From: Patescibacteria group bacterium
Lineage (GTDB): Bacteria; Patescibacteriota; UBA1384; XYA2-FULL-43-10; CAINNR01
Length of the DNA: 64,000 nt
Direction of reading: 5' to 3'
NCBI GenBank assembly: GCA_041651295.1
Contig: JBAZJN010000001.1
Span: 83,662 to 147,661, forward strand
In this document: positions 1 to 64,000 of the stretch, in pieces
Layout of the letters: every line of letters begins with the position of its first letter
Position numbering within the stretch: the stretch's first letter is position 1
Program-made: the position numbers and the translations under genes
The notes under the pieces: model-generated
Databases searched by the model: none
Seen by the model: only the letters and a program-made list of their open reading frames with translations
Told to the model about the DNA's origin: nothing

Positions 1-1
1 G

Positions 2-2338
2 TTTGCGGTTTTTTTTCATCAGTTTAAGAGCCCTCTAGTTTATACTCTGGCGTTGGCATCAATAATATCACTCGTATTCCGAGAATATTCCGATTTTTGG
101 ATCATACTTGCCGTGATTATTATTAACGCATTGATCGGGGCATATCAGGAATATCATGCTGAAAACACTTTTTTGGCATTAAAGAAGATGCTAAAACCAA
201 AAGCCTTGGCGATTAGGGACGGCAAGAGAAAAGAAATATTTGCTTTCGAATTGGTACCGGGGGATATCGTGGTTCTTTCAGCTGGTGATCAAGTTCCTGC
301 GGACGGCAAGCCCCTGGAAGTAACAAATCTCGTCGTTGATGAAAAAATCTTTACCGGCGAGGATGAACCGGTGACCAAGGAATTGGGAGAGAACTCCAAA
401 CTTTTAATGGGGACAAAAGTACTATCGGGTGTCGGAATAATGGAAGTTGTTGGGACAGGAAAAAATACCGAAATCGGGAAAATCAGCCATACACTATCGG
501 AGATTAAAAGAGATGCCACACCATTACAAAAACGCCTGGAGAAATTTGCCAAGAATCTGCTCATCATTATGGTTGTTGTCGCAACTATTATTTTTCTTCT
601 CGGATTGATCCGCGGTGAAGAAATCTGGACAATATTCCGTCTGGCATTAATTTTAGCGGTTGCTTCAATCCCTGAGGGAATACCAATTGCTACGACGGTA
701 ATTATGGCTTTGGGTATGAGACGGATATTAAAACGCAACGGTTTAGTAAAAAATCTGCTATCAGTTGAAACTCTGGGATCAACTTCTGTCATTTGTACTG
801 ACAAAACCGGCACGCTGACTGAGGGAGTAATGGAAGTAGTCCGCACAGACTTTATTGATGAAGAAAAGGCCCATTTATCTATGGTTCTGGCGAATCAGCA
901 GAAAGACGGTCTGGAGATAAGTCTTTGGGAATATGTCAAGACAAAAAGTCCGGTTAAACCCGAGAATCTGTTTGACAAACTGGAAAAAACTTTTGAAGAT
1001 CCGTTTGATAGCGTGAAAAAATACTCTATGGCCGTAGTTCAAAACGGAGATTCGGAAACCGGTTTTATTCTGGGCGCACCGGAGATAGTGCTGGAATACT
1101 GCAAAACCAGCGAAAAAGAAAGCGCAGATATTAGAGCCAAGATCCAAAGTTGGGCCAGAGAGGGACTCAAGGTCGTCGGTGCCGCATATAAGGATCAAGG
1201 CGAAATTAAAAAATTGACAGATTGGAAATGGTTGGGAATTTTAGGCATTGATGACCCGATTCGAGAGGAAGTAAAAGAAACATTAAGTTTGTGCCGTAAA
1301 GCCGGAATCGCAGTAAAAATAGTAACCGGAGATTATAAAGATACTGCAATTGAAGTCGGAAGAAAACTTGGATTTGAGTTTGAAGAAAAAAATGTAGCCG
1401 ACAATAAAGAGCTGGATGCTATGTCCTCGGATGAGCTTGCCAAGAATATCAATGATATTCACATATTTGCCCGAGTCACTCCGGACCAAAAATTAAAGAT
1501 TGTTGAGGCCTTGCAAAAAAATGGCGAAGTTGTAGCTATGACCGGTGACGGCGTAAATGATGTGCTGGCGTTAAAGAAAGCCAACATTGGAGTTGTTGTC
1601 GCAAACGCCACCGACGTGGCGAAAGAGGCTGCCGACTTAGTCCTGCTTGATAGCAATTTCAAAACTATTTATGCCGCTTGCGAAGAAGGCAGGACTATTC
1701 TCTCAAACATTAAAAAGGCTGTCGGATATGCCCTTTCTGATGCCTTTGTCGAGATGATAATTATCTTTTTGGCAGTTTTATTGAACTTTCCTGTTCCAAT
1801 TACTATTGTCATGATTCTCTGGATTAATCTGATTTGCGACGGCCCAAATGACATTTTGCTCGGATTCGAATCAAAGGAGGATGATATCATGGAAATCTCC
1901 CCGAAAGTAATTCAAAAAGAGAGTATTTTTGACCGGCTGATTCTGGCAATTACTGTTACGATCAGTTCCTCCGTGGGAATCCTATCATTAATATATTTCT
2001 GGTATATTCGTAACTCCGGTGGCGACCTAACGTTGGCTAGAACAATAGTATTTACTACAATTGCTCTCGCCAGTTTGGTTTATATTTTCAACTTCAAAAA
2101 TCTGCGAACACCTATCTGGAAAATCAAAAACTTTAGTCAAAATAAATATCTGTTTTGGGGAGTTTCTTCGGGGCTGGTTTTAATTCTGGCAGCAATTTAC
2201 TTGCCGGTTCTGCAAAATGCGTTGGGGACGACACCGCTAAAACTTGCCCATTGGATTCCGGCAATTTTCGTCGGCATAATTTCCGCTCTCTTGGTCGAAA
2301 TCTTAAAATTTTCGCATAAAAATCGCGCTGGTGTTTAG
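2..2338 (+). CDS. P-type cation-transporting ATPase (5' end outside window)
   Basis: Frame open from base 2; DKTGTLTEG phosphorylation motif, TGDGVNDVLALKKANIG hinge motif, several C-terminal TM helices. Confidence 0.92.
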   Translation, partial: FAVFFHQFKSPLVYTLALASIISLVFREYSDFWIILAVIIINALIGAYQEYHAENTFLALKKMLKPKALAIRDGKRKEIFAFELVPGDIVVLSAGDQVPADGKPLEVTNLVVDEKIFTGEDEPVTKELGENSKLLMGTKVLSGVGIMEVVGTGKNTEIGKISHTLSEIKRDATPLQKRLEKFAKNLLIIMVVVATIIFLLGLIRGEEIWTIFRLALILAVASIPEGIPIATTVIMALGMRRILKRNGLVKNLLSVETLGSTSVICTDKTGTLTEGVMEVVRTDFIDEEKAHLSMVLANQQKDGLEISLWEYVKTKSPVKPENLFDKLEKTFEDPFDSVKKYSMAVVQNGDSETGFILGAPEIVLEYCKTSEKESADIRAKIQSWAREGLKVVGAAYKDQGEIKKLTDWKWLGILGIDDPIREEVKETLSLCRKAGIAVKIVTGDYKDTAIEVGRKLGFEFEEKNVADNKELDAMSSDELAKNINDIHIFARVTPDQKLKIVEALQKNGEVVAMTGDGVNDVLALKKANIGVVVANATDVAKEAADLVLLDSNFKTIYAACEEGRTILSNIKKAVGYALSDAFVEMIIIFLAVLLNFPVPITIVMILWINLICDGPNDILLGFESKEDDIMEISPKVIQKESIFDRLILAITVTISSSVGILSLIYFWYIRNSGGDLTLARTIVFTTIALASLVYIFNFKNLRTPIWKIKNFSQNKYLFWGVSSGLVLILAAIYLPVLQNALGTTPLKLAHWIPAIFVGIISALLVEILKFSHKNRAGV

Positions 2339-2388
2339 AATTGTCAAATCTATATCAACCGTACTTTATTGAATAAATGGGAGGAAAA

Positions 2389-3639
2389 ATGAAAAAAATA
2401 GTATTGTTGTCTTTTGTGCTGTCGATGATTTGTGGCTTTTTATTATTCCCGACAACAAAGGCAGAAGCCGGGCTGAATACTACCACTATCAAAGCCAGCT
2501 ATCACAACTGGACCGACTCCGCTTACCCGACTTATGCCCACTACAACGGCCAACCGTACGTGAATGTTGGTTATTCGCCCGGACGAGCATTCCGTTCCTA
2601 TGTCTATTTTAACCTCTCGTCAATCCCAGCCGGATCCACAATCAATTCAGCATCTTTCAACATTTGGTTACAAAATGATTTTTTCCTTATCAATCCTATC
2701 GACCATACCGATTGCTATGGAATACCTTCTGTTCCCGTGCTTGTGGCTGGGCAAGTCTCGGAGTCGTGGAATAGCTCTATGAACTGGAATAATCAGCCAG
2801 GACATGTTGGTTACGCGACTTATGATTTAACACAATTTCCTTGCAACGATCAAGAACGGTTTTATTACATTGGTGTGACCCAAATTGTTAAGAATTGGGT
2901 CGAGAGTGGCCAAGCCAACAATGGATTTAATATTATTGGAACTGAGAGCGGCAGCTCGTGGAGCAGGCGTTTTGCTAGCAGCACTGGAGCAGAAGCGGAA
3001 AAACCGCAGCTTTATATTCAATATACGACTCCTGACGCACCGGCCGATCCTCCATCAGATGAAAGTCTGCCATCTGGAACAACAGGCGCAAACTCTACCA
3101 CCAATGGCAATGCGGCGGCGACCACACCAACAGTGAACCCAAACCTTAAGACTACTGATAGCTCAATTGCGACGCCAACACTAACCTATGTCACAGTTGG
3201 AAGTGCTAGATCAGAAGCGCCAGTTACAAGTGATTTACCGATAATTGTTGGAGATAGTTTAATCGTCGGTGGCAAAGCAACAAAAGGACTTACAATTTCT
3301 TTAGCAATCGGCGATAAAGTTTTTAGCGGTGTAGTTGATGATGCCGGTAATTGGGAAATTGTCGTTGATACCAGCGCTTTTGTGCCCGGCATAGTTAAGG
3401 CTAAAGCTCAAGCTCAAGATCTGAAAAAAAATAAAGGCAGTGCGGAGGCCGAGCTCTTTGGCTTGTCGGTGTCTGCCAAGACAGTGGTAGCAGAAACAAA
3501 GGAAGCAGCTAAAACAGAGACCAAGAAAATGGGCTGGAAAGACTGGCTTATTCTTGCCGGTCTTGTTTTAGGATTAATTCTTGCTGTACTAGCGCTGATT
3601 TTTCGCAAAAAGATATTTAAAATATTCCAAAAGCCCTAA
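2389..3639 (+). CDS. cell-surface protein, possible DNRLRE/CBM96-like domain, C-terminal TM anchor
   Basis: GGGAGG SD before ATG 2389; signal peptide MKKIVLLSFVLSMICGF; RSYVYFNLSSIPAGSTINSASFNIWL resembles DNRLRE-type domains; Thr/Pro linker; C-terminal TM helix. Confidence 0.6.
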   Translation: MKKIVLLSFVLSMICGFLLFPTTKAEAGLNTTTIKASYHNWTDSAYPTYAHYNGQPYVNVGYSPGRAFRSYVYFNLSSIPAGSTINSASFNIWLQNDFFLINPIDHTDCYGIPSVPVLVAGQVSESWNSSMNWNNQPGHVGYATYDLTQFPCNDQERFYYIGVTQIVKNWVESGQANNGFNIIGTESGSSWSRRFASSTGAEAEKPQLYIQYTTPDAPADPPSDESLPSGTTGANSTTNGNAAATTPTVNPNLKTTDSSIATPTLTYVTVGSARSEAPVTSDLPIIVGDSLIVGGKATKGLTISLAIGDKVFSGVVDDAGNWEIVVDTSAFVPGIVKAKAQAQDLKKNKGSAEAELFGLSVSAKTVVAETKEAAKTETKKMGWKDWLILAGLVLGLILAVLALIFRKKIFKIFQKP

Positions 3640-3729
3640 AATCAAGTCCAACAGTAGAAGTTTCAATTAGCTATAGTTTTTTATGCTAGAATATTGATAA
3701 ATAGATTCGAACTAATTTAGGAGGGGAAA

Positions 3730-4281
3730 ATGGAATTTGTAAATGATCCAAGAAAAGCAAAAATTGCGTTTGTGGTGGTTTTGTTGCTGGCAATCGTTTT
3801 CTTTTTGGCTAGTGGAGCTTTGGGTTATCTCTACTGGCACAAACTCGATGATCGCAATAATTTAGCTGCTTCAAAACAACAAGTTGAAGAAAGCTTGAGT
3901 GCAACACTGAAGACCGCTGAGAATAATTTGACCGCCGCCAATAAAGAGATCGCCGATTTGCAGGCGTCAACTGATTCATCTGGCCAAAGCATAAGTTCCC
4001 TGCAAAAACAAATTGCTGACTACAAAGCTGGTCTAGCAAAAATTACCGCTTATAAGGAGTTTTTGAAATATTACAATTCGGTTATCGAAACACATAATGG
4101 GTATACTGGCTGGACCGATGCTGAGTTTCAGGTTGGGAAGACTAAAGCCGAGGCAACCGGTGACGCCAGTTTCGTTTCAACGGTTAATTGGGCCTGGTAT
4201 GAAACCAGCGTTGATGTTGCAACTAGAATAATTAGAGTCAACAAAGAAATCGTTTCAGGAATTGAAAGTGGAATAAAATAG
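3730..4281 (+). CDS. membrane-anchored coiled-coil protein, unknown function
   Basis: AGGAGGGG SD; N-terminal TM helix then heptad-like region; no recognised motif. Confidence 0.6.
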   Translation: MEFVNDPRKAKIAFVVVLLLAIVFFLASGALGYLYWHKLDDRNNLAASKQQVEESLSATLKTAENNLTAANKEIADLQASTDSSGQSISSLQKQIADYKAGLAKITAYKEFLKYYNSVIETHNGYTGWTDAEFQVGKTKAEATGDASFVSTVNWAWYETSVDVATRIIRVNKEIVSGIESGIK

Positions 4282-4467
4282 TACTATTCAAACCTCAATA
4301 TCTACGGTCTCACCAACACCGGGTGGATTATCTTTTGGTCTAGCTTGGACTGGTTTAACATCTTCGATTGGCTCCATACTGTTAGGTATTGGCGGGTTTT
4401 TAGCTTACGATTGTCAAGTGATTGGATATCCACTACCGATCCAGCTGGTGAAATTTTTTCTGACACT

Positions 4468-5577
<1,110 letters not shown>

Positions 5578-5669
5578 TGGACTCCTTTGGAGTGAATTCA
5601 AAGATACAAGAAACAATTCACAAACTTTTTTGATTTCAAATTTGTTTGGAACTTGTATCTTGTTACTTG

Positions 5670-7397
5670 TTACTTTTCCTTCATAATAGCAGACTGAAGC
5701 TCTTTCATCAAGATTTTAAGTTTCTCTCTATTGCCATCGCTCTCAGCCTCAGCAATCTTTTTAGCGTAATCGTCTTTGATTTTTTCTTTCCTTTTGTCGG
5801 TAAAATCTCTAATTAAGGCATCAAATTCCCGCTCTAAAATCATCTCTTCCTGAAAATCCAAATCTTTTGTTGCCGAAATATCATATAGATCGAGCTTATT
5901 TTTCAAATCAACCGGCAGGTTTTTGATATCGAGGTTCTTTCTGATTGCTAAAAAAAGTTCACTAGTTGTCTGATCTTGAAACTCCGGGTTCAAACCCTGG
6001 GGGATTCTGGCTGACAATTTCGGCTGATGCCAGAGAAGACCTGCCAATTTCTGTTCCGAAGATAGATCTGCAATTTTTTGCTCGGAATAATCTTTCTGCT
6101 GGGCCGAGTTACTCTTTGTTTTGCCTAATTGTTCAGTAATAGTTTGTTCGGATAGTGCCAGTTTCTTAGCTAAATATTTTATATAATACTCTTTTTCAAT
6201 TTCATTGCTGGCAATTTTTATTACCGGCAAAATTTCTTTTGAAATTTTTTTCTTGGCTGAAACATCATCACCTAATTCCAAAATTAAGCCATCGATCCAC
6301 CATTGCAATCCTGGCTTGGCATTTTTGACCGCGATTTCAAAGTTTTTCGGATCAGATTTAATTGCCTCATCAGGGTCTTTAAAGCCGGTCAAAGTTAAAA
6401 CCTTGGCGTTGATATCATTCTGCAGCGATAACGTGATTGCTCTTTTTAGCGCAGTTTTGCCGGCAGTGTCTGAATCAAAGGCAAAAATAATATCGGGGCT
6501 ATACCGTGCAAGAATTGCCAGCTGATCCATAGTCAATGCTGTGCCGGAAACCGCAACAACATTGTGAAATCCTGCTTCGTGGGCGGCTATTACGTCCATC
6601 TGCCCCTCGACCATAATTGATTTTCCTTGAGATCGGATGTCAATTCGGGCGCGGTCTAAGCCATATATTGTTTTGCCTTTTGTGTAGATCGGTGATTCTG
6701 CACTATTAACATATTTGGCTGCTTTCGGATCATCTTCTAAAATCCGACCGGTGAAAGCAACTACCTGACCTGAAATATTATAGATCGGGAACATAATCCG
6801 TCCGCGGAAACGGTCCCAATATCTTCCCTTTTCGCCCAAAACCAATAGCCCGGCTTTAAATATTTCTTTTTCATTGAAACCTTTTACTGAAATAAACTTG
6901 ATTAAAAGATCCCAAGACCTAGGCGCATAACCCAAGTTCCAATTTTCAATTGTTTTTTCGTCAATTCCTCGATTTTTTAAATATTTCCTGGCATGTTCGG
7001 CTTTAGGGTGGTCGGTTAAAATTTTGTGATAAAGTTTGGAAGCTAGCTCGTTAATTTCGAAAATACGAGATTTCTCAGTTGGCGCGATGGTTTTACCGCT
7101 ATAAGTCAAATTCTCTTTATGTTTTAATTCAACCCCGACTTTTCCGGCCAGAAGTTTCAGGGAATCATAAAAATCCATCCCTTCAATTTCTTCAATGAAA
7201 GTAAAAGCATCGCCGCCCTTGCCACAGCCAAAACACTTAAAAGTCTGACGCTCGGCTGAAACCATAAAAGAAGGCGTTTTTTCATTGTGAAAAGGGCAAA
7301 GACCTTTATAGTTTACGCCGGCCTTCTTTAATGTCAGGTAACCGCCGATCAGATCGACGATATCAATCTTGTCTTTTATTTCTTCAACTTCGTTCAT
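5670..7397 (-). CDS. dnaG: DNA primase DnaG
   Basis: Zinc finger [39 protein letters not shown]; sits upstream of rpoD as in the classical operon. Confidence 0.93.
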
Positions 7398-7448
7398 CGT
7401 TTTGATAATACCATAATATTTACAAACAATGTCGAATAAATTCGAGAC

Positions 7449-7479
7449 AAAAAACGGCCCGCCACATCGGCGTTCCGTG
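7449..7479 (-). terminator. intrinsic terminator of GC-rich cassette A
   Basis: Imperfect GC hairpin ACGGCCCGCC/GGCGTTCCGT followed by a T-run on the minus strand. Confidence 0.45.
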
Positions 7480-7602
7480 CTCTTGGTTTTTCCAACCCCT
7501 CTCGCTTGTGTTACCTCTCCGGCGGTGGTGACGTGACCCCTGACAGTGCGTCAGCGACAGCCGACATCAAGTATTCGGCGGGCGGGATGCCGATCAGTCG
7601 AT

Positions 7603-7779
7603 TCACGGCTGTCCGTCGAAGTAGATGATGATGTTGTAGTCGCCGCTGACACGGAAGTAGCCGATATAGCGCGACGCAGCTGACTTCGACATCCAGACAA
7701 CCGCGCAATTCGGGTGTCGAGCGATGAAATCAGCTAGCTCTACCCCTGCAACCTCCGAAAAACCGCCCTTTGAACTCAT
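7603..7779 (-). CDS. orphan small protein, 58 aa (cassette A, third ORF)
   Basis: Hand-translated MSSKGGFSEVAGVELADFIARHPNCAVVWMSKSAASRYIGYFRVSGDYNIIIYFDGQP; GGGGTGA SD 4 nt before ATG; below the ORF-track size cutoff. Confidence 0.4.
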   Translation of the reverse strand: MSSKGGFSEVAGVELADFIARHPNCAVVWMSKSAASRYIGYFRVSGDYNIIIYFDGQP

Positions 7780-7783
7780 GTTG

Positions 7784-7972
7784 TCACCCCAGTTCGTGAG
7801 CCATCTGGCTCAATGCGTTGTTTAGCGCGTCACTGATGAATTGCTTCACCTCCGGCAAGAAGGCGACAACCAATGTGACGATGGCTAGGAATATCACAAG
7901 GCAACTGATCTCGATCCGCTCCTCTCCTCTATTCCGACTCGCAGTCTGGTTATCCGTTACACCGTCACGCAT
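7784..7972 (-). CDS. orphan small membrane protein, 62 aa (cassette A, second ORF)
   Basis: GGGAGG SD 8 nt before ATG 7972; TM helix ISCLVIFLAIVTLVVAFL; GC-rich. Confidence 0.45.
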   Translation of the reverse strand: MRDGVTDNQTASRNRGEERIEISCLVIFLAIVTLVVAFLPEVKQFISDALNNALSQMAHELG

Positions 7973-7985
7973 ACCAGGACCTCCC

Positions 7986-8114
7986 TCAAAAGATGTCGGG
8001 TATCCGGACATTGAAGTCGGAATCGAACCATCGGACTATGGTGCCTAACCCACAGCCGGACTTGGGCGGCTGCAGTTCGCGGCTCTGACCATTATCAGCC
8101 ATGGGAGACATCAT
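7986..8114 (-). CDS. possible 42-aa ORF (cassette A, first ORF)
   Basis: AAAGGGGA then ATGATG; MMSPMADNGQSRELQPPKSGCGLGTIVRWFDSDFNVRIPDIF; weak support. Confidence 0.25.
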   Translation of the reverse strand: MMSPMADNGQSRELQPPKSGCGLGTIVRWFDSDFNVRIPDIF

Positions 8115-8129
8115 CCCCTTTCTGCCGCA

Positions 8130-8158
8130 AGTATAGTACAATATGTTGTTTTTATCAA
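8130..8158 (-). promoter_or_regulatory. sigma70-type promoter of cassette A
   Basis: TTGATA-17-TATACT on the minus strand. Confidence 0.45.
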
Positions 8159-8207
8159 TACCCAACCGGTATTTATTGCCTTACCCGGTAAGACCTCATT
8201 GAAATAG

Positions 8208-8891
8208 TTATCTATCCGAACCGGTAGCCGGTAATACCTGAACGGCAGGTGTTGTCTGCGGTACCACCGGAGGATTTGAAACCAGCATACGCACTTGGGT
8301 CGTTGCCTGATAATCTGCATACGCTCGCGGAAACAATAACTTTTCCCACCAAGCGATAAAAATATCGGCTCCGGTAATAGTTACCGTAGCTAAAATTACA
8401 GTTTGATCAGCGGTTCCAGCGGCGATTCTGCCAGTCATCCCTCCGCTCTGAAAACCCGTCGCGTCAGTTGTGCCATTATCAACTCCATCAAGATAAAATG
8501 ACAAGGTTCCGGCATTCATATCAGGCAATCCGCTAAGTCCATAAAATAATATGGCATCGCCGTCTAAGTCATCTGTACTGCCAGAATCAAAAGCGCTGAG
8601 CGCATCCATGCCCGCCGGATTGGTGTAAACACCGGAATATGCAATATTTATCGCAGGGGTATCACCGGTATCCCAGGTTTTTAGGCGGAAATAAACTGTG
8701 TCTCCCGGCGAAACAGTCAGGGTTTGATTGCCAGAATCAGTTTCTGCCAGATAATTGACCCAAGTTGAGTTGTCTTTTGAAACTTCAAGCCGAGTCAACA
8801 ATGTAGCACCGCCGCTAATAAAACCAGCCGACGCAATACTCGGAAACACAGAGAAAACTACTGCCAATAATGCAATAACAACTTTTTTCAT
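8208..8891 (-). CDS. secreted protein, unknown function
   Basis: Signal peptide MKKVVIALLAVVFSVFPSIASA; beta-rich, Thr/Gly-rich body; no recognised motif. Confidence 0.6.
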   Translation of the reverse strand: MKKVVIALLAVVFSVFPSIASAGFISGGATLLTRLEVSKDNSTWVNYLAETDSGNQTLTVSPGDTVYFRLKTWDTGDTPAINIAYSGVYTNPAGMDALSAFDSGSTDDLDGDAILFYGLSGLPDMNAGTLSFYLDGVDNGTTDATGFQSGGMTGRIAAGTADQTVILATVTITGADIFIAWWEKLLFPRAYADYQATTQVRMLVSNPPVVPQTTPAVQVLPATGSDR

Positions 8892-9141
8892 TGTACCCCC
8901 AAATTAATGATTCTTACGAGTATTATATCATAATAACTAGAATCTTTTCTTGTCCCGTTTCACTACTTTAGCTAGGCTTTTTTCTGCTGCTTTATCAAGA
9001 TCAATTTTGTTCGAATTGGCAAAACAAATGAGCGTATAGAGAATATCACCGATTTCCAGTTCCAAATCTTGTTCGGCTTCACTGGATTTCTTTTTCTTCG
9101 GCCCCCAAATGTGATTAACCAGACGGGCAAACTCACCCGTC

Positions 9142-9399
9142 TCATTTCCCTGTTAAATACGACTTGAGCCGCTTGTACAAAAAAAGTTTACCATGATAAG
9201 TTTTAAGATATTTTTCACGTTTAAGAGCATCACTTCGATTTAAACACGCTTCAGAATAGATTAACTTGAGAGGTCGGCGATCCTTAGTTGAGTCAACTCG
9301 CCCTTTAGTATGTAGATCAAGTCGTGATTTCAAATTATTTGTATAACCTGTATAAAATTGACTATCTAGCTTTGATTGTAGAACATAAATATAGAACAT
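9142..9399 (-). CDS. GIY-YIG nuclease domain protein (85 aa)
   Basis: MFYIYVLQS..FYTGYTNNLKSRLDLH..REKYLK matches the GIY-YIG/URI pattern. Confidence 0.8.
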   Translation of the reverse strand: MFYIYVLQSKLDSQFYTGYTNNLKSRLDLHTKGRVDSTKDRRPLKLIYSEACLNRSDALKREKYLKTYHGKLFLYKRLKSYLTGK

Positions 9400-9427
9400 C
9401 TTTTTGAAATCATTTAACAGGGTGAAC
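9144..9427 (-). mobile_element. minimal GIY-YIG element bounded by 11-bp inverted repeats
   Basis: CCCTGTTAAAT (9148-9158) and ATTTAACAGGG (9412-9422) flank an insert of about 280 bp that carries only the GIY-YIG ORF. Confidence 0.5.
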
Positions 9428-9513
9428 CATTAGCCGGACCATCATTTCATGCGGAGTCCAATACTCCCATTTTTGTGCCTTCATCCATTTGTCGAGTTCT
9501 TTTTGCTGCTTGT

Positions 9514-10119
9514 TCATAGTTCTCCTAGAAAATTTACTAATCTCTTATAATTTTTGTAAATGTGTCCTTGACCACCTTTTTGTTCGAATAATTCGATAGT
9601 TTTTGCAGAATCATCAATTAATAAACTGCTCTCAATATTCGAGGCCAATTTCTCTAAAACAATGTCGAATAACATACCGTCTTCATCATCTTTGTTAAGT
9701 TTGTAATCTGCCGAATTTACAATTAAGTCAAACTTTTCATTCAATTTATAATTTGGAACAGTGATCTCTGAAAAAACATCCATGTTGCCAGTCACAATCG
9801 CAACTTTGCTGCCAGATTCTCGAAATGATTCTGCCAAATTGAGTAATCTTCGATCTAATTTCATCAATCGAACACTCTCTTTATATAATTCAGTAAGTGT
9901 TTTGATACCGATATTATTATTCTTAGCAATAAGCTGGTTTATATCCTTAGACGTAACTTCACCATGCATCCATTTATTAACTAATTCGTGATCGGCAAAG
10001 ATGTTTTTCTGTATCCAATCATAAACCTTCAGGTAATCCTGCAATAAAGTTTTTTCATAAAATCTGTCGTGGCAAAGCACACCATCAAAATCAAAAAGAA
10101 TAGTATCTATTTTTTCCAT
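9514..10119 (-). CDS. HAD-superfamily hydrolase
   Basis: ILFDFDGVL motif I and GNMD/DD motifs; stop overlaps the MazG start (ATGA). Confidence 0.75.
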   Translation of the reverse strand: MEKIDTILFDFDGVLCHDRFYEKTLLQDYLKVYDWIQKNIFADHELVNKWMHGEVTSKDINQLIAKNNNIGIKTLTELYKESVRLMKLDRRLLNLAESFRESGSKVAIVTGNMDVFSEITVPNYKLNEKFDLIVNSADYKLNKDDEDGMLFDIVLEKLASNIESSLLIDDSAKTIELFEQKGGQGHIYKNYKRLVNFLGEL

Positions 10120-10469
10120 TTAATATATTCAACTTTATTATCTGGATCCATTAAATCAAATTTAATAATTTTAACTTGTGTGTTTTCATCTACCTGGTCG
10201 CCATAATATCCGCGATAAGTTTTTAGCATTTCTTCTGGAGACGAATACGTTTCGTGAGTTTCAAAATCGTTGGGCTCAATTTCAGCAAAAGTTTTTTCTT
10301 TGATCTCAACAATCTTTGCCCCAGCAAATTGCTCACCCGACTCGGCGTTGGTAAATTCCAATTGATCGCCAACTAATAAATTCTTATCGTCAAAAAGTCG
10401 CCAAGTTGAGGTTTTCTCACCAGACAAAATTTTATCAACCAAGTTCGCCGCAAATTTTAGTTTTTTCAT
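10107..10469 (-). CDS. ASCH (PUA-like) domain protein
   Basis: N-terminal KILSGEKTSTWRL pattern typical of ASCH domains; overlaps both neighbours. Confidence 0.5.
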   Translation of the reverse strand: MKKLKFAANLVDKILSGEKTSTWRLFDDKNLLVGDQLEFTNAESGEQFAGAKIVEIKEKTFAEIEPNDFETHETYSSPEEMLKTYRGYYGDQVDENTQVKIIKFDLMDPDNKVEYIKWKK

Positions 10470-10963
10470 ATTTTCAATAAATAAAATTCCAACTCCGGAT
10501 GTAATTTATCGCCATCTTTAATCATTTTTTTCAATCGCGAGATCGAAAAATACTCGACTTTGTCCACATCTTCATTTTCTACTTCAATCGGATCTTTGTA
10601 AATCAATTTATAAAATCGGACAAATTTGTCAGTTTCTGCCGTCGAACTAAAATAGGGAAATTTTCCGATTTCGATTAGCCGGCCTTTGATACCTAGTTCT
10701 TCGGCTAGTTCCCGCCGTGCCGCTTGCAAATAATTCTCTCCAGCGAGAACATGACCGCCGGCCGCCGTGCTCCAGACGCCAGGGAGAAAATCAACTTTTT
10801 TCGATCGCAATTGCAATGCCATTTCGCCATTTTCGTTAAAAACCAAAACATGGACTATGCGATGACGAAGTTTTTCATCATAGATCTCACGTCGAGTCAC
10901 CGATTCCAAAACCCGATCTTTCTCGTCAACAACATCAATTAGTTCGTCTTTATTACTCATCAT
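10466..10963 (-). CDS. NUDIX hydrolase
   Basis: Nudix box GGHVLAGENYLQAARRELAEELGI. Confidence 0.85.
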   Translation of the reverse strand: MMSNKDELIDVVDEKDRVLESVTRREIYDEKLRHRIVHVLVFNENGEMALQLRSKKVDFLPGVWSTAAGGHVLAGENYLQAARRELAEELGIKGRLIEIGKFPYFSSTAETDKFVRFYKLIYKDPIEVENEDVDKVEYFSISRLKKMIKDGDKLHPELEFYLLKI

Positions 10964-10991
10964 TTACAAAAGTATCATATTTTGCTAGAAT
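10963..10991 (+). promoter_or_regulatory. promoter of cassette B
   Basis: TTTACA-17-TAGAAT with TG extension. Confidence 0.45.
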
Positions 10992-11026
10992 TTGCCCCAG
11001 ACTGAACTGAAAGCGAGGTGTTCGGC

Positions 11027-11590
11027 ATGCCGAACATTCGCCTAGCCGGGGCTGATGAAGCAAAAACCAAGGAAGTAGTTAAGATGCTACATCATCTGCC
11101 GGATGTAGTCATCGACAGGGTAGTTGTAACGCGTTATCTGCACCACCCGTGCATTAACAGGCCAATGGCTCAGATTGCCTGTAGCGACGAGGTGCCTCAG
11201 CGGCACCTCAAGCTGATCAGGCAGGCTGTGATGGTGGCTGGCGTCGAGATGCCACACAAGTGGCGTTATACGCCGCCGATGCCACTCTATCCTGCAACCG
11301 TTGCCTTCTGCTACGGACTTAGGGAAGAGCTGTGGAGTCTCTGCTTAACCGAGATCAGCGCTCTGCACTTTGAGCCAGTTCATGTCCCATCAGTCGTCTA
11401 CGACATGAACCTGAAATTCAGTCCATACGCCGAGGTCCGCGGCTTCTGGAGTCCTGAAGTGGCCAACGACATCTGCGTCGCCAGTGCCGCAGCCAAGCTC
11501 AAGAACTACATGGACGTCGAGATGTTCAGTGTCCGCGATGGTGAGATCAAGCTCAGTTTCTGGCTGAAGGGAGCGACAAGCTCACCATGA
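11027..11590 (+). CDS. orphan GC-rich protein, 187 aa (cassette B)
   Basis: AGGTG SD 7 nt before ATG 11027; visibly GC-rich; no recognised motif. Confidence 0.6.
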   Translation: MPNIRLAGADEAKTKEVVKMLHHLPDVVIDRVVVTRYLHHPCINRPMAQIACSDEVPQRHLKLIRQAVMVAGVEMPHKWRYTPPMPLYPATVAFCYGLREELWSLCLTEISALHFEPVHVPSVVYDMNLKFSPYAEVRGFWSPEVANDICVASAAAKLKNYMDVEMFSVRDGEIKLSFWLKGATSSP

Positions 11591-11606
11591 TACGACGAGA
11601 CCACAA

Positions 11607-11636
11607 ACGCCCCAGCGTACCGGGGCGTTATTTTTA
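11607..11636 (+). terminator. intrinsic terminator of cassette B
   Basis: ACGCCCC/GGGGCGT stem followed by a T-run. Confidence 0.7.
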
Positions 11637-11639
11637 TAT

Positions 11640-11704
11640 GTCATTCCCGCGAAAGTGGGAATCTACTAAACTATTCGTGGATCCCCGATCAGGTCGGGGA
11701 TGAC
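11640..11704. repeat. R1 nested-palindromic repeat, copy a
   Basis: GTCATTCCCGCGAAAGTGGGAATCTACTAAACTATTCGTGGATCCCCGATCAGGTCGGGGATGAC; supplies the last codons and stop of the 11689-12735 gene. Confidence 0.8.
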
Positions 11705-12735
11705 TTCGTCATTTCTTTTTTCGGCTCTGATTTATTTTCAACAGTTTTATCTGCTTCGGCTTCTTTTTTCTTCCGGTTTCTTCTGCGAATCAATACTATA
11801 ATCAGAATAATAACTCCGATCCAAAATAGCAACGAAAGTAATGGCCAAAGAATAATCATTATCGGGCTAGAAAAAACATTGGCCAAAAAACCTGCGATGC
11901 CACCGGAATCTTTATTTGCACCATAATCGGCAAGAATTGCGGCAATATCCGGTGTAAATGAGGATTTTGGCGTTGTCGTGGCCGTTCCCGTCGATTTGCT
12001 CGAACTGCCGCTGGTTCCCGATCCGCTGGATGAACTGCCACTTGAACCAGTCGTACCTGACCCACTACTAGATCCGCTACTGGCCACCGGATCGGTCGTT
12101 ATGGCACCAGCAGAACCGGCCGGATTTGTCGTTGAGCCACTATCTGGTGTGCCGGGATCAGCTGCCGAACCGTCGCTGCTTGGATTGTTCGGATCATAAT
12201 AACCATATGTCGCAAACCCATAATCGATAGAATTGAGCCGTGTCCCGTCAATCATTGCGTATCCGGGTGCATAGCATGATGTATTTGTTGTTGCCGACCA
12301 ATAAACCTGGGAGCCATTTTTCGGGACTAAGATAATTGCGTATTCTAATCCCGGATCAATATCTTGCGACGATTCTTCAATGTATTGCCAGTACTCATCA
12401 ATGCGGTTTTCCAAATCAACACTGTGTCTAGCAATCATCTGGTGCGGATTTGAATGCCAATTCCAAATTTGTGCTTCAATTCGAGGCGTTCCGGTTGGAT
12501 TTGTGCCCTTTATACGAACTGATACGGCATTTAGCCAGTTAAAACGAGGTACAAAAACCATCCCTGGTGTTTGGCTGGCCCAAGTGCTAACACCTGAATT
12601 TTGGACTCCATTAACACAGCCCTGATCTGGGTACGACGGGTCAATGGCCGCAACTTTTTCCGTCGCAAAAAATAGAAATGAGTACGCCATTAACAACATC
12701 CCGACAATCGAGATCAATCCAATAACATTTCGCAT
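11689..12735 (-). CDS. surface protein with Ser/Gly/Thr-rich linker and C-terminal TM anchor
   Basis: N-terminal signal anchor, globular domain, SSGSSSGSGTTGSSGSSS linker, TM helix, basic tail; C-terminus lies in repeat R1a. Confidence 0.6.
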   Translation of the reverse strand: MRNVIGLISIVGMLLMAYSFLFFATEKVAAIDPSYPDQGCVNGVQNSGVSTWASQTPGMVFVPRFNWLNAVSVRIKGTNPTGTPRIEAQIWNWHSNPHQMIARHSVDLENRIDEYWQYIEESSQDIDPGLEYAIILVPKNGSQVYWSATTNTSCYAPGYAMIDGTRLNSIDYGFATYGYYDPNNPSSDGSAADPGTPDSGSTTNPAGSAGAITTDPVASSGSSSGSGTTGSSGSSSSGSGTSGSSSKSTGTATTTPKSSFTPDIAAILADYGANKDSGGIAGFLANVFSSPIMIILWPLLSLLFWIGVIILIIVLIRRRNRKKKEAEADKTVENKSEPKKEMTKSSPT

Positions 12736-12782
12736 TTCCCCTGCCTTTTTAAATTTAATTTTTAATAAATTTTAGTAAAAAA

Positions 12783-13337
12783 TTATCGAACAATTCCGAT
12801 TCCCATATACCATTCTTGTGGTTTTTTGCAGACTGGGCAGGTGTCAGGAGCCGAAGTCCCTTTGTGGATGTAGCCGCAATTAAGGCATTTCCATTCGATT
12901 TCTTCATCCGTTTGGTAAAGTTTTCCTGCCTCCAACAAATCAGCCAAAATATTGTAACGCTCTTCATGTTTTTCTTCAACTTCGGCGATTTCTTTAAAGA
13001 GTTTTGCCGCAGCATCATCGCCCTCTTCTTCGGCTATTTTTTGGAAACCGGGATACATTTCGGTGTATTCAAATTTTTCTCCGGCGGCGGCATGACGGAG
13101 ATTTTCCAAAGTTTTGCCAACCGGATCAATTCCGTATGAATTTTCCATTTCAACTGTCGACTTGATATTTTCTAGTTCCTCTTCAGCATGAGCTCGCTCA
13201 TTTTCAGCAGTCTCTTCAAATACCCGGGCAATCCACTCAAATCCCTCTTTTCGCGCCTGTTTGGCAAAAAAAGTGTACTTATTTCTGGCCAATGATTCAC
13301 CAGAGATAGCTTTTAACAAATTTTTTTCTGTTTCCAT
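12783..13337 (-). CDS. rbr: rubrerythrin
   Basis: Ferritin-like EX2H pairs plus C-terminal rubredoxin-like CLNCG..CPVC; AAGGAG SD before METEKNLL start. Confidence 0.85.
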   Translation of the reverse strand: METEKNLLKAISGESLARNKYTFFAKQARKEGFEWIARVFEETAENERAHAEEELENIKSTVEMENSYGIDPVGKTLENLRHAAAGEKFEYTEMYPGFQKIAEEEGDDAAAKLFKEIAEVEEKHEERYNILADLLEAGKLYQTDEEIEWKCLNCGYIHKGTSAPDTCPVCKKPQEWYMGIGIVR

Positions 13338-13408
13338 AATTTCTCCTTTACCATTAATTAATATTTCTCTAATTTTACCCAATTTAACTCATTAAATAAA
13401 GATCAAGA

Positions 13409-13438
13409 TTGACTAAAACAAAGGCTAAGTTATATAAT
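13409..13438 (+). promoter_or_regulatory. promoter of cassette C1
   Basis: TTGACT-18-TATAAT. Confidence 0.5.
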
Positions 13439-13469
13439 CGCGTTAGGACATCTGGATTGGAGGTGCACA

Positions 13470-13925
13470 TTGTCACAATCGCTAAGGTTTGTTGCCGGCA
13501 GTTATGACGAGCAGACGATGTGTATCATCGCCGACGTCCTCGACCAAGGCGGATTTGACAGTTTGTCCGGGATGCTTGGCCACGTGGATCATGGCCGAGG
13601 TCGCTGGCAAACGGCGCTGTACATCCGTCGTCGTGACGGCAGGATCGCCGTGATCGGATATCAGACTATGAGAAAAATCATCCGATTGCTGAGGGAAATA
13701 CCGCTGACATTCGATCTGGTCGTATCATGTCGCGATCTCCAGGGCACGCTTGACTTCCACTGGGCTAACGACATGGAACCGTTCAAACCCCCGATTGGGG
13801 AGGCAGATGACCCATTCTGGGACAGAGGACAATCAACTGACAGAAAACTGACACCGGAGATGCTTTCGAGGATCGCTGATGCCAGACGGGCATCAGGTGA
13901 TGGAGACCTGAATCCAGACCTATAG
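13470..13925 (+). CDS. orphan GC-rich protein, 151 aa (cassette C1)
   Basis: GGAGGTG SD then TTG start; GC-rich; no recognised motif. Confidence 0.55.
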   Translation: MSQSLRFVAGSYDEQTMCIIADVLDQGGFDSLSGMLGHVDHGRGRWQTALYIRRRDGRIAVIGYQTMRKIIRLLREIPLTFDLVVSCRDLQGTLDFHWANDMEPFKPPIGEADDPFWDRGQSTDRKLTPEMLSRIADARRASGDGDLNPDL

Positions 13926-13928
13926 AAC

Positions 13929-13958
13929 CGCCCTCGCATACCGCGCGGGCATTTTTTT
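13929..13958 (+). terminator. intrinsic terminator of cassette C1
   Basis: GCCCTCGC/GCGCGGGC stem followed by T7. Confidence 0.65.
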
Positions 13959-13975
13959 AACAAATATTTTTTGGA

Positions 13976-14012
13976 TAAAAAAACGGAACTCAAGGGGGTC
14001 TCAAGAGTTCCG
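13976..14012 (-). terminator. intrinsic terminator of cassette C2
   Basis: CGGAACTC/GAGTTCCG stem with a T-run on the minus strand. Confidence 0.65.
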
Positions 14013-14025
14013 AAACGGCTGTGAG

Positions 14026-14214
14026 CTACTGCGGGTTAGCTGCCCGCTGCTCGTACGGAGCGATGCTCCCTGTCAGTCTGTTGCCGACGATCACGGACAC
14101 TATCCTGCCGCTAGTCTGACAGATAAGCGCTAGCGGTTCGAACAGAAGTCCTTGTTCGGCCGGCAATGAAGCCGGTGTGCAACAGCACACCGTGATCACT
14201 GCGAGTAGCAGCAA
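14026..14214 (-). CDS. orphan small secreted or lipoprotein-like protein, 62 aa (cassette C2)
   Basis: GGGAGGTG SD 7 nt before TTG; hydrophobic N-terminus MLLLAVITVCCC. Confidence 0.45.
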   Translation of the reverse strand: MLLLAVITVCCCTPASLPAEQGLLFEPLALICQTSGRIVSVIVGNRLTGSIAPYEQRAANPQ

Positions 14215-14304
14215 AGCGTTTCACCTCCCTCCCGCGGGCCGTCGCAGCAAGATTCGCCCGGGTCTTGACCGGATTCTTCTCACTCGACTCCCTGCGACTT
14301 TTTG

Positions 14305-14333
14305 ATATTAGCATATACCTTATTTTTTTGCAA
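14305..14333 (-). promoter_or_regulatory. promoter of cassette C2
   Basis: TTGCAA-17-TAATAT on the minus strand. Confidence 0.45.
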
Positions 14334-14387
14334 ACAAGAAAATCCCCATGGATTTCTGAGCTCAAATATGATAAATTAAATTAGCAA

Positions 14388-14645
14388 ATGAAATATTTTG
14401 TTTACATGATTGAAAATGCCAAAAGCAGACATTACATCGGCATTACCACCGATCCAAAGAGAAGGCTGGCAGAACACAACAATAGCGGTGCTAAATCAAC
14501 CAAACCATTTGGTCCATGGAAATTAATATACTCTGAGGAATTCGAAAACCGATCCGAGGCTTGCAAAAGAGAGTGGCATTTGAAAAATTCCGTTGGCAAA
14601 AAAGAAAAGTCTGAGATAATTGAAAAATTTGGAAATACCAACTAA
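14388..14645 (+). CDS. GIY-YIG nuclease domain protein (85 aa)
   Basis: KYFVYMIEN..HYIGITTDPKRRLAEHN..REWHLK matches the GIY-YIG pattern. Confidence 0.8.
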   Translation: MKYFVYMIENAKSRHYIGITTDPKRRLAEHNNSGAKSTKPFGPWKLIYSEEFENRSEACKREWHLKNSVGKKEKSEIIEKFGNTN

Positions 14646-14692
14646 ACGACTAGATTGAAATATTAATTTATACTCGCTACAATAGCGTGTAT

Positions 14693-15115
14693 ATGGACAA
14701 AAAAGAGTTAACAATTTTGGGTTCCGCCCTTTACGCATGCGAAGGCACAAAAGCACGGAGAGATTATCGAACAAAAAACGGATTCATACGATCCATTGAA
14801 CTGACAAATTCTGATCCAAAAATTGTTTCTGCTTTTTCCAAATTCCTGAAAGAAATATTGAAAGTAGATTGGGATAGAGTCAGAGGACAGCTTTTTCTCT
14901 ACCCGGATTTGAAAGAGCCAGATTTGAAAAAATTCTGGTCAGAAAAATCAGGAATTTCGCAAAACAATTTTCAAAAAAGTATCATTCTTAACGCAAAAAC
15001 TGGAAAATTTAAGGCAAATCCCAATGGGACATTTAAAATTAGGTACAGTTGCAAATCTGACTTCATAAAACTTGAAAAGATTATTGATGAAATGTGGTCG
15101 GGTATAAAATTGTAG
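14693..15115 (+). CDS. hypothetical protein, possibly a LAGLIDADG-like endonuclease
   Basis: ILGSALYACEGTK loosely resembles a LAGLIDADG motif; TTGAAA-17-TACAAT ends 10 nt before the ATG. Confidence 0.35.
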   Translation: MDKKELTILGSALYACEGTKARRDYRTKNGFIRSIELTNSDPKIVSAFSKFLKEILKVDWDRVRGQLFLYPDLKEPDLKKFWSEKSGISQNNFQKSIILNAKTGKFKANPNGTFKIRYSCKSDFIKLEKIIDEMWSGIKL

Positions 15116-15123
15116 TATCATTT

Positions 15124-15214
15124 GGTGGGATCGCATAGTTGGTCTAGTGCGCACGATTGGAAATCGTGTAGGGTCGCAAGATTCTCGAGGGTTCGAATCC
15201 CTCTCCCACCGCCA
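15124..15214 (+). tRNA. tRNA-Ser (anticodon GGA), CCA encoded
   Basis: Acceptor GGTGGGA/TCCCACC, anticodon stem CACGA/TCGTG with loop TTGGAAA, long variable arm, T-arm GAGGG-TTCGAAT-CCCTC, 3' GCCA. Confidence 0.9.
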
Positions 15215-15236
15215 TTGAAGAATAAATAAACATCAT

Positions 15237-15830
15237 ATGAAAAAAACTATAGCTTACGTAATATCGGGGATAATTCTCACAATATTTTCAGGCGCATTAT
15301 ATGATTTCGTTGTAAAACCTAACATATTTATGTTAGCTAAATGTTTAGTCAATTATGTTAATAGCTTCAATGACGAAACATATCTAATAATTGCGAAATC
15401 TTTCCACGAACAGTCGGCTAGTTCTCTTTGGATTACAACATTAATATCTTTAGCTTGGTTACTTTTGTGGCTTTCGATAGTACTTATTATTACTGGATAT
15501 TTCCGGCATTCAAAGTCACCAAATCGGATTTTAAAATATGTTGAATCAGTTCCAACAACAAAACTACGCTGGATAATGTTTGTTCTAAGTTGTCTCTTAT
15601 TTGCAATTTCCTTATTCGGTGCAGCACAGCACCAGTACATTAACGATGCAATAACTTATTATCAGCAACTCAGAGCTATAGATGCTCCATTTATCTCCGA
15701 AATTCAATTGAAAGAATATGACTCAAAATTTGCTCAAATCAAGAACAAATCGGATTATATTATAATAATTAATTCGCTTGAAGAGATCTCAGACACCAAC
15801 AAACAGACTCATCCAATTTTCCAACCATAA
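15237..15830 (+). CDS. membrane protein, unknown function
   Basis: Three or four TM helices; AT-rich like the backbone. Confidence 0.55.
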   Translation: MKKTIAYVISGIILTIFSGALYDFVVKPNIFMLAKCLVNYVNSFNDETYLIIAKSFHEQSASSLWITTLISLAWLLLWLSIVLIITGYFRHSKSPNRILKYVESVPTTKLRWIMFVLSCLLFAISLFGAAQHQYINDAITYYQQLRAIDAPFISEIQLKEYDSKFAQIKNKSDYIIIINSLEEISDTNKQTHPIFQP

Positions 15831-15863
15831 TTTATGGTAGAATAATATCAATCTTTTGCCATT

Positions 15864-15894
15864 AAAAAAACCGCTCATTTTCAGCGGATTTTTT
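15864..15894. terminator. bidirectional terminator
   Basis: A-run, CCGCT..AGCGG hairpin, T-run. Confidence 0.6.
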
Positions 15895-15898
15895 AATT

Positions 15899-15962
15899 AT
15901 CATCCCTAAAAAGTCGGGAAATTACTAAACTATTTTTGGATCCCCGCCTTCGCGAGGACGAC
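15899..15962. repeat. R1 repeat, degenerate copy b
   Basis: ATCATCCCTAAAAAGTCGGGAAATTACTAAACTATTTTTGGATCCCCGCCTTCGCGAGGACGAC. Confidence 0.6.
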
Positions 15963-15966
15963 CGCT

Positions 15967-18321
15967 TTAGCGGTCTATAATATTCTGCATCATTAAGCGT
16001 TTTTCGACAGAGGCGATGATTTTGCGGGTTTGGATTGCAACGTCTGGTGTGACCGAAACCGAAGTTGCTCCGTTTCTAACCATCAGCTCGGTAAATTCAG
16101 GATAAATTGATGGTGCCTGGCCACAAACTGACACAGTCACATTATGTTGCCGGCAAGTCTTAATTACATATTCAACCGAAAGCGAAATCGCTTCGTCCCT
16201 TTCATCAAATGATTTGGCCAAATTTTGATTATCACGATCACAGCCTAAAGTTAATTGCGTTAAATCATTGGTTCCTAAGGAAACTCCGTCGATGCCGACC
16301 GAGATAAATTTCTCAAGCAAAATCACATTTGATGGAACTTCAACCATCATCCAAAGCTTAAAATCGGGACCGCGATACAAACCTGCCGCCTCCACCAATT
16401 CCTTAACTTTTTGCATTTCTGAAACCGTACGGACAAATGGAATCATTAGGTGCAAATTCACTAAGTCCATCTTATTACGAACGATTTTCAACGCTTCAAG
16501 TTCGAGGTTAAATACATCCGGATTGGTGATATAACGTAGGGCGCCGCGCATACCGATCATTGGGTTGTCTTCCTCGCCTTCGTATTTGTCGCCGCCTTTT
16601 AGTCCTCGATATTCGTTGGTTTTGAAGTCAGTTGTTCGATAAATAACCGGTCTGGGCGCAAATGCTCCGGCAATAGTGCCTATCCCCTGAGCTAATTTTG
16701 TGGTAAACTCTTCGCCCCTACCGGATTCAATCATCGCCCGAGGGTGTTCCCCGATTCCAGCCATCATAAACTCGGCTCGGAGCAGCCCGACGCCATCCAC
16801 AGGCAACGCAGCAAACTCCGCGGCTTTTTCCGGCTCGGCCAAATTCAAATAAACCTTTGTTCCGGTTATTGGGATCTCTTCTGTCAGAGCCAATCCGCCG
16901 ACGGATTGTGATTTTGTCTCAATTCTCCGCGGATCGGCAGCCGATAATTTTACGGCTCCTTTATAAACAACACCTTTTGCGCCGTCAACAGTTACGACTT
17001 GACCGGTTTTTAATTTGGCTGTAGCCGTTCCCGTTCCAACAACACAGGGAATGCCAAGTTCGCGAGAGACTATTGCCGCATGACAAGTCCGGCCGCCGGT
17101 ATCAGTGATAATCCCTTTTGCCCTTTTCATCGCCGGAACAAAATCTGGGGTTGTCATTTCAGTAACCAAAATATCACCCTCTTGAATCAGATCGTTTTGT
17201 TCTCGACTGTGAATAATTTTTACCGGGCCAACCGCCGAGCCAAGTGAGGCAGCGGCACCGTGCAGAATAACTTCGGCCTGGTTTTTTTCAATAGATCCTG
17301 CGTCTCCCTGAACTTGTGACTTTCGACTTTCAACTTTCGACTTATCTAGTGTTGTTATTGGCCGTGACTGTACCATGTATATTTTATTACCGGCAATAGC
17401 AAACTCAGTATCTTGTGGTGAATTGTAATGTTCTTCAATTTTCTTACCAAGTTTAGCCAACTCTATGACTTGAGCATCAGTAATTTTTTGATCTTTTCTA
17501 TCAGCCATTGGAACTGCGACGTGTTTGTCTCCGCCACCTGCTGCTCGAATTATCTGCCAAGGTTGGCTATTAACCTCTTTAGCGACAATTGCTTCTGTTG
17601 TTTTATCAACAATGTAGCGATCTGGAGTGACTGAGCCTGAAACGATTGCCTCACCTAAACCAAAACCAGCCTCAATAATAATTTTGTTTGTGTCACCAGT
17701 GACAGGATCAACAGTGAACATAATACCGGATTTTTCTGATTGAACCATTATTTGGACCGGGACAGCCAAGCCAACTTTCATTTGATCATATTTATTGATT
17801 GCTCGATAATAAATTGCTCTAGCTTCAAAAAGTGATGCGTAGCATTTCTGCAGGGCAGCAACTACTTCAGCTGGTCCCTTAGTGTTTAAAAATGTCGCTT
17901 GCTGACCAGCAAAAGAATCATCTGCGCCATCTTCAGCAGTCGCTGACGAACGAACAGCAACTTCAACATCACCAAGTTCTCGATAATTTTTTTCAACTTC
18001 TAAAGCGATCTCTGCTGGCATTTTAGCCGAAAGGATATGACGCTTAATTACATTTGATAGTGAATTTAGTTTTTTTGAATCTTCCGGGTTAATGCCTCTT
18101 AATGCCTGTGCAATTGCAGGGCCAATCCCAGTTTTTTCCAAAAAGTAATTATATCCATCGACTGTAACAATAAAGCCATTGGGGACAGGAAAACCACCAC
18201 GAGTTAACTCACCTAAATTCGCACCTTTACCGCCGACAGTAGCTGTATCATCTTTACCAACATCTTTGAACCAGAGAACAAATGGTTTGTGATTTATCTT
18301 CTTTGCTATAATTCCCTCCAA
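15967..18321 (-). CDS. ppsA: phosphoenolpyruvate synthase (pyruvate, water dikinase)
   Basis: N-terminal PPDK_N-like domain, phosphohistidine motif GGRTCHAAIVSRELGIPCVVG, C-terminal PEP-utilising TIM barrel. Confidence 0.9.
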   Translation of the reverse strand: MEGIIAKKINHKPFVLWFKDVGKDDTATVGGKGANLGELTRGGFPVPNGFIVTVDGYNYFLEKTGIGPAIAQALRGINPEDSKKLNSLSNVIKRHILSAKMPAEIALEVEKNYRELGDVEVAVRSSATAEDGADDSFAGQQATFLNTKGPAEVVAALQKCYASLFEARAIYYRAINKYDQMKVGLAVPVQIMVQSEKSGIMFTVDPVTGDTNKIIIEAGFGLGEAIVSGSVTPDRYIVDKTTEAIVAKEVNSQPWQIIRAAGGGDKHVAVPMADRKDQKITDAQVIELAKLGKKIEEHYNSPQDTEFAIAGNKIYMVQSRPITTLDKSKVESRKSQVQGDAGSIEKNQAEVILHGAAASLGSAVGPVKIIHSREQNDLIQEGDILVTEMTTPDFVPAMKRAKGIITDTGGRTCHAAIVSRELGIPCVVGTGTATAKLKTGQVVTVDGAKGVVYKGAVKLSAADPRRIETKSQSVGGLALTEEIPITGTKVYLNLAEPEKAAEFAALPVDGVGLLRAEFMMAGIGEHPRAMIESGRGEEFTTKLAQGIGTIAGAFAPRPVIYRTTDFKTNEYRGLKGGDKYEGEEDNPMIGMRGALRYITNPDVFNLELEALKIVRNKMDLVNLHLMIPFVRTVSEMQKVKELVEAAGLYRGPDFKLWMMVEVPSNVILLEKFISVGIDGVSLGTNDLTQLTLGCDRDNQNLAKSFDERDEAISLSVEYVIKTCRQHNVTVSVCGQAPSIYPEFTELMVRNGATSVSVTPDVAIQTRKIIASVEKRLMMQNIIDR
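17318..17343. repeat. in-frame ACTTTCGACTTT-type repeat inside ppsA
   Basis: GACTTTCGACTTTCAACTTTCGACTT encodes KSKVESRKS in an interdomain linker; related motifs at 30029-30051 and 35869-35902. Confidence 0.5.
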
Positions 18322-18329
18322 AAAAATGT

Positions 18330-18599
18330 TTATTTTGCCAAAAGCCCTAACTTACGCTCAACAATTCGCAGTCGATGATCAATCTGATCGGTTCTGGTCA
18401 TAAAAGCTCTGTTAATATCAGCCAGATCAGAAATTTCCCGATTAATATTTTTCTCAACAGTTTTAAATCTCTCACCCATTTCATTCATTATCTGCTGCTT
18501 TGTATTATCAATTTTATCCGACAGATTTTTGGTAACATCATCGGTCGAAAATTCAACTATTTGTTTGATTTGCTTTAAATCATCTTTAGTTAAAGCCAT
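18330..18599 (-). CDS. small coiled-coil protein, unknown function
   Basis: 89-aa ORF, charged heptad-like sequence. Confidence 0.5.
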   Translation of the reverse strand: MALTKDDLKQIKQIVEFSTDDVTKNLSDKIDNTKQQIMNEMGERFKTVEKNINREISDLADINRAFMTRTDQIDHRLRIVERKLGLLAK

Positions 18600-18628
18600 T
18601 CTAGCTCCTTAGAACCATTTTACACCGA

Positions 18629-19078
18629 TTACAATTTTTCAGCAATTACTTCGCGGACTTTTTCCCACTCAAATCCGCGCGATAGTAAATGGCGGGTTAA
18701 CTTTTCATAAAGTTTTTCTTTGGAAATTTCTTTGTTTTTCGCCAACCAACGTTCTACTAATTCGACAATTTCTGATGTTTCGTCGATGTTTTCCGCTAGT
18801 GTTTTTTCAATTATTTCTTTTGAGATTTTTTTTGCCATCAATTTTTGCTGGAGATAATACCTGCCAACCGGTTTGACTGATTTCTTAAATCTAACAAAAT
18901 TTTCCGCAAACCTTTGGTCATTTAAAAATTCCTTAGAAATTAGAAATTCGAGAATATTAGAAATTTCCTCATCAGAAAACTCCTTCCGCCGAAGCTTTTC
19001 TTCCATCTCGCCGATTGAGCGATCGCGTAACTCGAGAAGATAGAACGCATATTCGAGTGGCTTGAGTTTCTGTTTCAT
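18629..19078 (-). CDS. recX: RecX-like regulatory protein
   Basis: Three-helix-repeat pattern (YAFYLL..R..S..E), size, and position near recA. Confidence 0.7.
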   Translation of the reverse strand: MKQKLKPLEYAFYLLELRDRSIGEMEEKLRRKEFSDEEISNILEFLISKEFLNDQRFAENFVRFKKSVKPVGRYYLQQKLMAKKISKEIIEKTLAENIDETSEIVELVERWLAKNKEISKEKLYEKLTRHLLSRGFEWEKVREVIAEKL

Positions 19079-19152
19079 AAGAAAATTATATCACTTCAGT
19101 TTTGTTATTACTTCTGATATCTTGTAAACAGGGTTAAGGAGGCGATATCAAC

Positions 19153-19251
19153 ATGGCGAAATACATTTGTCCAATATGCCATCATGGTTATCTGGTTTCA
19201 GACCATCCCAAAGGTTGTCCGTACTGTGGATACAAAGCATTCCGGCGCTAA
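19153..19251 (+). CDS. 32-aa zinc-ribbon mini-protein
   Basis: AAGGAGG SD; MAKYICPICHHGYLVSDHPKGCPYCGYKAFRR with CPxC..CPxC; followed by a terminator. Confidence 0.5.
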   Translation: MAKYICPICHHGYLVSDHPKGCPYCGYKAFRR

Positions 19252-19268
19252 AAGCGCCGGCTTTTTTT
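19242..19268 (+). terminator. intrinsic terminator
   Basis: CCGGCGCT/AGCGCCGG stem followed by T7. Confidence 0.7.
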
Positions 19269-19307
19269 ATTTGTTTAGAAATTAGGTCAATTAGAAATTT
19301 TGCCGAA

Positions 19308-20354
19308 TTATTCCTCTTTATACTTCTCTGTGATTTTGGCTTTAATTTCGGCGGTGATTCCCGGGTGTTCTTTCAGAAATGCTCTGGCGCCTTCTTTGCC
19401 TTGGCCGATTTTTTCGCCGTTGTATGAAAGCCAGGCTCCAGCTTTTTCGATGATATCTTCAGCGACGCCCAAGTCAATGACTTCACCTTCAACATCAATT
19501 CCTTGACCGAACATAATATCAAACTCAGCCGTTTTAAATGGTGGCGCAACCTTATTTTTTACAACCTTCACTCCGACGTGGTTGCCAACATTTTCCTCGC
19601 CCTTTTTGAGTGTTGCTTTGCGACGGATTTCCAGGCGAACTGAGGCATAAAATTTCAAGGCATTTCCGCCTGTAGTTGTTTCAGGATTACCAAACATGAC
19701 TCCGATTTTCATCCGGATTTGATTGATAAAAATGACCATGGTTTTTGATTTTGAAATTACACCGGTTAGCTTTCGAAGCGCCTGTGACATTAATCTGGCC
19801 TGAACCCCCATCATCGAATCGCCCATTTCGCCTTCAATTTCCGCTCGTGGGACTAACGCAGCAACCGAATCGATAACAATGACGTCCACGGCGTTTGATC
19901 GGACTAATGTTTCACAAATCTCCAGCGCTTGTTCGCCAGTATCCGGCTGTGATATCAAAAGATCATCTAAATTGACACCAATTCTTTTGGCGTACTCGGG
20001 ATCGAAAGCATGCTCGGCGTCAATAAATGCCGCTAATCCACCGGTTTTCTGTGCTTCAGCCACAGTATGAATTGCCAAAGTAGTTTTGCCGGAAGCTTCG
20101 GGACCGTAGATTTCGATTACCCGGCCACGCGGTAATCCGCCAACACCAAGAGCCAAGTCTAGTGCAAAAGAACCAGTTGAAATCACTGCAACATCAAGTT
20201 TGGTGTCGGCACCGTACTTCATAATTGAACCTTTGCCAAACTGTTTTTCGATTGAGGCCAAAGCAACATCAAGTGCCTGATTTTTGGCACTTCGAATATT
20301 ATCCTTCTCAATTTTAGTTTTTGTTTCAATTTTTTCGGCTGTTTTTTTTGCCAT
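19308..20354 (-). CDS. recA: recombinase RecA
   Basis: Walker [10 protein letters not shown]; classic RecA core conserved throughout. Confidence 0.95.
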
Positions 20355-20369
20355 GAAACTCCTAAATTA

Positions 20370-21065
20370 TTACTTCATTTCCGCAGTTTTAATTTTTCTT
20401 TCAATGATAATTACTTTGCTTGATTCTTTATTGGTTTTACCAATGGCGGTGATCATTATTGTATTAATTCCATTTTGGAGTGTGATCTCTTTCTTGAAAC
20501 TACCGTCTTCATTTGTTGCTACTTTCTCTTTGTTAACCAAAAGAGTTGCACTGGCATCTGTGGCCCCGGAAACTAAAACGCTTTCCGTTTCAACAACCAT
20601 ATCTTTATTAGGCGACGTCACAACCAGTTTCGGCACCGAGGCAAAACTGACAACTTGAAGTATGATATATAAAATGGCAGCACAACAAAAAAGAACACCA
20701 AACGAAAGAGCAATTATTTTGGGCGTGATAATAAAAACTCTATTACTTTTAACTTTCTTTTGTGAAAAATCATCATCTTCAGTATTTTTTTTAATCGCTC
20801 GCTGTTGTCTGTATAAATTAAAAATATTATCCGGATTTAAGCCAAGGTAATTGGCGTAGGTAATAATAAAGCCCTTAACATAAATATCATTAGGCAAGAG
20901 ATCAAAATCTTCATTTTCCAAAGCCTCTAAATATTTCGCGCGGACTTTAGTTTGAAGCTCAGCCTCAATCAGATCGATGCCCTTTCTTTTGCGGGCTCGC
21001 TTTAATTTTTCCCCTAGAGTATGGACTGTTCGAATTTTTCTCAGAGTAAATCCTGCTGCTACCAT
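20370..21065 (-). CDS. RodZ-like HTH membrane protein
   Basis: N-terminal HTH (LGEKLKRARKRKGIDLIEAELQTKVRAKYLEALE), central TM helix, C-terminal extracellular domain. Confidence 0.5.
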   Translation of the reverse strand: MVAAGFTLRKIRTVHTLGEKLKRARKRKGIDLIEAELQTKVRAKYLEALENEDFDLLPNDIYVKGFIITYANYLGLNPDNIFNLYRQQRAIKKNTEDDDFSQKKVKSNRVFIITPKIIALSFGVLFCCAAILYIILQVVSFASVPKLVVTSPNKDMVVETESVLVSGATDASATLLVNKEKVATNEDGSFKKEITLQNGINTIMITAIGKTNKESSKVIIIERKIKTAEMK

Positions 21066-21099
21066 ATCAATAATTTAAAATTTTAAATTCTAAATTTCC

Positions 21100-23307
21100 C
21101 TAGTAGTCTTGCGGATAATTGCCACCGCTAGTTTGATCTGTACTTATAAGAATGTCTCTCGGTTTGGCACCGTTAGCCGGACCGACAACACCTTCCTGTT
21201 CCATTAAGTCCAAAAGTCTCGCCGCCCTAGCATAGCCAACTCGAAGACGACGTTGCAAGAGCGAAGCCGATGCCTGGCCTGAATTTGTCACTACAGCAAC
21301 TGCTTCGTCATAAAGATCGTCGTCAATCGATCCTCCGGAATCACGACCTCCGACAGCCTTTTGCGGGCGATATGACAAAATTGATTCGTCATACTCCGCC
21401 TCACCCTGCTTTTTCAGGAATGTGACTAATTCGTTAATTTCTTTATCTGAAACGAAACAACCCTGAACACGTTTGGGTTTGGACAAACCATTTCCGATAA
21501 ACAACATGTCTCCGTTGCCCAACAACTTCTCGGCACCTGACATATCCAAAATCGTTCTCGAGTCAATTTGAGACGCAGTAGCAAAAGCAATTCGAGAAGT
21601 AATGTTGGCTTTAATCAAACCGGTAAGAACATCAACTGATGGTCTCTGAGTCGCAACGATTAAATGGATTCCGGTTGCCCGAGCCATTTGAGCGATTCGA
21701 ACAATAGAAGCCTCGACTTCATTTGCCGAAACCGCCATTAAATCCGCTAACTCATCGATAATAATAACAATGTACGGTAATTTGCCTTCCGATCCGGGCG
21801 ATTCGTTATAAGCGATAATATTTCTTTTGCCCAAATCGGAGAACATTTTATAGCGCCGTTCCATTTCATAAACAGTCCATTTTAGAGCCGAAACAGTCTT
21901 ATCGACTTCGGTAACAACCGGCGCAAAGAGATGTGGAATTCCATTGTAGTTGGTCATCTCAACACGCTTCGGATCGATAAGAATTAGCCGCAAATCTTCC
22001 GGCGAATTATGGAAGAGTAATGTAACGATGATTGAGTTAATACAAACTGACTTTCCCGAACCGGTGGCACCGGCAACCATCATATGAGGCATTTTTTCCA
22101 AATCAATTGCAATCGGACCACCGGCAACATCACGGCCAAGAGCAATTGCCAATTTCGATTTTTCAGCCTTAAATTGTTGTGAGGCCATAACTTCTTTAAG
22201 CGTCACTTTGGCGGCAACTAAATTTGGCACTTCAATGCCAACAGCTGATTTTCCGGGGATTGGAGCCTCGACGCGGAGACTTTTGGCCGCAAGAGCCAGG
22301 GCGATATCATTGTTTCTGGTAGTAATTTGATTTAGTTTAACCCCTTCGTTCGGCCGCAGTGTGTATTGGGTTACGGTTGGACCAACATTTACATCCTGCA
22401 TCTTAACTTCAATGCCAAAACTCTGAAAACATTTTTTAATTGTTTCGACATTTTTTCCAATATCACCGGACTTAGCCACGTCATTAGATTCATGTAAGAT
22501 ATCGTACGTCGGAAATTCCCAAACTCTTCCCTTGTCGGTCTTAACCGTCGGCCTTGGCGCAGCCTCGATAACCGGAGCTTTCGGCATCTCTTCGATTTTC
22601 GGCCGTGATAGAAAACCAAATCCGGAAAAAAGACGGCTGAAAAAACTTGGCTTTTCCGGTTGTAATTCCTCCTCTTTACCTTGACGATGAACCCTAACAC
22701 CCGATTCGACCGGTTCGTCCCCGGCCTCTTTGGCTGCCTTTAAGCCGAAAAGCTTGGAAAGCGACAGGTTGAAAGTAATCATCACAGCGGCAAAGGTAAC
22801 CGCCACAACAACGATAAACGCCGGGAAGGTACCGAGCGAGCCGCGAAGCGGGTTTGATATTAGAAATCCGAAAATGCCGCCACCTTCACCGTTCATTGCT
22901 GCCGATCTGGCGTCGCCAACCGGGATAAATAAATGGATCAATGCCGGAAAAAATGCGAAAAATAATATTATTCCGACAAATTTTGCCAACTTCACGCCAC
23001 CCTTCGGTGGGAACAGGATAATCACACCCAACCAAAAAACTGCAATCGGCAACAAATAGCCGACAATCGTACCGAAAAGTTTGTAGTCGATAATTTTAAG
23101 ATATTCGCCTAAAGCGCCGGCAGCACTAAAAATACCTAAAAACATAATAATGGCAAAAATTATCAAGAAGACAGCAAAGATTTCTCTCCAGGTATCGGAT
23201 CCTAAGCCTAACGTCCAGTCAAAGACAAAATTGCCCCATTCATCTTCCTTCTGCCACCAAAGAGGCTTAGTTTGTTTATGTTTTGGATATTTTCGTTTAC
23301 GTCCCAC
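21100..23307 (-). CDS. ftsK: DNA translocase FtsK/SpoIIIE
   Basis: N-terminal TM helices, Walker A GATGSGKS, C-terminal gamma wHTH domain. Confidence 0.92.
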   Translation of the reverse strand: MGRKRKYPKHKQTKPLWWQKEDEWGNFVFDWTLGLGSDTWREIFAVFLIIFAIIMFLGIFSAAGALGEYLKIIDYKLFGTIVGYLLPIAVFWLGVIILFPPKGGVKLAKFVGIILFFAFFPALIHLFIPVGDARSAAMNGEGGGIFGFLISNPLRGSLGTFPAFIVVVAVTFAAVMITFNLSLSKLFGLKAAKEAGDEPVESGVRVHRQGKEEELQPEKPSFFSRLFSGFGFLSRPKIEEMPKAPVIEAAPRPTVKTDKGRVWEFPTYDILHESNDVAKSGDIGKNVETIKKCFQSFGIEVKMQDVNVGPTVTQYTLRPNEGVKLNQITTRNNDIALALAAKSLRVEAPIPGKSAVGIEVPNLVAAKVTLKEVMASQQFKAEKSKLAIALGRDVAGGPIAIDLEKMPHMMVAGATGSGKSVCINSIIVTLLFHNSPEDLRLILIDPKRVEMTNYNGIPHLFAPVVTEVDKTVSALKWTVYEMERRYKMFSDLGKRNIIAYNESPGSEGKLPYIVIIIDELADLMAVSANEVEASIVRIAQMARATGIHLIVATQRPSVDVLTGLIKANITSRIAFATASQIDSRTILDMSGAEKLLGNGDMLFIGNGLSKPKRVQGCFVSDKEINELVTFLKKQGEAEYDESILSYRPQKAVGGRDSGGSIDDDLYDEAVAVVTNSGQASASLLQRRLRVGYARAARLLDLMEQEGVVGPANGAKPRDILISTDQTSGGNYPQDY

Positions 23308-23372
23308 GATCCCTCCAACAAAAATAATTAGACTCGAAACAGAGTTTGATACTATTGTATCATAAAATATTC

Positions 23373-23401
23373 TTTACAAGAAACAACTTATTTGGTAAAA
23401 T
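23373..23401 (+). promoter_or_regulatory. promoter of cassette D
   Basis: TTTACA-17-TAAAAT. Confidence 0.45.
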
Positions 23402-23438
23402 CATTGCGGAAACAACCCGACAGGAGGCAATCAGAACT

Positions 23439-23753
23439 ATGGGGAGTTGGCTTCTAATTGCGGCAATGAATGCTCGTGCTGGCGTGTGGCCCGGAGACGA
23501 GAACGATCCGATGCGGAAACCACCACGCCGTCACAAACGGAAAAAGAAGTTCACGGAAGCCGATCTCGTTGATGGCATCGTGATGGAAGACAACGAGATC
23601 ACCGACAACGAGATTATCACCGCGTGCATGCGGGACGACAGGTTCAACCACACCGCCGAAGAGTGGCTTCAGATCATTCGGGACTGGCGCGAAGAATACT
23701 CCAGGGTCATCGCCTCAATCGGAGCGTCCCTCGACGCAATGTCAACGACGTAA
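23439..23753 (+). CDS. orphan GC-rich protein, 104 aa (cassette D)
   Basis: CAGGAGG SD 11 nt before ATG 23439; basic patch RKPPRRHKRKKKF; no recognised motif. Confidence 0.5.
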   Translation: MGSWLLIAAMNARAGVWPGDENDPMRKPPRRHKRKKKFTEADLVDGIVMEDNEITDNEIITACMRDDRFNHTAEEWLQIIRDWREEYSRVIASIGASLDAMSTT

Positions 23754-23781
23754 GCAGCCAGCTTTATGTCAGAACACCAAA

Positions 23782-23818
23782 AGCGACCGCAGCATCTCAG
23801 CCACGGTCGCTCTTTTTT
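23782..23818 (+). terminator. intrinsic terminator of cassette D
   Basis: AGCGACCG/CGGTCGCT stem followed by a T-run. Confidence 0.65.
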
Positions 23819-23828
23819 ATTTTTAATC

Positions 23829-23933
23829 GTCATTTCGACATCACAAAGTGACGAGAAATATACAACTTATTTTTTAAAACAATAATCGGTAGATTTCTCG
23901 CCTTGCCTAAAATCGGCAATGGCTCGAAATGAC
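23829..23933. repeat. R2 nested-palindromic repeat, copy a
   Basis: Terminal inverted repeats GTCATTTCGA..TCGAAATGAC with inner CGAGAAAT/ATTTCTCG pair. Confidence 0.7.
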
Positions 23934-23941
23934 AGATTTTT

Positions 23942-25774
23942 TTACACTTCAATAACTACCGGTATCACCATCGGTCTTCGCTCGGTTTCTTTATATAGAA
24001 AGTCGCCAAGTTCTTCTCGAAGTTTGGTTTTGATTAGATTCCAATCACCGCGGGCTTTCTGGCCTGTCGCTGCGTGTTTGGCAAACAATCGTTTAATCTC
24101 AGCCCGGGCTTTATGAACGAGATTTTCGTTTTCTCTCATGTAAATAAATCCGCGGGAGATGATATCAGGCGATGTGACAATTTGGCCGGTTTCATGCGAA
24201 ACAGTAACAATAACAACGAAGATTCCATCTTCTGCCATGGCTTTGCGGTCGCGAAGGACAATGTTGCCAACGTCACCGATTCCGAGTCCATCAACCATAA
24301 CGTATGATGCCGGAACACGTTTGTTGGTTAAAGTGCCTTTGCCGCCTTCAAATTCGATAATCTGACCATTGTCTGAAACTAGAACATTATCTTCCGGAAT
24401 ACCAACATCTTCAGCCAATCCGGCGTGGACCATCAATTTATGGCGCTCGCCATGGATTGGAATAAAATATTTTGGTTTGATAAGACCGATCATTAGCTTT
24501 AAGTCCTCTTGATAAGCATGGCCGGATGTGTGAACATCAAACATTTTCTGATAGATAACTCTGGCACCTTCGCGATAAAGGTTATCCATAACTTCTGAAA
24601 CCGATCTTTCATTTCCCGGAATTGGAGAAGATGAAAGAATAACAGTATCACCTTTTTTGATCTTGATTTGGCGGTGTTCGCCGGAGGCAATCCTGGTTAG
24701 GGCCGAACGTTCCTCACCTTGTGAACCGGTACAAACGATCGTAACTCTATTATCAGGATATTTTCCAATCTCACCAACGTCTATCATTGTGTCTTGCGGA
24801 ATATTTAATGCCTTAATTGAAGAAGCGACCTCAACATTAGCCAGCATTGAACGGCCGGAAAAGGCAACTTTTCGGCCAAGCCGGTGTGATACATTTAAGA
24901 TTTGTTGAATACGAGAGATCAACGAGGCAAAAGTTGCCATGATAATACGGCCTCTGGCATTTTCAACTAATTTAAAAAGTGAATCCTCAACCTCTTTTTC
25001 AGAAATTGTATGACCCGGCTTTTCGGCATTGGTCGAATCGGAAAATAGCGCCAAAACGCCTTGGCCTCCAAGTTGAGCTAACTTTGAAAAGTCAGTCGGC
25101 TTGCCATCGGCGGGGGTATGATCAAATTTCCAGTCGGTCGCGTATACCAAAATGCCTTCGGGCGTGGTAATTGAGAGCCCAAAGCTATCAGGGATATTAT
25201 GATTAAGCCTAAAAGTTTCAATTTTGAAAGTTCCAAGTTGAAGTATTTCCTCGCCTGGGATTATTGTTGAGATCTTTACCCTGTTTTCCATCCCAAACTC
25301 TTCAAGTCTCTTTTTAATCAGTCCGACTGTCATTGGGGCGGAATAAATTATCGGGCTGCCAAGCTTATCATATAGATAAGGAATGGCACCGGTATGATCC
25401 AAGTGTCCGTGAGTGATTATCAGTCCACGGATCTTATTTTTGTTCTCGGCCAAATAAGACACATCGGGAATAACATAATCGATTCCCGGCATATCTTCAT
25501 TCGGGAACATTAAGCCGGCATCAATTATGATAATGTCATTACCATATTCAATTGCCGTCATGTTTTTACCAACCTCTTCAAGACCACCCATCGGAATAAA
25601 CCGGAGGGCTGGCTTCTTCAAAAAGTTGCCGGGTTGTACTTGCGATCTTTGTGGAGTTCCACCAATATTTGGCGTTAAGTTGCCAAAAGTTTTTGATAGG
25701 TCGCGTTTTTGCGGAGTTCGTGATCGATTTGACGATCTTTCTCTTCCGCGGTTAGTTTTCTGTTCTGTAATCAT
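23942..25774 (-). CDS. rnj: ribonuclease J
   Basis: Metallo-beta-lactamase HGHLDH motif plus beta-CASP and C-terminal domains; AAGGAG SD before MITEQ start. Confidence 0.9.
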   Translation of the reverse strand: MITEQKTNRGRERSSNRSRTPQKRDLSKTFGNLTPNIGGTPQRSQVQPGNFLKKPALRFIPMGGLEEVGKNMTAIEYGNDIIIIDAGLMFPNEDMPGIDYVIPDVSYLAENKNKIRGLIITHGHLDHTGAIPYLYDKLGSPIIYSAPMTVGLIKKRLEEFGMENRVKISTIIPGEEILQLGTFKIETFRLNHNIPDSFGLSITTPEGILVYATDWKFDHTPADGKPTDFSKLAQLGGQGVLALFSDSTNAEKPGHTISEKEVEDSLFKLVENARGRIIMATFASLISRIQQILNVSHRLGRKVAFSGRSMLANVEVASSIKALNIPQDTMIDVGEIGKYPDNRVTIVCTGSQGEERSALTRIASGEHRQIKIKKGDTVILSSSPIPGNERSVSEVMDNLYREGARVIYQKMFDVHTSGHAYQEDLKLMIGLIKPKYFIPIHGERHKLMVHAGLAEDVGIPEDNVLVSDNGQIIEFEGGKGTLTNKRVPASYVMVDGLGIGDVGNIVLRDRKAMAEDGIFVVIVTVSHETGQIVTSPDIISRGFIYMRENENLVHKARAEIKRLFAKHAATGQKARGDWNLIKTKLREELGDFLYKETERRPMVIPVVIEV

Positions 25775-25792
25775 TTTCTCCTTTGTCACCAT

Positions 25793-25892
25793 AAATGGAT
25801 AACTAATTTTTCTAATGACCAATAACTAATGATTCAAATATTTTAGTTCTATTCGTTATTAGTCATTCGGACATTCGTCATTCATTCTTGGC
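25793..25892. repeat. R3 intergenic repeat, copy a
   Basis: GGATAACTAAT..TAATGACCAATAAC..ATTCGGACATTCGTCATTCATTCTTG fills the whole udg-rnj spacer. Confidence 0.7.
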
Positions 25893-26543
25893 TTATAATA
25901 ATTTTTCTTGTTTAATAATTGTTTTTTTATTCTTCTCATTTTCCGCTTTAACCTTTTCGATGGCTGCCGGCAATTTGCCGAAATCATCCAAAAGAGTCTG
26001 CCGCATGCTGCCATTATGTAAGGCAGCCGCAGGATGATATAGCGGAAAGAAGTAAATTCCACTGGGATCTTCCGTAAGGTGACCCAGTGGGCGACGGTAC
26101 AATTTCGCTCTCAACTTTGAGATACCGCCAAGCCCGGGAAGATACGTTTCTGTGGAGTGCCGACCTAGTGTCACGACAATTTGCGGACTAACAACTAAAA
26201 GCTGTTCTTCTAAGTACTCTCGGCAAGCAGATTTCTCTTCCGGAAGTGGATCTCGATTATTCGGCGGGCGGCATTTCAAAGTGTTGGCGATATAGACGTC
26301 CGCACGAGATAACGATATTGAATCGAGTAATTGATCAAGAAACTTTCCAGCTGGGCCGCAAAACGGCCGGCCAACTTTATCCTCCTGTAGTCCTGGAGCC
26401 TCGCCTATAAACATTATTTCGGCATTTGGATTTCCTTCACCAGGCACGATATTTGATCGTGAGTTAAATAGAGGACATTTTTGGCACTTTGCGATCTTTT
26501 CTTCAATCGCAACAAGCTTTTGTTTCTTTTCGCTTAAGTCCAT
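25893..26543 (-). CDS. uracil-DNA glycosylase, family 4
   Basis: GEGNPNAEIMFIGEAPG motif, Cys cluster CQKCPL, HPAAALH-like C-terminal motif. Confidence 0.88.
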   Translation of the reverse strand: MDLSEKKQKLVAIEEKIAKCQKCPLFNSRSNIVPGEGNPNAEIMFIGEAPGLQEDKVGRPFCGPAGKFLDQLLDSISLSRADVYIANTLKCRPPNNRDPLPEEKSACREYLEEQLLVVSPQIVVTLGRHSTETYLPGLGGISKLRAKLYRRPLGHLTEDPSGIYFFPLYHPAAALHNGSMRQTLLDDFGKLPAAIEKVKAENEKNKKTIIKQEKLL

Positions 26544-26585
26544 GAAAAAATAAAATAAAATTAGTTCTCAGACAATTTGAAGTAA

Positions 26586-26625
26586 CCCGCCTGTAGAAGC
26601 TGTTGCTTCAGCAACTGCGGGCAGG
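26586..26625. repeat. CCCGCCTG..TGCGGGCAGG palindromic repeat
   Basis: Same ends as the inverted copy at 32830-32867. Confidence 0.4.
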
Positions 26626-26671
26626 AAATAGATCAAACCTAACGATTCGTACACTAAGTGTAGCATACAGA

Positions 26672-26700
26672 TTGACATTTGTCAATAGTTTTGATAATAT
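26672..26700 (+). promoter_or_regulatory. promoter of cassette E
   Basis: TTGACA-17-TAATAT. Confidence 0.5.
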
Positions 26701-26735
26701 CTCGTCATTGGACGAACAACAAGGAGATGGTAATC

Positions 26736-27128
26736 ATGCCGTGCGTCCCCCAAGGGAATGCAACTCAACACCAGAGCGCTATCATTGGAACTATCGTCGT
26801 CCTGACCATCCTCGTCATCGCCTGGATCCTCCTGTCTACTGCTCAAGGCATTGGCGCCAAAAATGCCAAGAAGGATGCTACCGCGCTGGTGCTCGCAAAC
26901 CAATTGCGACAACTGCCAGTGCAACAACAAGTTGCTGCGATCAACCAGTCGGATGAGCTCGCTCGCGTCGCCGAGCAGCTCGGCGATGGCTATGTCGTCA
27001 ACAACAAGGCCAGCTATGTCAATTCGGTCTGGGTGGCCAACAAGCAGGGACGGTTTTTCCAGACCCTATGGGTGACTCAAGTCACCGACCGAGGCCAGGA
27101 GACCCATAAGTACAAACTAGTCCATTGA
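26736..27128 (+). CDS. orphan GC-rich membrane-anchored protein, 130 aa (cassette E)
   Basis: AAGGAG SD 9 nt before ATG 26736; single TM helix IIGTIVVLTILVIAWILL. Confidence 0.55.
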   Translation: MPCVPQGNATQHQSAIIGTIVVLTILVIAWILLSTAQGIGAKNAKKDATALVLANQLRQLPVQQQVAAINQSDELARVAEQLGDGYVVNNKASYVNSVWVANKQGRFFQTLWVTQVTDRGQETHKYKLVH

Positions 27129-27150
27129 GCCTCTGGGCTAGCAGACTCAA

Positions 27151-27179
27151 ACGGCGGAAGCAATCCGCCGCGTTTTTTA
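27151..27179 (+). terminator. intrinsic terminator of cassette E
   Basis: CGGCGGA/TCCGCCG stem followed by T6. Confidence 0.7.
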
Positions 27180-27210
27180 TTTTGACACACTTACAAATGA
27201 ATTTATTTAC

Positions 27211-27248
27211 CTACATAAAAAGTGAACGATCGTTCACTTTTTATGTAG
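27211..27248. repeat. 38-bp perfect palindrome
   Basis: CTACATAAAAAGTGAACGATCGTTCACTTTTTATGTAG, followed by T5. Confidence 0.85.
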
Positions 27249-27259
27249 TTTTTCAGTAT

Positions 27260-27299
27260 AAAAAAACCACTTTTGATGTGGTCGCCAGTGGTTTTTTTT
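27260..27299. terminator. bidirectional terminator (pnp side)
   Basis: A-run, ACCACT..AGTGGT hairpin, T8. Confidence 0.55.
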
Positions 27300-27354
27300 G
27301 TCATTTTGAGGCGGCAGCCAAAGAATCCAGATTCTTTGCTCTCGCTCAGGATGA
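27300..27354. repeat. R2-like repeat, copy b
   Basis: GTCATTTTGAGG..CAAAGAATCCAGATTCTTTG..CTCAGGATGA; imperfect outer inverted repeat plus an inner hairpin. Confidence 0.55.
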
Positions 27355-27357
27355 TAT

Positions 27358-29502
27358 TTATTCAGCTCGTTTCATGAAATCTTTTGTTGAGAGTGCAACC
27401 CGACCCTTTTCCCTATCAACATCAACAACTTTGGCTTTGATGACCTGTCCGACCTTGAGATATTTTTCAATGTCTTCGACGCGTTCCGGTGCAATTTGCG
27501 AAATGTGAATCATACCATCTTGACGCGGTGTGATAGCAACGATGGCACCTACTTGTTTGCCAGTCATTCTGTCGCGTTTGATCTCAATAACTTCGCCTTC
27601 AATGATCTCGCCAACTTCGATTTCTCGTGTTAGTGATTCAACAATTGCAATGGCCTTTTTACCCATTTCCGAGTCTGTTGAACCGATCATCACCGTGCCG
27701 TCGTCCTCAATATCAATAGAAGTAACTTCTTTTCCTCCACAATCTTCAATGATCTTGCGGATAATTTTTCCGCCCGGCCCGATAAGTTCGCCAATTTTCT
27801 CAGGATTGATGTGAATGGCTTTGATCACCGGGGCATATTCAGACAGTTCTTTTCTTGGCTCGGCTATTACCTCGTTCATTGCCTCAAGGATTTCTAACCG
27901 GCCAACGCGGGCCTGCTTGAATGTTTGAACAATAATTTCATCGGTTAAGCCTTCGATTTTGGTATCCATTTGAATTGCGGTGATTCCATCTTTTGTCCCG
28001 GCAATTTTGAAATCCATGTCTCCAGCAAAATCCTCAAGTCCCTGAAGATCGGTTAAAACCTTGAAGTTTGAGACATCATTTTTGTCGGTGATTAATCCCA
28101 TGGCAATTCCAGCAACCGGTTTTTTGATTGGCACGCCCGCATCCATTAAGGCTAGGGTCGAGCCGCAGGTGGCTGCCATCGAAGACGAGCCGTTTGAGGT
28201 CAATATTTCAGTAACCAGTCTGATTGTATACGGAAATTCCTCGGTTGTTGGAATCATTCTGACTAATGCTTTTTCCGCCAAGTATCCATGTCCGATTGCC
28301 CTGCGGCTAACGCCGCGCATCGGCGCAACTTCGCCAGTAGAAAATGGCGGAAAATTGTAGTGGTGCATAAACTTCTTGGTAGTCTCGGTTTCCATGGTAT
28401 CAATAAACTGCTCCATGCCTGGGGAAGCAAGTGTTGCAACTGTTAATGCCTGAGTCTGACCACGAGTGAATAATCCTGAGCCATGAGTCCGCGGCAAAAC
28501 TCCAATTTCAATATCAATTGGTCTGACTTCCTCAATGCCTCGACCATCGGGGCGAACACCATCTTTGAGTATTGCTTCCCGGATTTCTTTCTCGACTAAT
28601 TTACTAAAGGCGGATTTTAGCTCAACTTGCTTGTAATTTCCTTCAAGAGTTTTCAATACCTCTTCTTCGAACTCTTTAAGCTGCTCTTCCCTTTTAATTT
28701 TGTCTAATTCTCTAACGGCCTCTTTTAGTTTTTCGCCGATAATTTTTGAAACCTCGCCGTGAATTTCCTGGTCTTCAATTAGTTCGACACCAGATTCCTC
28801 TTCAACATGTTCTTTTTTGATTTTTGCTTGAATCTCAAGAAGTGGGAGAATCGATTTCTTGGCCAAAGTGATAGCTTCAATAACTTTCGCTTCCGGAACC
28901 TCACTGGCCTCAGCCTCAATCATCATTACCCTGTCTTTTGTAGAAGCAATTGTTAAGTTTAATTCTGACTTTTCGACTTGATCAATGGTTGGATTGGCAA
29001 CTAATTCCCCATCAACTAACGCTATCTTTACTGCGCCAATCGGACCGAGAAATGGCGCCTTGGTCTGCATTAATGCAGTCGAGGCAGCAACCATCCCCAA
29101 AATATCGGGATCATTCTCTCCGTCATATGATAGAACCGTGATAATAATCTGGACATCATTGCGATAATTCTTGGGAAATAACGGCCGGATCGGACGATCG
29201 ATCATCCGGCAAGCAAGGATGGCTGCATCGGACGGTCTGCCTTCTCTTTTGATAAATCTTGAACCGGAAATTTTACCTGCAGCATAAAATCGCTCCTCGT
29301 AATCAACCAGGAGCGGGAAAAAATCAACACCTTCGCGGATTTCATCAGAAACAACAGCGGTTGCCAAAACCACAGTTCCACCGCAGGTCGCTTTTATTGA
29401 TCCCTGCGCTAAAAGCGCCAATTTACCGGTTTCCAGAACCAATTCCCGGCCGCCAAAATCGACCTTGTAGGTCTTTTCTTCTAGTCCCAGTTTCTTAACC
29501 AT
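27358..29502 (-). CDS. pnp: polynucleotide phosphorylase
   Basis: Two RNase PH domains, then KH and S1 domains; start taken at MVKKLGLEEK. Confidence 0.93.
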   Translation of the reverse strand: MVKKLGLEEKTYKVDFGGRELVLETGKLALLAQGSIKATCGGTVVLATAVVSDEIREGVDFFPLLVDYEERFYAAGKISGSRFIKREGRPSDAAILACRMIDRPIRPLFPKNYRNDVQIIITVLSYDGENDPDILGMVAASTALMQTKAPFLGPIGAVKIALVDGELVANPTIDQVEKSELNLTIASTKDRVMMIEAEASEVPEAKVIEAITLAKKSILPLLEIQAKIKKEHVEEESGVELIEDQEIHGEVSKIIGEKLKEAVRELDKIKREEQLKEFEEEVLKTLEGNYKQVELKSAFSKLVEKEIREAILKDGVRPDGRGIEEVRPIDIEIGVLPRTHGSGLFTRGQTQALTVATLASPGMEQFIDTMETETTKKFMHHYNFPPFSTGEVAPMRGVSRRAIGHGYLAEKALVRMIPTTEEFPYTIRLVTEILTSNGSSSMAATCGSTLALMDAGVPIKKPVAGIAMGLITDKNDVSNFKVLTDLQGLEDFAGDMDFKIAGTKDGITAIQMDTKIEGLTDEIIVQTFKQARVGRLEILEAMNEVIAEPRKELSEYAPVIKAIHINPEKIGELIGPGGKIIRKIIEDCGGKEVTSIDIEDDGTVMIGSTDSEMGKKAIAIVESLTREIEVGEIIEGEVIEIKRDRMTGKQVGAIVAITPRQDGMIHISQIAPERVEDIEKYLKVGQVIKAKVVDVDREKGRVALSTKDFMKRAE

Positions 29503-29705
29503 AAGAATCCCTTCTAGAGAGCGTTCGAGGGAAAAAATCACATTGTTAAATTGTTGCGCTCGCTTCGCTCTCTCGTTGTTTTATTGTTCCTGAGCAATTG
29601 AGCAATACAGCAATATAGCAATTTGATTTCTTCGGTCTCGATGATCTCTCTAATTTCCGCCGTAGACCCAAAGGGTCCACTTTGTGACGGAGTTAATATT
29701 TTAAA

Positions 29706-30005
29706 TTACTTCCTAAGCTTCAAATCGGTAATTATGCCGGCATAAGATTTTTCGTTGCTTTTCTTCAAATAGTTTAAAAGTCTTCGGCGCTTGCCAACCA
29801 TTTTTAAAAGTCCAGCTCTGGAATCAAAATCATGCTTGTGCCCCTTCAAATGCTTGGTCAATTCAGCAATTTTTTTTGTTATCACAATAATTTGAACCTC
29901 TGTTGATCCTGTGTCGGTTTCGTGTGTTTGATATTTTGACAAAAGATCACCAGACTTTGCTGGTGTAACTTTTTTAACAACTTTTTTAGTTTCTTTTTCT
30001 ACCAT
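29706..30005 (-). CDS. rpsO: 30S ribosomal protein S15 (short N-terminal extension)
   Basis: TGSTEVQIIVITKKIAELTKHLKGHKHDFDSRAGLLKMVGKRRRLLNYL. Confidence 0.9.
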   Translation of the reverse strand: MVEKETKKVVKKVTPAKSGDLLSKYQTHETDTGSTEVQIIVITKKIAELTKHLKGHKHDFDSRAGLLKMVGKRRRLLNYLKKSNEKSYAGIITDLKLRK

Positions 30006-30081
30006 AGCTACTTTGATTTTTAGCTTTAGAGACTTTTGACTTTATGAACTTATTTGATTGTAACAAACCCTGAGGAAAAAA

Positions 30082-31242
30082 TCAACCTTTTGGTGCTGCT
30101 TTAGGCTGGCCCTTTTGAAAATCACGGATTTTACCGACAATTTTTTCCGTGGTATTGGCCGGGTCATCTCTGGATACAGCAAAGCCGGCAGCCATCGCGT
30201 GGCCGCCGCCGCCAAACAGTTTGGCGATATTAGAGACATCATATCCCCTTTCAACCGATCGGAGTGATCCGTGTAAACCATCAGATTTTTCGGTCAAAAG
30301 CATAACAAAATCGACACCTGTAGTAGTTTTCAAAAGCTCATCAATTACTCCGTCAGCATCAGTTTCGGTAGATTGGGTAACTACAAAATCTGATTTTTCA
30401 ATTTGCGACCAGACAAAACGATAATTCATCTCGTCCCTGATATTCGAAAGAACCCGACCCCAGAGACGAAGGGTGGAAAGAGTCCTGGTTTTGTAAATTT
30501 TCTTGATAATCTCCTGTTGGTCAGCATTGGCGGCGACTAATTGAGCAGCTACGGTTAATGATTTTGGGGTTGTATTTTGGTTTTGAAATGAGTTGGTGTC
30601 AGTGATTATTCCTGTTAACAGGGCGGTAGCAGTCTCCGGTGACAAAAGTGATGTGTCTTTCGCAAGCGCTTCAAATAGCGAGACTAATATCTCTGCGGTT
30701 GAAGTTGCAGTTAAATCTACTAAGTTAATTTTGCCAAAGTGATCATTGCCGGCGTGATGATCAATATTAATGATAGGGGTCTCATAAAAAAGATCTGAGT
30801 TTTGGTGGTACGGTTCGCCCAAACGATCGAGGTCTTGGCAATCGAGAACAATAATTAGGTCAAACTTGAACTTTCCGCCCGGAAAACTAACCATCTCTTG
30901 GCTGAACTCACCCGATTTCGGCGTGACGATAAAATTAATGTGCCCGTCTTCTACTTTATATAGAAATTTCTCAGCCGGAACTTGGCTAACGTCTAGAGAG
31001 ATAACAAAATCCCGTCTGCCTGTTAGATCCTTAGAGACCTTATCTGTCGGTAGAAATGAAAAAACCTGCGAGATACTGCCAGCAGCCACCGGATGGGGAG
31101 TCTTGCCGATTTTTGCCAAAGCTATCGACATGGCTATTAGGGAACCAATAGCATCCCCATCTGGATCTTTATGGGTCAATATCAAAATATTTCCGGCCCC
31201 TTTTATCGCCTCGACAATTTGTTGTTTTGGTGAAAGTTCCAT
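30082..31242 (-). CDS. DHH/DHHA1 phosphoesterase (NrnA-like)
   Basis: DPDGDAIGS, NIDHHAGN and GGGGHAMAAG motifs. Confidence 0.8.
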   Translation of the reverse strand: MELSPKQQIVEAIKGAGNILILTHKDPDGDAIGSLIAMSIALAKIGKTPHPVAAGSISQVFSFLPTDKVSKDLTGRRDFVISLDVSQVPAEKFLYKVEDGHINFIVTPKSGEFSQEMVSFPGGKFKFDLIIVLDCQDLDRLGEPYHQNSDLFYETPIINIDHHAGNDHFGKINLVDLTATSTAEILVSLFEALAKDTSLLSPETATALLTGIITDTNSFQNQNTTPKSLTVAAQLVAANADQQEIIKKIYKTRTLSTLRLWGRVLSNIRDEMNYRFVWSQIEKSDFVVTQSTETDADGVIDELLKTTTGVDFVMLLTEKSDGLHGSLRSVERGYDVSNIAKLFGGGGHAMAAGFAVSRDDPANTTEKIVGKIRDFQKGQPKAAPKG

Positions 31243-31247
31243 AACAC

Positions 31248-31340
31248 AAATGGATAACTAATATTCTAATGGCTAATAACGAATCATACGAATTTGTTTT
31301 ATTAGTTATTGGTTATTCGGTAATTCGTTATCCATTCTTG
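31248..31340. repeat. R3 intergenic repeat, copy b
   Basis: GGATAACTAATATTCTAATGGCTAATAACGAAT..ATTCGGTAATTCGTTATCCATTCTTG. Confidence 0.7.
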
Positions 31341-31383
31341 ATGTGACACTTCAATATATCGGATCATCCTTTCGTTGTCAACA

Positions 31384-31412
31384 TTGACTTTAACCTGCTT
31401 TCCTGCTTAAAT
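31384..31412 (+). promoter_or_regulatory. promoter of cassette F
   Basis: TTGACT-17-TTAAAT. Confidence 0.4.
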
Positions 31413-31443
31413 ACAATCAGTTTCCAGAAATGAGGGAACCATC

Positions 31444-31539
31444 ATGAAGTTGTTGAAGGGTTTTCTAGATGCGGTACTTCTGTCGATTATCCTCATCGTC
31501 GGCTACGTTTTCGGTCTTGAATACGACAACGATGACTGA
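31444..31539 (+). CDS. 31-aa hydrophobic peptide (cassette F)
   Basis: GAGGGA SD 6 nt before ATG; MKLLKGFLDAVLLSIILIVGYVFGLEYDNDD. Confidence 0.4.
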   Translation: MKLLKGFLDAVLLSIILIVGYVFGLEYDNDD

Positions 31540-31615
31540 AGATAGTCACTCGCCGCGACATCCTCTATATGACCCGACTCGACGAAGGTGCTGACCACTA
31601 AGGTCTGGTGCACAA

Positions 31616-31638
31616 CCCGCACTCTGCGGGCTTTTTTT
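31616..31638 (+). terminator. intrinsic terminator of cassette F
   Basis: CCCGC/GCGGG stem followed by T7. Confidence 0.6.
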
Positions 31639-31805
31639 ATCTCGGCAGGAAATGCCTCGATCCCTACATAATTACTAATCGGAACTAAATTACCAATAAT
31701 ACCAACAGGACTTCACAAACCGGTAAATTTCTGTTACACTACAAAAAGTAATTCAGTAATTTTAAATTTTGATTTTTAAACTTTAAATTTGAGCGAAAGC
31801 GAATC

Positions 31806-32117
31806 ATGCCAATTACAAAATCAGCTAAAAAAGCACTTCGGGTTGACCGAACTAAAAAAGAAACTAACGACCTTACCAGAAATAAGGTTAAATCTGCCGT
31901 CAAAGCGGCCAGGTTGGCCATTTCTGCCGGAGACAAGGACGTCAGCGAGAAACTAAACGCTGCCTATCGAGAACTCGATATCGCATCCAAGAAAAACGTT
32001 ATTCATAAAAACCGTGCCGCTAGACTAAAATCACGTTTAACTAAAAAACTGGCAAAGAACGGACCAGAAAAAACCGAGGCCAAACCAGCTAAAAAAGCGA
32101 CTACCAAGAAAAAATAG
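31806..32117 (+). CDS. rpsT: 30S ribosomal protein S20
   Basis: MPITKSAKKALRVDRTKKETN..; size and basic composition fit. Confidence 0.88.
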   Translation: MPITKSAKKALRVDRTKKETNDLTRNKVKSAVKAARLAISAGDKDVSEKLNAAYRELDIASKKNVIHKNRAARLKSRLTKKLAKNGPEKTEAKPAKKATTKKK

Positions 32118-32119
32118 CC

Positions 32120-32178
32120 GTCGTTCCCGCGCAGGCGGGAATCTACTATTAGTGGATCCCCACTTTCGTGGGGATGAC
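32120..32178. repeat. R1 repeat, copy c
   Basis: GTCGTTCCCGCGCAGGCGGGAATCTACTATTAGTGGATCCCCACTTTCGTGGGGATGAC. Confidence 0.8.
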
Positions 32179-32181
32179 AAT

Positions 32182-32221
32182 AAAAAACTGCCTTGATACA
32201 AACTATTGTGGCAGTTTTTTT
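32182..32221. terminator. bidirectional terminator between rpsT and lepB
   Basis: A-run, CTGCC..GGCAG hairpin, T7. Confidence 0.6.
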
Positions 32222-32229
32222 ATTGTCAG

Positions 32230-32814
32230 CTATTTGATGTTATAAGTCGGCGTCGGCACACTATAAAGCTTCGGTATTAGTATCCAGGAAGTCTTGCCGA
32301 CTATGAATCTCTGCTCAACAGGACCAAAATATCTGGAATCATTGGAATTGGGCCGATTGTCACCCATGAGAAAATATTCGTCTGATTTGAGCGTCCAGTC
32401 GCCCCCCTGCTCAGTTTGCAGCCCTCTTGGAAGATATCCTTCTATCAGTTTTCTATTATTTATAAAAATCGAACCGTTTTTGATTTCCAATTTTTCACCG
32501 GGAAGCGCAATGACTCTTTTAACATACCTTTTATGCTCCGGGTCCCCAGGGTAATTTACTACTACTACATCACCTCTTTGTGGATCAGACATTTTATAAA
32601 CAATTTTATTTAAAAATCCAAGTTCCCCGGTGGCGAAGGTTGGATCCATTGAAGCTCCGTCAACAAAAAATATTGTCGCAACAAAAAAATGAATTAATGA
32701 GATTGCGATAATCAACAAAATTATCCATTTGGCGAAGTCGAATAGGAACCCGCCACCATAAACAACCCTGCCGATGAATGTTTCTTTCAAAAACATAATG
32801 TCCAATACTCCCAA
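32230..32814 (-). CDS. lepB: signal peptidase I
   Basis: GASMDPTF (catalytic Ser), KRVIALPGE (catalytic Lys), GDNRPNSNDSRYFG. Confidence 0.9.
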   Translation of the reverse strand: MGVLDIMFLKETFIGRVVYGGGFLFDFAKWIILLIIAISLIHFFVATIFFVDGASMDPTFATGELGFLNKIVYKMSDPQRGDVVVVNYPGDPEHKRYVKRVIALPGEKLEIKNGSIFINNRKLIEGYLPRGLQTEQGGDWTLKSDEYFLMGDNRPNSNDSRYFGPVEQRFIVGKTSWILIPKLYSVPTPTYNIK

Positions 32815-32829
32815 ATTGATCTAATTACT

Positions 32830-32867
32830 CCCTGCCCGCATTGCTACGCAAAACGTTTGCAGGCGGG
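32830..32867. repeat. CCCGCCTG..TGCGGGCAGG palindromic repeat (inverted copy)
   Basis: Its reverse complement has the same ends as 26586-26625. Confidence 0.4.
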
Positions 32868-32873
32868 AAAAAA

Positions 32874-32940
32874 ATATCAAATGTCTAATTTCTAAATTGT
32901 TTAGGTTAATTAGATTGAATTAGAAATTAGGTCAATTTTA
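32874..32940. repeat. R4 AT-rich intergenic repeat, copy
   Basis: ATGTCTAATTTCTAAATTGTTTAGGTTAATTAG..AATTAGGTCAATTT. Confidence 0.6.
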
Positions 32941-34425
32941 TTTATACCCCGGCTCTCTGATTGAAGCTAAATTTTGACCGATGTAGCCGATTATTGGAAA
33001 AAGCGATAAGCAAAAATCTTGAAGGCCAAGTCCTTGAGTTTCGGTGATAAACCAATCCGGCATATTAAATTCTTCATCTGTAAATCTTCTTGCCCATAGT
33101 GCTTCACAACGAAAAATAATTGCATACGGCAGATATTCAACGAACTTTTGGTAATTTTTGGCATCGTACGGCAAAGGCTCATGGTTGGAAAGGTATTTTT
33201 TGAACGCCAGCCAGTTGGTTAAAGCCTGACGCCCCGGAGCGGTACGGATTGGCATCTTGCTGCCAACGATTATAATTACAAGCGAGGCAACCATCATTCC
33301 AACCCAGAAAAATGTAGCATACGGAACAGTCGGGAAAAATTTATAACTTAAAAAGAAACAGGCAAGGCCGAAGAAAAATAGTAAAGTCCCAAAAAACTGA
33401 TACTTGCGGTGCATACTGGCCGGATTCTCTTTAAAATATCCCAGCCTTGTAGCTAAGGCGTAAATGTCACGAGTGAAAAGAGACATTTTATGGCTGTAAA
33501 CATGATTGGTGAAGCGTTCGGAAATTATATCTTCCGTGGCGATTGAATTATCGCGGAAAATTTTCGATAACAAAATTTTTTCAAAGGACAAGAGCTGACC
33601 GGAAAAAATTCTTTTGCCAAAGGAGAAACCCCGATCACGATCGATAATGAAAATATATTTCCTTAAGGATAAATCGATCAGAGTTGCAGCAATCTCTCTT
33701 GGACCGATATTTTGATTGACCAGAACTCCAACAACGGCAGGTGGCAATGCCATTGGCGGCGCATTAACGGCTCTGTCCGGCTGAGTAATTTTTTGCACCC
33801 GCTGTTGGAGTGAGATCAGCATAAACATATAAATCAAAGTTAGTAGCGGGATTGCAATCGCAACAAAGACCCAGACTTGTCCACCGGCGGATGAGAGCAA
33901 AAATAGCAGATTGTCATAAAAAGGCAGTTTGATGACACCTTTTGGTATTTCAGCGACAACAGTGATTGTCGCAGTATCGCTGATGCCGTTGGCTTCGTAA
34001 ATGATTGTTCTGTCACTATCTGCCGTTGCTGTTGCTGAATCAACCCCGTGAATGGCTAAAATTTGCGGATTGGAACTTTTTGCCACCGCTTCAGGCAAAG
34101 TTAGATTTATCGTTAGATTATCAAGAAAAATTCCGTTTTTATCATAAACGATCAACCGCAGATCATCATAATTTTTCTGCGGCTGGATTTTTGAGGCGAT
34201 CCTTTTGTCGTTTTTATAGACGCTGCCGTCTTCTTTAACTTCAAGATTTATTGTTGAAGTAGTAACGATGTTTCCCAAATCTCCATCGGCGACGTCGGCA
34301 GAATATCTAACACCCTGAATGATTCGTAAGCTAACGAAAGCAACTAAAAAAAACACGCTGAAGAATATTAGCTTCCGCCAATTGATCTCTATTAGACGAT
34401 TTTTGTTCTCTTTTTTCCTCTCCAT
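32938..34425 (-). CDS. DUF2207-like membrane protein
   Basis: N-terminal TM helix, extracellular domain, then a cluster of TM helices; the family call is tentative. Confidence 0.45.
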   Translation of the reverse strand: MERKKENKNRLIEINWRKLIFFSVFFLVAFVSLRIIQGVRYSADVADGDLGNIVTTSTINLEVKEDGSVYKNDKRIASKIQPQKNYDDLRLIVYDKNGIFLDNLTINLTLPEAVAKSSNPQILAIHGVDSATATADSDRTIIYEANGISDTATITVVAEIPKGVIKLPFYDNLLFLLSSAGGQVWVFVAIAIPLLTLIYMFMLISLQQRVQKITQPDRAVNAPPMALPPAVVGVLVNQNIGPREIAATLIDLSLRKYIFIIDRDRGFSFGKRIFSGQLLSFEKILLSKIFRDNSIATEDIISERFTNHVYSHKMSLFTRDIYALATRLGYFKENPASMHRKYQFFGTLLFFFGLACFFLSYKFFPTVPYATFFWVGMMVASLVIIIVGSKMPIRTAPGRQALTNWLAFKKYLSNHEPLPYDAKNYQKFVEYLPYAIIFRCEALWARRFTDEEFNMPDWFITETQGLGLQDFCLSLFPIIGYIGQNLASIREPGYK

Positions 34426-34575
34426 TCCCCTCCACTCGCCAGAATGGCGAGAATTTTCAATTTAAAATTTTTCCCTGCGGGACCTAAACGGCAATTTAAA
34501 ATAAATGATTTAATTTTTCAAGCATTAAATTTATTTTAAATTTGAGTTTTTAAATTTTAAATTATCTCTATTATA

Positions 34576-35529
34576 CTACATTGTTAAGTCGGCTAACAAT
34601 TTTTCCAAAGCTAATCTTGGTTCGATTTTTCCGGTTTTGATATCAATATCGGTTTGCTGCAGCCGCAAGTAAATTCTTTTAAGCAACGGGAGATCAAAAT
34701 TATTTAGTACTCGGATAGTTTTCCCGACAACGAACGGATGAAGTTCTGCTTCCTTGGCAATCTGGTTTCTCCCAGTCCCGCGGACTATTAAATCTTCCAC
34801 AATGAGCATATTTCTGAATTGATAGACGATCATCGACAGAATATAATTCTCATTTCTGCCGCCCAAAAGTAAGTTCTGTAAATATTTCAATGCCAGCTTG
34901 CCGTTTCTGCCGCCTAGCGCGTCGATGAAGTCAAATATATTTTGATCATGCTCGGTTTCTACCATTTCATCAATATCGGCCTCGGAAATCTGCGTTTGGT
35001 TTTTGGCCAACCGGAAGAGATCAAGTTTTTCAAGCTCGTTAATTAACCGCCATGAGTTGTTACCGGCTGTAACAATTAATTTCTTGATTGCCGGCATAGC
35101 AATCGGAATATTTTTATTTTTAGCTTCCTCTGCTAACCATTTTTCCAACTCATAACCTTTTCTCAAGAGAAAATTTACGATTAGCTTTTCTTTTAATAGT
35201 TTCTTATACAAACCGGACGTTTTTTTGACCTCGCCGTCTTCCTTCAAAATTATTTCCGAAGTATCGGGGAATTTGCCCATATTATTTTCAATGTACTCTT
35301 TGAGTTTTTCATCTCCGTCACGAAATAAATTGCTGATGATTATTAATCGTTTGGGCGCTAAAAATGGAACAGCTGTAACGCTTCTAATCAATTTGTCATA
35401 AGACAATGTTTCCGAATCAAATTTAACAATGTTCATGTCGCCGAAATTGGCGATGGAAAAATCCGCCTCAAGTTTTTTTAAGGAATGGCTTAAGGAATAT
35501 GTGTCTTCGCCGTAGAATAGTTTAATCAT
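34576..35529 (-). CDS. holA: DNA polymerase III delta subunit
   Basis: MIKLFYGEDTYSL start, AAA-like clamp-loader fold pattern, size about 317 aa. Confidence 0.75.
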   Translation of the reverse strand: MIKLFYGEDTYSLSHSLKKLEADFSIANFGDMNIVKFDSETLSYDKLIRSVTAVPFLAPKRLIIISNLFRDGDEKLKEYIENNMGKFPDTSEIILKEDGEVKKTSGLYKKLLKEKLIVNFLLRKGYELEKWLAEEAKNKNIPIAMPAIKKLIVTAGNNSWRLINELEKLDLFRLAKNQTQISEADIDEMVETEHDQNIFDFIDALGGRNGKLALKYLQNLLLGGRNENYILSMIVYQFRNMLIVEDLIVRGTGRNQIAKEAELHPFVVGKTIRVLNNFDLPLLKRIYLRLQQTDIDIKTGKIEPRLALEKLLADLTM

Positions 35530-35530
35530 C

Positions 35531-35559
35531 TTGAAATTTTCCGCTATTACTGTTAACAT
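35531..35559 (+). promoter_or_regulatory. possible promoter of cassette G
   Basis: TTGAAA-17-TAACAT (alternative -10 TAATAT at 35562-35567). Confidence 0.35.
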
Positions 35560-35590
35560 TCTAATATTACAGTCTGCGAGGAGGTGCCAG

Positions 35591-35815
35591 ATGCCATTGC
35601 GAGAAGCCTTGTTGCTGATTTGCCCAATCTTCCTTCTGCCTCCTTCGGCATCTCAATCTCTCGATCTTCGTCCAATGCAGTCGACTCAGATGGTCGACGC
35701 AGACTGCCTTGCCCAACTTGCTTGGCGTTATCGGGCAGAGAACCCAAACCAACCGATTGAAGCTTTTATCGCTTCACATCAATACTACCTTGTCCCATGG
35801 GACATATGTGACTAA
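35591..35815 (+). CDS. orphan small secreted protein, 74 aa (cassette G)
   Basis: GGAGGTG SD 5 nt before ATG; signal-like MPLREALLLICPIFLLPPSASQ. Confidence 0.5.
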   Translation: MPLREALLLICPIFLLPPSASQSLDLRPMQSTQMVDADCLAQLAWRYRAENPNQPIEAFIASHQYYLVPWDICD

Positions 35816-35843
35816 CCCCTGCTTCTCGCCGGGGTCTTTTTTT
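35815..35843 (+). terminator. intrinsic terminator of cassette G
   Basis: ACCCC/GGGGT stem followed by T7. Confidence 0.6.
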
Positions 35844-35880
35844 AATTGCGAAGCGATTAACCCTCCGCAAACTTTCGACT

Positions 35881-37170
35881 TTATAAACTTTTGACTTTCG
35901 CCTTGATCACATTCCTCTTCGCTTCGTCCCAATTATTACCGATGCCAACTTCAACTTCAACCGGCACGCAAAGCTTGACCTCATTTTCCATTACTGATCG
36001 CATTGTTTCCGCAACTTTTGCGGATTGTTTTTCCGGCACTTCAACAATTAATTCGTCGTGGACCGTTAAAAGCATTTTAGCTGACTTCGGTAGTTTTGAT
36101 GATAATTTTATCATCGCCAGTTTCAAAACTTCCGCCGCCGTACCCTGAACCGGAGTGTTAATTGCCATTCTCTGGGCCGACTCATAAACATTTCTATTTG
36201 ATGATTTTATATCCGGAAGTTCTCGGCGGAAACCGAAAAGTGTTTCGACATATCCATGTTTTTTAGCCATAGCAATTTGTTCTTCACAATATCTTTTAAT
36301 GCCTTCGTGCACCTTGAAGTAACGCATAATGTATTCGGCGGCTTTTGATTGCGGGATTCCCAAAGCTTGTGACAAACCATACGGACTTATTCCGTATAGA
36401 ACACCAAAATTTACTGTTTTCGCCAGTCGGCGTTGATCATGAGTAACTTTACCGACAGGAACATCAAAGAGTTCTGAGGCCGTGCGTGAGTGAATATCAA
36501 CACCTGAATCAAAAGCGTCTATCATCGCTTTGTCCGCAGCCAAGCAAGCCACGACCCGTAGTTCTATTTGGGAATAGTCAGCAGAGACTAGCTTGTTTCC
36601 CGGCTCAGCAATAAAGGCTTTGCGAATTTCCGGACCAAAATCTCCACGAATCGGAATATTCTGCAAATTTGGGTTAGATGATGTTAAACGCGAAGTTCTT
36701 GTGTCTTCGCCAAAAGTTGTGTGCAGGCGGGAGTTTTCATCAACTAATTTCGGTAGCGGCTCTAGGTAAGTTGATATTAATTTTGACAGCTCACGATACT
36801 CGAGAATTTTATCAACAATTTTATGTTCTCCGCGAAGTTTCATAAGTTCTGCCGCACCGGTAGAGATACCGGATTTATTGCGTTTAATGTCAACTGTCGG
36901 TAATTTTAGCTTTTTAAATAGAATGTCCGATAATTGTGACGGAGAAGAAACATTAAACTCTTTCCCTGCTAGTTTCTGGATTTCCGATTCTAACTTCTTA
37001 CTTCTTGACCCCAACTTCTTTTGAAGTCGAGACAGCAATTCTATATCTAATTTTATTCCGTTCTTCTCCATTGTCCGCAAAACCGGCGAAACTTCACGGT
37101 CAATATCGCTCCACTTTTTGCGAGGAATTTTGCAACCTAATTTTTCAGCTTTTTTGATGATATTCTTCAT
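35881..37170 (-). CDS. polA: family A DNA polymerase, polymerase domain only
   Basis: Motif A SADYSQIELRV, motif B RRLAKTVNFGVLYG, motif C TVHDE; begins at the thumb region with no 3'-5' exo-like domain. Confidence 0.9.
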   Translation of the reverse strand: MKNIIKKAEKLGCKIPRKKWSDIDREVSPVLRTMEKNGIKLDIELLSRLQKKLGSRSKKLESEIQKLAGKEFNVSSPSQLSDILFKKLKLPTVDIKRNKSGISTGAAELMKLRGEHKIVDKILEYRELSKLISTYLEPLPKLVDENSRLHTTFGEDTRTSRLTSSNPNLQNIPIRGDFGPEIRKAFIAEPGNKLVSADYSQIELRVVACLAADKAMIDAFDSGVDIHSRTASELFDVPVGKVTHDQRRLAKTVNFGVLYGISPYGLSQALGIPQSKAAEYIMRYFKVHEGIKRYCEEQIAMAKKHGYVETLFGFRRELPDIKSSNRNVYESAQRMAINTPVQGTAAEVLKLAMIKLSSKLPKSAKMLLTVHDELIVEVPEKQSAKVAETMRSVMENEVKLCVPVEVEVGIGNNWDEAKRNVIKAKVKSL

Positions 37171-37176
37171 TTCAAT

Positions 37177-37268
37177 AATAGATAACTAATGTTCTAATGA
37201 CTGATAACGAATAGGACAAATGTGTTTTATTGGTTATTTGTTATTCGGTAATTCGTCATCCGTTCTTG
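37177..37268. repeat. R3 intergenic repeat, copy c
   Basis: AGATAACTAATGTTCTAATGACTGATAACGAAT..ATTCGGTAATTCGTCATCCGTTCTTG fills the exo-pol spacer. Confidence 0.7.
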
Positions 37269-38366
37269 TTATAGTAATTTTAATTGTTCGTCTTTCGCGC
37301 TTTGCGCGTCTCGCGAAGTATTATTGCCCAGCGGAGCCTCGGCGGAGTTGGGAGCTACTTGAGATTCACCGCTGGCATCGAAACGTCTCAGTAATGAGTT
37401 AAATCCTAACTCTTCAAATAAATCTTTCAATTTACTTCGATCATACTCGCCCCATTTACAATCTTCAATGCAAAAATCAATTGGAACATCCCTGTGGATC
37501 GTAGCTAATTTTTGCGACATAAAAGCTTGAGTTTGGTTTTCAATTAACAATGTTAGTATTCTTCGACTAATATTCAACTCTTTTGCAGTTTCATCTAGTT
37601 TTCCATTGTTGAATTGCCCCATTGTTGAATTGTTTAGGTCAGCGATAGAACAATTTAGCAATTTAGCAATTTTTTCATACAGCTTCTCCAGTGTATCAAA
37701 CCGCTGTATCAAATCTGTTGCTGTTTTAATACCAACTCCCGGTACACCCGGAATATTGTCAGATGGATCACCGGCTAAAGCCTTAAGATCAATAAAATCC
37801 GATGGATCTAAATTATACTCCCGTTTTATTGCTTCGTGATCGACAATCTGAAGTTGCGATAAACCTTTTTTGAGCGAATAAACAAAAACTTTGCCGTTAA
37901 CCAACTGAAAAATGTCCTTGTCGCCAGAAACTACATATATTTCAATGTCGGTTGATTTCAGCTTCTCGACGACGGTACCAATACAGTCGTCAGCTTCGAA
38001 ACCTTCTTTTTCATAAATTGGAATTTCCATCGCTTCGACAACCTCTTTGACTCTGGGGATTTGATCATAAAGTTCTTGATCGGCCTTAACCCGCGTTGCT
38101 TTGTATTCTTTGAAATGCTCGTGGCGAAAAGTTGGCCCGGCGAGATCAAATGAAGCGGCAATATATTTTGGTTTTAGGTCTTCCAAAACCTTAATGATCG
38201 TAGTCATAAAGCCGTAAATTGCATTGGTTAGCTCACCACGGCGCGTCGACATGTTTTTTGGCAGCGCATGATACGCCCGATGGATGATTGCATTGCCATC
38301 AATCAAAACCAAAACCTCCGGTTTTGTCCCGAGCCTGTTGAGGGATCTACTCCTTACATTTTCCAT
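37269..38366 (-). CDS. 5'-3' exonuclease (FEN-like, PolA N-terminal domain as a separate gene)
   Basis: PIN-like LIDGNAIIHRAYHA, H3TH ALAGDPSDNIPGVPGVGIKTA; carries an extra repeat-derived insert and a C-terminal tail. Confidence 0.88.
   Translation of the reverse strand: MENVRSRSLNRLGTKPEVLVLIDGNAIIHRAYHALPKNMSTRRGELTNAIYGFMTTIIKVLEDLKPKYIAASFDLAGPTFRHEHFKEYKATRVKADQELYDQIPRVKEVVEAMEIPIYEKEGFEADDCIGTVVEKLKSTDIEIYVVSGDKDIFQLVNGKVFVYSLKKGLSQLQIVDHEAIKREYNLDPSDFIDLKALAGDPSDNIPGVPGVGIKTATDLIQRFDTLEKLYEKIAKLLNCSIADLNNSTMGQFNNGKLDETAKELNISRRILTLLIENQTQAFMSQKLATIHRDVPIDFCIEDCKWGEYDRSKLKDLFEELGFNSLLRRFDASGESQVAPNSAEAPLGNNTSRDAQSAKDEQLKLL
37602..37670. repeat. in-frame low-complexity repeat inside the exonuclease gene
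   Basis: CCATTGTTGAATTG twice plus CAATTTAGCAATTTAGCAATT encode KIAKLLNCSIADLNNSTMGQFNNG; related to CAATTGAGCAAT..AGCAAT at about 29590-29625. Confidence 0.5.
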
Positions 38367-38408
38367 AGGCTTATAATAGCACTTTTTGTCCAGATTAGAG
38401 CTATGTAA

Positions 38409-38437
38409 TTGTCAAATTATTATGATTGTGCTAGTAT
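38409..38437 (+). promoter_or_regulatory. promoter of cassette H1
   Basis: TTGTCA-17-TAGTAT; GTGCTAGTATAAA is identical to the -10 region at 63681-63693. Confidence 0.45.
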
Positions 38438-38456
38438 AAAGTCGATCTGAAAGGAG

Positions 38457-39041
38457 TTGGGGCTAATATTAGAACACGTTACGAGCGTTTTCAGAACACT
38501 TCAGGCGCGTCTACTAACAGCACGACCCAACTTGCCAAAGTTCCAGCCGATCGAGTCACTCGCCGGCCATCTGCAGAGCCTGACAGCCCAGGCGATTGAG
38601 AGACACGGCAGGCTTCTGGCCGTCAAAACCGAAGCTGAATTCCAGGCTGGCCTGCTTAGCTTTAAGAAACCCTGCGTTCTGGAAATCGCTTGTCTCCGGC
38701 GGGACCGGATAGTCCAGCCACTCTCTGTTATGGATCGACACCAGACCAATCAGCTTGTCTCATTTTCCGGCCATCGCGACTTCTGCAACGGCTGGGAAAG
38801 GTCCCTACTCAAACTGGAAAACGGCACCGAGGCCCTACATGTGATACTGGGCGGAATCGGCAACGCCAGGAGCACTATTGGCCGAGAACTGCACCAGTTT
38901 GCTTGGAAGACAGAGATTGCTGGTGAGTCTTGCTGTGAGTGGCTACACCATCGCCGCGGGTTGGTTGCCTATACCGATGCCGTTGGCAGCACCTGCACGC
39001 TAGAACTACACTTCTTCGTTTCACAGGGGAGCACGTCCTAG
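38457..39041 (+). CDS. orphan GC-rich protein, about 194 aa (cassette H1); start uncertain
   Basis: AAGGAG directly abuts TTG 38457, so the true start is unclear; no recognised motif. Confidence 0.5.
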   Translation: MGLILEHVTSVFRTLQARLLTARPNLPKFQPIESLAGHLQSLTAQAIERHGRLLAVKTEAEFQAGLLSFKKPCVLEIACLRRDRIVQPLSVMDRHQTNQLVSFSGHRDFCNGWERSLLKLENGTEALHVILGGIGNARSTIGRELHQFAWKTEIAGESCCEWLHHRRGLVAYTDAVGSTCTLELHFFVSQGSTS

Positions 39042-39042
39042 G

Positions 39043-39069
39043 CGGTTCGACAAGAACCGTCATTTTTTT
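39043..39069 (+). terminator. intrinsic terminator of cassette H1
   Basis: CGGTTC/GAACCG stem followed by T7. Confidence 0.6.
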
Positions 39070-39073
39070 GCAA

Positions 39074-39121
39074 GAAAAAAACCTGCCCGCAATGCCATGA
39101 AGCAAAACGATGGCAGGCAGG
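39074..39121 (-). terminator. intrinsic terminator of cassette H2
   Basis: CCTGCCTGCCAT..ATGGCA..GGGCAGG long hairpin with T-run on the minus strand. Confidence 0.6.
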
Positions 39122-39319
39122 CCGCCAGTACGGCGGCGGTGATGCGGTACGACGTTGCGACTCAGCCAGACAGTGGTCTGCGCGACTTCGGTTTGCCGCC
39201 GAGAATAGAAGACCCGTCTCCATGGACACGGTCTCCTGTGGTCCCGGATCTGGGCGCCGGCGGGTGCGGCGAGTGAGGGGCGCGGATTTCCGACGAGGAC
39301 GATGTGTCTCGCTGCATCG

Positions 39320-39436
39320 CTACCATACCGCCTTTATGGCCCAGCCAACCAACAGGCCGGCGACTAATAGTAGAAGCAGAGGGATGCTTCCATGGGCCTC
39401 CAACCCATGGATGCGACCGGGATTGTGCGTTGGCAT
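39320..39436 (-). CDS. 38-aa hydrophobic peptide (cassette H2)
   Basis: CAGGAGG SD 6 nt before ATG 39436; MPTHNPGRIHGLEAHGSIPLLLLLVAGLLVGWAIKAVW. Confidence 0.4.
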   Translation of the reverse strand: MPTHNPGRIHGLEAHGSIPLLLLLVAGLLVGWAIKAVW

Positions 39437-39470
39437 CAGCGACCTCCTGACCAAAACTGAAAGCAAAAAT

Positions 39471-39499
39471 ACTATACAATTTTGAAACATAAAAATCAA
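39471..39499 (-). promoter_or_regulatory. promoter of cassette H2
   Basis: TTGATT-17-TATAGT on the minus strand. Confidence 0.45.
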
Positions 39500-39579
39500 T
39501 CCTTCGACTCGCTCTGCTCGTTCAAGACAAGCTCCCGGCTTTAATAAGGATTGATTTTTCAGATATTAGATATCAGATA

Positions 39580-41286
39580 TTATTTTTTAGATCTTAAGAG
39601 TCCGCCCCACTCAACCAATGTGAACCCAACTCTTTGATATTTCGGCAGAATCTGTGAAGTGATTGTTTCTTTCGAATCCAAGCCTTGAAAATCTAGAAAT
39701 ACGCGAATTGATGAATCCGGTTTTGGTGATACGGCAATTGGCGCCAGTTCATCCATCTCCTCCGTCCCAAACCAAGTCAAACGAACAAATGGGCTTGCCG
39801 GCATTTTTGGCAACCAGAACTCCTTGAAATCGGCGATTTCTTTATTGTTCAACCCCATATATTTAAGCTGATTTGTAATAACTTCCGCAACCCGGAAAGT
39901 TTCGACAACCGTTCCCGAAGTTACTGCCGGATATTTACCCCAGCCGGTTCCTTCCCAGTAAAGCGAGTCGTAAATTTGACCGCCCAAAGTCAGTTTCCCC
40001 GACGGTGAAGCACTAACTTTCCAACCACCGTTATATGCCGGCTCGGATATTCGGATATCGGCTCCGACTTTAACGCTGACTTCGGTATTTTTCTCCGGAT
40101 ACAGGTAAATTACCGGTTTGCCACACTCAACCGCCGGCGCGTATTTATCGTTCATATAAATAGTCCAATTGTCATAGCCATCTTGGAGAACAAGTACACC
40201 CAAGTCAGCCATCATTGCAGCTTGTGTAACTTTTGATCCCATTTCATCCATTTTGTAGACGGCGTAGGCAAAGTTGGCTAATGGCGAAGCTGCATCAACT
40301 GTATAGATTTTCTTTCCTGATGCCGAAGCCACTTCGGTTTTGGTGCTGAGCGCAGTCTGGTCAATAATTAACGGGAATGATCCGCCACCACCACCGCAAC
40401 CGGAAGTTTTGATTTGCGAATATTTGTAGCTGGCACCAAGCGCATTGCTCCAGGTGACACTGAAAGTTCCGTCATCGTTTCTGTAAGTCGGGGTTGGCGA
40501 ATAAATAATTCTGGCTCCGTCGTTTCGCAGAACGTAATATTGGGCGACTTTGGCATCGCCAGCGGAGAGCTCAATATCCGAGCCTTTCAAAAGGTATAAA
40601 TCTCCCCATTTTGTTTCTCCCAATTTCGATCCGGCAGTAGTAGCATCGGCAAACGACTTCTCACGTGAAGATGTAGCTGAGAGAGTCAACTTTGTCGTTC
40701 CGATGGTGATCGTTTTATCTAGTTGTAATGATTTGATAACAAAAGTCGCATCTGATTCCGAATTTGTTCGCGAGTAATAATTGCCGTCTCCGCCGACAGC
40801 GTCAGAGTTTTCAGGCAAAAAGTAATAAACTCCGCCCTTTTTCAAGAAGTGATGAAAATCATAATAAGTTCCCATTGTTTCGACTTCGGCCATGGCGAAA
40901 ATGATCTCGTCGCCGCTGGTTGTCGTCGCAACTTTATAGTAGGTTGTGCTGACGTAACCGGGAAATGCGTCATCAGTCGATCCGGAACCCTTTTTAAACA
41001 ATCCCAAATCCGCCAATTTCTCCCTGGGCGCTATCCAGGCAATACCTTCATCTTTAATTTTTGTACTAGTGACACTACCGTCAGAACTCGTTGTTGCCGC
41101 ACTCTCGTCGGCTTTCTTTTCTTCCTCTTTTGCCGGCCAAAACTTGTCTTTTATGGTGCCTCGATAAGCATAGGCCGAAACCCCGCCACCGACAACGACT
41201 GCAGTAATCACAATCCAAAGCCAAGTTAGGTTTTTCTTCTTTTTCACTGGCAAAACGATTTGTTCAGACTTTTCTTCTCCCTCCAT
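39580..41286 (-). CDS. large secreted or membrane-anchored protein, unknown function
   Basis: N-terminal TM anchor WLWIVITAVVVGGGVSAYAY; 568 aa; no recognised motif. Confidence 0.6.
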   Translation of the reverse strand: MEGEEKSEQIVLPVKKKKNLTWLWIVITAVVVGGGVSAYAYRGTIKDKFWPAKEEEKKADESAATTSSDGSVTSTKIKDEGIAWIAPREKLADLGLFKKGSGSTDDAFPGYVSTTYYKVATTTSGDEIIFAMAEVETMGTYYDFHHFLKKGGVYYFLPENSDAVGGDGNYYSRTNSESDATFVIKSLQLDKTITIGTTKLTLSATSSREKSFADATTAGSKLGETKWGDLYLLKGSDIELSAGDAKVAQYYVLRNDGARIIYSPTPTYRNDDGTFSVTWSNALGASYKYSQIKTSGCGGGGGSFPLIIDQTALSTKTEVASASGKKIYTVDAASPLANFAYAVYKMDEMGSKVTQAAMMADLGVLVLQDGYDNWTIYMNDKYAPAVECGKPVIYLYPEKNTEVSVKVGADIRISEPAYNGGWKVSASPSGKLTLGGQIYDSLYWEGTGWGKYPAVTSGTVVETFRVAEVITNQLKYMGLNNKEIADFKEFWLPKMPASPFVRLTWFGTEEMDELAPIAVSPKPDSSIRVFLDFQGLDSKETITSQILPKYQRVGFTLVEWGGLLRSKK

Positions 41287-41298
41287 AGAACCTCCCCT

Positions 41299-41378
41299 CT
41301 CAAAATGATTAAACCAGAATGACTAACGTCGAATAAATTCTCAAATGCATCAATTCGTCATTCCTCATTCGGATTTCT
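41299..41378. repeat. R3 intergenic repeat, degenerate copy d
   Basis: AGAATGACTAACGTCGAATAA..CAATTCGTCATTCCTCATTCGGATTTCTT. Confidence 0.4.
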
Positions 41379-41381
41379 TAA

Positions 41382-43094
41382 TTATTTTATTAACTCAATT
41401 GTATCACTACTTAACTTCTTAAATCCAATTTCGCTGTTAATATCGAGTACAGATTTAATTTTACTGGCTTTCTCGGCTCCCCTCATCAGTTGCGGTTTGA
41501 CCTTAATTTCCTTCGTCGGTAAAAATGTTAAAGTAATTTTTTCCTTTGTGATCGTGCCGGCGAGAATTAATCCTTGCTGAGTTTCTTCGGAAAAGAATTG
41601 GTCAAAGACAAAATTGCCCAGCGAATAGACCACTGGTTTGCCATCGATTATCTCAAAATCCTGCGTTACATGCGGATGAGATCCGACAATCAGGTTGGCG
41701 CCGGCAGCGATCCACTCTTTCGCCATTTGTCTTTGTGATGCCGAATGTTTTGGCGCATACTCCGTTCCCCAGTGTGGATAGACGATGACAAATTGTCCAG
41801 CGGCCTTTTCTGCTTTGATTTTTGCCTCGAGAGCTGCCTGATCAAAATTTTCCAATGTCATTATCCCGATAATTGTCATCGGGACTTCACCGGCTATTCG
41901 AAGAACTGACGCTTCGGAATAACCTGTGGGCAGACCAAAGTATTTGATACCGGATTGATCGAGCATCTTCTTGGTTGAGACAAAACCGCTGGCTCCGGCG
42001 TTATTTGTGTGATTGTTGGCAAGTGATACCGCGCCTACATTTATATACTTTAGGATTGATGGAATTTCCGGTTGAAAATTAAATACCATCGAACCGGTTT
42101 CAATCCCTGGAATTGATTTTTCGGATACTGGTCCTTCAAGATTTAGAACCGGAGCATCAACTCCGCGAAAAACTCTAGTGCCAAAATTATCAAAAAGTGA
42201 TTTAAAACCGGCTGTTTTGGACCGCTGCCAAACATTTCGGTCAAACATGGCATCGCCGGCGATAACAAATGAAGACGATGGTTGTGACAACGTTTGCGAT
42301 TGCTTGTCAGAATAATATCCCAAAACTACACTTGTCGTTTCGGCATCATCATTTTTCGCCTCGGCACCCGAGTTACCATTATAGAAAAGATTGAAATTTT
42401 TTGCGCTTCTTTTATCGGCAATTCTGGCGGCCAAATATAGTGCTTGCGGCGAGTCTGTCTCAGCTTGCCAAATTTTATCAAAATCCAGGCCGGATAACGC
42501 CTGAATAGAATATTGGTCGTGAATTTTTGCCAGAGCGTTCGGCTGGTAATGAGAAAAATCAACCGAAGCAATTATTTGGCAATCGTTGCAGTTATCATTT
42601 AGCCAATCAGCCAGCTTGTCGACTTCCGCCCTGCTTGTACCGTCTTTAATAATTATCGGTAAAAAATTCTTGCTTATGTTCGTTGTTACATCAGCAAGGA
42701 CGTTTGTAATGCCATGCTCTTTTTCAAACGATGCTTCGTCCAAACCGGCGATTTTTGAATCTGCAAGTTGATTTACCAAAGCTTCAACCGGTGTAGCCTC
42801 ACCTCCGGCTAGTTTCCAAGTCTTTTTTGTCGTTGTGATATTACTCGCTCCGGCATTAAAATGGTCGACGGAAACTACGACTGCAGTTTCCGGCGAATAT
42901 TTTTTTCCAACATCCGCAAGAAGCTCTTTTCTCTTTTCGGAAAAATCATCGAAATGCGGAACGACTACCACCGGAATAAATTCTTGGTTAGCGCTTTTGT
43001 TGCCTGCCGGCGCAATTGCCGGTAATTTGGAAAAATACCAGTAGGTTCCGGCTACCAGGATGATTGAAGTGATGATAAGTATTGCTTTTTTCAT
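41382..43094 (-). CDS. CapA-family (PGA_cap, metallophosphatase-like) protein with an extra N-terminal domain
   Basis: C-terminal half has NLEGPV, LANNHTNNAG, HWGTEY, GSHPHV, YSLGNFVFDQ; N-terminal signal anchor. Confidence 0.7.
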   Translation of the reverse strand: MKKAILIITSIILVAGTYWYFSKLPAIAPAGNKSANQEFIPVVVVPHFDDFSEKRKELLADVGKKYSPETAVVVSVDHFNAGASNITTTKKTWKLAGGEATPVEALVNQLADSKIAGLDEASFEKEHGITNVLADVTTNISKNFLPIIIKDGTSRAEVDKLADWLNDNCNDCQIIASVDFSHYQPNALAKIHDQYSIQALSGLDFDKIWQAETDSPQALYLAARIADKRSAKNFNLFYNGNSGAEAKNDDAETTSVVLGYYSDKQSQTLSQPSSSFVIAGDAMFDRNVWQRSKTAGFKSLFDNFGTRVFRGVDAPVLNLEGPVSEKSIPGIETGSMVFNFQPEIPSILKYINVGAVSLANNHTNNAGASGFVSTKKMLDQSGIKYFGLPTGYSEASVLRIAGEVPMTIIGIMTLENFDQAALEAKIKAEKAAGQFVIVYPHWGTEYAPKHSASQRQMAKEWIAAGANLIVGSHPHVTQDFEIIDGKPVVYSLGNFVFDQFFSEETQQGLILAGTITKEKITLTFLPTKEIKVKPQLMRGAEKASKIKSVLDINSEIGFKKLSSDTIELIK

Positions 43095-43097
43095 AAT

Positions 43098-43129
43098 GTC
43101 ATCCTCGGGCTTGACCCGGGGATCCCGAC
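43098..43129 (-). repeat. R1 half-element, copy e
   Basis: Reverse complement GTCGGGATCCCCGGGTCAAGCCCGAGGATGAC matches the second half of the ychF copy; encodes the DedA C-terminus SGSPGQARG-stop. Confidence 0.65.
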
Positions 43130-43803
43130 CTCTTAGATTTTCTGACTTCCTTAATTATTTTTACCGCAATTACGACTGCCAAAAGTGCGATAACCAACCA
43201 CCTGGCAGTCAGAATCTCGACAACCCCGTCAGAGCTATAGTACATTAATACGCCCCAAAATGTTGCCCAGACAATGTTGGCGGCAACAGATTGAATCATA
43301 AACGGCGTAAATGGCAGTTTTAAAATGCCAAAAGCGGTCGAAGTAAGCGCCCCGAGGTTGGGGTGAGTATATGAGATCCATATCCACCAGCTGCCACGCC
43401 GCTCGACTTGTTTTTTAGTCTTCTCCAAAGCCTCACCCATGCCGAATTTGATGAATAACTTATGCCAGCCGGCGTGGCCGATCCAGTAATTGAGTGCATA
43501 AGTAAAACAAAATGATAAGGCGGTCAAAAATATGACGGCGTAAATATTGAGCGACCCTTGTCTGGAAAATGCTGCTGCCAGCAGGATAATTGATGACCCG
43601 GGAAAATAAATGTTGATAAGCGGGATCGATTCGATAATGGCCGAAATGACTAAAACCGGATAGCCATATAGTGCAAAATAATATTTTAAACCCTCCAGCA
43701 AGGCGTCCGGAGTCGGAAAAAAAATCGAGGCAATAATAAAAAAGACGACTAGGGTGGCCAACAAAATTAGCGGAATCGCCAGAGCTTTGACAATTCTTTT
43801 CAT
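43099..43803 (-). CDS. DedA/SNARE-associated family membrane protein
   Basis: Typical DedA N-terminal pattern (YGYPVLVISAIIESIPL..FPGSS) and 4-5 TM helices. Confidence 0.7.
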   Translation of the reverse strand: MKRIVKALAIPLILLATLVVFFIIASIFFPTPDALLEGLKYYFALYGYPVLVISAIIESIPLINIYFPGSSIILLAAAFSRQGSLNIYAVIFLTALSFCFTYALNYWIGHAGWHKLFIKFGMGEALEKTKKQVERRGSWWIWISYTHPNLGALTSTAFGILKLPFTPFMIQSVAANIVWATFWGVLMYYSSDGVVEILTARWLVIALLAVVIAVKIIKEVRKSKRSGSPGQARG

Positions 43804-43832
43804 AATTTCATTTTAGCGCTTTTGAGCAGAAT

Positions 43833-43864
43833 AAAAAATCCCGACCTCAGACTTCGAGGACGGG
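43833..43864 (-). terminator. intrinsic terminator of the thyA-like/tmk operon
   Basis: CCCGACCTC/GAGGACGGG stem with T-run on the minus strand. Confidence 0.6.
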
Positions 43865-43871
43865 AACGGAT

Positions 43872-44501
43872 CTAGCTTTCGTGGATCAGGCAAGCGACGG
43901 CACGCCAGGCTTGTGCTCGCACTTCCTCGATCGGAAGCAGAGCGTCAACCATGATCTTCTTGCTATCATGTTTCCCGAAGAGATCGAGGAAACCGTCTCG
44001 GACACGCCGATGGTAGTCGAGACTCTTCATCTCGATGCGGTCGCTCGTGTCGCGACCGCGAGATTGAAACAACTCCTCCGGCGGGCCATCCAACAAGATG
44101 AGCAGGTCGGGCTCAAGTCCGCAAGTCGCATAGTCGGTCATAGCGACTGCCAGATCAAGCGGCGCCTCGCCAGCATAGCACTGGTAGGCGTAGGTCGAGT
44201 ACTTGTAGCGGTCGGAAACGACATACCGGCCAAGGGTCAGAGCCGGCACAATGACATCTTCGCAGTGATGCGCACGATCGGCCAGAAAGAGTAGCAATTC
44301 CGACTTGGCTGACAGATCGTACTCTGTGCTCTTGAGTAGCCGGCGAACCTCTTGGCCAAAATCGGTCCCGCCCGGTTCCAGTGTCAGCGTCACTTCAAGA
44401 CTGCTAGTCTGGCTGATCAGGTCGGCAATCGCCATACAAAGCGTTGATTTGCCAGTGCCCTCACAGCCCTCGACCACGATGAACTTGCCAGGATACGACA
44501 C
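43872..44501 (-). CDS. tmk: thymidylate (dTMP) kinase, GC-rich
   Basis: P-loop FIVVEGCEGTGKST, DRY-like SDRYKYSTYAYQ; 3 nt downstream of the thyA-like gene. Confidence 0.85.
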   Translation of the reverse strand: MSYPGKFIVVEGCEGTGKSTLCMAIADLISQTSSLEVTLTLEPGGTDFGQEVRRLLKSTEYDLSAKSELLLFLADRAHHCEDVIVPALTLGRYVVSDRYKYSTYAYQCYAGEAPLDLAVAMTDYATCGLEPDLLILLDGPPEELFQSRGRDTSDRIEMKSLDYHRRVRDGFLDLFGKHDSKKIMVDALLPIEEVRAQAWRAVACLIHES

Positions 44502-44504
44502 GGG

Positions 44505-45335
44505 CTACTCACCGCCTTTCTGCCGCTCCCTCTCCAGGGCCGCGGCGATCTTGGCGCGGGCCTCGTCGATCAGGATCTGCACGTCCGGCGTGCGATAGGT
44601 GCGCTGCTCAAAGGTGCGGCTCTCGACGCTACCGAGGAAGCCCTTGAACTCGTCGAAGTACGATCCGTAGATGTGGAAGCTGTCCGCTACATGGTTGTAC
44701 TGCCCCGGGACAATGGTGCGACCGAGGGTCTCACTCAGACGCTCGGCCACGGCACGCTGCAGGTCGGTGAAGGCGTACATGTTCATGAACGCCGCCTTGT
44801 AGGCATCGTTGGAGCGCATGTGGGCGGCGAGCAGGAGGCGGTCGTCGAAGATGCGGAACCACAGGCGCTGCAGGCAGGCGCAGTGTTCGCAGTCGGGATC
44901 TTCCCAGGGCTTCCAGAGCACGCACTGGGCGCGCCGGGTGTGCGGGGCGGCGCTGAGGGCGCGGACAACGTAGTCGATCTGATCGACCGGCTCTGCCAGG
45001 CCCGGGATCCGATAGCTGCGGATGCGTTCGTGGTAGGAATACTGCCACTTGCCTTCATCCGGGGCGATCCAGTGATCATGGATCCCATCCACGACCTCCT
45101 GCCGGTAGACCTCGAGGTCGTCGAAACCTCCGGGCATGGCGCGATGGATGCGAGGCTCGGCGAAGGGATCCTCCACCGCCAGGAACAGGGACACGTCGCG
45201 GCTCTCGGGGTCCCCGGGCTTGTCATACTGGGTGGCGATGCGGGCGCCGCGCTCCCAGGTCTCCAGCACTGCGCGTTCCCAGCCTTTAGCCAGACCCTCG
45301 GCGACAACGTGTACGACAGGCAAACTTAGTTCCAC
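44505..45335 (-). CDS. thymidylate synthase ThyA-family protein (divergent, archaeal-like), GC-rich
   Basis: HTRRA, CEHCACLQRLWFRI (Cys nucleophile region), RSNDAYKAAFMNMYAF, ADSFHIYG; AGGTG SD 9 nt before GTG 45335. Confidence 0.75.
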   Translation of the reverse strand: MELSLPVVHVVAEGLAKGWERAVLETWERGARIATQYDKPGDPESRDVSLFLAVEDPFAEPRIHRAMPGGFDDLEVYRQEVVDGIHDHWIAPDEGKWQYSYHERIRSYRIPGLAEPVDQIDYVVRALSAAPHTRRAQCVLWKPWEDPDCEHCACLQRLWFRIFDDRLLLAAHMRSNDAYKAAFMNMYAFTDLQRAVAERLSETLGRTIVPGQYNHVADSFHIYGSYFDEFKGFLGSVESRTFEQRTYRTPDVQILIDEARAKIAAALERERQKGGE

Positions 45336-45444
45336 AGTAACCAACACCTTTCATCAGTGATGTGCGACTGACCCTCCTTCGCCTACGGCTACGGAAGGGT
45401 TTGTTGCCATCGGCAACAAAAAAAGGGTCTAGCCCTCCGACTAC

Positions 45445-45473
45445 ATTATACATAGATTGTGTTACCTGTCCAA
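45445..45473 (-). promoter_or_regulatory. promoter of the thyA-like/tmk operon
   Basis: TTGGAC-17-TATAAT on the minus strand, about 100 nt upstream of the start. Confidence 0.5.
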
Positions 45474-45543
45474 GAAGAATATTTTTCAGGTTTTCCACAA
45501 CCCAAAGTTGTTGTTGTCTGAAACAATAAAAACAGAAAAGATT

Positions 45544-45570
45544 AAAAAAACCCACGGGTGTCCCGCAGGT
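45544..45570 (-). terminator. intrinsic terminator of the ankyrin gene
   Basis: CCTGCGGG..CCCGTGGG hairpin (with G-U pairs) followed by T7 on the minus strand. Confidence 0.5.
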
Positions 45571-45587
45571 CAGCTACAGATCGGTGT

Positions 45588-46118
45588 TTAGGCCGGCAAG
45601 GCCAGACAGCGACGCTTGATCGGTTCACACCAGTGTTCAGTTTGTGGCTGTAGAACCTTGGTCAAATCCGATGGGCGATCGCCTTTTGCGTTCGGAGTGT
45701 TACGAACACCTCCGCGGTGGAGCGGGTTCCACATAGCGGTGTGATACGACAGCCAAACGCAGTCGATCTGTACAACTATGTGAAGGATTGTGTTGCCCTC
45801 ATTGTCACCAATGTCCATTCTGGCTCCGTGATCGAGTAGTTCACGTATCAGGCCAGACTCCATCCACCAGTTCGTCCGAATGTTATTGCCAGTCGGATCA
45901 AAGGCGAGGTGCATCGGAGTTCGTCCCATATTGTCCTGGGCGTTGGCATCAGCCCCAGCTTCCAGCAGGTCATGGGTAATTCTGGTGTGAAAGCCATCAA
46001 CCGAGTGATGAAGCGGCGTCATGCCGTTCTCGTCTCGATCATTAACTTGGTGAATGAACTCGGCAACAGCCTTGCGGCTGCCAGCATGCACAGCTTCAAA
46101 GATGTTTGTTGGTTTCAC
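45588..46118 (-). CDS. ankyrin-repeat protein
   Basis: Repeats NGMTPLHHSV, MGRTPMHLAF, EGNTILHIVV; GGAGGTG SD 6 nt before GTG 46118. Confidence 0.8.
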   Translation of the reverse strand: MKPTNIFEAVHAGSRKAVAEFIHQVNDRDENGMTPLHHSVDGFHTRITHDLLEAGADANAQDNMGRTPMHLAFDPTGNNIRTNWWMESGLIRELLDHGARMDIGDNEGNTILHIVVQIDCVWLSYHTAMWNPLHRGGVRNTPNAKGDRPSDLTKVLQPQTEHWCEPIKRRCLALPA

Positions 46119-46195
46119 GGAAAACACCTCCGCAAGTATACTATCATATTCTTTACTTTCAAACTCGTCTTTTAAGCTTGTTACAAAATACCAAA

Positions 46196-46266
46196 AAGTG
46201 TTACAAAAATGATAGATTTGTAACACATATTGACAAAAGTGTTACAAAAATGATAGATTTGTAACA
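46196..46266 (+). promoter_or_regulatory. tandem 30-bp palindromic operators overlapping the fic promoter
   Basis: AAGTGTTACAAAAATGATAGATTTGTAACA at 46196-46225 and 46237-46266, each holding TGTTACAAA-N9-TTTGTAACA; TTGACA 46230-46235 and ATAGAT 46253-46258. Confidence 0.65.
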
Positions 46267-47330
46267 TGAAGGCATTTCATCCAAACAAATTGCCTCAGAA
46301 ATTCGATTATTCTATTTTTGCCCGAGAATTATCAAGGGCATCTTTTGAAATAGGAAAACTTGATATTCAGAAAAAATTACCTAATCCACAATTACTGATT
46401 GCTCCTTTAACTCTTAAAGAGGCAACGACCAGTTCGAAAATTGAGGGTACAAGAAGTACTGTATCTGATGTAGCAAGACTCGAGGCTGGCATTGAAACAA
46501 AATATGCTGATACAAAAGAGGTGCTAAATTATCGCAGAGCAATGCTTTGGGCAATTAAATCATTTTCTGAAAAACGACCCCTGAGTCTAGCTTTTATGAA
46601 AGAATTGCACGATATCCTGCTCGACAAAACACGGGGTTACACGAAAAAAGGCAAATTTAGAACCGAACAAGTTTTTATTGGTGATCTAGGGGTTGATATT
46701 TCAAAAGCAACCTATATTCCCCCTGAACCAATTTTTATTCAAGACTATATGGAAAATCTAGAAAAATATATTATTAAAACAAGGGATGACAATCTGGTGA
46801 AGGCAGCAATCATTCACTATCAATTCGAGGCCATTCATCCCTTCTCAGATGGTAACGGCAGAATCGGTCGGCTGTTGATACCTTTGTTTCTGTTTCAGAA
46901 AAACACTCTGTTTCAGCCAATTTTATATTTAAGTGGATATTTTGACGAAAATCGCACAGAATATCTTAAAGCCCTCCACAGGGTAGACACCACGCGGAAT
47001 TATGAAGGATGGGTTAAATTTTTTCTCAGGGCTGTCGCAAAACAATCCAAAGAAACGATCAAATTGGTCAATCAAATTGATGCTTTGCTCACCAAGGTTG
47101 ATCAAAAAACAGATACGATTTCATCTTCTTACACAAGGAAATTTACTAATTTTATTTTTACACGGCCAATTTTCACCAGCAAAGATGTCGTCAAGTCGCT
47201 AAAAGTCGACAGAATGACAGCTTCAAGATTAATTAAAAAATATCACTCACTTAAAATTGTAAAATTAGTCAAATCAAATTCACCCAAAAAAAATATATAT
47301 GTCTTTGATGAATTACTTGTTTTACTATAA
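46266..47330 (+). CDS. Fic family protein (class II, N-terminal inhibitory motif)
   Basis: Fic motif HPFSDGNGRIGR; SSKIEG matches the (S/T)xxxE(G/N) inhibitory helix; C-terminal wHTH-like region. Confidence 0.88.
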   Translation: MKAFHPNKLPQKFDYSIFARELSRASFEIGKLDIQKKLPNPQLLIAPLTLKEATTSSKIEGTRSTVSDVARLEAGIETKYADTKEVLNYRRAMLWAIKSFSEKRPLSLAFMKELHDILLDKTRGYTKKGKFRTEQVFIGDLGVDISKATYIPPEPIFIQDYMENLEKYIIKTRDDNLVKAAIIHYQFEAIHPFSDGNGRIGRLLIPLFLFQKNTLFQPILYLSGYFDENRTEYLKALHRVDTTRNYEGWVKFFLRAVAKQSKETIKLVNQIDALLTKVDQKTDTISSSYTRKFTNFIFTRPIFTSKDVVKSLKVDRMTASRLIKKYHSLKIVKLVKSNSPKKNIYVFDELLVLL

Positions 47331-47351
47331 TAATGAAAATAAAAGGAAGTT

Positions 47352-48464
47352 ATGGGATTAAAAATCGGAATTGTCGGACTACCAAATGTCGGCAAATCAA
47401 CATTGTTCAACGCCTTGGTTAAAGGTTCAAAAGCAGAAGCGGCAAATTACCCCTTCTGCACCATTGAGCCCAATGTTGGTATTGTCGAAGTTCCAGATGA
47501 GCGACTGAAACCACTATCCGATGTTTCCAAATCGAAAAAAATCGTTCCGACAGTTGTTGAATTTGTCGATATTGCCGGTTTGGTTCGAGGCGCATCAAAA
47601 GGCGAAGGCCTGGGTAATCAATTCCTTTCACACATCCGTGAATGTGATGCCATTGCTATGGTTGTCCGTTTTTTCAAAGACGAAAATGTAACTCACGTTG
47701 CCGGAAAATTGGATCCGAAAGATGACATCGCTACCATCGAGACCGAATTACAGTTAGCCGATATTGTAACCGTTGAAAAACGCCAATATAACTTGGATCG
47801 CGACATAAAAGGCGGATCAAAAGATGCCAAGACGGAAAAAGAGGCACTTGATAAAATTGCTAAAAAAATCACCGACGGCAAGAACGCCAGAGAAGCTGAT
47901 TTGAACGATGACGAACTAAAACTGGTTAAGTCGCTGGCACTAATGACAATGAAGCCGATTCTCTATATTGCCAACTGCTCAGAGGATCAGTTACTTCGTC
48001 ATTCCCGCGAAGGTGGGAATCTACTATTTGTGGATCCCCGGGTCAAGCCCGAGGACGACAAAGTCGAATATATTCCGATTTCAGCAAAAATTGAAAGCGA
48101 ATTGAACGAACTAAACGAGGTCGAAAAGCAGGAATACCTCGAGTCTCTCGGCATTGCCGATACCGGCATCAATCGGTTGATAAAAGAAGCCTACAAAGCG
48201 CTGAATCTAATCACCTATTTCACCTCAGGCGAGCCGGAAACCAGAGCTTGGACGGTTCGAAACGGGGCCAAGGCCCCGGAAGCTGCCGGGGTAATTCATA
48301 CCGATTTCGAACGGGGATTTATCGCCGCTGAAGTGGTTTCTTGGCAGGATCTATATGCTCAAGGTGGCTGGGCCGGTGCCAGGTCTCATGGGTTGGTAAA
48401 AACCGAAGGTAAAAATTACCTGGTCAAAGATGGTGATGTAATGCTATTTAAGTTTAACGTTTAG
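47352..48464 (+). CDS. ychF: ribosome-binding ATPase YchF
   Basis: GIVGLPNVGKSTLFNAL G1 motif, TGS-like C-terminal domain; contains in-frame repeat R1d. Confidence 0.92.
   Translation: MGLKIGIVGLPNVGKSTLFNALVKGSKAEAANYPFCTIEPNVGIVEVPDERLKPLSDVSKSKKIVPTVVEFVDIAGLVRGASKGEGLGNQFLSHIRECDAIAMVVRFFKDENVTHVAGKLDPKDDIATIETELQLADIVTVEKRQYNLDRDIKGGSKDAKTEKEALDKIAKKITDGKNAREADLNDDELKLVKSLALMTMKPILYIANCSEDQLLRHSREGGNLLFVDPRVKPEDDKVEYIPISAKIESELNELNEVEKQEYLESLGIADTGINRLIKEAYKALNLITYFTSGEPETRAWTVRNGAKAPEAAGVIHTDFERGFIAAEVVSWQDLYAQGGWAGARSHGLVKTEGKNYLVKDGDVMLFKFNV
47998..48059. repeat. R1 repeat, copy d, in frame inside ychF
   Basis: GTCATTCCCGCGAAGGTGGGAATCTACTATTTGTGGATCCCCGGGTCAAGCCCGAGGACGAC is translated as RHSREGGNLLFVDPRVKPEDD. 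Confidence 0.8.
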
Positions 48465-48517
48465 ACCTAATAAAAAAATCCGTCTGTTAATTCTGAGACG
48501 GATTTTTTTGATTATAG

Positions 48518-49261
48518 CTAGATTGTAACGCCACGCATCCAGCGGTTAAGCCATCCAAACAAACTGAAACCTGAGGTCAAATCGTTAAGTTGATCCTGCA
48601 GACTTGTCTGTAAATTCAGTAAAGCACTAATTTGATTCGAGAGCTCTGTTTTGTCACCTTCGTTATTTATTTGACTGGCAATTTGCGCTAGCTCTCTAAT
48701 TTGTTCTCTATTTTGTTCCATCATCCCCTGAATATCTTTTATCGCAGAGTAATTGGCTCCTACAAAGAAATGAGCGAAGGCCGATCTTTGTTGAATTTTA
48801 TCAAGGTCTTGATTAATCTTATCCTGATTTTGTGATTGATTCCTGGCAATCTCTCGAATTTGATCTCCTATACCGGGATCGCTTATTCTATCTGCCGCTC
48901 GGACTAAAGCCTCAGCCACTATGGCAACAATACTCATATGAGATTGGGCTTGTTCGCTACGCGGTGAATATTGCGGCTTCACTTCATTGATTTTTTCCTG
49001 AAGTTCGGTTGAAGTCTGAGTTTGAATTTGGCTGTCCTCTCCCTGGTTTTGAGTCTGAGTCTGAGTCTGGACTTCATTTCCGGCAGTTGAAGAACTCGAT
49101 CCACTACTCGAATTCCCGGATGATGAATTGCCGTTAACGGCTTGGGAATTGTCTGACGCCGCGCTAGCGTTGCCATTGCCATTCCCATTGGCAGCGAAAG
49201 TTATTACGGGAACCATGACTGCCGCCAACATCAATGCAAACGGTGCCTTAATTTTTTTCAT
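48518..49261 (-). CDS. secreted coiled-coil protein, unknown function
   Basis: Signal peptide MKKIKAPFALMLAAVMVPVITFA, then low-complexity GN/SS/QT repeats and a helical C-terminal half. Confidence 0.6.
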   Translation of the reverse strand: MKKIKAPFALMLAAVMVPVITFAANGNGNGNASAASDNSQAVNGNSSSGNSSSGSSSSTAGNEVQTQTQTQNQGEDSQIQTQTSTELQEKINEVKPQYSPRSEQAQSHMSIVAIVAEALVRAADRISDPGIGDQIREIARNQSQNQDKINQDLDKIQQRSAFAHFFVGANYSAIKDIQGMMEQNREQIRELAQIASQINNEGDKTELSNQISALLNLQTSLQDQLNDLTSGFSLFGWLNRWMRGVTI

Positions 49262-49550
49262 TTTCCTCCTTTTCTAAATTTATTTTAATAGCATGCCCTT
49301 CAATTATGGCAATTGATATTTTTTTGTTAGCAGAGTCAAGAATTCGCTGGAAAGTACTCTGTGAAATACCCATTCTTTCTGCTGAAGATGTTTGATCTAG
49401 TCCTTCTATATTCTTGAGTCTTAATGCCTCAACTTCATCATACTCCAATACAACTTGCTTTAATAACCTCATCGGAATCCCCTGAGGTTTAAAATAGGTT
49501 ACGCTTGGGGAAAAATTAGTTTTACGAAATTTTCTTGGTCTCATATGCAT
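49248..49550 (-). CDS. DUF134 (UPF0251) DNA-binding protein
   Basis: RPRKFRK..YFKPQGIP..EYDEVEALRLKNIEGLDQTSSAERMGISQSTFQRIL. Confidence 0.75.
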   Translation of the reverse strand: MHMRPRKFRKTNFSPSVTYFKPQGIPMRLLKQVVLEYDEVEALRLKNIEGLDQTSSAERMGISQSTFQRILDSANKKISIAIIEGHAIKINLEKEENEKN

Positions 49551-49611
49551 ATATATTCTATCACAACAGGAAGAATCCGCACTGCTGGTTCGGATTCTTC
49601 CGTTTATGCAC

Positions 49612-49824
49612 CTATTTCTCTAAGGCTTCAATCTCTTTCTCAACGTTTGCAACATTATCTTGCATTAGCGCTTTGCGATTTTTAAGGACCTGAAGCTTAG
49701 TGTCCTTCGGTAAGTCGGTTGCAACCGTTCGGGAAGCCCAAGCGCACCCCAAACCTTTCCCACAAGGACCCAAACCGCGACCAACACCACCGCTAGCTGG
49801 TCCATTTCCGTTAAAATTTGGCAT
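49612..49824 (-). CDS. DUF5320-like small protein
   Basis: Gly-rich N-terminus MPNFNGNGPASGGVGRGLGPCGKG plus C-terminal coiled coil; usual partner of DUF134; AGGAGGTG SD. Confidence 0.6.
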   Translation of the reverse strand: MPNFNGNGPASGGVGRGLGPCGKGLGCAWASRTVATDLPKDTKLQVLKNRKALMQDNVANVEKEIEALEK

Positions 49825-50211
49825 GATGTTCACCTCCTTTTAAGCATGATTAATGATCATATTACGAATATATACCCATAATAATTACTTGTCAAGTATT
49901 TAATTTTTTTATCTGGCAGTATTGCAATAATGAGTCTTTCATGGTACTCTTTTGCCGAGCCGCAAGTACCTACACAAGGAGCTGTGACCATGACAACCCT
50001 CGAGGTTGTTGGACTTATTTTGTTAAATGCGCCCTGAGCGCACGATCTAATTGCGCAGCAATGCAATCGTATTTAACAGGATGAATTGACATAATTAACC
50101 TCATTTGCTAAAGTAATCATACAAATTACAAACATTCCCCCGCTTGGGGGCTTCGCCCAAACTCAAGGGATTAACGAAGGCCATAATAATATAATTAGAA
50201 AAGGATTTTTT

Positions 50212-50985
50212 ATGCGTGAGTACGAACTTACTTACTTGGTTTCGGATGATGTTCCTGAAATAGAATTAAAAAAAGTTACCGACAAAGTTGCCGGAATGAT
50301 TACAAGTGACGGCGGAAAAGTTACCAAAGAAGAATCTTGGGGCCGACGCAAACTGGCCTATCCTATTGGTAAACAAACTTTTGCTACCTATATTACAGTT
50401 TGGTTTGAAACCGAAGCCGATAAAATTGCCCCACTAGATCACGAGCTTCGTGTTTATCCGCAAGTTATCCGCCATCTGGCCACTCTCAAAGTTCAAAAAA
50501 GCGAAGAGATTAAAGTTACCAAAGAAGATATCGTTGATACCTCCGAAGTTGAAGGTGTAATCGGAGAAAAAAGTTTTGAGGTCGTCGAGGGTGAAACCGA
50601 AGCCTCAAAAGATCTGATGGCAGTTAGAGAGACATCTGAAGACGATACGGAAGACAAAGCCGATCAGGCAGAGGAAATTATCGACGAAACTGTCAAAGAA
50701 GATAAACTAGAAGTTAAAACTGAAGATGTTATAGCTCAGGATAAGCCAAAACGCACCAGAAAAACCAAGATAGTGGCAGAGGAAGAAATCAAGGAACCAG
50801 TATCAGAGCCGAAAATCGACCTGCCCGCAAGTGCTGAAGCACAGCTGATGCAGGCGGGAGCTAAAGTGAAGAAAACTAAAAAACCGGCAGTTGAAAAACA
50901 ACCGGAAGAGCCAAAAGAGGAAGAAGCCGAAAGGATCAAGAAACTTGACGAGAAATTGGACGAACTCCTAAAAGATGACCTGTAA
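50212..50985 (+). CDS. rpsF: 30S ribosomal protein S6 with a long charged C-terminal extension
   Basis: MREYELTYLV..WGRRKLAYPI core of about 95 aa, then about 160 aa of E/K/D-rich tail. Confidence 0.88.
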   Translation: MREYELTYLVSDDVPEIELKKVTDKVAGMITSDGGKVTKEESWGRRKLAYPIGKQTFATYITVWFETEADKIAPLDHELRVYPQVIRHLATLKVQKSEEIKVTKEDIVDTSEVEGVIGEKSFEVVEGETEASKDLMAVRETSEDDTEDKADQAEEIIDETVKEDKLEVKTEDVIAQDKPKRTRKTKIVAEEEIKEPVSEPKIDLPASAEAQLMQAGAKVKKTKKPAVEKQPEEPKEEEAERIKKLDEKLDELLKDDL

Positions 50986-51116
50986 ATTCGTCTAGTGGAA
51001 GTTAGTACACGGATCTGCCACACGGATAGACACTGATAATACAAATGATACAATTGAGGAAATTAGTAAGTTCGTTAAGTTCGTAATTTCGTAGGAGATT
51101 GCGACGAAGGAGCAAC

Positions 51117-51566
51117 ATGTTTTCACTAAATCGAGCAATGGTCATTGGCAACGCAACAAAAGACCCCGAGATGCGGTACACTCCAAACGGACAACCGGTC
51201 ACTTCATTCTCAGTCGCAACCAACAGACGCTGGACGAATAAAGAATCCGGCGAAACTCAGGAACAAGTTGAATTTCATGAAATTGTTGTCTGGGGAAAAA
51301 TGGCAGAAAATGTTAGCCAATTCGTCAAAAAAGGCGCACCGGTTTACGTTGAAGGCCGGTTGCAAACCAGGTCTTGGGAAGGTCAAGATGGCGCAAAGAG
51401 GCAAAAAACCGAAATTGTCGCCGAAAATGTTATCGCCCTCGGACGAAAGGGTGAGAGCACACCGCGAGCCGCCGCAAACGAAAATCCGGTAGAAAAAATT
51501 TCAGCCAAAAATGATTCAACCAAAGAAGATACGGAGGAGATCGACATTAACGAAATTCCATTTTAA
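51117..51566 (+). CDS. ssb: single-stranded DNA-binding protein
   Basis: OB fold LNRAMVIGNATKDPEMRYTPNG..; acidic tail ending DINEIPF; GAAGGAG SD. Confidence 0.9.
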   Translation: MFSLNRAMVIGNATKDPEMRYTPNGQPVTSFSVATNRRWTNKESGETQEQVEFHEIVVWGKMAENVSQFVKKGAPVYVEGRLQTRSWEGQDGAKRQKTEIVAENVIALGRKGESTPRAAANENPVEKISAKNDSTKEDTEEIDINEIPF

Positions 51567-51666
51567 ATATAACTACTAATATACTAATCTCTCGAATATT
51601 CGAATAAGAAATTCCTGACCCATTAATATATTAGCTAAATTCGTAAATTAGTAGTAAAGGATTTAC

Positions 51667-51888
51667 ATGCAAGAAGGATTCCACAATCGAAAGAAGTGCT
51701 ATTTCTGCAAAAATAAAGTTGTAGAAGTTGACTATAAAGACTCATCGACGCTGTCGCGCTATCTTAATCGTTGGTCAAAAATCGACCCAGCCAGTCGAAC
51801 CGGAGTTTGCGCTAAGCACCAACGCCAGCTCTCGACCGCAATCAAAAGAGCAAGACACCTTTCGTTGTTACCTTTTATTACCCGATAA
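51667..51888 (+). CDS. rpsR: 30S ribosomal protein S18
   Basis: CYFC..VDYKD..LSRYL..KI..RTGVCAKHQRQLSTAIKRARHLSLLPF. Confidence 0.9.
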   Translation: MQEGFHNRKKCYFCKNKVVEVDYKDSSTLSRYLNRWSKIDPASRTGVCAKHQRQLSTAIKRARHLSLLPFITR

Positions 51889-52448
51889 TGCTTTCTATCA
51901 CAGATCTAAAAGTTGGGACAAAAGTTATTATTGATGGTGACCCATACACCGTTACTTTTTCGCAACACTCGAAACAGGGACGTGGCGGGGCCGTAATGCG
52001 GACAAAACTGAAAAATCTTATCACCGGCGGAGTTATTGATAAAACTTTTCAGGGTTCTGACAAAATTGATGCAGCCGAATTATCCCATAAGTCGGCACAA
52101 TATCTTTATGCCGACAATGAAAATGCGTTTTTTATGGACAACACCTCCTACGAGCAGTTTGAACTTCCTGCAGCATCAATCACAAACGAATTAAAATACC
52201 TGGCAGAAAACTCTCCGGTCGAAATTCAATATTTCAAAGATAAGCCGATCAGTATTGATCTGCCGATTAAGATGACTTTTGAGGTCACGGATGCGCCTCC
52301 GGGAGTCAGAGGAAACAGTGCAGGCACGGTAACTAAGCTGGTGACAATTAATACCGGAGGGCAAGTTGCAGTTCCCTTGTTTATAAAAGCCGGTGACAAA
52401 ATTGTCATTGATACACGTTCTAATTCTTACATCGAACGGGCAAATTAA
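51888..52448 (+). CDS. efp: elongation factor P (Arg32 type)
   Basis: Three-domain EF-P; loop SKQGRGGAV has Arg (codon 51981-51983) where E. coli EF-P has Lys34. Confidence 0.9.
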   Translation: MLSITDLKVGTKVIIDGDPYTVTFSQHSKQGRGGAVMRTKLKNLITGGVIDKTFQGSDKIDAAELSHKSAQYLYADNENAFFMDNTSYEQFELPAASITNELKYLAENSPVEIQYFKDKPISIDLPIKMTFEVTDAPPGVRGNSAGTVTKLVTINTGGQVAVPLFIKAGDKIVIDTRSNSYIERAN

Positions 52449-52590
52449 ATCAAATTACTCTAATTTCTAATTCATTCTAATTGATCTAAACAATTTTAAA
52501 GCTCTTAATGTCTGACTTAACTAATTAGTCATTGGATATTTTTTAGGTTAATTAGGTCAATTTGAGAGTATTAGATATTTTTTGCTATAA
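52449..52590. repeat. R4 AT-rich intergenic repeat block
   Basis: TCTAATTTCTAATT..TTAGGTTAATTAGGTCAATTTGAGAGTATTAGATATT. Confidence 0.6.
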
Positions 52591-52597
52591 TATGATT

Positions 52598-53110
52598 ATG
52601 CTAATTGAGTTTTCAAAACTCGATAATTTGCCGGTTTTTGAACTCGAAACTCAGACTCGGGTTGGCCAATTCGCTGATTTTTTCATTGATGAAGACGAAT
52701 ATATAGTGGAAGCAGCGATTGTTTCAGCCGGAGGACTAATTAAAAAACAAAAGTTTGTTTCAGCCAAAGAAATATCAGAATTATCAAAAGAAGCTTTGAT
52801 TGTTGACCAGGCTGATAGTCTTGTTGAACCAAAAGAGATGGTCAGATTTCAGAAGAAACTAAAGAAAAGGGCAAAAATAATCGGTGAAAAAGTTTATACA
52901 AAAAAGGGAGAATATCTGGGTAATGTATACGACTACGTCCTGGAAAATACGACTCTGAGCATCGTAAGAATTTATTTAAAAAAAATGTTTGACCAAAGAA
53001 TTATTCATTCTTCGGCAATAGTTAAAATTGAACAACATAAAATTACCGTTAAAGATAACTTTGAGATGGTAAAGCCGGAAGTTTTGCCGGCTCATGCCAA
53101 GTTAGCTTAA
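52598..53110 (+). CDS. PRC-barrel domain protein
   Basis: Two PRC-like segments (LPVFELETQTRVGQ.., KVYTKKGEYLGNVYDY..); TGCTATAAT ends 6 nt before ATG 52598, so possibly leaderless. Confidence 0.6.
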   Translation: MLIEFSKLDNLPVFELETQTRVGQFADFFIDEDEYIVEAAIVSAGGLIKKQKFVSAKEISELSKEALIVDQADSLVEPKEMVRFQKKLKKRAKIIGEKVYTKKGEYLGNVYDYVLENTTLSIVRIYLKKMFDQRIIHSSAIVKIEQHKITVKDNFEMVKPEVLPAHAKLA

Positions 53111-53117
53111 TGTTTTC

Positions 53118-53203
53118 GTCATTGCGAGAAGCGATAGAGACGAAGCCTTCGAAGTGGCCCTGTGGGCAATCTGGATTGCCGCGCCCGACGGGCTCGCAAT
53201 GAC
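53118..53203. repeat. R2 repeat, copy c (left flank of cassette block I)
   Basis: Perfect 11-bp terminal inverted repeats GTCATTGCGAG..CTCGCAATGAC. Confidence 0.75.
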
Positions 53204-53212
53204 AATGCACTC

Positions 53213-53245
53213 AAAAAAAGCGGCGATGACCCATAGGTCTCGCCG
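53213..53245 (-). terminator. intrinsic terminator of cassette I2
   Basis: CGGCGA/TCGCCG stem with T-run on the minus strand. Confidence 0.6.
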
Positions 53246-53269
53246 TACTCTCCCCCTATGACTTGGTCG

Positions 53270-53551
53270 TTACTTGACCAGGCTGTTGTTGTTCACGTCA
53301 GTGACCTCGCTGAACTGGCCGGCCAGCAAACCGAATGAGCTCTCGGACTGGCCCTCCCTCAGAGTTGCGAAGCCGATCAGACCACGAGGTTGACCGTCAT
53401 CCGACTTGCGCCGGAAAATCCGACCATTCTCGACTACGATCTTTCCGTCCTTCACCTTGATGCCTTCCGGTAGCTTCGGAGTCGCGCCAGAAGCCAGCTT
53501 GATGACATACGAACCATGGTGGTAGATGTCATATTCCATCTTCCTGGACAT
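53270..53551 (-). CDS. orphan GC-rich protein, 93 aa (cassette I2)
   Basis: GGGAGG SD 9 nt before ATG 53551; no recognised motif. Confidence 0.55.
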   Translation of the reverse strand: MSRKMEYDIYHHGSYVIKLASGATPKLPEGIKVKDGKIVVENGRIFRRKSDDGQPRGLIGFATLREGQSESSFGLLAGQFSEVTDVNNNSLVK

Positions 53552-53586
53552 GTTTCTCTGCCTCCCTCGATTAGTGCTCCAAAACA

Positions 53587-53615
53587 TATATATCACAAAA
53601 AAACTCGGATAACAA
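53587..53615 (-). promoter_or_regulatory. promoter of cassette I2
   Basis: TTGTTA-17-TATATA on the minus strand, right after the I1 terminator hairpin CGGAGC/GCTCCG. Confidence 0.45.
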
Positions 53616-53628
53616 AAAAACGGAGCGA

Positions 53629-54240
53629 CTAGGCTCCGCCGGACTCGCCGGATTCATAGAATACTTCCCCTTCGCGATACCCCCAGTTATGCAGTTCAAG
53701 GCGCAGCAGGTCAGACTTCTGGATCATGACAGCGCAGTTCATGCCCTTGTAGCTGCGTCTGACAGACCGCAGCAAGATCAGGCCGTGGTATGGCCAGATC
53801 GCGCCGTCTTCGACCGTCAACACGTTGTCGGAGATGTCGACGCACGGCGGAATGTTCATGAAGTTCGTACCGGGGCGGAAGTGGGCCCTGTAACCACCAA
53901 TGAAGCTCTCGGGCTGGTTTGACCATCCATATTCCGCATACTCCCGAACCGCCTGGCCTCGATAGACATGATTGACCCAGACTGGGCTGCCGTCAAACTC
54001 GCTGACGGTCGCGACGCGCCGGATGTCGATGCCGCCAAACATGTACGGCTGGAACAGCATGATGTCAGCGCAGTCGTAGTGATACAACAAACAGTTCGGA
54101 AGCTCAACCTCAGTGTCGGAGATCCAGCGACCGTTTTTGACATTCGGACGAGGGATCCCGTCAATGATCTGTAGCCGGAAGTTGCCTTCCTTGGTAAAAG
54201 TCAGACCGGGGTTGCGGAAGAACTCTTCTGTGGCTTCCAT
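53629..54240 (-). CDS. orphan GC-rich protein, 203 aa (cassette I1)
   Basis: GGAGG SD 6 nt before ATG 54240; no recognised motif. Confidence 0.6.
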   Translation of the reverse strand: MEATEEFFRNPGLTFTKEGNFRLQIIDGIPRPNVKNGRWISDTEVELPNCLLYHYDCADIMLFQPYMFGGIDIRRVATVSEFDGSPVWVNHVYRGQAVREYAEYGWSNQPESFIGGYRAHFRPGTNFMNIPPCVDISDNVLTVEDGAIWPYHGLILLRSVRRSYKGMNCAVMIQKSDLLRLELHNWGYREGEVFYESGESGGA

Positions 54241-54269
54241 GCAATGCCTCCGTAGATTCGACGCTCTTG

Positions 54270-54298
54270 AGATTATCACGTTTTTGGACTTTCGTCAA
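54270..54298 (-). promoter_or_regulatory. promoter of cassette I1
   Basis: TTGACG-17-TAATCT on the minus strand. Confidence 0.45.
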
Positions 54299-54300
54299 TC

Positions 54301-54336
54301 AAAAAATCCCCTTTGATTTCTCGCTGGGGATTTTTT
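54301..54336. terminator. bidirectional terminator
   Basis: A6, TCCCC..GGGGA hairpin, T6. Confidence 0.55.
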
Positions 54337-54341
54337 GTATT

Positions 54342-54408
54342 GTCATTGTGAGCCATTGCTATGCAAGGCATGGCTAGATTGCTTCGTCACTTCGCTCCTC
54401 GCAATGAC
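54342..54408. repeat. R2 repeat, copy d (right flank of cassette block I)
   Basis: GTCATTGTGAG..CTCGCAATGAC, termini match 10 of 11. Confidence 0.7.
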
Positions 54409-54422
54409 GAAACGAGAAGAAA

Positions 54423-56180
<1,758 letters not shown>

Positions 56181-56182
56181 GC

Positions 56183-56458
56183 TCACAAAATTCCCAGTAT
56201 TTCCTCTTCTTTGACCACTTTATAATCTTTACCGTCAATTTTTACTTCCTCGCCGGCATATTTGCCATATAGAACTTTGTCGCCGACTTTAACTGAAAAT
56301 TTATAATCTTTACCTTCAACCAAACCTGATCCGACGGAAACAACTTTTCCCTCACTTCGCTCCTCTTTGGCGCTATCCGGTAAAATTATTCCGGCTTTTG
56401 TTACTTCTTGCGCTTCTAAAGGTTCAATTAGCACTCGATTCCCCAGGGGTTTGAACAT
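56183..56458 (-). CDS. groS: co-chaperonin GroES
   Basis: MFKPLGNRVLIEP..GIILPDSAKE..GKVVSVG; AAGGAG SD. Confidence 0.94.
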   Translation of the reverse strand: MFKPLGNRVLIEPLEAQEVTKAGIILPDSAKEERSEGKVVSVGSGLVEGKDYKFSVKVGDKVLYGKYAGEEVKIDGKDYKVVKEEEILGIL

Positions 56459-56593
56459 GACACTCCTTTCAATCGCAATTTCCAAACTCCAATTTCCAAA
56501 TCACAAACATGTTTTTTAATTTAACTATTTGAGATTTGTTTGAAATTTGCTTCTTGTGATTTGTGATTTGTTTTATATGTTTCTGCAAAAATT

Positions 56594-56623
56594 ATTGTAA
56601 AGCAAACTTTACATCTATGTCAA
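56594..56623 (-). promoter_or_regulatory. candidate groESL promoter with a palindrome in the spacer
   Basis: TTGACA-18-TACAAT on the minus strand; TGTAAAG-N4-CTTTACA at 56596-56613. Confidence 0.4.
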
Positions 56624-56635
56624 CCCCACACCTTT

Positions 56636-56691
56636 GTCATTCCGAACTTGTTTCGGAATCTGACGAGATCCTGAAATGAATTCAGGATGAC
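56636..56691. repeat. R2-like double-hairpin repeat, copy e
   Basis: GTCATTCCGAACTTGTTTCGGAATCTGAC..ATCCTGAAATGAATTCAGGATGAC. Confidence 0.6.
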
Positions 56692-56746
56692 ATAAAAAAT
56701 GAGGAATTCCTCCTCGCTTCTGATCCAATCGTATCTAATTTTTTCC

Positions 56747-56783
56747 AAAAAAACAAGGGCTCGCCTACTGGCTTGCCCTCTTG
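56747..56783 (-). terminator. intrinsic terminator of cassette J
   Basis: AAGGGC..GCCCT hairpin with T-run on the minus strand. Confidence 0.5.
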
Positions 56784-56805
56784 GACCCTGTTGGGAGGTG
56801 ACCGA

Positions 56806-57294
56806 TTAGGTCACCATTGATCGCGGGCTCGTTACGAAGTCGTACGCTCGACGCCGGGTGTCATCAGGCAGAGACATGTAGTTACCCAGTTCACAGATCA
56901 GCCCGGGATCTCTTAAGCTGCAACTGAATTGTCGGGCCAGATCGATAGTCCCTTCCGGACCATCAATCGATGGAGTAATGTATTCCACGCAGTCAGGATG
57001 TTTGAACCAAACCCTATGCGTCCCGTAGATCATCCAGTTCCGCAGCTCCATGCTAGCGCCCGGATATACCAGCTTCCCATTGCGACCGTTGAGCGGCCAA
57101 CCGTAGATGCCGACACCGAGACGAGTGGCAGCTATCACCATCATATCATGCAGCAGGTCATCGGTCAGGTTCAACTCGCGGGAAAGATCGCGAACCTCAC
57201 GCTCGGTTCGGCATTCGGGGTGATTCACGAACTGCTGCAGCACAAACGCGATGACATCTAGCGCCAGAAAAGCAGACTTGATTTGCCCACTCAT
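56806..57294 (-). CDS. orphan GC-rich protein, 162 aa (cassette J)
   Basis: GTGAGGTG SD 6 nt before ATG 57294; no recognised motif. Confidence 0.55.
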   Translation of the reverse strand: MSGQIKSAFLALDVIAFVLQQFVNHPECRTEREVRDLSRELNLTDDLLHDMMVIAATRLGVGIYGWPLNGRNGKLVYPGASMELRNWMIYGTHRVWFKHPDCVEYITPSIDGPEGTIDLARQFSCSLRDPGLICELGNYMSLPDDTRRRAYDFVTSPRSMVT

Positions 57295-57322
57295 AGCTTT
57301 CACCTCACGGGTTTCTGCTTCC

Positions 57323-57351
57323 AAAATATCTAATTGATAAAATTTAGTCAA
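57323..57351 (-). promoter_or_regulatory. possible promoter of cassette J
   Basis: TTGACT-17-TATTTT on the minus strand. Confidence 0.35.
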
Positions 57352-57469
57352 TCAAAAATCCCCCTGTCTTTACAAATGGCAGCGCGGAAGGGGGGACCGT
57401 GCTGCCATCTTTAATTTACTAAACCAGAGTGCTTTTGTCAAACTGAGCAATAAAAACAAATGGTAAATT

Positions 57470-57535
57470 TAACAATTTATTAATTGGATATTTTTTAGAA
57501 ATTAGTAATTAGGTTAATTAGAAATTGATTTTACT
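57470..57535. repeat. R4 AT-rich intergenic repeat, copy
   Basis: GGATATTTTTTAGAAATTAGTAATTAGGTTAATTAGAAATTG. Confidence 0.5.
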
Positions 57536-58187
57536 TGAACTCTCTTCCCCACAACCGTAAGTCATTATCGGAAATGTAGATTCCCGTGGCCGTCGGAAGT
57601 TTATCCAAACCTTTGTTGATTTTTTTCTTTTGCCAATCCGCAAACTTTTTTTCACATAGGTCTCCGAAGCCGCCGGAAAATACCAGCTCCCAAAACATCC
57701 TACCTATTGAATAGATAATCAAACGATCGAGGGGAAAATCGCGTCTCATAATTTCAAATTGATGGAGATTCCTAACCTCCGGATTGAATTTGCGCATCCA
57801 AAAATTTTGGCGAAGTAATCGCTCATGTTCCCCGCCCCGATCCCAGATTTTGATTGCATAGCGGTTGGCTAACGCATTCGGCCGGTCCTGCGGAAAAATG
57901 TTTAGGCTATCGGAGGTTAAATAATAGTTTAAGCAAAATTGACCGGCAGCAATTTCTGCAAATGGTTTTCTTCGATGGCCGGTGAAGTTGGTAATTAAAG
58001 TTGTGAAAAGGCGGGCAGTATAGAGTCGTTTTGGCGTAGTGATAATTAAAAGATCAATATCACTTTTTTTGCCAGCGCCACCAAAGCTCATTGAGCCATT
58101 AACAATAACCGCCCGAACAAACGGCGCAAGCTGTAGAATGTAACCCAGTCCGCGCAACCGCCTAATTCTTTTTTCGAAATAGTTCAT
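57531..58187 (-). CDS. nucleotidyltransferase-fold protein
   Basis: GSMSFGGAGKKSDIDLLIIT (G-S..DxD pattern); start taken at MNYFEKR. Confidence 0.6.
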   Translation of the reverse strand: MNYFEKRIRRLRGLGYILQLAPFVRAVIVNGSMSFGGAGKKSDIDLLIITTPKRLYTARLFTTLITNFTGHRRKPFAEIAAGQFCLNYYLTSDSLNIFPQDRPNALANRYAIKIWDRGGEHERLLRQNFWMRKFNPEVRNLHQFEIMRRDFPLDRLIIYSIGRMFWELVFSGGFGDLCEKKFADWQKKKINKGLDKLPTATGIYISDNDLRLWGREFK

Positions 58188-58208
58188 TGCCAAAACTCTA
58201 GCACAGAA

Positions 58209-58237
58209 TTGCAAATTTTTTAAATTTCTGTTATTAT
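58209..58237 (+). promoter_or_regulatory. promoter of cassette K1
   Basis: TTGCAA-17-TATTAT. Confidence 0.45.
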
Positions 58238-58273
58238 TCTGTTCATCATATTCCGATTCTGAGGAGGCTCGAT

Positions 58274-58420
58274 GTGGGTTTGAATCTTACAGTTTTAGAT
58301 GGACAAAGGCGTTCTGATCACCGTTTCGCCTCCCGATTCCTGTTCTGGAGCATCATCGTCGTTATCACTATAGTCTGCTTCGTTATACTGCACTACGCAG
58401 GGGGAGATCCGTCCGGGTGA
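58274..58420 (+). CDS. 48-aa hydrophobic peptide (cassette K1)
   Basis: GGAGG SD 6 nt before GTG; ..RFLFWSIIVVITIVCFVILHYAGGDPSG. Confidence 0.4.
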   Translation: MGLNLTVLDGQRRSDHRFASRFLFWSIIVVITIVCFVILHYAGGDPSG

Positions 58421-58440
58421 ACACTTCACCCGTTTTTTAT
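58415..58440 (+). terminator. intrinsic terminator of cassette K1
   Basis: GGGTGAA/TTCACCC stem followed by T6. Confidence 0.65.
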
Positions 58441-58468
58441 TGACAAATTTAGATTTATGTGATATTAT
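58440..58468 (+). promoter_or_regulatory. promoter of cassette K2
   Basis: TTGACA-17-TATTAT. Confidence 0.5.
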
Positions 58469-58512
58469 CTTAGAATTTCCGCCGCGGATATCCTACGCCA
58501 AGAGGTGCTGTG

Positions 58513-59136
58513 ATGAAAAGTAAGTTGAGTAGTTTCCTGACCGGGCTTGGCGTTGTAGCCCTGGTCATCGTGATTGTTGGCAGTATGGGGTATGCAGTGC
58601 TCTTCGCGCCCGACTATCACGATGACCCCGAGTACCAGGCCAACCAACCCGACCCGCTCCAGGCCGATACCGAGACGCAGACCTACCGCGAGCAATTGTC
58701 CCGTCAGGATGAGATGGATCGCTGGGCCAGCGAGAATCACGTGGAGACTGAGATCTGGGGCAAGACCCAATCCCCGGACAAAAGGTGGACGGCGTGGAAC
58801 GTGAGCATCACAAACTTCGAGGGCTACGCCCAGGTCGGGATCCCTCGCACCGAGATCCACATCAAGTCATCCGATGGCACCGAGCACCAGCTCGATGAGG
58901 CTAACGAGGCCGGCCGCCTTCCATGGCTGTCGGAGCCGGTTTTCTCAGCAGACAGCAAAAGGGTCGCCGTGTTCGAGCGCGACGAGCTCGGCACCGGCCG
59001 AATCCTCATCTGGACGCTGGAAACCGGCGAGCTCAAGGTCGTCAGCCCGAATCGCGGCGACCTCGAGCGAATCTACAGCGACAAGGAAGGGGTCTTCCAT
59101 ATAGGCCCCGAAAAGCACGACTACTCCACCGATTAG
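58513..59136 (+). CDS. orphan GC-rich membrane-anchored protein, 207 aa (cassette K2)
   Basis: AGAGGTG SD; N-terminal TM helix FLTGLGVVALVIVIVGSMGYAVLF; beta-rich ectodomain. Confidence 0.6.
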   Translation: MKSKLSSFLTGLGVVALVIVIVGSMGYAVLFAPDYHDDPEYQANQPDPLQADTETQTYREQLSRQDEMDRWASENHVETEIWGKTQSPDKRWTAWNVSITNFEGYAQVGIPRTEIHIKSSDGTEHQLDEANEAGRLPWLSEPVFSADSKRVAVFERDELGTGRILIWTLETGELKVVSPNRGDLERIYSDKEGVFHIGPEKHDYSTD

Positions 59137-59157
59137 GGGTGGAATGAAGAACTGGAA

Positions 59158-59195
59158 GCGGGCGTGGCCGATACTGGCCCCGCCCGATTTTTTTA
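59158..59195 (+). terminator. intrinsic terminator of cassette K2
   Basis: GCGGGCG..CGCCCG stem followed by T7. Confidence 0.65.
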
Positions 59196-59196
59196 T

Positions 59197-59225
59197 TTGA
59201 CAATGCGAAAAGCGAATGATATATA
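59197..59225 (+). promoter_or_regulatory. promoter of the candidate ncRNA unit K3
   Basis: TTGACA-17-TATATA. Confidence 0.5.
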
Positions 59226-59231
59226 TTACTT

Positions 59232-59622
59232 ACGTAGCTGACGTGTGGTCAATACCGTTAAGACTATGTGCCCAGCCGCAAAACCTACCGGCCCACGTGA
59301 GCCGGAACAAATAGGTATTCCCATTTAGGGTGTGTACAGCCCAAGTGGGTCCCGGCCTAGGGTTCTAGTCACCAGCATCCATGCTGGTTCGGCGATCTCA
59401 TCAGCTGCTACTGACTTGTCTCGCGCCCGATGTGCAGGTCAAAAGACCACCGTTGTTGGCAGACGTGCCGGTGATACCGGAACTTCGCCCCGGTCGGTCT
59501 GCACGCGGTCACCGCGAGCAAGCACTCATTGTGGCGTCCCGCCACAAACATACCGTTGAGTCGTTGTTTCACACTCATCACGGATCACTCCGACACCCCT
59601 CCGGGTTGTCGGAGCTTTTTTA
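59232..59622 (+). ncRNA. candidate structured non-coding RNA of about 390 nt (unknown family)
   Basis: Lies between a consensus promoter and the CTCCGAC/GTCGGAG+T6 terminator. No SD-preceded ORF. Many GC hairpins plus long-range CTCGCG/CGCGAG and GTGCAG/CTGCAC pairings. Confidence 0.4.
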
Positions 59623-59640
59623 TTTAGAGCATAAATATTC

Positions 59641-61581
59641 TCAGGTAGTGGGTGCCGGTGCTGTTTCAGGAGCAGGCGCTGGCACAGCAGGTCCGACTTG
59701 CCAGATCTCCGGCAAAGCAACATATTTTGATAGAAAATCAATTTCCTGCATAATTTGACCGTCTCTTGAAACTTTATAATGAAACTTGGCAGATGCGCCC
59801 TGATGAGATTTTGATATTAAATTTCTGGTCCCGACCGGTAGCGCCGGATCAACATTTTCCACCGGAGCCGGTGGTTCAACATAGTCGTAACCGGTTGCCG
59901 ACCCGATCTCAATCACCCGGCTGTCTTTTGTGCCATAAAATTCAAATGTTATCTTCGTGCCAACAATTCTAGCTTGAACAAAAATATGACTCGAATAGTT
60001 GTTTTTAAACTTAAAATCCGGCGCCGGGTCAAAGATTGTCGCGTCCATGCCGATTGGCGGTTCATAATATGAAACTCGATATGAATGATTGCGTCGTTCG
60101 GTTATTTGCATTCCGGCGTTCAACGCAGCTCGAAATAGCGTAGTCGAGACCTGACAAAGGCCGCCGCCGTAATCCGGAACGGTTTTATTGTTTTTAATCA
60201 CCAATTCAGGCAAGTACCCTGTTGAAGCATCAATCTTGCCCAGCTTCTTTAATGTCGAGAACTCTTCACCCGGTTTAATTAGCGAACCGGAAATCGCGTT
60301 AGCACCAACATTGATATTGTGAATTCGATTTGCTGGCGATTTTACAAAATTGGTCGTGCCCGATGCCACCAATTCAGTTAAGCCATACGACGCAAGCTTG
60401 GCCGAATCGATATCGGGGGCGATCGCTGCAACTTTTAAGGTCACTGTTTTGGGATCTACAGTCGAATTTTCAGCAAAACGGGCTAAAAGCGCATTTTCAA
60501 TATCAATTTTTGTCTGACTTTGGTTTAGTGACGCACCGTTTTTCGAGTCGGAAGAAACAATGACCTTGCCATCAGAAACAGCCAAAATCGCATTTCCAGC
60601 CGTCTTATCAATCTGACTGGCCAGCGCCGAGACCTGCTTCAGAGTTTTTTCCGCAATAATATAAATTTCCATCTGCTTTTTCTTCGGTCGCGAACCAATA
60701 AGTCCGGCGATTGTATCGACATCCAGCGCAAAGTTTTGATTGCTGTATGTAATATTTAGGTCGCCAGCCGCAAGAATTTTGTTAGCATTACTGAGCCCTG
60801 TTTTGGCGTTTTCTTCTGTAATTTGCGGTTTAAAAATGTCCGATTTAAAGGAAATTTCTTTATTGTTTAAATCCGAGATATTAGATTTTAGATTTGAGAT
60901 TATTTCCTCCTGATCAATTCTCTTCCCCTCTTGTCGCTCCGTTTTAAGCTCAAATTCCCCAATGCCATTGTAGACCAAAGAGTAATCTTTCTCAGGAACA
61001 TCAACCTCAGCGGCAATATCAGAGATTTTTTTTGACAGGGCTTCTTCGTTCAAAGTAAAAGCAGCATCAACCTGATATTTTGTAAATAAAGTTTTTAGTT
61101 GCTGATAGAAGCTCCTAAAGATGTTACCAGACCGGCCGACGGCATAGATATCTTTGGCAGTTTTATCCAAATCGTAGGCCAAGCCAATATCGGCGGGCAC
61201 GAATTTATAAACTTTTTCATCACCTGAGCCTGGTTGGTACCTTAGAACAATTTCCTTTTTTTGAAACTCATCAGTTTTTGGTTTTAAAATCGGCGCAATC
61301 TCGTCTTTAGATTTTCCGGCAAGTTTAGTATCCCCGACATAAACGTTGCGATATGTAGTTTTGGCATAAGTTACAGAATATACGCCGAGAGTAATCAAGA
61401 ACAGCACCAACAAAAAGCCGATTCCGATAACCGGCCATTTTATTTTTTTCCATAGCTGAATGCGCTGGCGAAACTCTCGTATCCTCTCTCGCGCCTTGCC
61501 GACCGAAATCTTTTTCTTTTCTTTCGGCGAATTTTCACTTTTCGAGGTTTCAGCCATTTTTAACTTTTTGTTCTTAACCAC
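59641..61581 (-). CDS. VanW family protein
   Basis: YGGGLCQVSTTLFRAALNAGM..ERRNHSY VanW core; N-terminal TM helix; Pro/Ala-rich C-terminal tail. Confidence 0.85.
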   Translation of the reverse strand: MVKNKKLKMAETSKSENSPKEKKKISVGKARERIREFRQRIQLWKKIKWPVIGIGFLLVLFLITLGVYSVTYAKTTYRNVYVGDTKLAGKSKDEIAPILKPKTDEFQKKEIVLRYQPGSGDEKVYKFVPADIGLAYDLDKTAKDIYAVGRSGNIFRSFYQQLKTLFTKYQVDAAFTLNEEALSKKISDIAAEVDVPEKDYSLVYNGIGEFELKTERQEGKRIDQEEIISNLKSNISDLNNKEISFKSDIFKPQITEENAKTGLSNANKILAAGDLNITYSNQNFALDVDTIAGLIGSRPKKKQMEIYIIAEKTLKQVSALASQIDKTAGNAILAVSDGKVIVSSDSKNGASLNQSQTKIDIENALLARFAENSTVDPKTVTLKVAAIAPDIDSAKLASYGLTELVASGTTNFVKSPANRIHNINVGANAISGSLIKPGEEFSTLKKLGKIDASTGYLPELVIKNNKTVPDYGGGLCQVSTTLFRAALNAGMQITERRNHSYRVSYYEPPIGMDATIFDPAPDFKFKNNYSSHIFVQARIVGTKITFEFYGTKDSRVIEIGSATGYDYVEPPAPVENVDPALPVGTRNLISKSHQGASAKFHYKVSRDGQIMQEIDFLSKYVALPEIWQVGPAVPAPAPETAPAPTT

Positions 61582-61633
61582 AAGTCAATAATATAGATAT
61601 ACGTTGGAGTTTTCAAGAGCGAATGCCAAACCA

Positions 61634-61662
61634 TTGACAAACTACGATTGATATGCTATAAT
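61634..61662 (+). promoter_or_regulatory. promoter of the candidate sRNA unit L
   Basis: TTGACA-17-TATAAT (perfect consensus). Confidence 0.55.
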
Positions 61663-61668
61663 GCTTGT

Positions 61669-61792
61669 TGTCATTCAGTTGACATATTAAACAAGAAGGA
61701 GGTGCCTTTTACCCGGCAATTACGCTGGCAGGAGGGCACCCGTGCATCCGCCTTAAATCTGGTCGTGGCCGTTGGCCGCGGCCACTTTTTTT
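61669..61792 (+). ncRNA. candidate small RNA of about 125 nt (unknown family)
   Basis: GGTGCC..GGCACC stem, then GTGGCCG/CGGCCAC+T7 terminator; no start codon at a usable distance from AAGGAGG; no downstream same-strand gene. Confidence 0.35.
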
Positions 61793-61897
61793 ATTCCAAG
61801 ATAGCGACACGGCTTCAAGCCGTGGATGAAGCGATCTAATAGACCGGCCGAAGGCCATACAAAGCGGAACAGTACCACGGGCTATGCCCGTGAGTAT

Positions 61898-62029
61898 CTA
61901 TTTCGAGCTCAAAATCCGGTTCAATAAATCTATTTGAGACTTCTCATCCAACACAACTCCGGACTCTAAAAGCCGCTTGAATTCATCAGCCAAGTCCGTT
62001 TTTTCTTCATTAGACTGTTTTTCGTCCAT
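61898..62029 (-). CDS. possible 43-aa ORF overlapping the end of the membrane-protein gene
   Basis: Hand-translated MDEKQSNEEKTDLADEFKRLLESGVVLDEKSQIDLLNRILSSK; no clear SD. Confidence 0.2.
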   Translation of the reverse strand: MDEKQSNEEKTDLADEFKRLLESGVVLDEKSQIDLLNRILSSK

Positions 62030-63560
62030 AAAATTTATTTAGAACCAGATAAATCGCAATCAGGACGAGAACAATTCCGGCAATGATGGCGCGAACAGTG
62101 ATGTTGTAAGGATTTTCGATCAGTGCCGAAGCCAGAACCGACAGAACCACTGCTAAAAACACTTCTTCGTCGGCAGTTCTGGTCAAAAGATTAACTAATA
62201 TCGCTCCGGCAAGCGCACCGGCAAGATAAACCGGCCCCAACGTCACCCCAGTTACAAGAACGATCAGCACCACAGCTGACACTTTGAGCAGGTTATTTTT
62301 GAACACCTCCAAATTTGAGAGATACGTCAGAGTTCCACCAAGAATTAAACCGGCAATAATTTTCTGATTTCCTAAATCAAGACTGTACTTTTTCATTTGA
62401 GCAACGAAATAAGTTAAAAATCCAAGCGCCAAAAGCGAAACTAAGGTGGCAACAAAACTTCCTGTTCTAATCTCTGGAACCCTTTCGGCAGTTAAAACCG
62501 ACGGTGCTTCGCTCAGTTCGGCAGTTAAAGCGATGGTTTCAGCATTTTTCATAATCCCGGAATAACTGGCGAAAATGGCTGCAATTACGGCTGATGCCGA
62601 AAATCCGACCAGCAAAAAGACCATACCAACCGTTCCGAAGAAATAATTAGAAGCTAAAAGCAGAAGCCCGACCGATATTGCCGGGATGATTTTGTTGACC
62701 TTATGAAAAGTTAAATTGAGAATGCTAAAAACATATCCGATTGCCAAAGAGGCGGAAACCAATATCAGATTATAGCTTACACCGAAGAAATGCTTCTGAA
62801 CAGAATAATAGAAAACCACCAACAAAAAGAGCGTAAATAAGCAAAGCCCGTAAAATATTGCCGAGCTCTTGATAAATTTTTTGGCTAAAACCGATGTCAG
62901 TACGGCAGAAAGCGCGGCAAAAACAATTGTGGTTGCAGAAATTCCGGCTGCGAACAGCTTATAGTTGGCGGCATTTTGTAAATAACTACCAAAAACGGCG
63001 AAAGACAGAGATATGGTCGCAACAACCAAAAGCGCGTATTTGGACTTGCCGCGCGGCCAAAATATCGAAGTGATTATTAAAGCCAAAACCAGTGAAAGCA
63101 GCGTCGCCGTGGTCGAGAAGAGATATTGGATGCCAAGGCCAAAGACGATCGCGACAGCTGTTATTAATATTGATCTAAAAACACTTGCAGAGTAGATAGA
63201 CCGGAAAACTGTTTTTTGCCCGCTTCGAGAGAGCTCCACTGCCCGAGCTCCGGAATTAACCGCAAGATTAGTCTGATAATAATCGAGAAGTGGAAAAATT
63301 ACGGCTGCAGCCAGGAAAACCGCCGCGCTCTGCCAGCCGAGAGCATAGAGGATCGCGACTAATAGTACAACTGCAACCATTGAATAGTTCTTGAGAGCCA
63401 GTTTATAATCCGATCTCGTTTCCTTCAAAACAGCTTTGTGGGCGTCGGAGATCTTTTTTGAGCTGGTTTTTACCTGCCTTTGCCGCAGAGAAAATATTAG
63501 AGAAATGATGATAGCCAGAGCCGAGATGGAGAAAATTCCATAGAGGACAAGCTTTTCCAT
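62010..63560 (-). CDS. polytopic membrane protein (about 14 TM helices), unknown function
   Basis: 516 aa, hydrophobic throughout; no transporter signature I can name. Confidence 0.65.
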   Translation of the reverse strand: MEKLVLYGIFSISALAIIISLIFSLRQRQVKTSSKKISDAHKAVLKETRSDYKLALKNYSMVAVVLLVAILYALGWQSAAVFLAAAVIFPLLDYYQTNLAVNSGARAVELSRSGQKTVFRSIYSASVFRSILITAVAIVFGLGIQYLFSTTATLLSLVLALIITSIFWPRGKSKYALLVVATISLSFAVFGSYLQNAANYKLFAAGISATTIVFAALSAVLTSVLAKKFIKSSAIFYGLCLFTLFLLVVFYYSVQKHFFGVSYNLILVSASLAIGYVFSILNLTFHKVNKIIPAISVGLLLLASNYFFGTVGMVFLLVGFSASAVIAAIFASYSGIMKNAETIALTAELSEAPSVLTAERVPEIRTGSFVATLVSLLALGFLTYFVAQMKKYSLDLGNQKIIAGLILGGTLTYLSNLEVFKNNLLKVSAVVLIVLVTGVTLGPVYLAGALAGAILVNLLTRTADEEVFLAVVLSVLASALIENPYNITVRAIIAGIVLVLIAIYLVLNKFYGRKTV

Positions 63561-63660
63561 AGAATCCTTTCGTTATTACTTTATCTAAAGCTAGGCTAGC
63601 AGAAAAAAACAAGCTCAGCAATAGGCGTTTCAGGCTTCAGAACGAAATCTGATTTTATCA

Positions 63661-63689
63661 TTGACAAACAAGCTCAAGTGTGCTAGTAT
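63661..63689 (+). promoter_or_regulatory. promoter of cassette M
   Basis: TTGACA-17-TAGTAT. Confidence 0.5.
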
Positions 63690-63782
63690 AAATCGTTACG
63701 TCGTAGGACATTTGGCATGATTCACGCTTTGCCATATTGAGCGGTGGTGCGTGCCAGCCAATACACCAAGGAGATAACCCGG

Positions 63783-63926
63783 ATGACCAAGACATCGACG
63801 TTAAGGGTCGGCCAGTTCGTGCTGGCCGAAATCATGGAAGGCTTTCCGGTCGACGTTTACGAGGGCGAGACACTCGTGATCGCCGAACCAGTCGCCAGCC
63901 GCTTGCTGAACCGCCTTCGCCTGTAG
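63783..63926 (+). CDS. orphan GC-rich small protein, 47 aa (cassette M)
   Basis: AAGGAG SD 9 nt before ATG 63783; MTKTSTLRVGQFVLAEIMEGFPVDVYEGETLVIAEPVASRLLNRLRL. Confidence 0.45.
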   Translation: MTKTSTLRVGQFVLAEIMEGFPVDVYEGETLVIAEPVASRLLNRLRL

Positions 63927-64000
63927 TTCACGCCAGAAGTCAGTCTGTCTCTCCTCCCATGAGCGAGAGGCATACAACTTCCGGAAATGCCGCGAATCTT

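Follow-up and report, generated by a model that had tools for sequence, protein, structure and literature searches.

Why does a chromosomal region built of AT-rich core genes repeatedly hold small, GC-rich and self-contained transcription units? The question is raised by the 64,000-nucleotide stretch analysed here (the window), which comes from a MAG contig of an uncultivated Patescibacteria (CPR) bacterium with a small genome and in which the original prediction had picked out 15 blocks as GC-rich by eye. Calculation bears this out. The 15 blocks (10,331 nt, 16% of the window) have a GC content of 46-60% against 41.3% in the remaining 53,669 nt, with values, in order, of 0.538, 0.534, 0.525, 0.525 and 0.528 for blocks 1-5, 0.463, 0.479, 0.545, 0.601 and 0.534 for blocks 6-10, and 0.524, 0.542, 0.545, 0.500 and 0.535 for blocks 11-15; enrichment is weak in three of them (31384-31640, 35531-35843 and 61634-61897). 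The difference is sharper at third codon positions, where GC3 is 0.66±0.08 (minimum 0.47) in 21 block ORFs and 0.39±0.05 in 45 backbone genes (p=1e-10, Mann-Whitney). GC2 is the lowest codon position in both sets, as real coding sequence would show, and block ORFs contain 3.3% Lys and 6.8% Arg versus 8.4% and 4.2% in the backbone. The backbone itself consists of ordinary core genes, with a split PolA among them.

The blocks correspond to about 19 separate transcription units (cassettes) sharing the predicted layout, i.e. a TTGACA-17-TGnTAtAAT promoter, a GGAGG-type ribosome-binding site ahead of the start, GC-rich cargo and, at the end, an intrinsic terminator. The blocks are real. Two of them, 3 and 8, each comprise a pair of convergent cassettes, and block 10 and the block at 58209-59195 each comprise a tandem pair. 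A promoter-like match, often with a TG-extended -10 box, was listed by a scan at the start of 15 of the ~19 cassettes, the remaining four having weaker matches found by eye, and a GC-stem plus T-run terminator closes 18/18 cassettes that end within the window (13 by scan, 5 by eye). PRC, rpsF and other native genes also have the TGnTAtAAT box, and the promoters and terminators of the cassettes are of the recipient's own type. Averaged over 14 cassettes, mean GC is ~0.24 in the promoter and 0.43-0.59 directly past the -10 box, so that the GC-rich domain is the entire transcription unit and extends beyond the ORF. Having its own promoter, ribosome-binding site and terminator, each unit would be independent of the neighbouring operons and often antisense to them; the expectation that most are antisense holds for both neighbours in 11 of 19 cassettes, and the two examples cited for it, between holA and polA and between ftsK and rnj, are correct. 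An all-cassette comparison found no similarity between cassettes, again as predicted.

From one end of the window to the other, with each ORF on the strand of its cassette, cassette 1 (7460-8158, minus strand) runs from a promoter at 8158-8130 to a terminator at 7472-7460 through four small ORFs of GC3 0.65-0.69, where one to three or none had been expected per block: b1a (7986-8114, 42 aa), b1b (7784-7972, 62 aa, with a membrane-like segment), b1c (7603-7779, 58 aa) and b1d (7511-7606, 31 aa, with a GTGA start/stop overlap). Cassette 2 (10963-11636, plus; TG-extended promoter TTTACA-17-TAGAAT, terminator 11606-11629) encodes the 187-aa orphan b2 (11027-11590). Cassette 3a (13409-13956, plus; promoter TTGACT-18-TATAAT, terminator 13933-13949) encodes the 151-aa orphan b3a (13470-13925), found with 96.7% amino-acid identity in L003/L004, and converges with cassette 3b (13975-14340, minus; its own promoter and terminator seen by eye), which encodes b3b (14026-14214, 62 aa, hydrophobic N-terminus). 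Cassette 4 (23373-23818, plus), the one between ftsK and rnj, carries the 104-aa orphan b4 (23439-23753), a gene also called in an independent Logan assembly. Cassette 5 (26672-27179, plus; terminator 27152-27170) lies between udg and pnp and encodes b5 (26736-27128, 130 aa, with an N-terminal membrane-like segment). Cassette 6 (31384-31640, plus; overall GC 0.46) has a hydrophobic micro-ORF, b6 (31444-31539, 31 aa), a GC-rich 3' UTR and a terminator at 31616-31630, and cassette 7 (35531-35843, plus; terminator 35817-35834), between holA and polA, contains b7 (35591-35815, 74 aa), a gene called in an ENA contig. Cassette 8a (38409-39068, plus; terminator 39041-39061) encodes the 194-aa orphan b8a (38457-39041), whose start codon is uncertain and which is absent from the ENA contig gene calls; the convergent cassette 8b (39105-39499, minus) combines the micro-ORF b8b (39320-39436, 38 aa, with a membrane-like segment) with a GC-rich 3' UTR of ~190 nt and a terminator at 39127-39111.

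Cassette 9 (43833-45475, minus; promoter 45472-45445, with a terminator-like hairpin in its 5' leader) carries a thyA-family gene (44505-45335, 276 aa, GC3 0.84) and tmk (43872-44501, 209 aa, GC3 0.67), a dTMP-synthesis pair plausibly useful to a cell poor in nucleotide synthesis. An ankyrin-repeat gene (45588-46226, minus), at GC3 0.52 the maximum of the backbone set, adjoins this cassette and probably belongs with block 9. Further on are cassettes 10a (53619-54336, minus; terminator 53640-53619) with b10a (53629-54240, 203 aa), 10b (53213-53610, minus) in tandem with it, with b10b (53270-53551, 93 aa), and 11 (56747-57351, minus), between groES and a nucleotidyltransferase gene, with the 162-aa orphan b11 (56806-57294). 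Cassette 12a (58209-58438, plus; terminator 58414-58432), mildly enriched at GC 0.50, has the micro-ORF b12a (58274-58420, 48 aa, with a membrane-like segment), and cassette 12b (58440-59195, plus; TG-extended promoter TTGACA-17-TATTAT) encodes b12b (58513-59136, 207 aa, N-terminal membrane-like segment, GC3 0.78). Two cassettes bear out the expectation of units with no convincing ORF. Cassette 13 (59197-59622, plus) consists of a promoter, ~390 GC-rich nucleotides across which there is no ORF led by a ribosome-binding site, and a terminator at 59599-59614; with a folding z-score of -5.37 and no Rfam match, it is a candidate structured RNA. Cassette 14 (61634-61792, plus; terminator 61760-61784) has a perfect TTGACA-17-TATAAT promoter, a predicted transcript of ~124 nt with an SD-like GGAGGUG within a hairpin, and a folding z-score of -4.58; it may be a small RNA, or else what is left of a longer cassette that L091 contains. 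Finally, cassette 15 (63661-64000, plus; promoter TTGACA-17-TAGTAT) encodes b15 (63783-63926, 47 aa) in a GC-rich island that continues past the window end.

All ten predicted ORFs that were looked up are in the protein collection. For nine of them NCBI, which names the proteins as those of a Patescibacteria group bacterium MAG (locus tags WC451_), annotates a counterpart, in some cases from a different start codon. b2 evolves under purifying selection, its dN/dS being 0.13-0.28. The ~17 orphan small proteins have no PHROGs, PADLOC or Pfam match. A single membrane-like segment is present in 8 of these ~17, and the orphans are probably envelope or surface proteins.

Comparison with relatives shows that the gene order VanW-NTase-groES-groEL-PRC-efp-ssb-S6-ychF is held down to 47% VanW identity, and that the gaps matching the cassettes either are short or contain different cargo, often likewise GC-rich. 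Indeed, the groEL-PRC gap measures 1313 bp here versus 84-218 bp in L100-L109 and holds in L093 a 512-bp b10b-like cassette, the b10b orthologue in this gap of L093/L094 having 36% identity and a GC3 of 0.61. Among the relatives compared, b10a, b11 and b12b have no homologue except for the 3' end of b12b in L091, the closest of them (84% nucleotide identity), b11 being absent from L092-L109; L092 and L096 have other ORFs at matching gaps, and the content of L091 differs at blocks 13 and 14. Beside the o516 homologue, the site of cassette 15 is occupied in L093 and L100 by unrelated GC-rich lipoprotein islands of 2.6-3.6 kb, and in L091 the island goes on for ~0.7 kb, up to the contig end. A positional orthologue of b12a is found in L096/L097 (E=3.5e-4) and possibly in L108/L111 (E=0.047). 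The interleaved pattern recurs in L093, L100, L137 and L139, L137 having a backbone GC3 of 0.37-0.40 versus 0.60-0.75 in accessory genes; the accessory ankyrin gene is present at the same locus in L137, and its pS against L137 is 0.46, far below the 0.72-0.78 of backbone genes. The presence/absence or replacement polymorphism anticipated at conserved synteny breaks is therefore seen, and different cargo at the same gaps shows that these are insertion hot spots. Only GC-rich accessory genes were flagged in the window; AT-typical orphans fill some gaps in relatives, so the GC-rich units are a subset of the flexible genome and not its definition.

Repeated acquisition from a high-GC donor, one of the two origins first proposed, is shown for thyA. 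This gene has ~80% nucleotide identity (79.5-80.7%) and 84-85% amino-acid identity to thyA of a diderm clade of 64-68% GC, where it stands in its native, conserved context, LptFG-ACPS-YkuD-thyA-PAP2. Patescibacteria thyA copies are not monophyletic (monophyly in 0.3% of 300 neighbour-joining bootstraps). The identity to the diderm clade shows that thyA came from an unrelated GC-rich bacterium by inter-phylum transfer. Most cassettes have no donor in the databases searched, and 1.84 billion cluster representatives yielded no homologue of b10a.

Our preferred explanation, to which we give a probability of just under 0.6, is that the blocks are islets of the flexible genome which occupy insertion hot spots, were acquired by transfer and are traded between strains through recombination. 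The ~19 small autonomous units would occupy a limited set of gaps among conserved core genes, each transcribed from a recipient-type promoter, translated from a GGAGG site and closed by an intrinsic terminator, with the thyA-tmk pair, ~17 fast-evolving orphan small proteins and two candidate structured RNAs as cargo. They would have entered horizontally from a more GC-rich gene pool, an origin to which, for cassettes other than thyA, codon and amino-acid usage points; the genome being compact, insertions would persist only at intergenic hot spots; and related strains would then replace, lose or exchange units through homologous recombination in the conserved flanks. Mosaic identity profiles are consistent with this exchange, the flanks of b2 being 97-100% identical to L003 with a gradual fall to ~56% inside b2. 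Counting against this explanation are the native-type signals and a GC border at the transcription start, features left unexplained by a simple import of foreign DNA, together with the orphans without donor, the stationary composition of b2, the lack of insertion machinery or target duplications in our searches and the AT-typical orphans in some gaps of relatives.

A less likely alternative is that most cassettes are native, lineage-specific genes of this Patescibacteria family in which a local process, such as selection on the whole transcript or, at recombination hot spots, GC-biased gene conversion, holds a separate, higher GC equilibrium. One argument for it is b2, whose only four homologues all have a Patescibacteria context. 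GC3 of b2 is 0.63-0.68 in all five lineages although synonymous divergence is near-saturated, and third-position changes number 42 S>W versus 36 W>S, where an S>W fraction of 0.56 is expected under a stationary model and of 0.73-0.77 under amelioration. Amelioration toward the backbone value, which would require an ancestral GC3 of at least 0.9, is rejected with P<=0.003 under a simple model for the b2 family only. The high GC of b2 (GC3 ~0.66) is thus stationary, with no AT-ward drift, and not a fading import signal, and b2 has retained a foreign-looking composition for much longer than expected from a simple gene transfer. Similarly, b10b is also old yet still GC-rich, and b2, b10b and b12a are at the same locus across several lineages; lineage-specific accessory micro-genes, the other origin first proposed, therefore fit some units better than recent acquisition. 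The native type of promoters, ribosome-binding sites and terminators, the GC-rich domain coextensive with the transcription unit, UTRs included, the orphans without homologues outside the clade and the position of b2 within a visibly recombining mosaic region all favour this alternative. It is opposed by the foreign thyA, by the Lys to Arg shift, as in proteins of GC-rich genomes, and by the GC3 gap of 27 points; to our knowledge, the gene-conversion effects reported for bacteria are all far below such a gap. Furthermore, the highly expressed native genes groEL, efp, rpsF and ssb are not GC-rich, the mRNA cassettes are not unusually structured (folding z-scores of -0.4 to -2.5), and stationarity comes from one family and a simple model.

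We consider it improbable that a dedicated system, e.g. an integron-like recombinase or an element using terminator or REP hairpins as recombination sites, mobilises promoter-ORF-terminator units to specific sites. Several features are suggestive of it: in the tandem arrays 12a-12b-13 and 10a-10b each terminator T-run abuts the next -35 box, cassette 10a is directly downstream of the groEL terminator, past which the b10a promoter begins at once, of ten copies of REP-like hairpin elements (GTCATT...), seven are no more than ~120 nt from block 2, 4, 10 or 11, and the -10 region TGTGCTAGTATAAA is identical between cassettes 8a and 15. However, Pfam and NCBIfam scans of the window ORFs gave no integrase match, as predicted, and no transposase or reverse transcriptase match, and the cassette borders revealed no conserved attC-like motif or repeat and no target-site duplication. 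Hairpins and cassettes are both simply restricted to scarce intergenic space, and identity around b2 decays gradually, not sharply.

Slightly more doubtful still is an origin of the cassettes from prophages or defence islands since decayed, of which they would be the true phage morons left over. The original prediction was right that a core chromosomal region is dotted with self-contained units resembling morons, and their architecture fits the definition of a moron; phages commonly carry thyA and tmk as auxiliary genes, and the thyA found here matches the PHROGs thymidylate synthase family. Against this, there is no prophage context, the same scans of the window ORFs found no phage structural, integrase or repressor family, the units are spread across 57 kb of core genes, and the closest relatives of thyA are genes of chromosomes, where their cellular context is conserved. 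The orphans have no matches in phage or plasmid records: 18 concatenated orphan ORFs gave no tblastn match in 50,697 phage records, and three orphans scanned against IMG/VR had no relative there. Last, the block junctions are not an assembly artefact, and a chimera interleaving reads of AT-rich and GC-rich organisms, which a MEGAHIT metagenome contig with sharp compositional borders might suggest, is very improbable. The borders coincide exactly with promoters and terminators and leave ORFs intact, and over 15126-23922, junctions of block 4 included, a Logan assembly of SRR8542065 matches with 100% identity. Contigs from other samples have blocks 2, 3, 14 and 15, as well as the 3' end of block 12, at 84-100% identity with unchanged flanks. 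Moreover, 10/10 looked-up cassette proteins are on 170-174 kb contigs with several independent sources among NCBI, JGI, ENA and Logan, and the relatives L093, L100, L137 and L139 have the same pattern.

The view that the arrangement has no described mechanism behind it does not stand, since flexible-genome islets in insertion hot spots, exchanged via conserved flanks, are well known. In MAGs of Patescibacteria, both individually transferred genes and genomic islands have been reported (PMC12455944).

The backbone genes of the window carry ordinary bacterial core functions: a P-type ATPase, RpoD, DnaG, a NUDIX hydrolase, rubrerythrin, PEP synthase, RecX, RecA, RodZ, FtsK, RNase J, a family-4 UDG, PNPase, a DHH/DHHA1 protein, S20, signal peptidase, HolA, PolA, YchF, S6, SSB, EF-P, GroES/EL and a VanW protein. 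The 15 GC-rich blocks lying between them amount to 10,331 nt with a GC content of 46–60%, versus 41.3% in the remaining 53,669 nt. At third codon positions, the 21 ORFs obtained by reading and re-annotating each block have a GC3 of 0.66 ± 0.08, against 0.39 ± 0.05 for 45 backbone genes, with hardly any overlap between the two distributions (Mann-Whitney p = 1e-10). Codon preference in the block ORFs is moved towards CTG, ATC, AAG, GAG, TTC and AAC, and amino acid usage differs from that of the backbone as well (Lys, 3.3% versus 8.4%; Arg, 6.8% versus 4.2%). Computed GC, GC3 and codon usage thus bear out the contrast with an AT-rich backbone that the original prediction had drawn by eye. Furthermore, all 10 block ORFs that were looked up are present in the protein collection, nine of them with an NCBI-annotated counterpart.

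The blocks comprise ~19 units of 0.16–1.6 kb within 57 kb, referred to here as cassettes 1 to 15 after their blocks, and the layout proposed for them (promoter, Shine-Dalgarno sequence, cargo, terminator) proved accurate when promoter and terminator scans were combined with the reading of every block. A sigma-70-like match listed by the scan, in many cases with a TG-extended −10 box, stands at the beginning of 15 of the ~19 units, and the native promoters of PRC and rpsF carry the same TGnTAtAAT box. At the other end, a GC-stem and T-run terminator closes each of the 18 units that end within the window. Averaged over 14 units, the GC content rises from ~0.24 in the promoter to 0.43–0.59 directly past the −10 box, which indicates that the GC-rich domain coincides with the transcription unit and takes in its UTRs. 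Two units converge in each of blocks 3 and 8, and two stand in tandem in block 10 and in the interval 58209–59195. The ORFs had been described as devoid of visible mutual similarity and, indeed, neither sequence similarity nor paralogy was found among the cassettes. Judged by these signals, the units are autonomous, and they are probably expressed.

Mis-joins at the block borders, a worry raised with the original prediction, would be one explanation of such compositional breaks, but the junctions are reproduced independently. Exact matches of the proteins looked up assign the window to a 170-kb MEGAHIT contig (ENA ERZ27247363, k141_3043208), and these proteins are annotated at NCBI as 'MAG ... 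Patescibacteria group bacterium' with locus tags WC451_. The segment 15126–23922, which contains cassette 4 and both its junctions, is 100% identical in the Logan assembly of SRR8542065, and contigs from other samples carry cassettes 2, 3, 14 and 15 as well as the 3' end of the cassette 12 ORF b12b between the same flanks. The GC-rich blocks are therefore not an assembly artefact.

Some features of the backbone itself deserve mention. DNA polymerase I is split into a polymerase-domain gene (429 aa) and a 5'-3' exonuclease gene (365 aa), at 35881–37170 and 37269–38366 (−), and no 3'-5' exonuclease domain was detected in this split enzyme (35881–38366). Ribosomal protein S6, encoded at 50212–50985 (+), has 257 aa, of which the S6 domain occupies residues 4–90 only; its long C-terminal extension is also present in relatives, at 59–67% identity. 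An element of ~70–100 nt found at 31240–31340, 37168–37268 and 25821–25890 (two copies 83% identical, the third inverted) lies directly upstream of the DHH/RecJ-like, 5'-3' exonuclease and RNase J genes, and may be a common leader or regulatory element of nucleic-acid-processing genes.

Relatives were obtained by a metagenome scan using the VanW protein as query, which gave a graded series of contigs from 95% down to 46% identity. A GroEL query did not return relatives of this kind, its best matches being to Actinomycetota and Chloroflexota at 62–66% identity, as this protein is too conserved. The gene order VanW-NTase-groES-groEL-PRC-efp-ssb-S6-ychF is kept throughout the VanW series, and the cassettes are inserted between genes that are adjacent in the relatives, as in phage morons. 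Indeed, the groEL-PRC gap, of 1313 bp in the window, measures 84–218 bp in the more distant relatives, while the NTase-groES gap is 144 bp in contig L093 and the VanW-NTase gap 301 bp in contig L096, versus 1.0–1.4 kb for these three cassette-bearing gaps in the window. The ORFs b10a (53629–54240), b11 and b12b, from cassettes 10, 11 and 12, are without homologue in the relatives except in the closest one (L091, 95%), which has the 3' end of b12b only. The same gaps hold other cargo elsewhere, L092 having AT-typical orphans there and L096 an ORF of 112 aa. Beside the homologue of the backbone ORF o516, where cassette 15 stands in the window, L093 and L100 carry islands of 2.6–3.6 kb with 59–60% GC that encode unrelated orphan lipoproteins. 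L091 has a different content at cassettes 13 and 14, and the contig L137 shows the same pattern as the window, with a backbone GC3 of 0.37–0.40 and interleaved accessory genes at 0.60–0.75. Within the species, the contig L003 is 97–100% identical to the window in the flanks of b2, the ORF of cassette 2, and identity falls gradually to ~56% across the second (3') half of b2 and the end of the gene next to it. The differences in gap length, the other cargo and the mosaic identity are the signature of flexible islets at hot spots, and the alignments thereby substantiate the proposal that the blocks are presence/absence polymorphisms at conserved synteny breaks. As aligned here, the units occupy such breaks and vary among relatives, and they are probably exchanged by homologous recombination in their flanks. 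We also observed in L091 a CTP synthase-like gene (pyrG, 5847–7454) between VanW and cassette 12; the window does not have this gene there, and cassette 13 takes its place.

Cassette 9 encodes a thymidylate-synthase-family protein (thyA, 44505–45335) and a dTMP kinase (tmk, 43872–44501), and a mildly GC-rich ankyrin-repeat gene (45588–46226) adjoins it. The closest homologues of thyA, with 84–85% amino acid and 79.5–80.7% nucleotide identity, are found on contigs of 64–68% GC from a diderm clade resembling GCA_021372615.1, where thyA has the conserved context LptFG-ACPS-YkuD-thyA-PAP2-guaA; more distant members of the family are labelled Armatimonadota. The GC3 of thyA (0.84) matches that of these donors (0.80–0.91) and not that of the recipient backbone (0.39). 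In the relatives L137 and L139, thyA also lies beside ychF, with a GC3 of 0.75 and 0.71, and the Patescibacteria range of 0.71–0.84 is situated towards the low side of the donor-clade range of 0.80–0.91, as partial amelioration predicts. The three Patescibacteria copies of thyA are monophyletic in 0.3% of 300 neighbour-joining bootstraps, and the ankyrin gene has a pS of 0.46 against L137 while that of the flanking core genes is 0.72–0.78, which argues that accessory genes reached this locus, or were replaced there, after the lineages had split. By its homology, context and composition, thyA is an inter-phylum import, and a foreign origin is probable for the orphan cassettes. Several arrivals of thyA at one locus, from a single GC-rich diderm clade, would hint at a stable partner.

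Two regulatory features were observed around this cassette. The 5' leader of thyA, at 45336–45444 (−), contains a terminator-like hairpin with a T-run (45438–45422) between promoter and start codon; it has no Rfam match and may act as an attenuator or a riboswitch-like control. A 32-nt sequence, AAAAGTGTTACAAAAATGATAGATTTGTAACA, is repeated exactly and in direct orientation between the ankyrin gene and fic, at 46194–46225 and 46235–46266, 41 nt apart from start to start, and each copy contains a palindrome TGTTACA...TGTAACA that looks like an operator.

Among the block ORFs and the adjoining ankyrin gene, only thyA, tmk and the ankyrin gene have a match in Pfam, PHROGs or PADLOC, and the 19 remaining ORFs have none. 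Likewise, 18 concatenated orphans gave no match in phage or plasmid collections by tblastn, and no relative of b12b, b11 or the cassette 8 ORF b8a was found in IMG/VR scans. Large protein databases were searched with b2 (11027–11590, 187 aa) and b10a among the orphans: none of 1.84 billion cluster representatives is a homologue of b10a, the four homologues of b2 all stand in a Patescibacteria context, and for neither was an identifiable homologue found in any candidate donor. The b2 ORF is a real gene, under purifying selection with a dN/dS of 0.13–0.28; its AlphaFold2 model, built from a 5-sequence alignment, has a pLDDT of 54, and the tautomerase/MIF-like matches given by Foldseek are all insignificant (E ≥ 0.02). 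A single hydrophobic segment of membrane-like character is present in eight orphans, including the three micro-ORFs b6, b8b and b12a (31–48 aa), and an envelope location of the orphan proteins seems plausible. The extracellular part of b12b (58513–59136) has motifs that are, by eye, reminiscent of TolB-type PD40 beta-propeller repeats ('FSADSKRVAVFERDELGTGRILIWTLETGE'), for which Pfam gave no match. A tRNA-like string, GGTTCGATTCC, inside the cassette 1 ORF b1a was dropped as a candidate because it lies within an ORF and is not called a tRNA by ARAGORN or Rfam.

Cassettes 13 (~390 nt) and 14 (~124 nt) have no credible ORF. Both are far more stably folded than shuffled controls, with z-scores of −5.4 and −4.6, respectively, and neither has an Rfam match; over the whole window, Rfam at gathering threshold and at E ≤ 1 returned only tRNA-Ser and a sub-threshold sRNA-model match on a REP-like element. 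The transcript predicted for cassette 13 (59232–59620, +), bounded by promoter and terminator, is a candidate novel structured RNA, of which only the 3' 90–100 nt are conserved in L091. The RNA of cassette 14 (61669–61792, +) has a perfect consensus promoter and an SD-like GGAGGUG sequestered in a hairpin; in L091 (2784–3208), its promoter and leader run into ~400 nt of different GC-rich sequence, followed by a terminator. Structural RNA was considered as a general cause of the GC-richness, and we keep this explanation for cassettes 13 and 14 only, as most blocks contain ORFs with a coding GC1/2/3 pattern. Selection for RNA structure was similarly rejected, four mRNA cassettes being no better folded than expected (z from −0.4 to −2.5).

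The usual view is that imported genes ameliorate to the composition of the recipient, according to a model reportedly put forward by Lawrence and Ochman. Contrary to this model, b2 shows no net drift to AT. In five Patescibacteria lineages, this gene has one and the same backbone neighbour, o348; the b2 alleles are 53–77% identical with a pS of 0.60–0.73, and the GC3 of b2 is 0.63–0.68 in all five lineages versus 0.35–0.44 in the flanks. Lineage-specific third-position changes are balanced, with 42 GC-losing and 36 GC-gaining ones. Since parsimony polarisation turned out to be biased from common to rare in a backbone-gene control, both models were simulated instead. The observed GC-losing fraction of 0.54 is close to the 0.56 predicted by stationarity at a GC3 of 0.66 (5–95% range, 0.43–0.67), while amelioration towards 0.39 predicts 0.73–0.77, needs an ancestral GC3 of at least 0.9 and is rejected at the divergence that fits the data (P ≤ 0.003); these figures hold for one family, b2, under an F81-type model using all third positions. 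Two other cassette ORFs are conserved too. The second ORF of cassette 10, b10b (53270–53551), has in L093 an orthologue that occupies the same gap, is 36% identical and equal in length, shares its ribosome-binding site and still has a GC3 of 0.61. For the conserved b12a micro-protein at the NTase-VanW gap, the orthologue in L096/L097 is clear and the match in L108/L111 weaker. Together with the stationarity of b2, this conservation indicates that some cassettes are old residents whose GC-richness has been maintained, a puzzling property that import alone leaves unaccounted for. In the more distant contig L134 (972–1606), the b2 family is split into two ORFs of 82 and 107 aa; downstream o348 is kept there and, upstream, a 2-thiouracil desulfurase-family gene replaces NUDIX.

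Candidate causes of the maintained GC are conversion at recombining loci, selection on the transcript, or exchange with an unsampled GC-rich reservoir. GC-biased gene conversion has reportedly been described in bacteria by Lassalle et al.; as a cause for b2, its effect size would, to our knowledge, far exceed anything reported. It is tempting to extend the behavior of b2 to the whole class of accessory units, which would then hold a GC equilibrium of its own (GC3 ~0.66 versus 0.39 in the core) beyond synonymous saturation, but we consider this unlikely, with perhaps one chance in four of being right. Such an equilibrium would apply to whole units, from transcription start to terminator, including UTRs and RNA genes, and would need either a strong GC-biased process acting at these loci specifically or a GC-rich partner pool from which they are continually renewed; gene conversion at recombination hot spots or uptake of host DNA are possible drivers.

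CPR/Patescibacteria make up a large, mostly uncultivated share of bacterial diversity, with tiny genomes and largely unknown hosts. A core replication and repair region dotted with individually expressed accessory genes would constitute a structured flexible genome, whose cargo, mostly small envelope-type orphans together with a nucleotide-synthesis pair, provides obvious candidates for roles in interaction with hosts or phages. The thyA gene represents a concrete, datable inter-phylum transfer that nominates a possible partner organism; if this partner is stable, the hosts of CPR bacteria not yet in culture could be named from the composition and phylogeny of their cassettes. Should the stationarity of b2 be general, compositional methods would misdate transfers in such genomes, and strong GC-biased conversion or selection in bacteria would be pointed to. 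On the practical side, the bimodality of GC3 allows the accessory genes of such MAGs to be listed at little cost.

Horizontal transfer has been documented before in Patescibacteria, and so have genomic islands: in Patescibacteria MAGs, genes transferred singly and islands represent up to 13% of the genome length, the donors include non-Patescibacteria phyla and the functions include metabolic complements (PMC12455944, mSystems 2025). That study takes ancient transfers to be hidden from view by amelioration, an assumption contradicted by b2, and it contains 0 mentions of promoters or intergenic placement and describes neither a cassette architecture nor persistent GC-richness (PMC12455944). In our limited literature search, the cassette architecture, its density and its compositional stationarity were not met with.

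Repeated hairpins are found in the window, in two sets. The two-hairpin intergenic family ATTCCCGCGAAAGTGGGAAT ... GGATCCCCG... occurs at 11631–11700, 15890–15946, 32119–32180, 43097–43139 and 47997–48060, with two exact or near-exact 24-mers where 0 are expected by chance. At 47997–48060, a REP-like palindrome, CGTCATTCCCGCGAAGGTGGGAATC...GGATCCCCGGGTCAAGCCCGAGGACGACA, stands in frame inside ychF (47352–48464) and has a sub-threshold Rfam match to FtrB. The 'RHSREGGNLLFVDPRVKPEDD' that it encodes falls in a loop of which three relatives have a shorter or different version; the element resembles the palindromic elements found inside Rickettsia genes. The second set, 'GTCATTGCGAG...' or 'GTCATTTCGA...', at 53117, 53204, 54409, 23828, 23934 and 56635, flanks cassettes 4, 10 and 11. 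REP-like elements of the GTCATT type cluster near several cassettes, seven of 10 being no more than 120 nt away from a border; they also occur away from cassettes and share the scarce intergenic space with them.

Integron cassettes resemble the units in being small, hairpin-bounded, mostly orphan and unrelated ORFs with high turnover. They form an array beside which intI and attI are found, possess attC sites with conserved R''/R' cores and are usually promoterless, whereas each unit described here has its own promoter and terminator, and the units are dispersed in both orientations. Pfam/NCBIfam scans of the window ORFs gave no integrase, neither intI nor attI is present in the window, no attC-like sites, shared border repeats or target-site duplications were found at the cassette borders, and the 3' hairpins are canonical terminators with T-runs, not attC. 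A classical genomic island exceeds 10 kb, is inserted at a tRNA gene and comes with an integrase and direct repeats. The units measure 0.16–1.6 kb, such repeats were not detected on either side of the blocks, and the sole tRNA of the window, tRNA-Ser (15124–15214), does not border any of them. In type I toxin-antitoxin systems, the gene of a small hydrophobic peptide is paired with an antisense RNA that overlaps or adjoins it; b6, b8b and b12a, for which such a nature was considered, encode peptides of 31–48 aa with one membrane-like segment each and have no Rfam match. A diversity-generating retroelement target is recognised by adenine-specific differences between a template and a variable repeat, with a reverse transcriptase close by. 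No reverse transcriptase and no such pair of repeats is present in the window, and the divergence of b2 covers half the gene and its flank, against what is expected of a target of this kind.

Flexible islets at hot spots combine a conserved core synteny with strain-variable cargo and recombination in the flanks, and need no integrase. The units share with them the kept core synteny, the few gaps with variable cargo and the mosaic identity, and differ from typical islets in being unusually small (0.2–1.6 kb) and very dense, and in that each forms a transcription unit of its own, complete with signals of the host type. The GC content of the units is moreover uniformly shifted upwards, while accessory and orphan genes are usually AT-richer than their own genome. 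The phage moron, a concept said to originate with Hendrix and colleagues, is functionally the closest counterpart: one or several extra genes with their own promoter and terminator, placed between conserved genes, with a differing base composition and present or absent among relatives. Unlike morons, the units stand in a cellular chromosome amid housekeeping genes (rpoD, dnaG, recA, ftsK, rnj, pnp, polA, groEL and similar), there are ~19 of them in 57 kb, some are only micro-ORFs or RNAs, and the composition of at least one family, an old one, is stationary. No phage gene families were returned by Pfam/NCBIfam scans of the window ORFs. From the original prediction, the moron-like nature of self-contained units at synteny breaks is thus retained while a prophage context is lacking, and the units are best described as moron-like flexible islets in a CPR chromosome.

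Follow-up and report, generated by a model that had tools for sequence, protein, structure and literature searches.

Five short open reading frames (ORFs) in GC-rich cassettes in the chromosome of an ultra-small, uncultured bacterium, a Candidatus Berkelbacteria (CPR/Patescibacteria), raise the question of whether small hydrophobic peptides in such a genome form one class of type I toxin-like genes, as an earlier note on this DNA had proposed, or have separate origins and roles. In the 64,000-nucleotide stretch analysed here (the window), all five ORFs were found with the positions and lengths that had been claimed: 7784-7972 (p1), 14026-14214 (p2), 31444-31539 (p3), 39320-39436 (p4) and 58274-58420 (p5), with p1, p2 and p4 on the minus strand and p3 and p5 on the plus strand. 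We consider it likely that they are five independent, unrelated small-protein genes, which differ in age. Each would belong to a short transcription unit of the sigma-70 type and have a strong Shine-Dalgarno (SD) site, a feature absent from most ordinary genes of this genome.

Five short ORFs and their chance expectation

The start codons are ATG (p1, p3 and p4), TTG (p2) and GTG (p5). The GGAGG-type SD attributed to every ORF was recognized as a full GGAGG, 5-9 nt ahead of the start, in four of the five, while the same motif stands at the longest start in only 5-13% of the long ORFs of the genome. All five window peptides contain at least 10 hydrophobic residues in 15 (criterion of Fozo 2010, PMC2887945). 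A single dominant hydrophobic helix, also claimed for all of them, exists in most, but p2 is hydrophobic in its first ~19 residues only. The intergenic DNA (9.8 kb) holds four ORFs of 25-80 aa that combine an SD-like motif with a hydrophobic 17-mer, and p4 is a fifth, masked in this count by a spurious 105-aa ORF; 300 dinucleotide shuffles contained 0.09 +/- 0.30 such ORFs (maximum 2). On both strands of the whole window, just one further ORF with an SD and a hydrophobic stretch was found. A chance origin of the set is excluded. An independent Logan assembly has the identical sequence over sites 1 and 2 and over sites 3 and 4.

Whether the units are transcribed and translated, and whether antisense RNAs are lacking, was judged from sequence alone. 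On these grounds, at least four of the five ORFs are taken to be genuine small-protein genes: p1 and p5 are almost certainly translated, p2 and p3 very probably so, and p4 somewhat more probably than not. Separate transcription units, with their own promoter and terminator, were found for p2 to p5 but not for p1, which is the middle ORF of a three-ORF operon with one promoter and one terminator. The expectation that automated annotation would miss such ORFs did not hold for p1, p3 and p4, which are called by public gene callers; it did hold for p2 in its exact 62-aa form and for p5 in its 48- and 46-aa forms (all with non-ATG starts), which are absent from the public protein collection.

The grouping of the five into one class is not supported: they have no shared sequence and no paralogues, and they differ in depth of conservation. 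The peptides showed no cross-matches, a tblastn search of the whole 1.26-Mb genome returned each peptide itself only, and a repeat search found no repeated units among the five. Conservation ranges from p4, an orphan, through p1 and p3, which are strain- or species-limited, to p2 and p5, which are kept across genera. The earlier statement that the peptides resemble no named family was borne out in Pfam, NCBIfam and PHROGs, and the Rfam 15 covariance models matched none of the five units at the gathering threshold or at E-values up to 5. Comparative genomics, which had been suggested as a check on frame conservation, demonstrated the units, their synteny, conserved reading frames and purifying selection: diverged homologues of p1, p2, p3 and p5 keep the frames, their indels preserve them, and dN/dS stays under 1 in the coding frame only, the values for p2 against its homologue L017 (0.64), p3 (0.40) and p5 (0.48) being drawn from 31-61 codons near saturation.

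The p0-p1-p1b operon and the p5 gene

The operon that contains p1 has dnaG and a gene for a secreted 227-aa protein as neighbours, and consists of the following features.

8130..8158, minus strand: operon promoter, TTGATA-17-TATACT, 100% identical in the sister-strain contig L015
7986..8114, minus strand: p0, first operon ORF, 42 aa (sister allele 64-67 aa, with a transmembrane (TM) helix)
7784..7972, minus strand: p1, predicted 62-aa single-pass membrane protein, SD GAGGGAGG, from ORF and homology
7603..7779, minus strand: p1b, third operon ORF, 58 aa (sister allele 120 aa)
7449..7479 (about), minus strand: operon terminator, stem 7472-7460 followed by a T run

In p1, a predicted TM segment (residues 22-40) is followed by a C-terminal tail of 22 aa. 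The sister homologue has 60 aa and is 77% identical, the two differ by three indels (12, 3 and 9 nt) that are all in frame, and the dN/dS of 0.21 indicates that p1 is under purifying selection. Over the operon ORFs, all seven internal indels are multiples of three, the sole exception to frame conservation being a frameshift in p1b. The window copy of p0 has in-frame deletions of 69 nt and 9 nt and has lost the TM helix (dN/dS 0.51), and that of p1b has a 90-nt in-frame deletion and a truncating 1-nt frameshift (dN/dS 0.23). The long operon allele encodes an identical protein in two independent metagenomes, and the operon terminator of the sister retains the stem with a different loop. Thus p1 would be an intact gene in the middle of a three-gene operon that varies between strains and whose window allele seems to be eroding, with p0 devoid of its helix and p1b both shortened and frameshifted. 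The window alleles of p0, p1b and p3 are all truncated relative to the sister, and some portions of these cassettes may be in decay and no longer functional.

A more specific identity for p1, that of a Flp-type (type IVb, Tad-like) prepilin whose leader of 11-16 residues is cut after Gly by a prepilin peptidase, appears extremely improbable. The mature peptide would then have ~46 aa, with Glu at +5 and then the hydrophobic helix. A run of 18 hydrophobic residues does follow the sequence RG/EERIE (slash, putative cut), the alleles differ by in-frame indels in the putative leader, and a peptidase A24 homologue above the Pfam cut-off is encoded in the genome (contig C9). However, cleavage after G16 would place Glu at +1 and give the mature peptide four charged residues at its start, an unusual arrangement for a prepilin; the weak Pfam match of the sister p1 to Flp1_like (E = 0.0029) reaches 17.5 bits where the cut-off is 33.5, and the window p1 has no match at all. 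A PDB profile search returned no pilin, and no tad or pil genes are adjacent to p1.

The p5 unit, at the other end of the set, has a simpler structure.

58209..58237, plus strand: p5 promoter, TTGCAA-17-TATTAT with TG, arranged back to back with that of a divergent nucleotidyltransferase-like gene
58274..58420, plus strand: p5, predicted 48-aa single-pass membrane protein, from homology of five units
58414..58438, plus strand: p5 terminator, overlapping the stop codon, in the same place in all five homologous units

Five p5 units in three genera keep the promoter, the SD, the start, an ORF of 45-51 codons and the terminator, and are always divergent from the same 227-aa nucleotidyltransferase-like gene. 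The homologues have 45 aa (L004, L005 and G004) or 51 aa (G003), with synteny common to all; the window, G003 and G004 copies are not present in public protein sets in the forms looked up. From its N-terminus onwards, p5 comprises the motif xLNLxVxDGxR, a linker with basic residues and a predicted TM helix. Nucleotide identity between the window ORF and L004/L005 is only 44-45%, with the architecture preserved, and one Ser codon is TCC in one copy and AGC in the other. The coding frame is free of stops in all five units, and the other frames contain 1-7. From these features, p5 is recognized as a conserved monocistronic single-copy gene for a predicted membrane protein of 45-51 aa, and its synteny over three genera is the behaviour of a putative housekeeping small membrane protein. 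Here, as for the other peptides, we infer membrane insertion, topology and function from sequence: the charge distribution of p5 suggests an N-in, C-out topology, and its conserved head, presumed cytoplasmic (xLNLxVxDGxR and the basic stretch), suggests that it assists or regulates a membrane protein as a small partner.

The folded p2 transcript, the p3 unit and the orphan p4

The p2 unit is also kept across genera, and its conservation extends to the RNA.

14305..14333, minus strand: p2 promoter, TTGCAA-17-TAATAT with extended -10 TG, in a block conserved across genera, next to tRNA-Ser
14236..14292, minus strand: conserved stem-loop in the p2 5' leader, three pairs changed on both sides relative to L017
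14026..14214, minus strand: p2, putative 62-codon ORF, TTG start, SD GGAGGGAGGTG, homologous ORFs in L017, G010 and G011
13984..14012, minus strand: p2 terminator, two compensatory pairs relative to L017

The homologues, found at the same position downstream of the same promoter in a second species and a second genus, have 61 codons with a TTG start (L017) or 79 and 63 codons with a putative ATC start (G010 and G011, respectively), so that p2 uses non-ATG starts only. The coding frame is free of stops in all four sequences (0-5 stops in the other frames), and between G010 and G011 a 6-nt indel is in frame and dN/dS is 0.32. The peptides of G010 and G011 are not hydrophobic (9 of 15 residues), and the p2 family is, by this measure, not a membrane-peptide family. 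The whole transcript folds better than shuffles (z = -3.5), and the strong conservation of the leader and 3' hairpins represents an RNA-level constraint beyond coding. The SD is very strong and is partly paired in the mRNA fold. In short, translation of p2 would begin at a weak start codon (TTG or ATC) that follows a very strong SD in a strongly folded mRNA, and both the fold and the weak start probably limit it.

The p3 unit lies at one of two variable intergenic sites (sites 3 and 4); the relative L010 has no insert at either, and L011 and L012 have other genes there.

31390..31417, plus strand: p3 promoter-like site, TTAACC-16-TACAAT, differing at one base in the sister
31444..31539, plus strand: p3, 31-aa peptide with basic N-terminus, predicted TM stretch and acidic tail (sister homologue 51 aa)
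31616..31638, plus strand: p3 terminator, identical in the sister

A TTGACT motif exists at 31384, just upstream of the promoter-like site. The sister strain is 96% identical, and the cassette is missing from relatives at 78% identity. The first 31 codons align with the sister without gaps at 70% nucleotide identity, between nearly identical flanks, and dN/dS, near saturation, is 0.40 in the coding frame, whereas the two alternative frames give 0.55 and 1.7. The window ORF stops short of that of the sister, whose tail is out of frame in the window. We regard p3 as a putatively young, species-limited membrane peptide, which would be carried by a cassette at a variable intergenic hot spot and truncated in this strain.

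The p4 unit is the least conserved.

39471..39499, minus strand: p4 promoter, TTGATT-17-TATAGT, from a promoter scan of the sequence
39320..39436, minus strand: p4, putative 38-aa orphan ORF, SD GGAGG, C-terminal TM stretch
39075..39319, minus strand: GC-rich 3' untranslated stretch of ~240 nt with terminator, only the last ~65 nt and the terminator being conserved in the sister

No homologues of p4 were found in 162 genomes of the class, p4 forms a singleton cluster among public proteins, and the sister contigs end short of the p4 ORF. Being an orphan, with an ORF of only 117 nt in a transcript of ~390 nt and with a sister sequence that diverges within the unit, p4 might instead be a non-coding structured RNA, its ORF a chance product of GC-rich sequence; we hold this to be very unlikely for p4, and less probable still for p2, the transcript of which folds significantly better than shuffles and shows most of its nucleotide conservation outside the ORF body, in the leader, around the SD and in the 3' hairpin. 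Neither unit has an Rfam match even at the relaxed E-values given above. The ideal spacing of p4 (GGAGG, 7 nt, ATG), ~30 nt past the promoter, argues for coding, as does the rarity of ORFs with SD and TM stretch like it, which are about 50 times rarer in shuffles; for p2, four diverged homologues all keep the frame open and differ in length by whole codons, and dN/dS is 0.32. The preferred reading of p4 remains that of a putative coding orphan of the same design as the other units.

Comparison with type I toxins, morons and small membrane proteins

The type I systems compared were Hok/Sok, Ldr/Rdl, Fst/RNA II, TisB/IstR-1 and Ibs/Sib, with the search criteria of Fozo et al. 2010 (PMC2887945), under which a toxin has fewer than 70 aa and a predicted transmembrane region. 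The peptides resemble type I toxins in size, hydrophobicity and intergenic location, and all five have fewer than 70 aa and a TM-like stretch (in p2, the N-terminal segment only). That p3 and p4, and possibly p2, are type I toxin-antitoxin loci, with a peptide silenced by mRNA folding and an unrecognised antisense RNA, nevertheless seems quite unlikely. Points in favour are the Fst-like layout of p3 (basic N-terminus, TM stretch, acidic tail EYDNDD) and its presence or absence among close relatives; the strong fold of the p2 mRNA, with its covarying leader stem-loop, partly paired SD and weak start; and the structured 3' UTR of 240 nt in p4. The C-terminal tail is amphipathic in p1 (22 aa) and almost lacking in p4 (KAVW) and p5 (5-8 residues).

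Against this, sequence scans found no antisense promoter or terminator over the ORFs and leaders, save a weak AT-rich match on the minus strand at 31787-31759, which could in principle read antisense through p3, and no direct or inverted repeat within about 1.5 kb that could encode a trans-acting antitoxin. Tandem or multiple copies are frequent, although not obligatory, in type I toxin loci; here, neither tandem nor dispersed copies of the units were found. The peptides and their homologues matched no toxin family in Pfam (E up to 0.1), NCBIfam or PHROGs, and there was no match to Hok/Gef, Ldr, Fst, TisB, Ibs, ShoB, TxpA or other toxin models. Unlike type I toxins, moreover, p5 is fixed in synteny over three genera, p1 is a member of an operon, and the p2 homologues in G010 and G011 have no hydrophobic helix. 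The type I toxin reading of the earlier note is thus unsupported, and its suggestion of holin-like peptides found no backing either: no holin match was obtained in PHROGs or Pfam, the neighbours are core genes or orphans, and with no adjacent endolysin or lysis cassette a holin was rejected.

Phage morons and similar autonomous promoter-gene-terminator inserts offer a further comparison. Like them, the p0-p1-p1b operon and the units of p3 and p4 are self-contained transcription units flanked by core genes, and relatives have nothing or other cargo at the sites concerned. Unlike morons, however, they have no prophage context and no PHROG match. For p2 and p5, a recent insertion is excluded by their constant position in different genera.

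Bacterial small membrane proteins, the products of ORFs of about 70 codons or fewer, form a class that has been reviewed (PMC10730256). Like these, p1 to p5 have 31-62 aa, one putative membrane-spanning stretch and an SD of their own, their units often include a separate promoter and terminator, and annotation often misses them; p5 in particular resembles a conserved single-copy accessory peptide. In contrast to the described families, among which AcrZ, KdpF, CydX and MgrB are examples, no sequence relationship is recognized, the units have a higher GC content than the CPR genome around them, and several are located in intergenic cassettes of fast turnover.

Beyond the favoured reading of five independent genes, the window may reflect a Patescibacteria-wide habit, which we regard as fairly unlikely, in which autonomous micro-genes with strong SDs are gained, diversified and eroded at fixed hot spots, many of them encoding membrane peptides. 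A p2/p3-like subset (folded leader, partly paired SD, weak start codon, Fst-like peptide) would then be the first CPR type I toxin-like modules, and p5 an old member domesticated into a fixed small membrane subunit. If any unit were truly a toxin-antitoxin module, which is a minority reading, it would be the first in this radiation; the present results rather advise caution in giving the type I toxin label to every small hydrophobic ORF. In bacterial proteomes, small proteins remain the least charted component, and to our knowledge almost nothing is known of those of the ultra-small CPR bacteria. At least two conserved unnamed small-protein families, those of p5 and p2, are added here, and strain-level comparison separates real micro-genes from chance ORFs.

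The five small ORFs and their genomic setting

The window (C1:83662-147661) belongs to a genome of 1.26 Mb in 68 contigs with 42% GC, and its closest PolA homologues are named Candidatus Berkelbacteria, of the CPR/Patescibacteria lineage, in the source records. Throughout the window, AT-rich core genes are broken up by GC-rich islands of 0.5-1.6 kb each. Known RNAs (rRNA, introns and others) were rejected as the cause of these islands, because tRNA-Ser was the only Rfam match in the window, even at E-values of up to 5. An assembly chimera was also rejected: over sites 1-4 (the loci of p1-p4) the sequence is 100% identical in the independent Logan and ENA assemblies, and the junctions there are therefore not assembly artefacts. 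Sequencing run SRR8542065 contains the strain of the window, and JGI 3300014204 and 3300035208 contain its sister strain. All five of the small ORFs reported in the earlier note were found in place:

7784-7972, minus strand, p1
14026-14214, minus strand, p2, with a TTG start
31444-31539, plus strand, p3
39320-39436, minus strand, p4
58274-58420, plus strand, p5, with a GTG start

A mechanical filter for ORFs of 25-80 codons with an SD-like motif at most 16 nt from the start and a 17-residue stretch of mean hydropathy 2.0 or more returned p1-p5 and one more ORF from both strands of the window. Applied to the 9.8 kb of intergenic DNA, it returned four ORFs, the fifth, p4, being masked by a spurious ORF of 105 codons; the count from 300 dinucleotide shuffles of the same DNA was 0.09 +/- 0.30. 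A full GGAGG precedes four of the five small ORFs versus 5-13% of the 963 long ORFs of the genome (scored at their longest start), the upper bound being 9-18% in long ORFs below 50% GC. In this genome, strong SD sites are uncommon and cluster at the small cassette genes.

The five ORFs appear to be genuine small-protein genes of a mixed kind, and for all but p4 this is verified by comparative evidence. Neither cross-matches nor paralogues were found among p1-p5, and one common family was rejected. Two of them, p5 and p2, define new unnamed families kept across genera. The cassettes in which p1, p3 and p4 lie are specific to strains or species and occupy variable sites between genes, and some of these are eroding in the window strain. 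In short, what the earlier note had observed is confirmed, and its interpretation is upheld in part. A promoter and a terminator for each ORF cannot be claimed for p1, an operon member with neither of its own; the dominance of one hydrophobic helix does not extend to p2; and automated annotation did not miss p1, p3 and p4, which have been called publicly, although the exact forms of p2 and p5 that were looked up are absent from the collection.

Type I toxins are recognized by a size of less than 70 aa, a transmembrane (TM) region, a polar C-terminal tail, tandem copies and an antisense small RNA (Fozo et al. 2010, PMC2887945). The peptides resemble them in small size and hydrophobicity, and on this ground some of the units, mainly p3, p4 and p2, might be read as type I toxins. 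However, tandem or dispersed copies are absent, none of the five peptides matched a toxin, holin or phage family (as the earlier note had said of named families in general), no complementary sequence was found within about 1.5 kb of the units, and sequence scans revealed no antisense promoter or terminator overlapping them, except for a weak AT-rich match possibly reading towards p3. The class proposed in the earlier note is thus unsupported, and we consider it improbable that even some of the units are type I toxins.

Two small-protein families kept across genera

Two JGI metagenome contigs (L004 and L005), whose flanking gene shows 91-92% protein identity to that of the window, retain the entire p5 unit, namely the promoter, the SD, an ORF of 45 codons and a terminator overlapping the stop codon; the GTG start of the window is ATG at the same position in both. 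The window ORF has only 44-45% nucleotide identity to those of L004 and L005, with a Ser codon that reads TCC on one side of the comparison and AGC on the other, but the layout is kept despite this divergence: MG(F/L)NLT..DG.R, a basic linker, a TM helix and PSG-stop. When 162 genomes of the class were searched in six frames with a profile, two more homologues came up (51 aa in G003 and 45 aa in G004), from two other genera of the same family; in both, p5 has an SD and a terminator of its own and again lies divergent to the same nucleotidyltransferase-like gene. Conservation of frame, by which the earlier note had proposed to judge these ORFs, was evident here, with no stops in the coding frame of all five homologues and 1-7 stops in the other frames. 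Five further genera of the family have the nucleotidyltransferase-like gene with no recognizable p5 upstream of it, and a p5 profile run against 1.84 billion representative proteins retrieved the two already known 45-aa proteins and no others.

Because the unit, the frame and the divergent neighbor are kept in five homologues, p5 is taken to be a real, old, single-copy gene for a putative small membrane protein. The net charge on the N-terminal side is +2 to +8 and the C-terminal side consists of just 5-8 residues, and this suggests an N-in single-pass protein. A role as the leader peptide of the downstream 208-aa gene was rejected, as the two are set apart by a conserved terminator and a further promoter, and the 208-aa gene is missing in G003 and G004. 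Overlap with the mRNA of the divergent gene was also rejected; the promoters are back to back, and the transcripts should therefore not overlap.

For p2, a contig of another species (L017), with about 75-77% nucleotide identity to the window in core genes, was reached through a cluster member of rubrerythrin. It keeps the p2 unit beside the same GIY-YIG gene, and the cassette gene neighboring p2 is unrelated (132 aa in L017 versus 151 aa in the window). Conservation covers the -10 region, a stem-loop in the leader, GGAGGGAGGTGAAAC with the TTG start after it, the final 30 nt of the ORF, and the terminator. The body of the ORF has about 50% nucleotide identity and is open over 61 versus 62 codons. 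In the consensus fold of the two sequences, both bases have changed at six pairs, of which the leader stem-loop holds three and the terminator two, and the folding of the p2 transcript gives z = -3.5. In genus g7 (genomes G010 and G011), the same promoter block by tRNA-Ser drives a distant p2 homologue of 79 or 63 codons, with GGGAGGG as SD and ATC as the sole candidate start. Its C-terminus is recognizably related (..QQ..VANPDD vs ..EQRAANPQ), and the two g7 copies differ with a dN/dS of 0.32 and one in-frame 6-nt indel. The frame is open in all four sequences. Since the g7 proteins have no hydrophobic helix, the p2 family is taken to be a small protein, not a membrane peptide, whose structured mRNA has a weak start codon. 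A lipoprotein was rejected as well, because the ITVC box is non-canonical and its Cys is missing in L017, G010 and G011.

The p2-promoter block itself (about 70 nt; window 14297-14400, L017, and contigs L020 and L021 of G011 and G010, respectively) is 94% conserved across genera by tRNA-Ser. A GIY-YIG gene and a 142-aa ORF separate it from the tRNA in the window, and a serine recombinase gene lies immediately past tRNA-Ser in G010.

An eroded operon at site 1

A contig of the sister strain (L015, JGI 3300014204) was found via a cluster look-up of the neighboring 227-aa protein, and the operon promoter and transcript start are identical in it and the window. The supposed leader of the p1 transcript is a third ORF, p0 (7986-8114, minus strand), which spans 64-67 aa in the sister, including a TM helix, and 42 aa in the window, after in-frame deletions of 69 and 9 nt. 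The p1 proteins, of 62 aa in the window versus 60 aa in the sister, are 77% identical, and none of the indels (12, 3 and 9 nt) breaks the frame. The last ORF, p1b (7603-7779, minus strand), has 58 aa in the window versus 120 aa in the sister, as a 90-nt in-frame deletion and a 1-nt frameshift cut off a still-recognizable tail. The dN/dS values are 0.21 for p1, 0.23 for p1b and 0.51 for p0. The long allele recurs, protein-identical, in a second metagenome (L066, JGI 3300035208), and the allele of the window is therefore the eroded form.

Searches of the 162 class genomes and of viral contigs gave no homologues of p1, and p1b likewise had none among genome or viral contigs. It is conceivable that p1 is a pilin of the Flp type: the sister p1 weakly matches Flp1_like (E = 0.0029), p1 contains a G|xxxxE motif and a prepilin peptidase is encoded in the genome, but the Flp1_like match is far under the threshold.

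Between p1b and dnaG, the sister contig (L015 2241-3596) has two extra genes, a 212-aa orphan and a 206-aa thymidylate-kinase-like gene, both lacking in the window. A MazG-like gene is intact in the sister (99 aa, L015 204-503; counterpart region, window 8937-9517). The 227-aa secreted protein beside the operon (8208-8891, minus strand) ends in an LPxTG-like ..VLPATGSDR, with no usual hydrophobic anchor after it.

Variable sites at p3 and p4

The sister contig L008 is 95.8% identical to the window overall (window 27894-39142), but as a mosaic in which stretches of 100% alternate with patches of 63-88%, core genes included; low-identity patches lie inside polA (36900-37100) and a DHH gene (30500-31100). 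This pattern suggests that diverged strains often exchange DNA by homologous recombination, or that the contigs are consensus assemblies of mixed strains. The flanks of p3 are nearly identical in L008, its promoter differs at one base, and the ORF itself, of 51 codons in L008, is a 70%-identity patch, which is not special because the comparison is mosaic everywhere. Over the first 31 codons the alignment is gap-free and 15 residues are identical; the coding frame gives a dN/dS of 0.40, versus 0.55 and 1.7 for the remaining two frames. The p3 of the window ends early, the Cys-containing tail of the sister being out of frame there. Its N-terminus is basic, a TM stretch follows and the tail is acidic, which makes p3 the most Fst-like of the five by protein features. 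Hypervariation of the DGR type was rejected, since the substitutions are of every kind and patches of 63-88% occur in core genes too.

No p3 homologues were found elsewhere in the class. In relatives with PolA 76-78% identical, the p3 site is empty (L010) or occupied by an unrelated 149-aa gene (L011 and L012). At site 4, the sister retains the neighboring 194-aa gene and both terminators with about 99% conservation; beginning at window 39142 the identity collapses, and 80 nt further on the two sister contigs stop, short of p4. The sister copy of the 568-aa gene flanking p4 was absent from the protein database, and no sister contig covering p4 was found via the 568-aa anchor or the sister's 191-aa protein; a NUDIX anchor yielded no sister contig. 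In other species the site is empty or holds a PIN gene and a 53-aa gene, and p4, with no homologues in the 162 class genomes, forms a singleton cluster. Its ORF takes up 117 nt of a predicted transcript of about 390 nt and has an ideal GGAGG-7 nt-ATG about 30 nt past the predicted promoter; on balance, we favor p4 being protein-coding, with some reserve. The -35 box of the p4 promoter is overlapped by a perfect 14-nt inverted repeat with 41 nt between its arms (window 39491-39504 and 39546-39559); this repeat probably serves as terminator for the upstream 568-aa gene.

Contig L003 of another strain (JGI 3300035208) starts exactly at the p3 terminator (window 31630), and L008 and L009 share one end point inside the p4 unit; such assembly breaks at cassettes suggest strain heterogeneity there. 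Window 31243-31805 and 38367-39579 are variable hot spots, empty in L010 and with other cargo in L011 and L012 (the 149-aa gene, and a PIN-domain gene paired in L012 with a 53-aa ORF in a VapBC-like manner). A few kb from the polA region of L011, from a related Berkelbacteria genome, bAvd-like and reverse transcriptase genes (3559-4926) form a diversity-generating-retroelement-like pair. Near p5, the GC-rich ORF at 56806-57351 (181 aa) lies within a segment (window 56765-57333) unalignable to L004 1443-1986, and may be a further variable cassette.

Follow-up and report, generated by a model that had tools for sequence, protein, structure and literature searches.

The locus analysed here raises the question of what kind of DNA has interrupted a housekeeping gene in a Patescibacteria genome, and by what route it may have arrived there. 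The gene encodes MazG, an NTP pyrophosphohydrolase of the MazG/YpjD type, and is located on the minus strand of the window (the whole stretch of DNA that was analysed, 64 kb in length); the insert amounts to 281 nt. MazG lies in a co-transcribed context downstream of a HAD-family hydrolase gene (9514..10119, minus strand), itself preceded by ASCH and NUDIX genes, and its start codon shares an ATGA with the HAD gene stop. The 5' part of MazG (9427..9517, minus strand) comprises codons 1-30 and the first base of codon 31, and aligns with residues 1-30 of intact 99-aa orthologues. The 3' part (8937..9145, minus strand) extends from the last two bases of codon 31, the point of insertion, to the stop and matches the Pfam MazG domain (E=1e-12). 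The annotated 5' ORF (9517..9410, minus strand; translation MNKQQKELDKWMKAQKWEYWTPHEMMVRLMVHPVK, then a stop) continues into the insert and ends at 9410 as ..MVHPVK. A preliminary description of the locus had reported this ORF with its ATGA overlap and its stop, as well as a MazG frame resuming downstream; all these coordinates hold, and both flanks align to MazG homologues. It had, however, derived no simple in-frame excision product, and this has to be corrected, as removal of the 281 nt from 9426 to 9146 gives a 300-nt, 99-aa MazG, equal in length to the intact orthologues. The reconstructed protein aligns gap-free to 17 orthologues, and a near-equivalent join matches Pfam MazG (PF03819) over positions 2-74 of 74. 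Across a precise join the expected sequence is ..CTAATGG followed directly by ATGAGACG.., and the protein junction reads ..VRLM-D-ETGEF.., compared to ..RL[MF]-E-E[TSG]GE[FL].. in all 17 orthologues, the first Glu of the EE in the metal-binding EExxE motif of the MazG domain being Asp in the reconstruction. As the 5' part is stopped within the arm of the insert and the 3' part lacks a start codon of its own (the first in-frame start comes only at TTG 9065), MazG is most likely inactivated in this genome. This was one of two outcomes proposed earlier; the other, production of MazG in two pieces, is rejected: translation of the 3' part could begin in frame only from residue ~58 onwards and would give a product devoid of EExxE.

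Filled and empty alleles of MazG are found in related genomes (the window compared with L081, L082 and L083). The syntenic relatives L081 and L082 hold the empty site, with an uninterrupted ..TTAATGGAGGAAACTGG.., next to a neighbour gene of 227 aa that is identical at 223 of 228 positions (98%), and the identity of the intact 99-aa MazG orthologues reaches 92%. Close relatives hence carry one intact 99-aa MazG and not the two separate half-genes that had been considered as a natural state, and at the level of sequence comparison an insertion with its empty site is demonstrated. To the left of the insert the sequence is 77.6% identical to L081, vs. 97.4% to the right (from 9143 downstream), with the differences in the right flank clustered in the first ~40 nt, and the genomes are mosaic elsewhere too. 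This jump in identity resembles a co-conversion tract; ordinary mosaic recombination, or a chimera of strains in the assembly, could produce it as well. A junction-pattern scan of metagenomes revealed no second allele of MazG carrying the element among the 50 loci recovered.

Comparison with the empty site of L081/L082, together with the conservation profile of the family, defines the insert as a cassette of 281 nt (9146..9426, minus strand; boundaries precise to ~±1-2 nt) that begins with TTCA and a 5' arm and ends with a 3' arm and AA. The conserved TTCA (9426..9423, minus strand) precedes the 5' terminal arm CCCTGTTAAAT (9412..9422, minus strand), while the 3' terminal arm ATTTAACAGGG (9148..9158, minus strand) encodes the invariant C-terminal ..YLTG of the nuclease. 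The two arms constitute perfect terminal inverted repeats of 11 bp, or 15 bp if TTYA/TRAA are included, and conservation in the family falls to background level from 4 nt beyond each arm. The repeat goes beyond chance, since the arms recur in 77 of 83 homologous copies and form one of three abutting perfect pairings (11, 10 and 9 bp) in the window, where the cassette occurs as a single copy. The GIY-YIG nuclease ORF (9142..9399, minus strand; 85 aa; PF01541, E=3e-16) occupies 258/281 nt, and its last codon and TGA stop use 4 nt of MazG, as the T that normally belongs to the TAA/TGA stop is absent. The inverted repeats and the GIY-YIG ORF as the only content between them, both given in the preliminary description, are confirmed, and its proposal that a small repeat-bounded DNA element or homing-endonuclease gene has split MazG gains support from the intact relatives, the repeats in other copies and the flanks that align to MazG.

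The match to PF01541, the only domain found in the family protein (84-85 aa), covers positions 1-74 of 78, and a separate sequence-specific DNA-binding domain is absent, leaving a bare catalytic domain. Residues Y5, Y16, R26 and E62, together with others, are invariant among 29 homologues, and the copy in the window retains all family-invariant residues. The nearest solved structures in a PDB sequence search are the UPF0213 proteins 1ywl and 1zg2 (E~1e-5), a search of NCBIfam gave no match, and the two together provide no family assignment past a UPF0213-like GIY-YIG protein. Nor does the cassette encode a DDE, HUH, serine or tyrosine transposase, the nuclease gene being its sole ORF.

The cassette family is widespread and apparently undescribed. 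It encompasses 2656 clusters at the protein level, and the species-representative genomes of Patescibacteria, Desulfobacterota, Bacteroidota, Planctomycetota and others contain at least 523 loci. Terminal repeats at other copies of the GIY-YIG gene, a check proposed at the outset, are indeed present: the arms (TTYA-CCCTGTTAAAT … ATTTAACAGGG-stop) are those retained in the 77 of 83 copies, which come from many phyla. Most copies are intergenic, and 72% of the neighbouring genes are co-oriented with the cassette. Insertion into rRNA or tRNA genes as the typical context is rejected, with 0/80 loci in an rRNA gene. Plasmids gave only distant YazA-like matches, and viral contigs only relatives that are at most 45% identical and devoid of the repeats; the cassette is not phage-borne. 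Outside the elements, arm-like motifs occur only at chance frequency, which gives no sign of solo arms or MITE-like spread, and this lack of solo copies makes a purely regulatory, gene-private role of the structure possible. The preliminary description had missed the cross-phylum family, the empty site of a syntenic relative and two additional conserved pairings.

These two pairings connect the 5' leader with codons ~22-25, and codons ~25-28 with codons ~77-80. Stem A, formed by the terminal arms, comprises 11 pairs (97.6% of cells paired), six of which show compensatory changes. Stem B joins the leader directly 5' of the GIY-YIG start codon (9403..9411, minus strand) to the codons for ..NLKS.. 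(9326..9334, minus strand), and eight of its nine pairs have changed on both sides, whereas in stem C (9317..9325 with 9159..9167, minus strand) compensatory changes affect five of 11 family pairs. RNAalifold independently recovers stems A and B. In total, 95.2% of cells are paired vs. 85.2% in shuffles, and 215 cells carry compensated double changes vs. 45 in shuffles; none of 500 shuffles reaches the observed values, and slid controls give 23-51%. Third-codon positions are likewise more conserved inside the stems than outside (information content 1.26 vs. 0.61, p=4e-5). Family-wide conservation and covariation, as demonstrated by these alignments, support a predicted three-way junction that overlaps the coding sequence and is plain in form, without a ribozyme core.

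Whether this junction acts in DNA or in RNA bears directly on the nature of the cassette. A structure in ssDNA is favoured because G·U and A·C mismatches are about equally rare at well-paired positions (~19 and ~16, respectively, with few mismatches in all) and because both strands, as ssDNA, fold into the junction in MFE and centroid predictions (z=-2.4 and -2.6), and we infer on these grounds that the junction acts in DNA. The competing view is that it acts in the mRNA, in which the 5' leader would pair back onto the coding sequence and the 3' end, much as in hok-type toxin mRNAs. Such a fold would restrain translation of a harmful nuclease, stabilise the transcript or provide an RNase III site at which it is released from the transcript of the host operon; even so, the cassette would count as a mobile gene of the homing type, and MazG would be disrupted as before. 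Several observations fit such a function: stem B spans the 10 nt directly 5' of the start codon, the arms are private to the gene and lack solo copies, RNAalifold finds stems A and B, and the co-orientation of 72% of neighbouring genes and of 10/10 interrupted genes implies that the cassette is transcribed with its host. In addition, the non-intron insertions in rRNA genes of CPR bacteria carry GIY-YIG ORFs next to RNase III-type IVS elements (PMC11270868). However, G·U is not in excess over A·C, the RNA fold energy is ordinary (z=-0.77) and 0/80 loci lie in an rRNA gene. The sequence of stem A is furthermore conserved far past the needs of pairing, with conserved 4-nt extensions placed symmetrically at both ends, as expected of a protein or DNA recognition site. 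Altogether, a role in mRNA appears rather doubtful, although it deserves serious consideration.

Copies residing within genes are informative with regard to mobility. Ten copies interrupt genes, and all ten are co-oriented with the host gene. In-gene copies lie in genes for an IS200-like transposase (L014), ORF6N (L004/L047), PDDEXK_3 (L013/L027), RHS (L018, L021) and Bro-N (L061/L070). Removal of the sequence from TTYA to the stop restores the reading frame at four independent sites (IS200-like transposase, ORF6N, PDDEXK_3 and RHS), the PDDEXK_3 domain then being aligned over positions 2-117 of 117 across the junction; frame-restoring boundaries and co-orientation are thus demonstrated by comparison of the loci. 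With a=4 and b=3, the boundaries are accounted for in the window (given that one T is missing), L014, L004/L047, L013/L027 and L018, but not in L061/L070 or L021; a=0/1 is the better fit for L018, L061/L070 require a+b=5 or 8, and the boundary in L058 looks best with a 1-nt overlap. Frame-restoring removal leaves no target-site duplication at any of the five sites (MazG and the four others). Models with a fixed duplication, either the 3-nt TAA or the 1-nt A, agree with part of the loci but fail for the window, L014 and L018, and were rejected. Elements that share a site are 88-92% identical to each other vs. 51-73% for their host flanks, and divergence at four-fold sites is likewise lower in the element than in the host. 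The interrupted genes are accessory or mobile-element genes, none of them core.

Three further explanations were considered. Group I introns classically carry GIY-YIG ORFs, and an insert lying within a gene in the same orientation could be a group I or II intron that splices itself and encodes an endonuclease. This is effectively refuted and retains an almost negligible probability, as the ORF fills 258 of the 281 nt, the conserved structure has no ribozyme core, the family members are mostly intergenic, and Rfam gave no intron or ribozyme family, whether the window was searched at the gathering score or 8900-9600 at E up to 10, the latter search yielding only three weak chance matches to unrelated families. 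The preliminary description had likewise argued against a group I intron. Removal at the RNA level by other means, in which the terminal repeats pair, a host endonuclease cuts and an RtcB-type ligase joins the exons so that MazG remains functional, would represent a bacterial counterpart of the 'SOS splicing' triggered by terminal inverted repeats or of archaeal bulge-helix-bulge introns. It would account for the restoration of frame in MazG and four other interrupted genes, for their uniform co-orientation and for host halves that are still open in diverged pairs (L004/L047, L013/L027), and animal mRNAs do lose DNA transposons through pairing of the terminal repeats (PMC12779559). On the other hand, most copies are intergenic and need no splicing, and the genes interrupted are accessory or belong to mobile elements, never core. 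The synonymous sites of the elements are younger than those of the host genes, so that recent insertion explains the open halves. There is also no tolerance of G·U, no match to a ribozyme, and, in the fold or by eye, neither bulge-helix-bulge geometry at the junctions nor extended pairing of the flanks, all of which renders this explanation improbable. Still less credible is an assembly artefact, for instance one created when two strains or loci were wrongly joined at a repeat, even though the contig is metagenome-assembled and identity to L081 changes sharply from 77.6% in the left flank to 97.4% in the right. The flanks are exactly complementary halves of MazG in correct order, orientation and phase, and any strains so joined must therefore both carry the element at that site; the window moreover holds only one copy of the element, and independent assemblies show similar insertions.

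The moderately probable explanation, and the one favoured here, is a minimal selfish cassette of the homing type, related in kind to the Ssn ssDNA nucleases, which adopts a junction-folding ssDNA form and has knocked out MazG. Each cassette would consist of one single-domain GIY-YIG gene (~84 codons) whose leader, two internal stretches and 3' end are mutually complementary, allowing either strand, when single-stranded, to fold the whole cassette into a three-way junction with its base (TTYA-CCCTGTTAAAT / ATTTAACAGGG-TRA) exactly at the boundaries between host and element. The nuclease may recognise this folded form, as Ssn nucleases do their hairpins, and nick beside the conserved TTYA on each strand. 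A hydrolytic GIY-YIG enzyme is unable to rejoin DNA; host repair or recombination would copy or move the cassette, resulting in a homing-like spread that leaves no target-site duplication. Both the cutting of the junction by the nuclease and this mode of movement are what we infer from the combined analyses. A more far-reaching version, tentative and less likely than not, is an autonomous hairpin-guided ssDNA mobile element of a new class, in which the 84-residue GIY-YIG protein would recognise the junction adopted by either strand of its own gene, cut it at the base and allow exact exit and entry without target duplication.

If the homing-type reading is true, ~280 bp suffice for a complete mobile unit; in the autonomous version no smaller self-mobilising element would be known, and the recognition site, the structure and the enzyme would all be encoded in the same nucleotides. 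A nuclease gene that is its own recognition structure would mean that, across phyla, the same bases are under selection both for the protein they encode and for the DNA fold. It would also tie Ssn ssDNA nucleases to real mobility, supply a concrete candidate to account for the GIY-YIG insertions in CPR genomes, so far unexplained, and turn the pairs of enzyme and structure into compact ssDNA cutters that can be programmed. In annotation, split genes and unusual C-terminal tails of the '..HPVK-stop' type, when found beside small GIY-YIG genes, may be read as cassette insertions.

Compared to known systems, the cassette shares terminal inverted repeats with classical insertion sequences and MITEs but has neither a target-site duplication nor a transposase, and it shares a terminal stem with the IVS elements excised from rRNA by RNase III, yet 0/80 loci lie in rRNA genes. 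A small size, ends that would be recognised as folded ssDNA, a bias in orientation and the lack of target duplication recall the 'peel and paste' elements IS200/IS605 and REP/RAYT. Those use a HUH tyrosine transposase with a covalent intermediate and a separate subterminal hairpin at each end, in contrast to the hydrolytic GIY-YIG enzyme of the cassette and a single long-range junction uniting both ends. Similar to the free-standing GIY-YIG homing genes of phages (Seg and I-TevI relatives; 'genes in pieces'), the cassette places a nuclease gene within or between host genes, has filled and empty alleles in close relatives, perhaps with co-conversion of flanks, and occupies the same site in diverged homologues. 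The Seg and I-TevI enzymes have ~200-250 aa with a separate DNA-binding domain, and are not known to be bounded by terminal inverted repeats, whereas the cassette protein is a bare catalytic domain of 84 aa, combined with conserved repeats and a junction fold, and is not phage-borne.

The GIY-YIG insertions in CPR rRNA genes are neither group I nor group II introns, lie at scattered, poorly conserved sites and, in the authors' judgement, spread by means other than classical homing (Tsurumaki et al. 2024, PMC11270868). Compared by description, they resemble the cassette in host clade, protein superfamily and non-intron nature, but none of 80 cassette loci falls in an rRNA gene, and the paper describes no terminal repeats or structure for them (PMC11270868). 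In SOS splicing, as would be the case here, pairing of the terminal repeats juxtaposes the junctions and permits exact removal; that process is known only from animals, acts on RNA and depends on RTCB (PMC12779559), whereas no result indicates RNA excision of the cassette. The closest comparison is with the Ssn family and its NTS/SRM hairpins, including SsnA of Neisseria meningitidis (Chenal et al. 2025, PMC11893778), whose enzymes, each a single GIY-YIG domain, cleave ssDNA a few nt to the 5' side of a hairpin and leave RNA and dsDNA uncut (PMC11893778). Differences exist: the hairpin halves of the cassette flank the gene, which itself forms the loop, two more pairings within the ORF create a three-way junction, solo repeat copies are lacking in the genomes, and local SRM hairpins (HGTCWY..RNCYNB), an Ssn hallmark, are absent within 500 bp at all 79 cassette loci searched. 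Elsewhere in the window, three SRM-like hairpins occur. Insertion polymorphism is observed for the cassette, unlike for Ssn, where mobility was only hypothesised by the authors from an IS-like gene layout (PMC11893778). The likeness, which is one of features and not of placement in the cd10448 clade, includes a single GIY-YIG domain of ~85-95 aa with the same spacing of the catalytic Tyr/Tyr/Glu, a gene bracketed by inverted-repeat DNA in an IS-like architecture, and conserved bases just 5' of the paired region with one base 3'. The Ssn enzyme also tolerates a hairpin split in two strands and a long insert in the loop (PMC11893778), and a split hairpin with a long loop insert, as accepted by the published enzyme, is the geometry of the cassette.

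The split of the MazG gene, which lies in a metagenome-assembled Patescibacteria genome, was confirmed as set out in the preliminary description. On the minus strand, the ORF starting at 9517, with an ATGA overlap on the stop of the HAD-family gene, encodes 30 MazG-like residues followed by VHPVK and a stop at 9410. The intervening DNA carries the 85-aa GIY-YIG ORF (9399..9142; PF01541, E=3e-16) and the perfect 11-bp inverted repeats (CCCTGTTAAAT, 9422..9412; ATTTAACAGGG, 9158..9148), and the rest of the MazG domain follows downstream up to 8937 (E=1e-12). The joined halves retrieved hundreds of uninterrupted MazG proteins of 99-103 aa (top identity 92%), and in the alignment to uninterrupted homologues that had been proposed as a check, 17/17 proteins span the break, all reading ..RL[MF]-EE-[TSG]GE.. 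without a gap. The empty site to be sought in related genomes was also found: contigs L081 and L082, which hold the top MazG match, are syntenic with the window (HAD gene end, MazG with its ATGA overlap, and a 227-aa gene with 223/228 identical positions) and read CGATTAATGGAGGAAACTGGTGAA where the window reads CGGCTAATGG[TTCACCC…CAGGGAA]ATGAGACGGGTGAG. The earlier impression that no simple in-frame excision product could be derived did not hold, as excising 9426..9146 (281 nt) leaves a gene of 300 nt, exactly the orthologous length; together with the uninterrupted L081/L082 gene, this shows that an in-frame product exists and that the site is empty in a close relative. The rejoined gene is identical to that of L081 at 272/300 positions (16 synonymous and 7 non-synonymous codon differences), and its codon 31 is GAT (Asp), GAG in the relatives.

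Identity to L081 shifts at the element, from 77.6% (9640..9427) to 97.4% (9143..8048), the right-flank differences being concentrated within the first ~40 nt. This looks like a co-conversion tract, but the genomes are mosaic in other places as well, and the shift could also stem from a strain-chimeric assembly. Successive blocks (9143-8048, 9640-9427, 8055-7699 and 7716-7447) show a mosaic identity to L081 of 97%, 78%, 77% and 92%, which suggests that these Patescibacteria strains often recombine with one another.

The GIY-YIG protein of the window is 100% identical to an NCBI entry for a 'Patescibacteria group bacterium'. Its homologues fall into 2656 clusters, almost all of them 84-85 aa long and ending in an invariant KSYLTG. 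Species-representative genomes gave at least 523 loci when scanned, the best 80 of which belong to Patescibacteria, Desulfobacterota, Bacteroidota, Scalindua, Ignavibacteria and others. In 77/83 copies the final 11 nt before the stop codon pair, with at most one mismatch, with an 11-mer located 10-40 nt upstream of the start. Conservation reaches exactly 4 nt beyond each arm (TTYA … TRAA) and falls to background thereafter, the boundaries having a precision of ±1-2 nt and differing between subfamilies. Columns 7 and 309 of the element alignment (A2), which hold the variable TTYA base and the middle stop-codon base, show an anti-correlation with pairing (C+A 29, T+G 20, T+A 13, C+G never). Among the homologues P0053, P0061, P0104, P0111 and P0020, some are annotated as fused to PF05635 (23S rRNA intervening-sequence protein) or PF13366 (PDDEXK_3) and some have N-terminal extensions translating the 5' arm (FTLLNNLKF); such annotations are probably artefacts, produced by read-through where this cassette has entered the genes concerned.

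Most copies are intergenic and co-oriented with the upstream (48/66) and downstream (52/73) genes. Upstream ORFs often enter the arm and terminate there (..HPVK and stop), and the ATG of the downstream gene lies 0-5 nt past the element in 16/52 cases; in 11/78 copies an ATG comes directly after the stop codon (p about 4e-6). Ten copies interrupt genes, all in sense orientation: MazG (window), an IS200-like transposase (L014), ORF6N (L004/L047), PDDEXK_3 (L013/L027), RHS (L018, L021) and Bro-N (L061/L070) proteins. Once TTYA…stop codon is removed, the interrupted genes of L014, L004/L047, L013/L027 and L018 regain their reading frame, as does that of the window if a missing T of the stop codon is allowed for; the PDDEXK_3 domain then aligns over the junction from 2 to 117 of 117. 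In pairs of genomes that share an occupied site, identity is 88-92% between the elements and only 51-73% between the host flanks, and four-fold sites are identical at 23/37 positions in the element versus 13/36 in the host. The element is thus younger than the split of the host genes, as in homing.

Several loci show further features. In L058 (2461-2770) the element occupies the exact boundary of glyA and folD; if it is removed with an overlap of 1 nt, an ATGA stop/start overlap reappears, while deletion of only TTTA..TAA would join both ORFs in frame. In L055 a group II intron (281-396 and 2053-2128) precedes the element by ~400 nt, and in L075 a tRNA gene (2759-2829) begins 4 nt past it. In L031, L041, L045, L049, L052, L066, L076 and L079 (~70 nt on each side), a larger palindrome surrounds the cassette, which occupies its loop: AAGGAGCAtAGCGACTATAtttt[element]ttatTATAGTCgCT..CTCCTT. 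This palindrome follows a terminator and precedes different genes (nusA, pilC, rplJ, secE); REP-like hairpin loops may be targets of the cassette, or the hairpins and the cassette may move as one. Additional partial arms adjoin full elements in three loci, as tandem 5' arms (L001, 2435-2500), a second TTAACAGGGTA 15 nt past the element (L009, 2753-2790) and a new TTTACCCCGTGGAAT immediately past it (L077, 1607-1640), and hint at tandem or abortive insertions. In the window, 50015-50085 (-) reads TTCA-TCCTGTTAAAT, 42 nt and ATTTAACAaaaTAA, has 14 nt exactly in common with the main copy and encodes a 25-aa ORF (MSIHPVKYDCIAAQLDRALRAHLTK and stop), possibly an ORF-less miniature or remnant of the cassette. 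A second 85-aa GIY-YIG ORF (14388-14645, +; 43% identical) is without CCCTGTTAAAT arms and has a perfect AT-rich inverted repeat of 9 bp on its two sides (14371-14379/14663-14671), with an unassigned 142-aa ORF and a tRNA (15124-15211) downstream. GC-rich patches (~7.4-8.2, 11.0-11.6, 13.4-14.3 and 44-46 kb; at most 58% GC versus about 40% window-wide) contain many overlapping ORFs on both strands.

Three perfectly paired stems abut one another in the window, forming a three-way junction that overlaps the GIY-YIG ORF: stem A (9422-9412 with 9158-9148), stem B (9412-9403 with 9334-9325) and stem C (9325-9317 with 9167-9159). All three pairings are retained across an alignment of 78 elements with many compensatory changes. 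Paired cells amount to 95.2% versus 85.2% in shuffles, and double changes occur in 19/31 pairs (215 cells versus 45); these values were reached by 0/500 shuffles, and controls slid by 1-3 columns pair at 23-51%. Covariation is clearest in stem B, where leaders such as TAGCTTGAGG, TTGTTTGAGG, TAATTCAATATT and TCCTTTCAAAT always match the N-L-K-L codons and their variants, the pairing persisting through amino-acid changes in this stretch. RNAalifold recovers stems A and B unaided, and conservation at third-codon positions is twice as high within stems as outside (p=4e-5). Rfam contains no family covering the structure in the window and the 80 loci, and group I and group II introns can effectively be dismissed, in line with the preliminary description, which had argued against the former.

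These data somewhat favor a homing-type selfish cassette, the nuclease of which recognizes the folded single-stranded DNA form of its own ends; beyond cassette insertion and structure conservation, we infer all steps of such a mechanism. MazG would then simply be knocked out, its 5' part terminating within the arm; the first start codon in its 3' part is a TTG at 9065, and this part would lack the EExxE motif. The main rival, to which we assign a clearly smaller probability, places the action of the junction in the mRNA, in translation control, stability or processing. G·U normally dominates among mismatches in RNA structures under selection. In the stems, non-Watson-Crick cells are rare and G·U is no more frequent than A·C, at ~19 versus 16 in well-paired positions and 27 versus 43 overall. 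As single-stranded DNA, both strands form the junction as minimum-energy and centroid structure (z=-2.4 and -2.6), while the RNA fold, computed on a slightly larger piece, gives z=-0.77. Stem A is conserved in sequence as well as pairing and, the ends being inverted repeats, both strands begin with an identical TTYA-CCCTGTTAAAT. Although the numbers are small, the mismatch, folding and stem A data fit recognition of folded single-stranded DNA. Excision of the cassette from RNA, rescuing MazG, is unlikely: all interrupted genes are accessory in nature, the majority of copies interrupt no gene but are intergenic, and the stems show no G·U tolerance. TIR-triggered RNA excision occurs in animals (PMC12779559).

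The combination of a single-domain GIY-YIG nuclease with inverted-repeat DNA is already known, and GIY-YIG ORFs have been surveyed in non-intron insertions of CPR rRNA genes (PMC11270868); the literature search gave no account of a conserved three-way junction with a GIY-YIG gene inside it, nor of the insertion polymorphism of such a gene. Of the systems described, the Ssn family comes closest. Its members are single-domain GIY-YIG proteins encoded between hairpin repeats; they bind the hairpin only as single-stranded DNA, cut a few nucleotides 5' of it, need conserved bases just outside the stem, remain active on a hairpin split into two strands with long extensions, and are inactive on RNA and double-stranded DNA (PMC11893778). 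The published Ssn-related hairpin motif (SRM) adjoins cassette genes in 0/79 loci, and cassette arms were never found alone. Three SRM-like matches occur in the window (43097-43127, +; 11677-11705, -; 881-908, -; e.g. AGTCATCCCCGACCTGATCGGGGATCCAC) versus 0.15 expected from shuffles, none adjoining a GIY-YIG gene, and a canonical Ssn/SRM system may be present in this genome as well. The cassette family encodes the same kind of protein, its invariant Y5/Y16/E62 corresponding to Y6/Y17/E64 of SsnA, but differs in geometry, the 'loop' being the gene as such and a junction arising from the two inner stems. Should the cassette prove autonomous, it could stand for a new class of minimal mobile elements.
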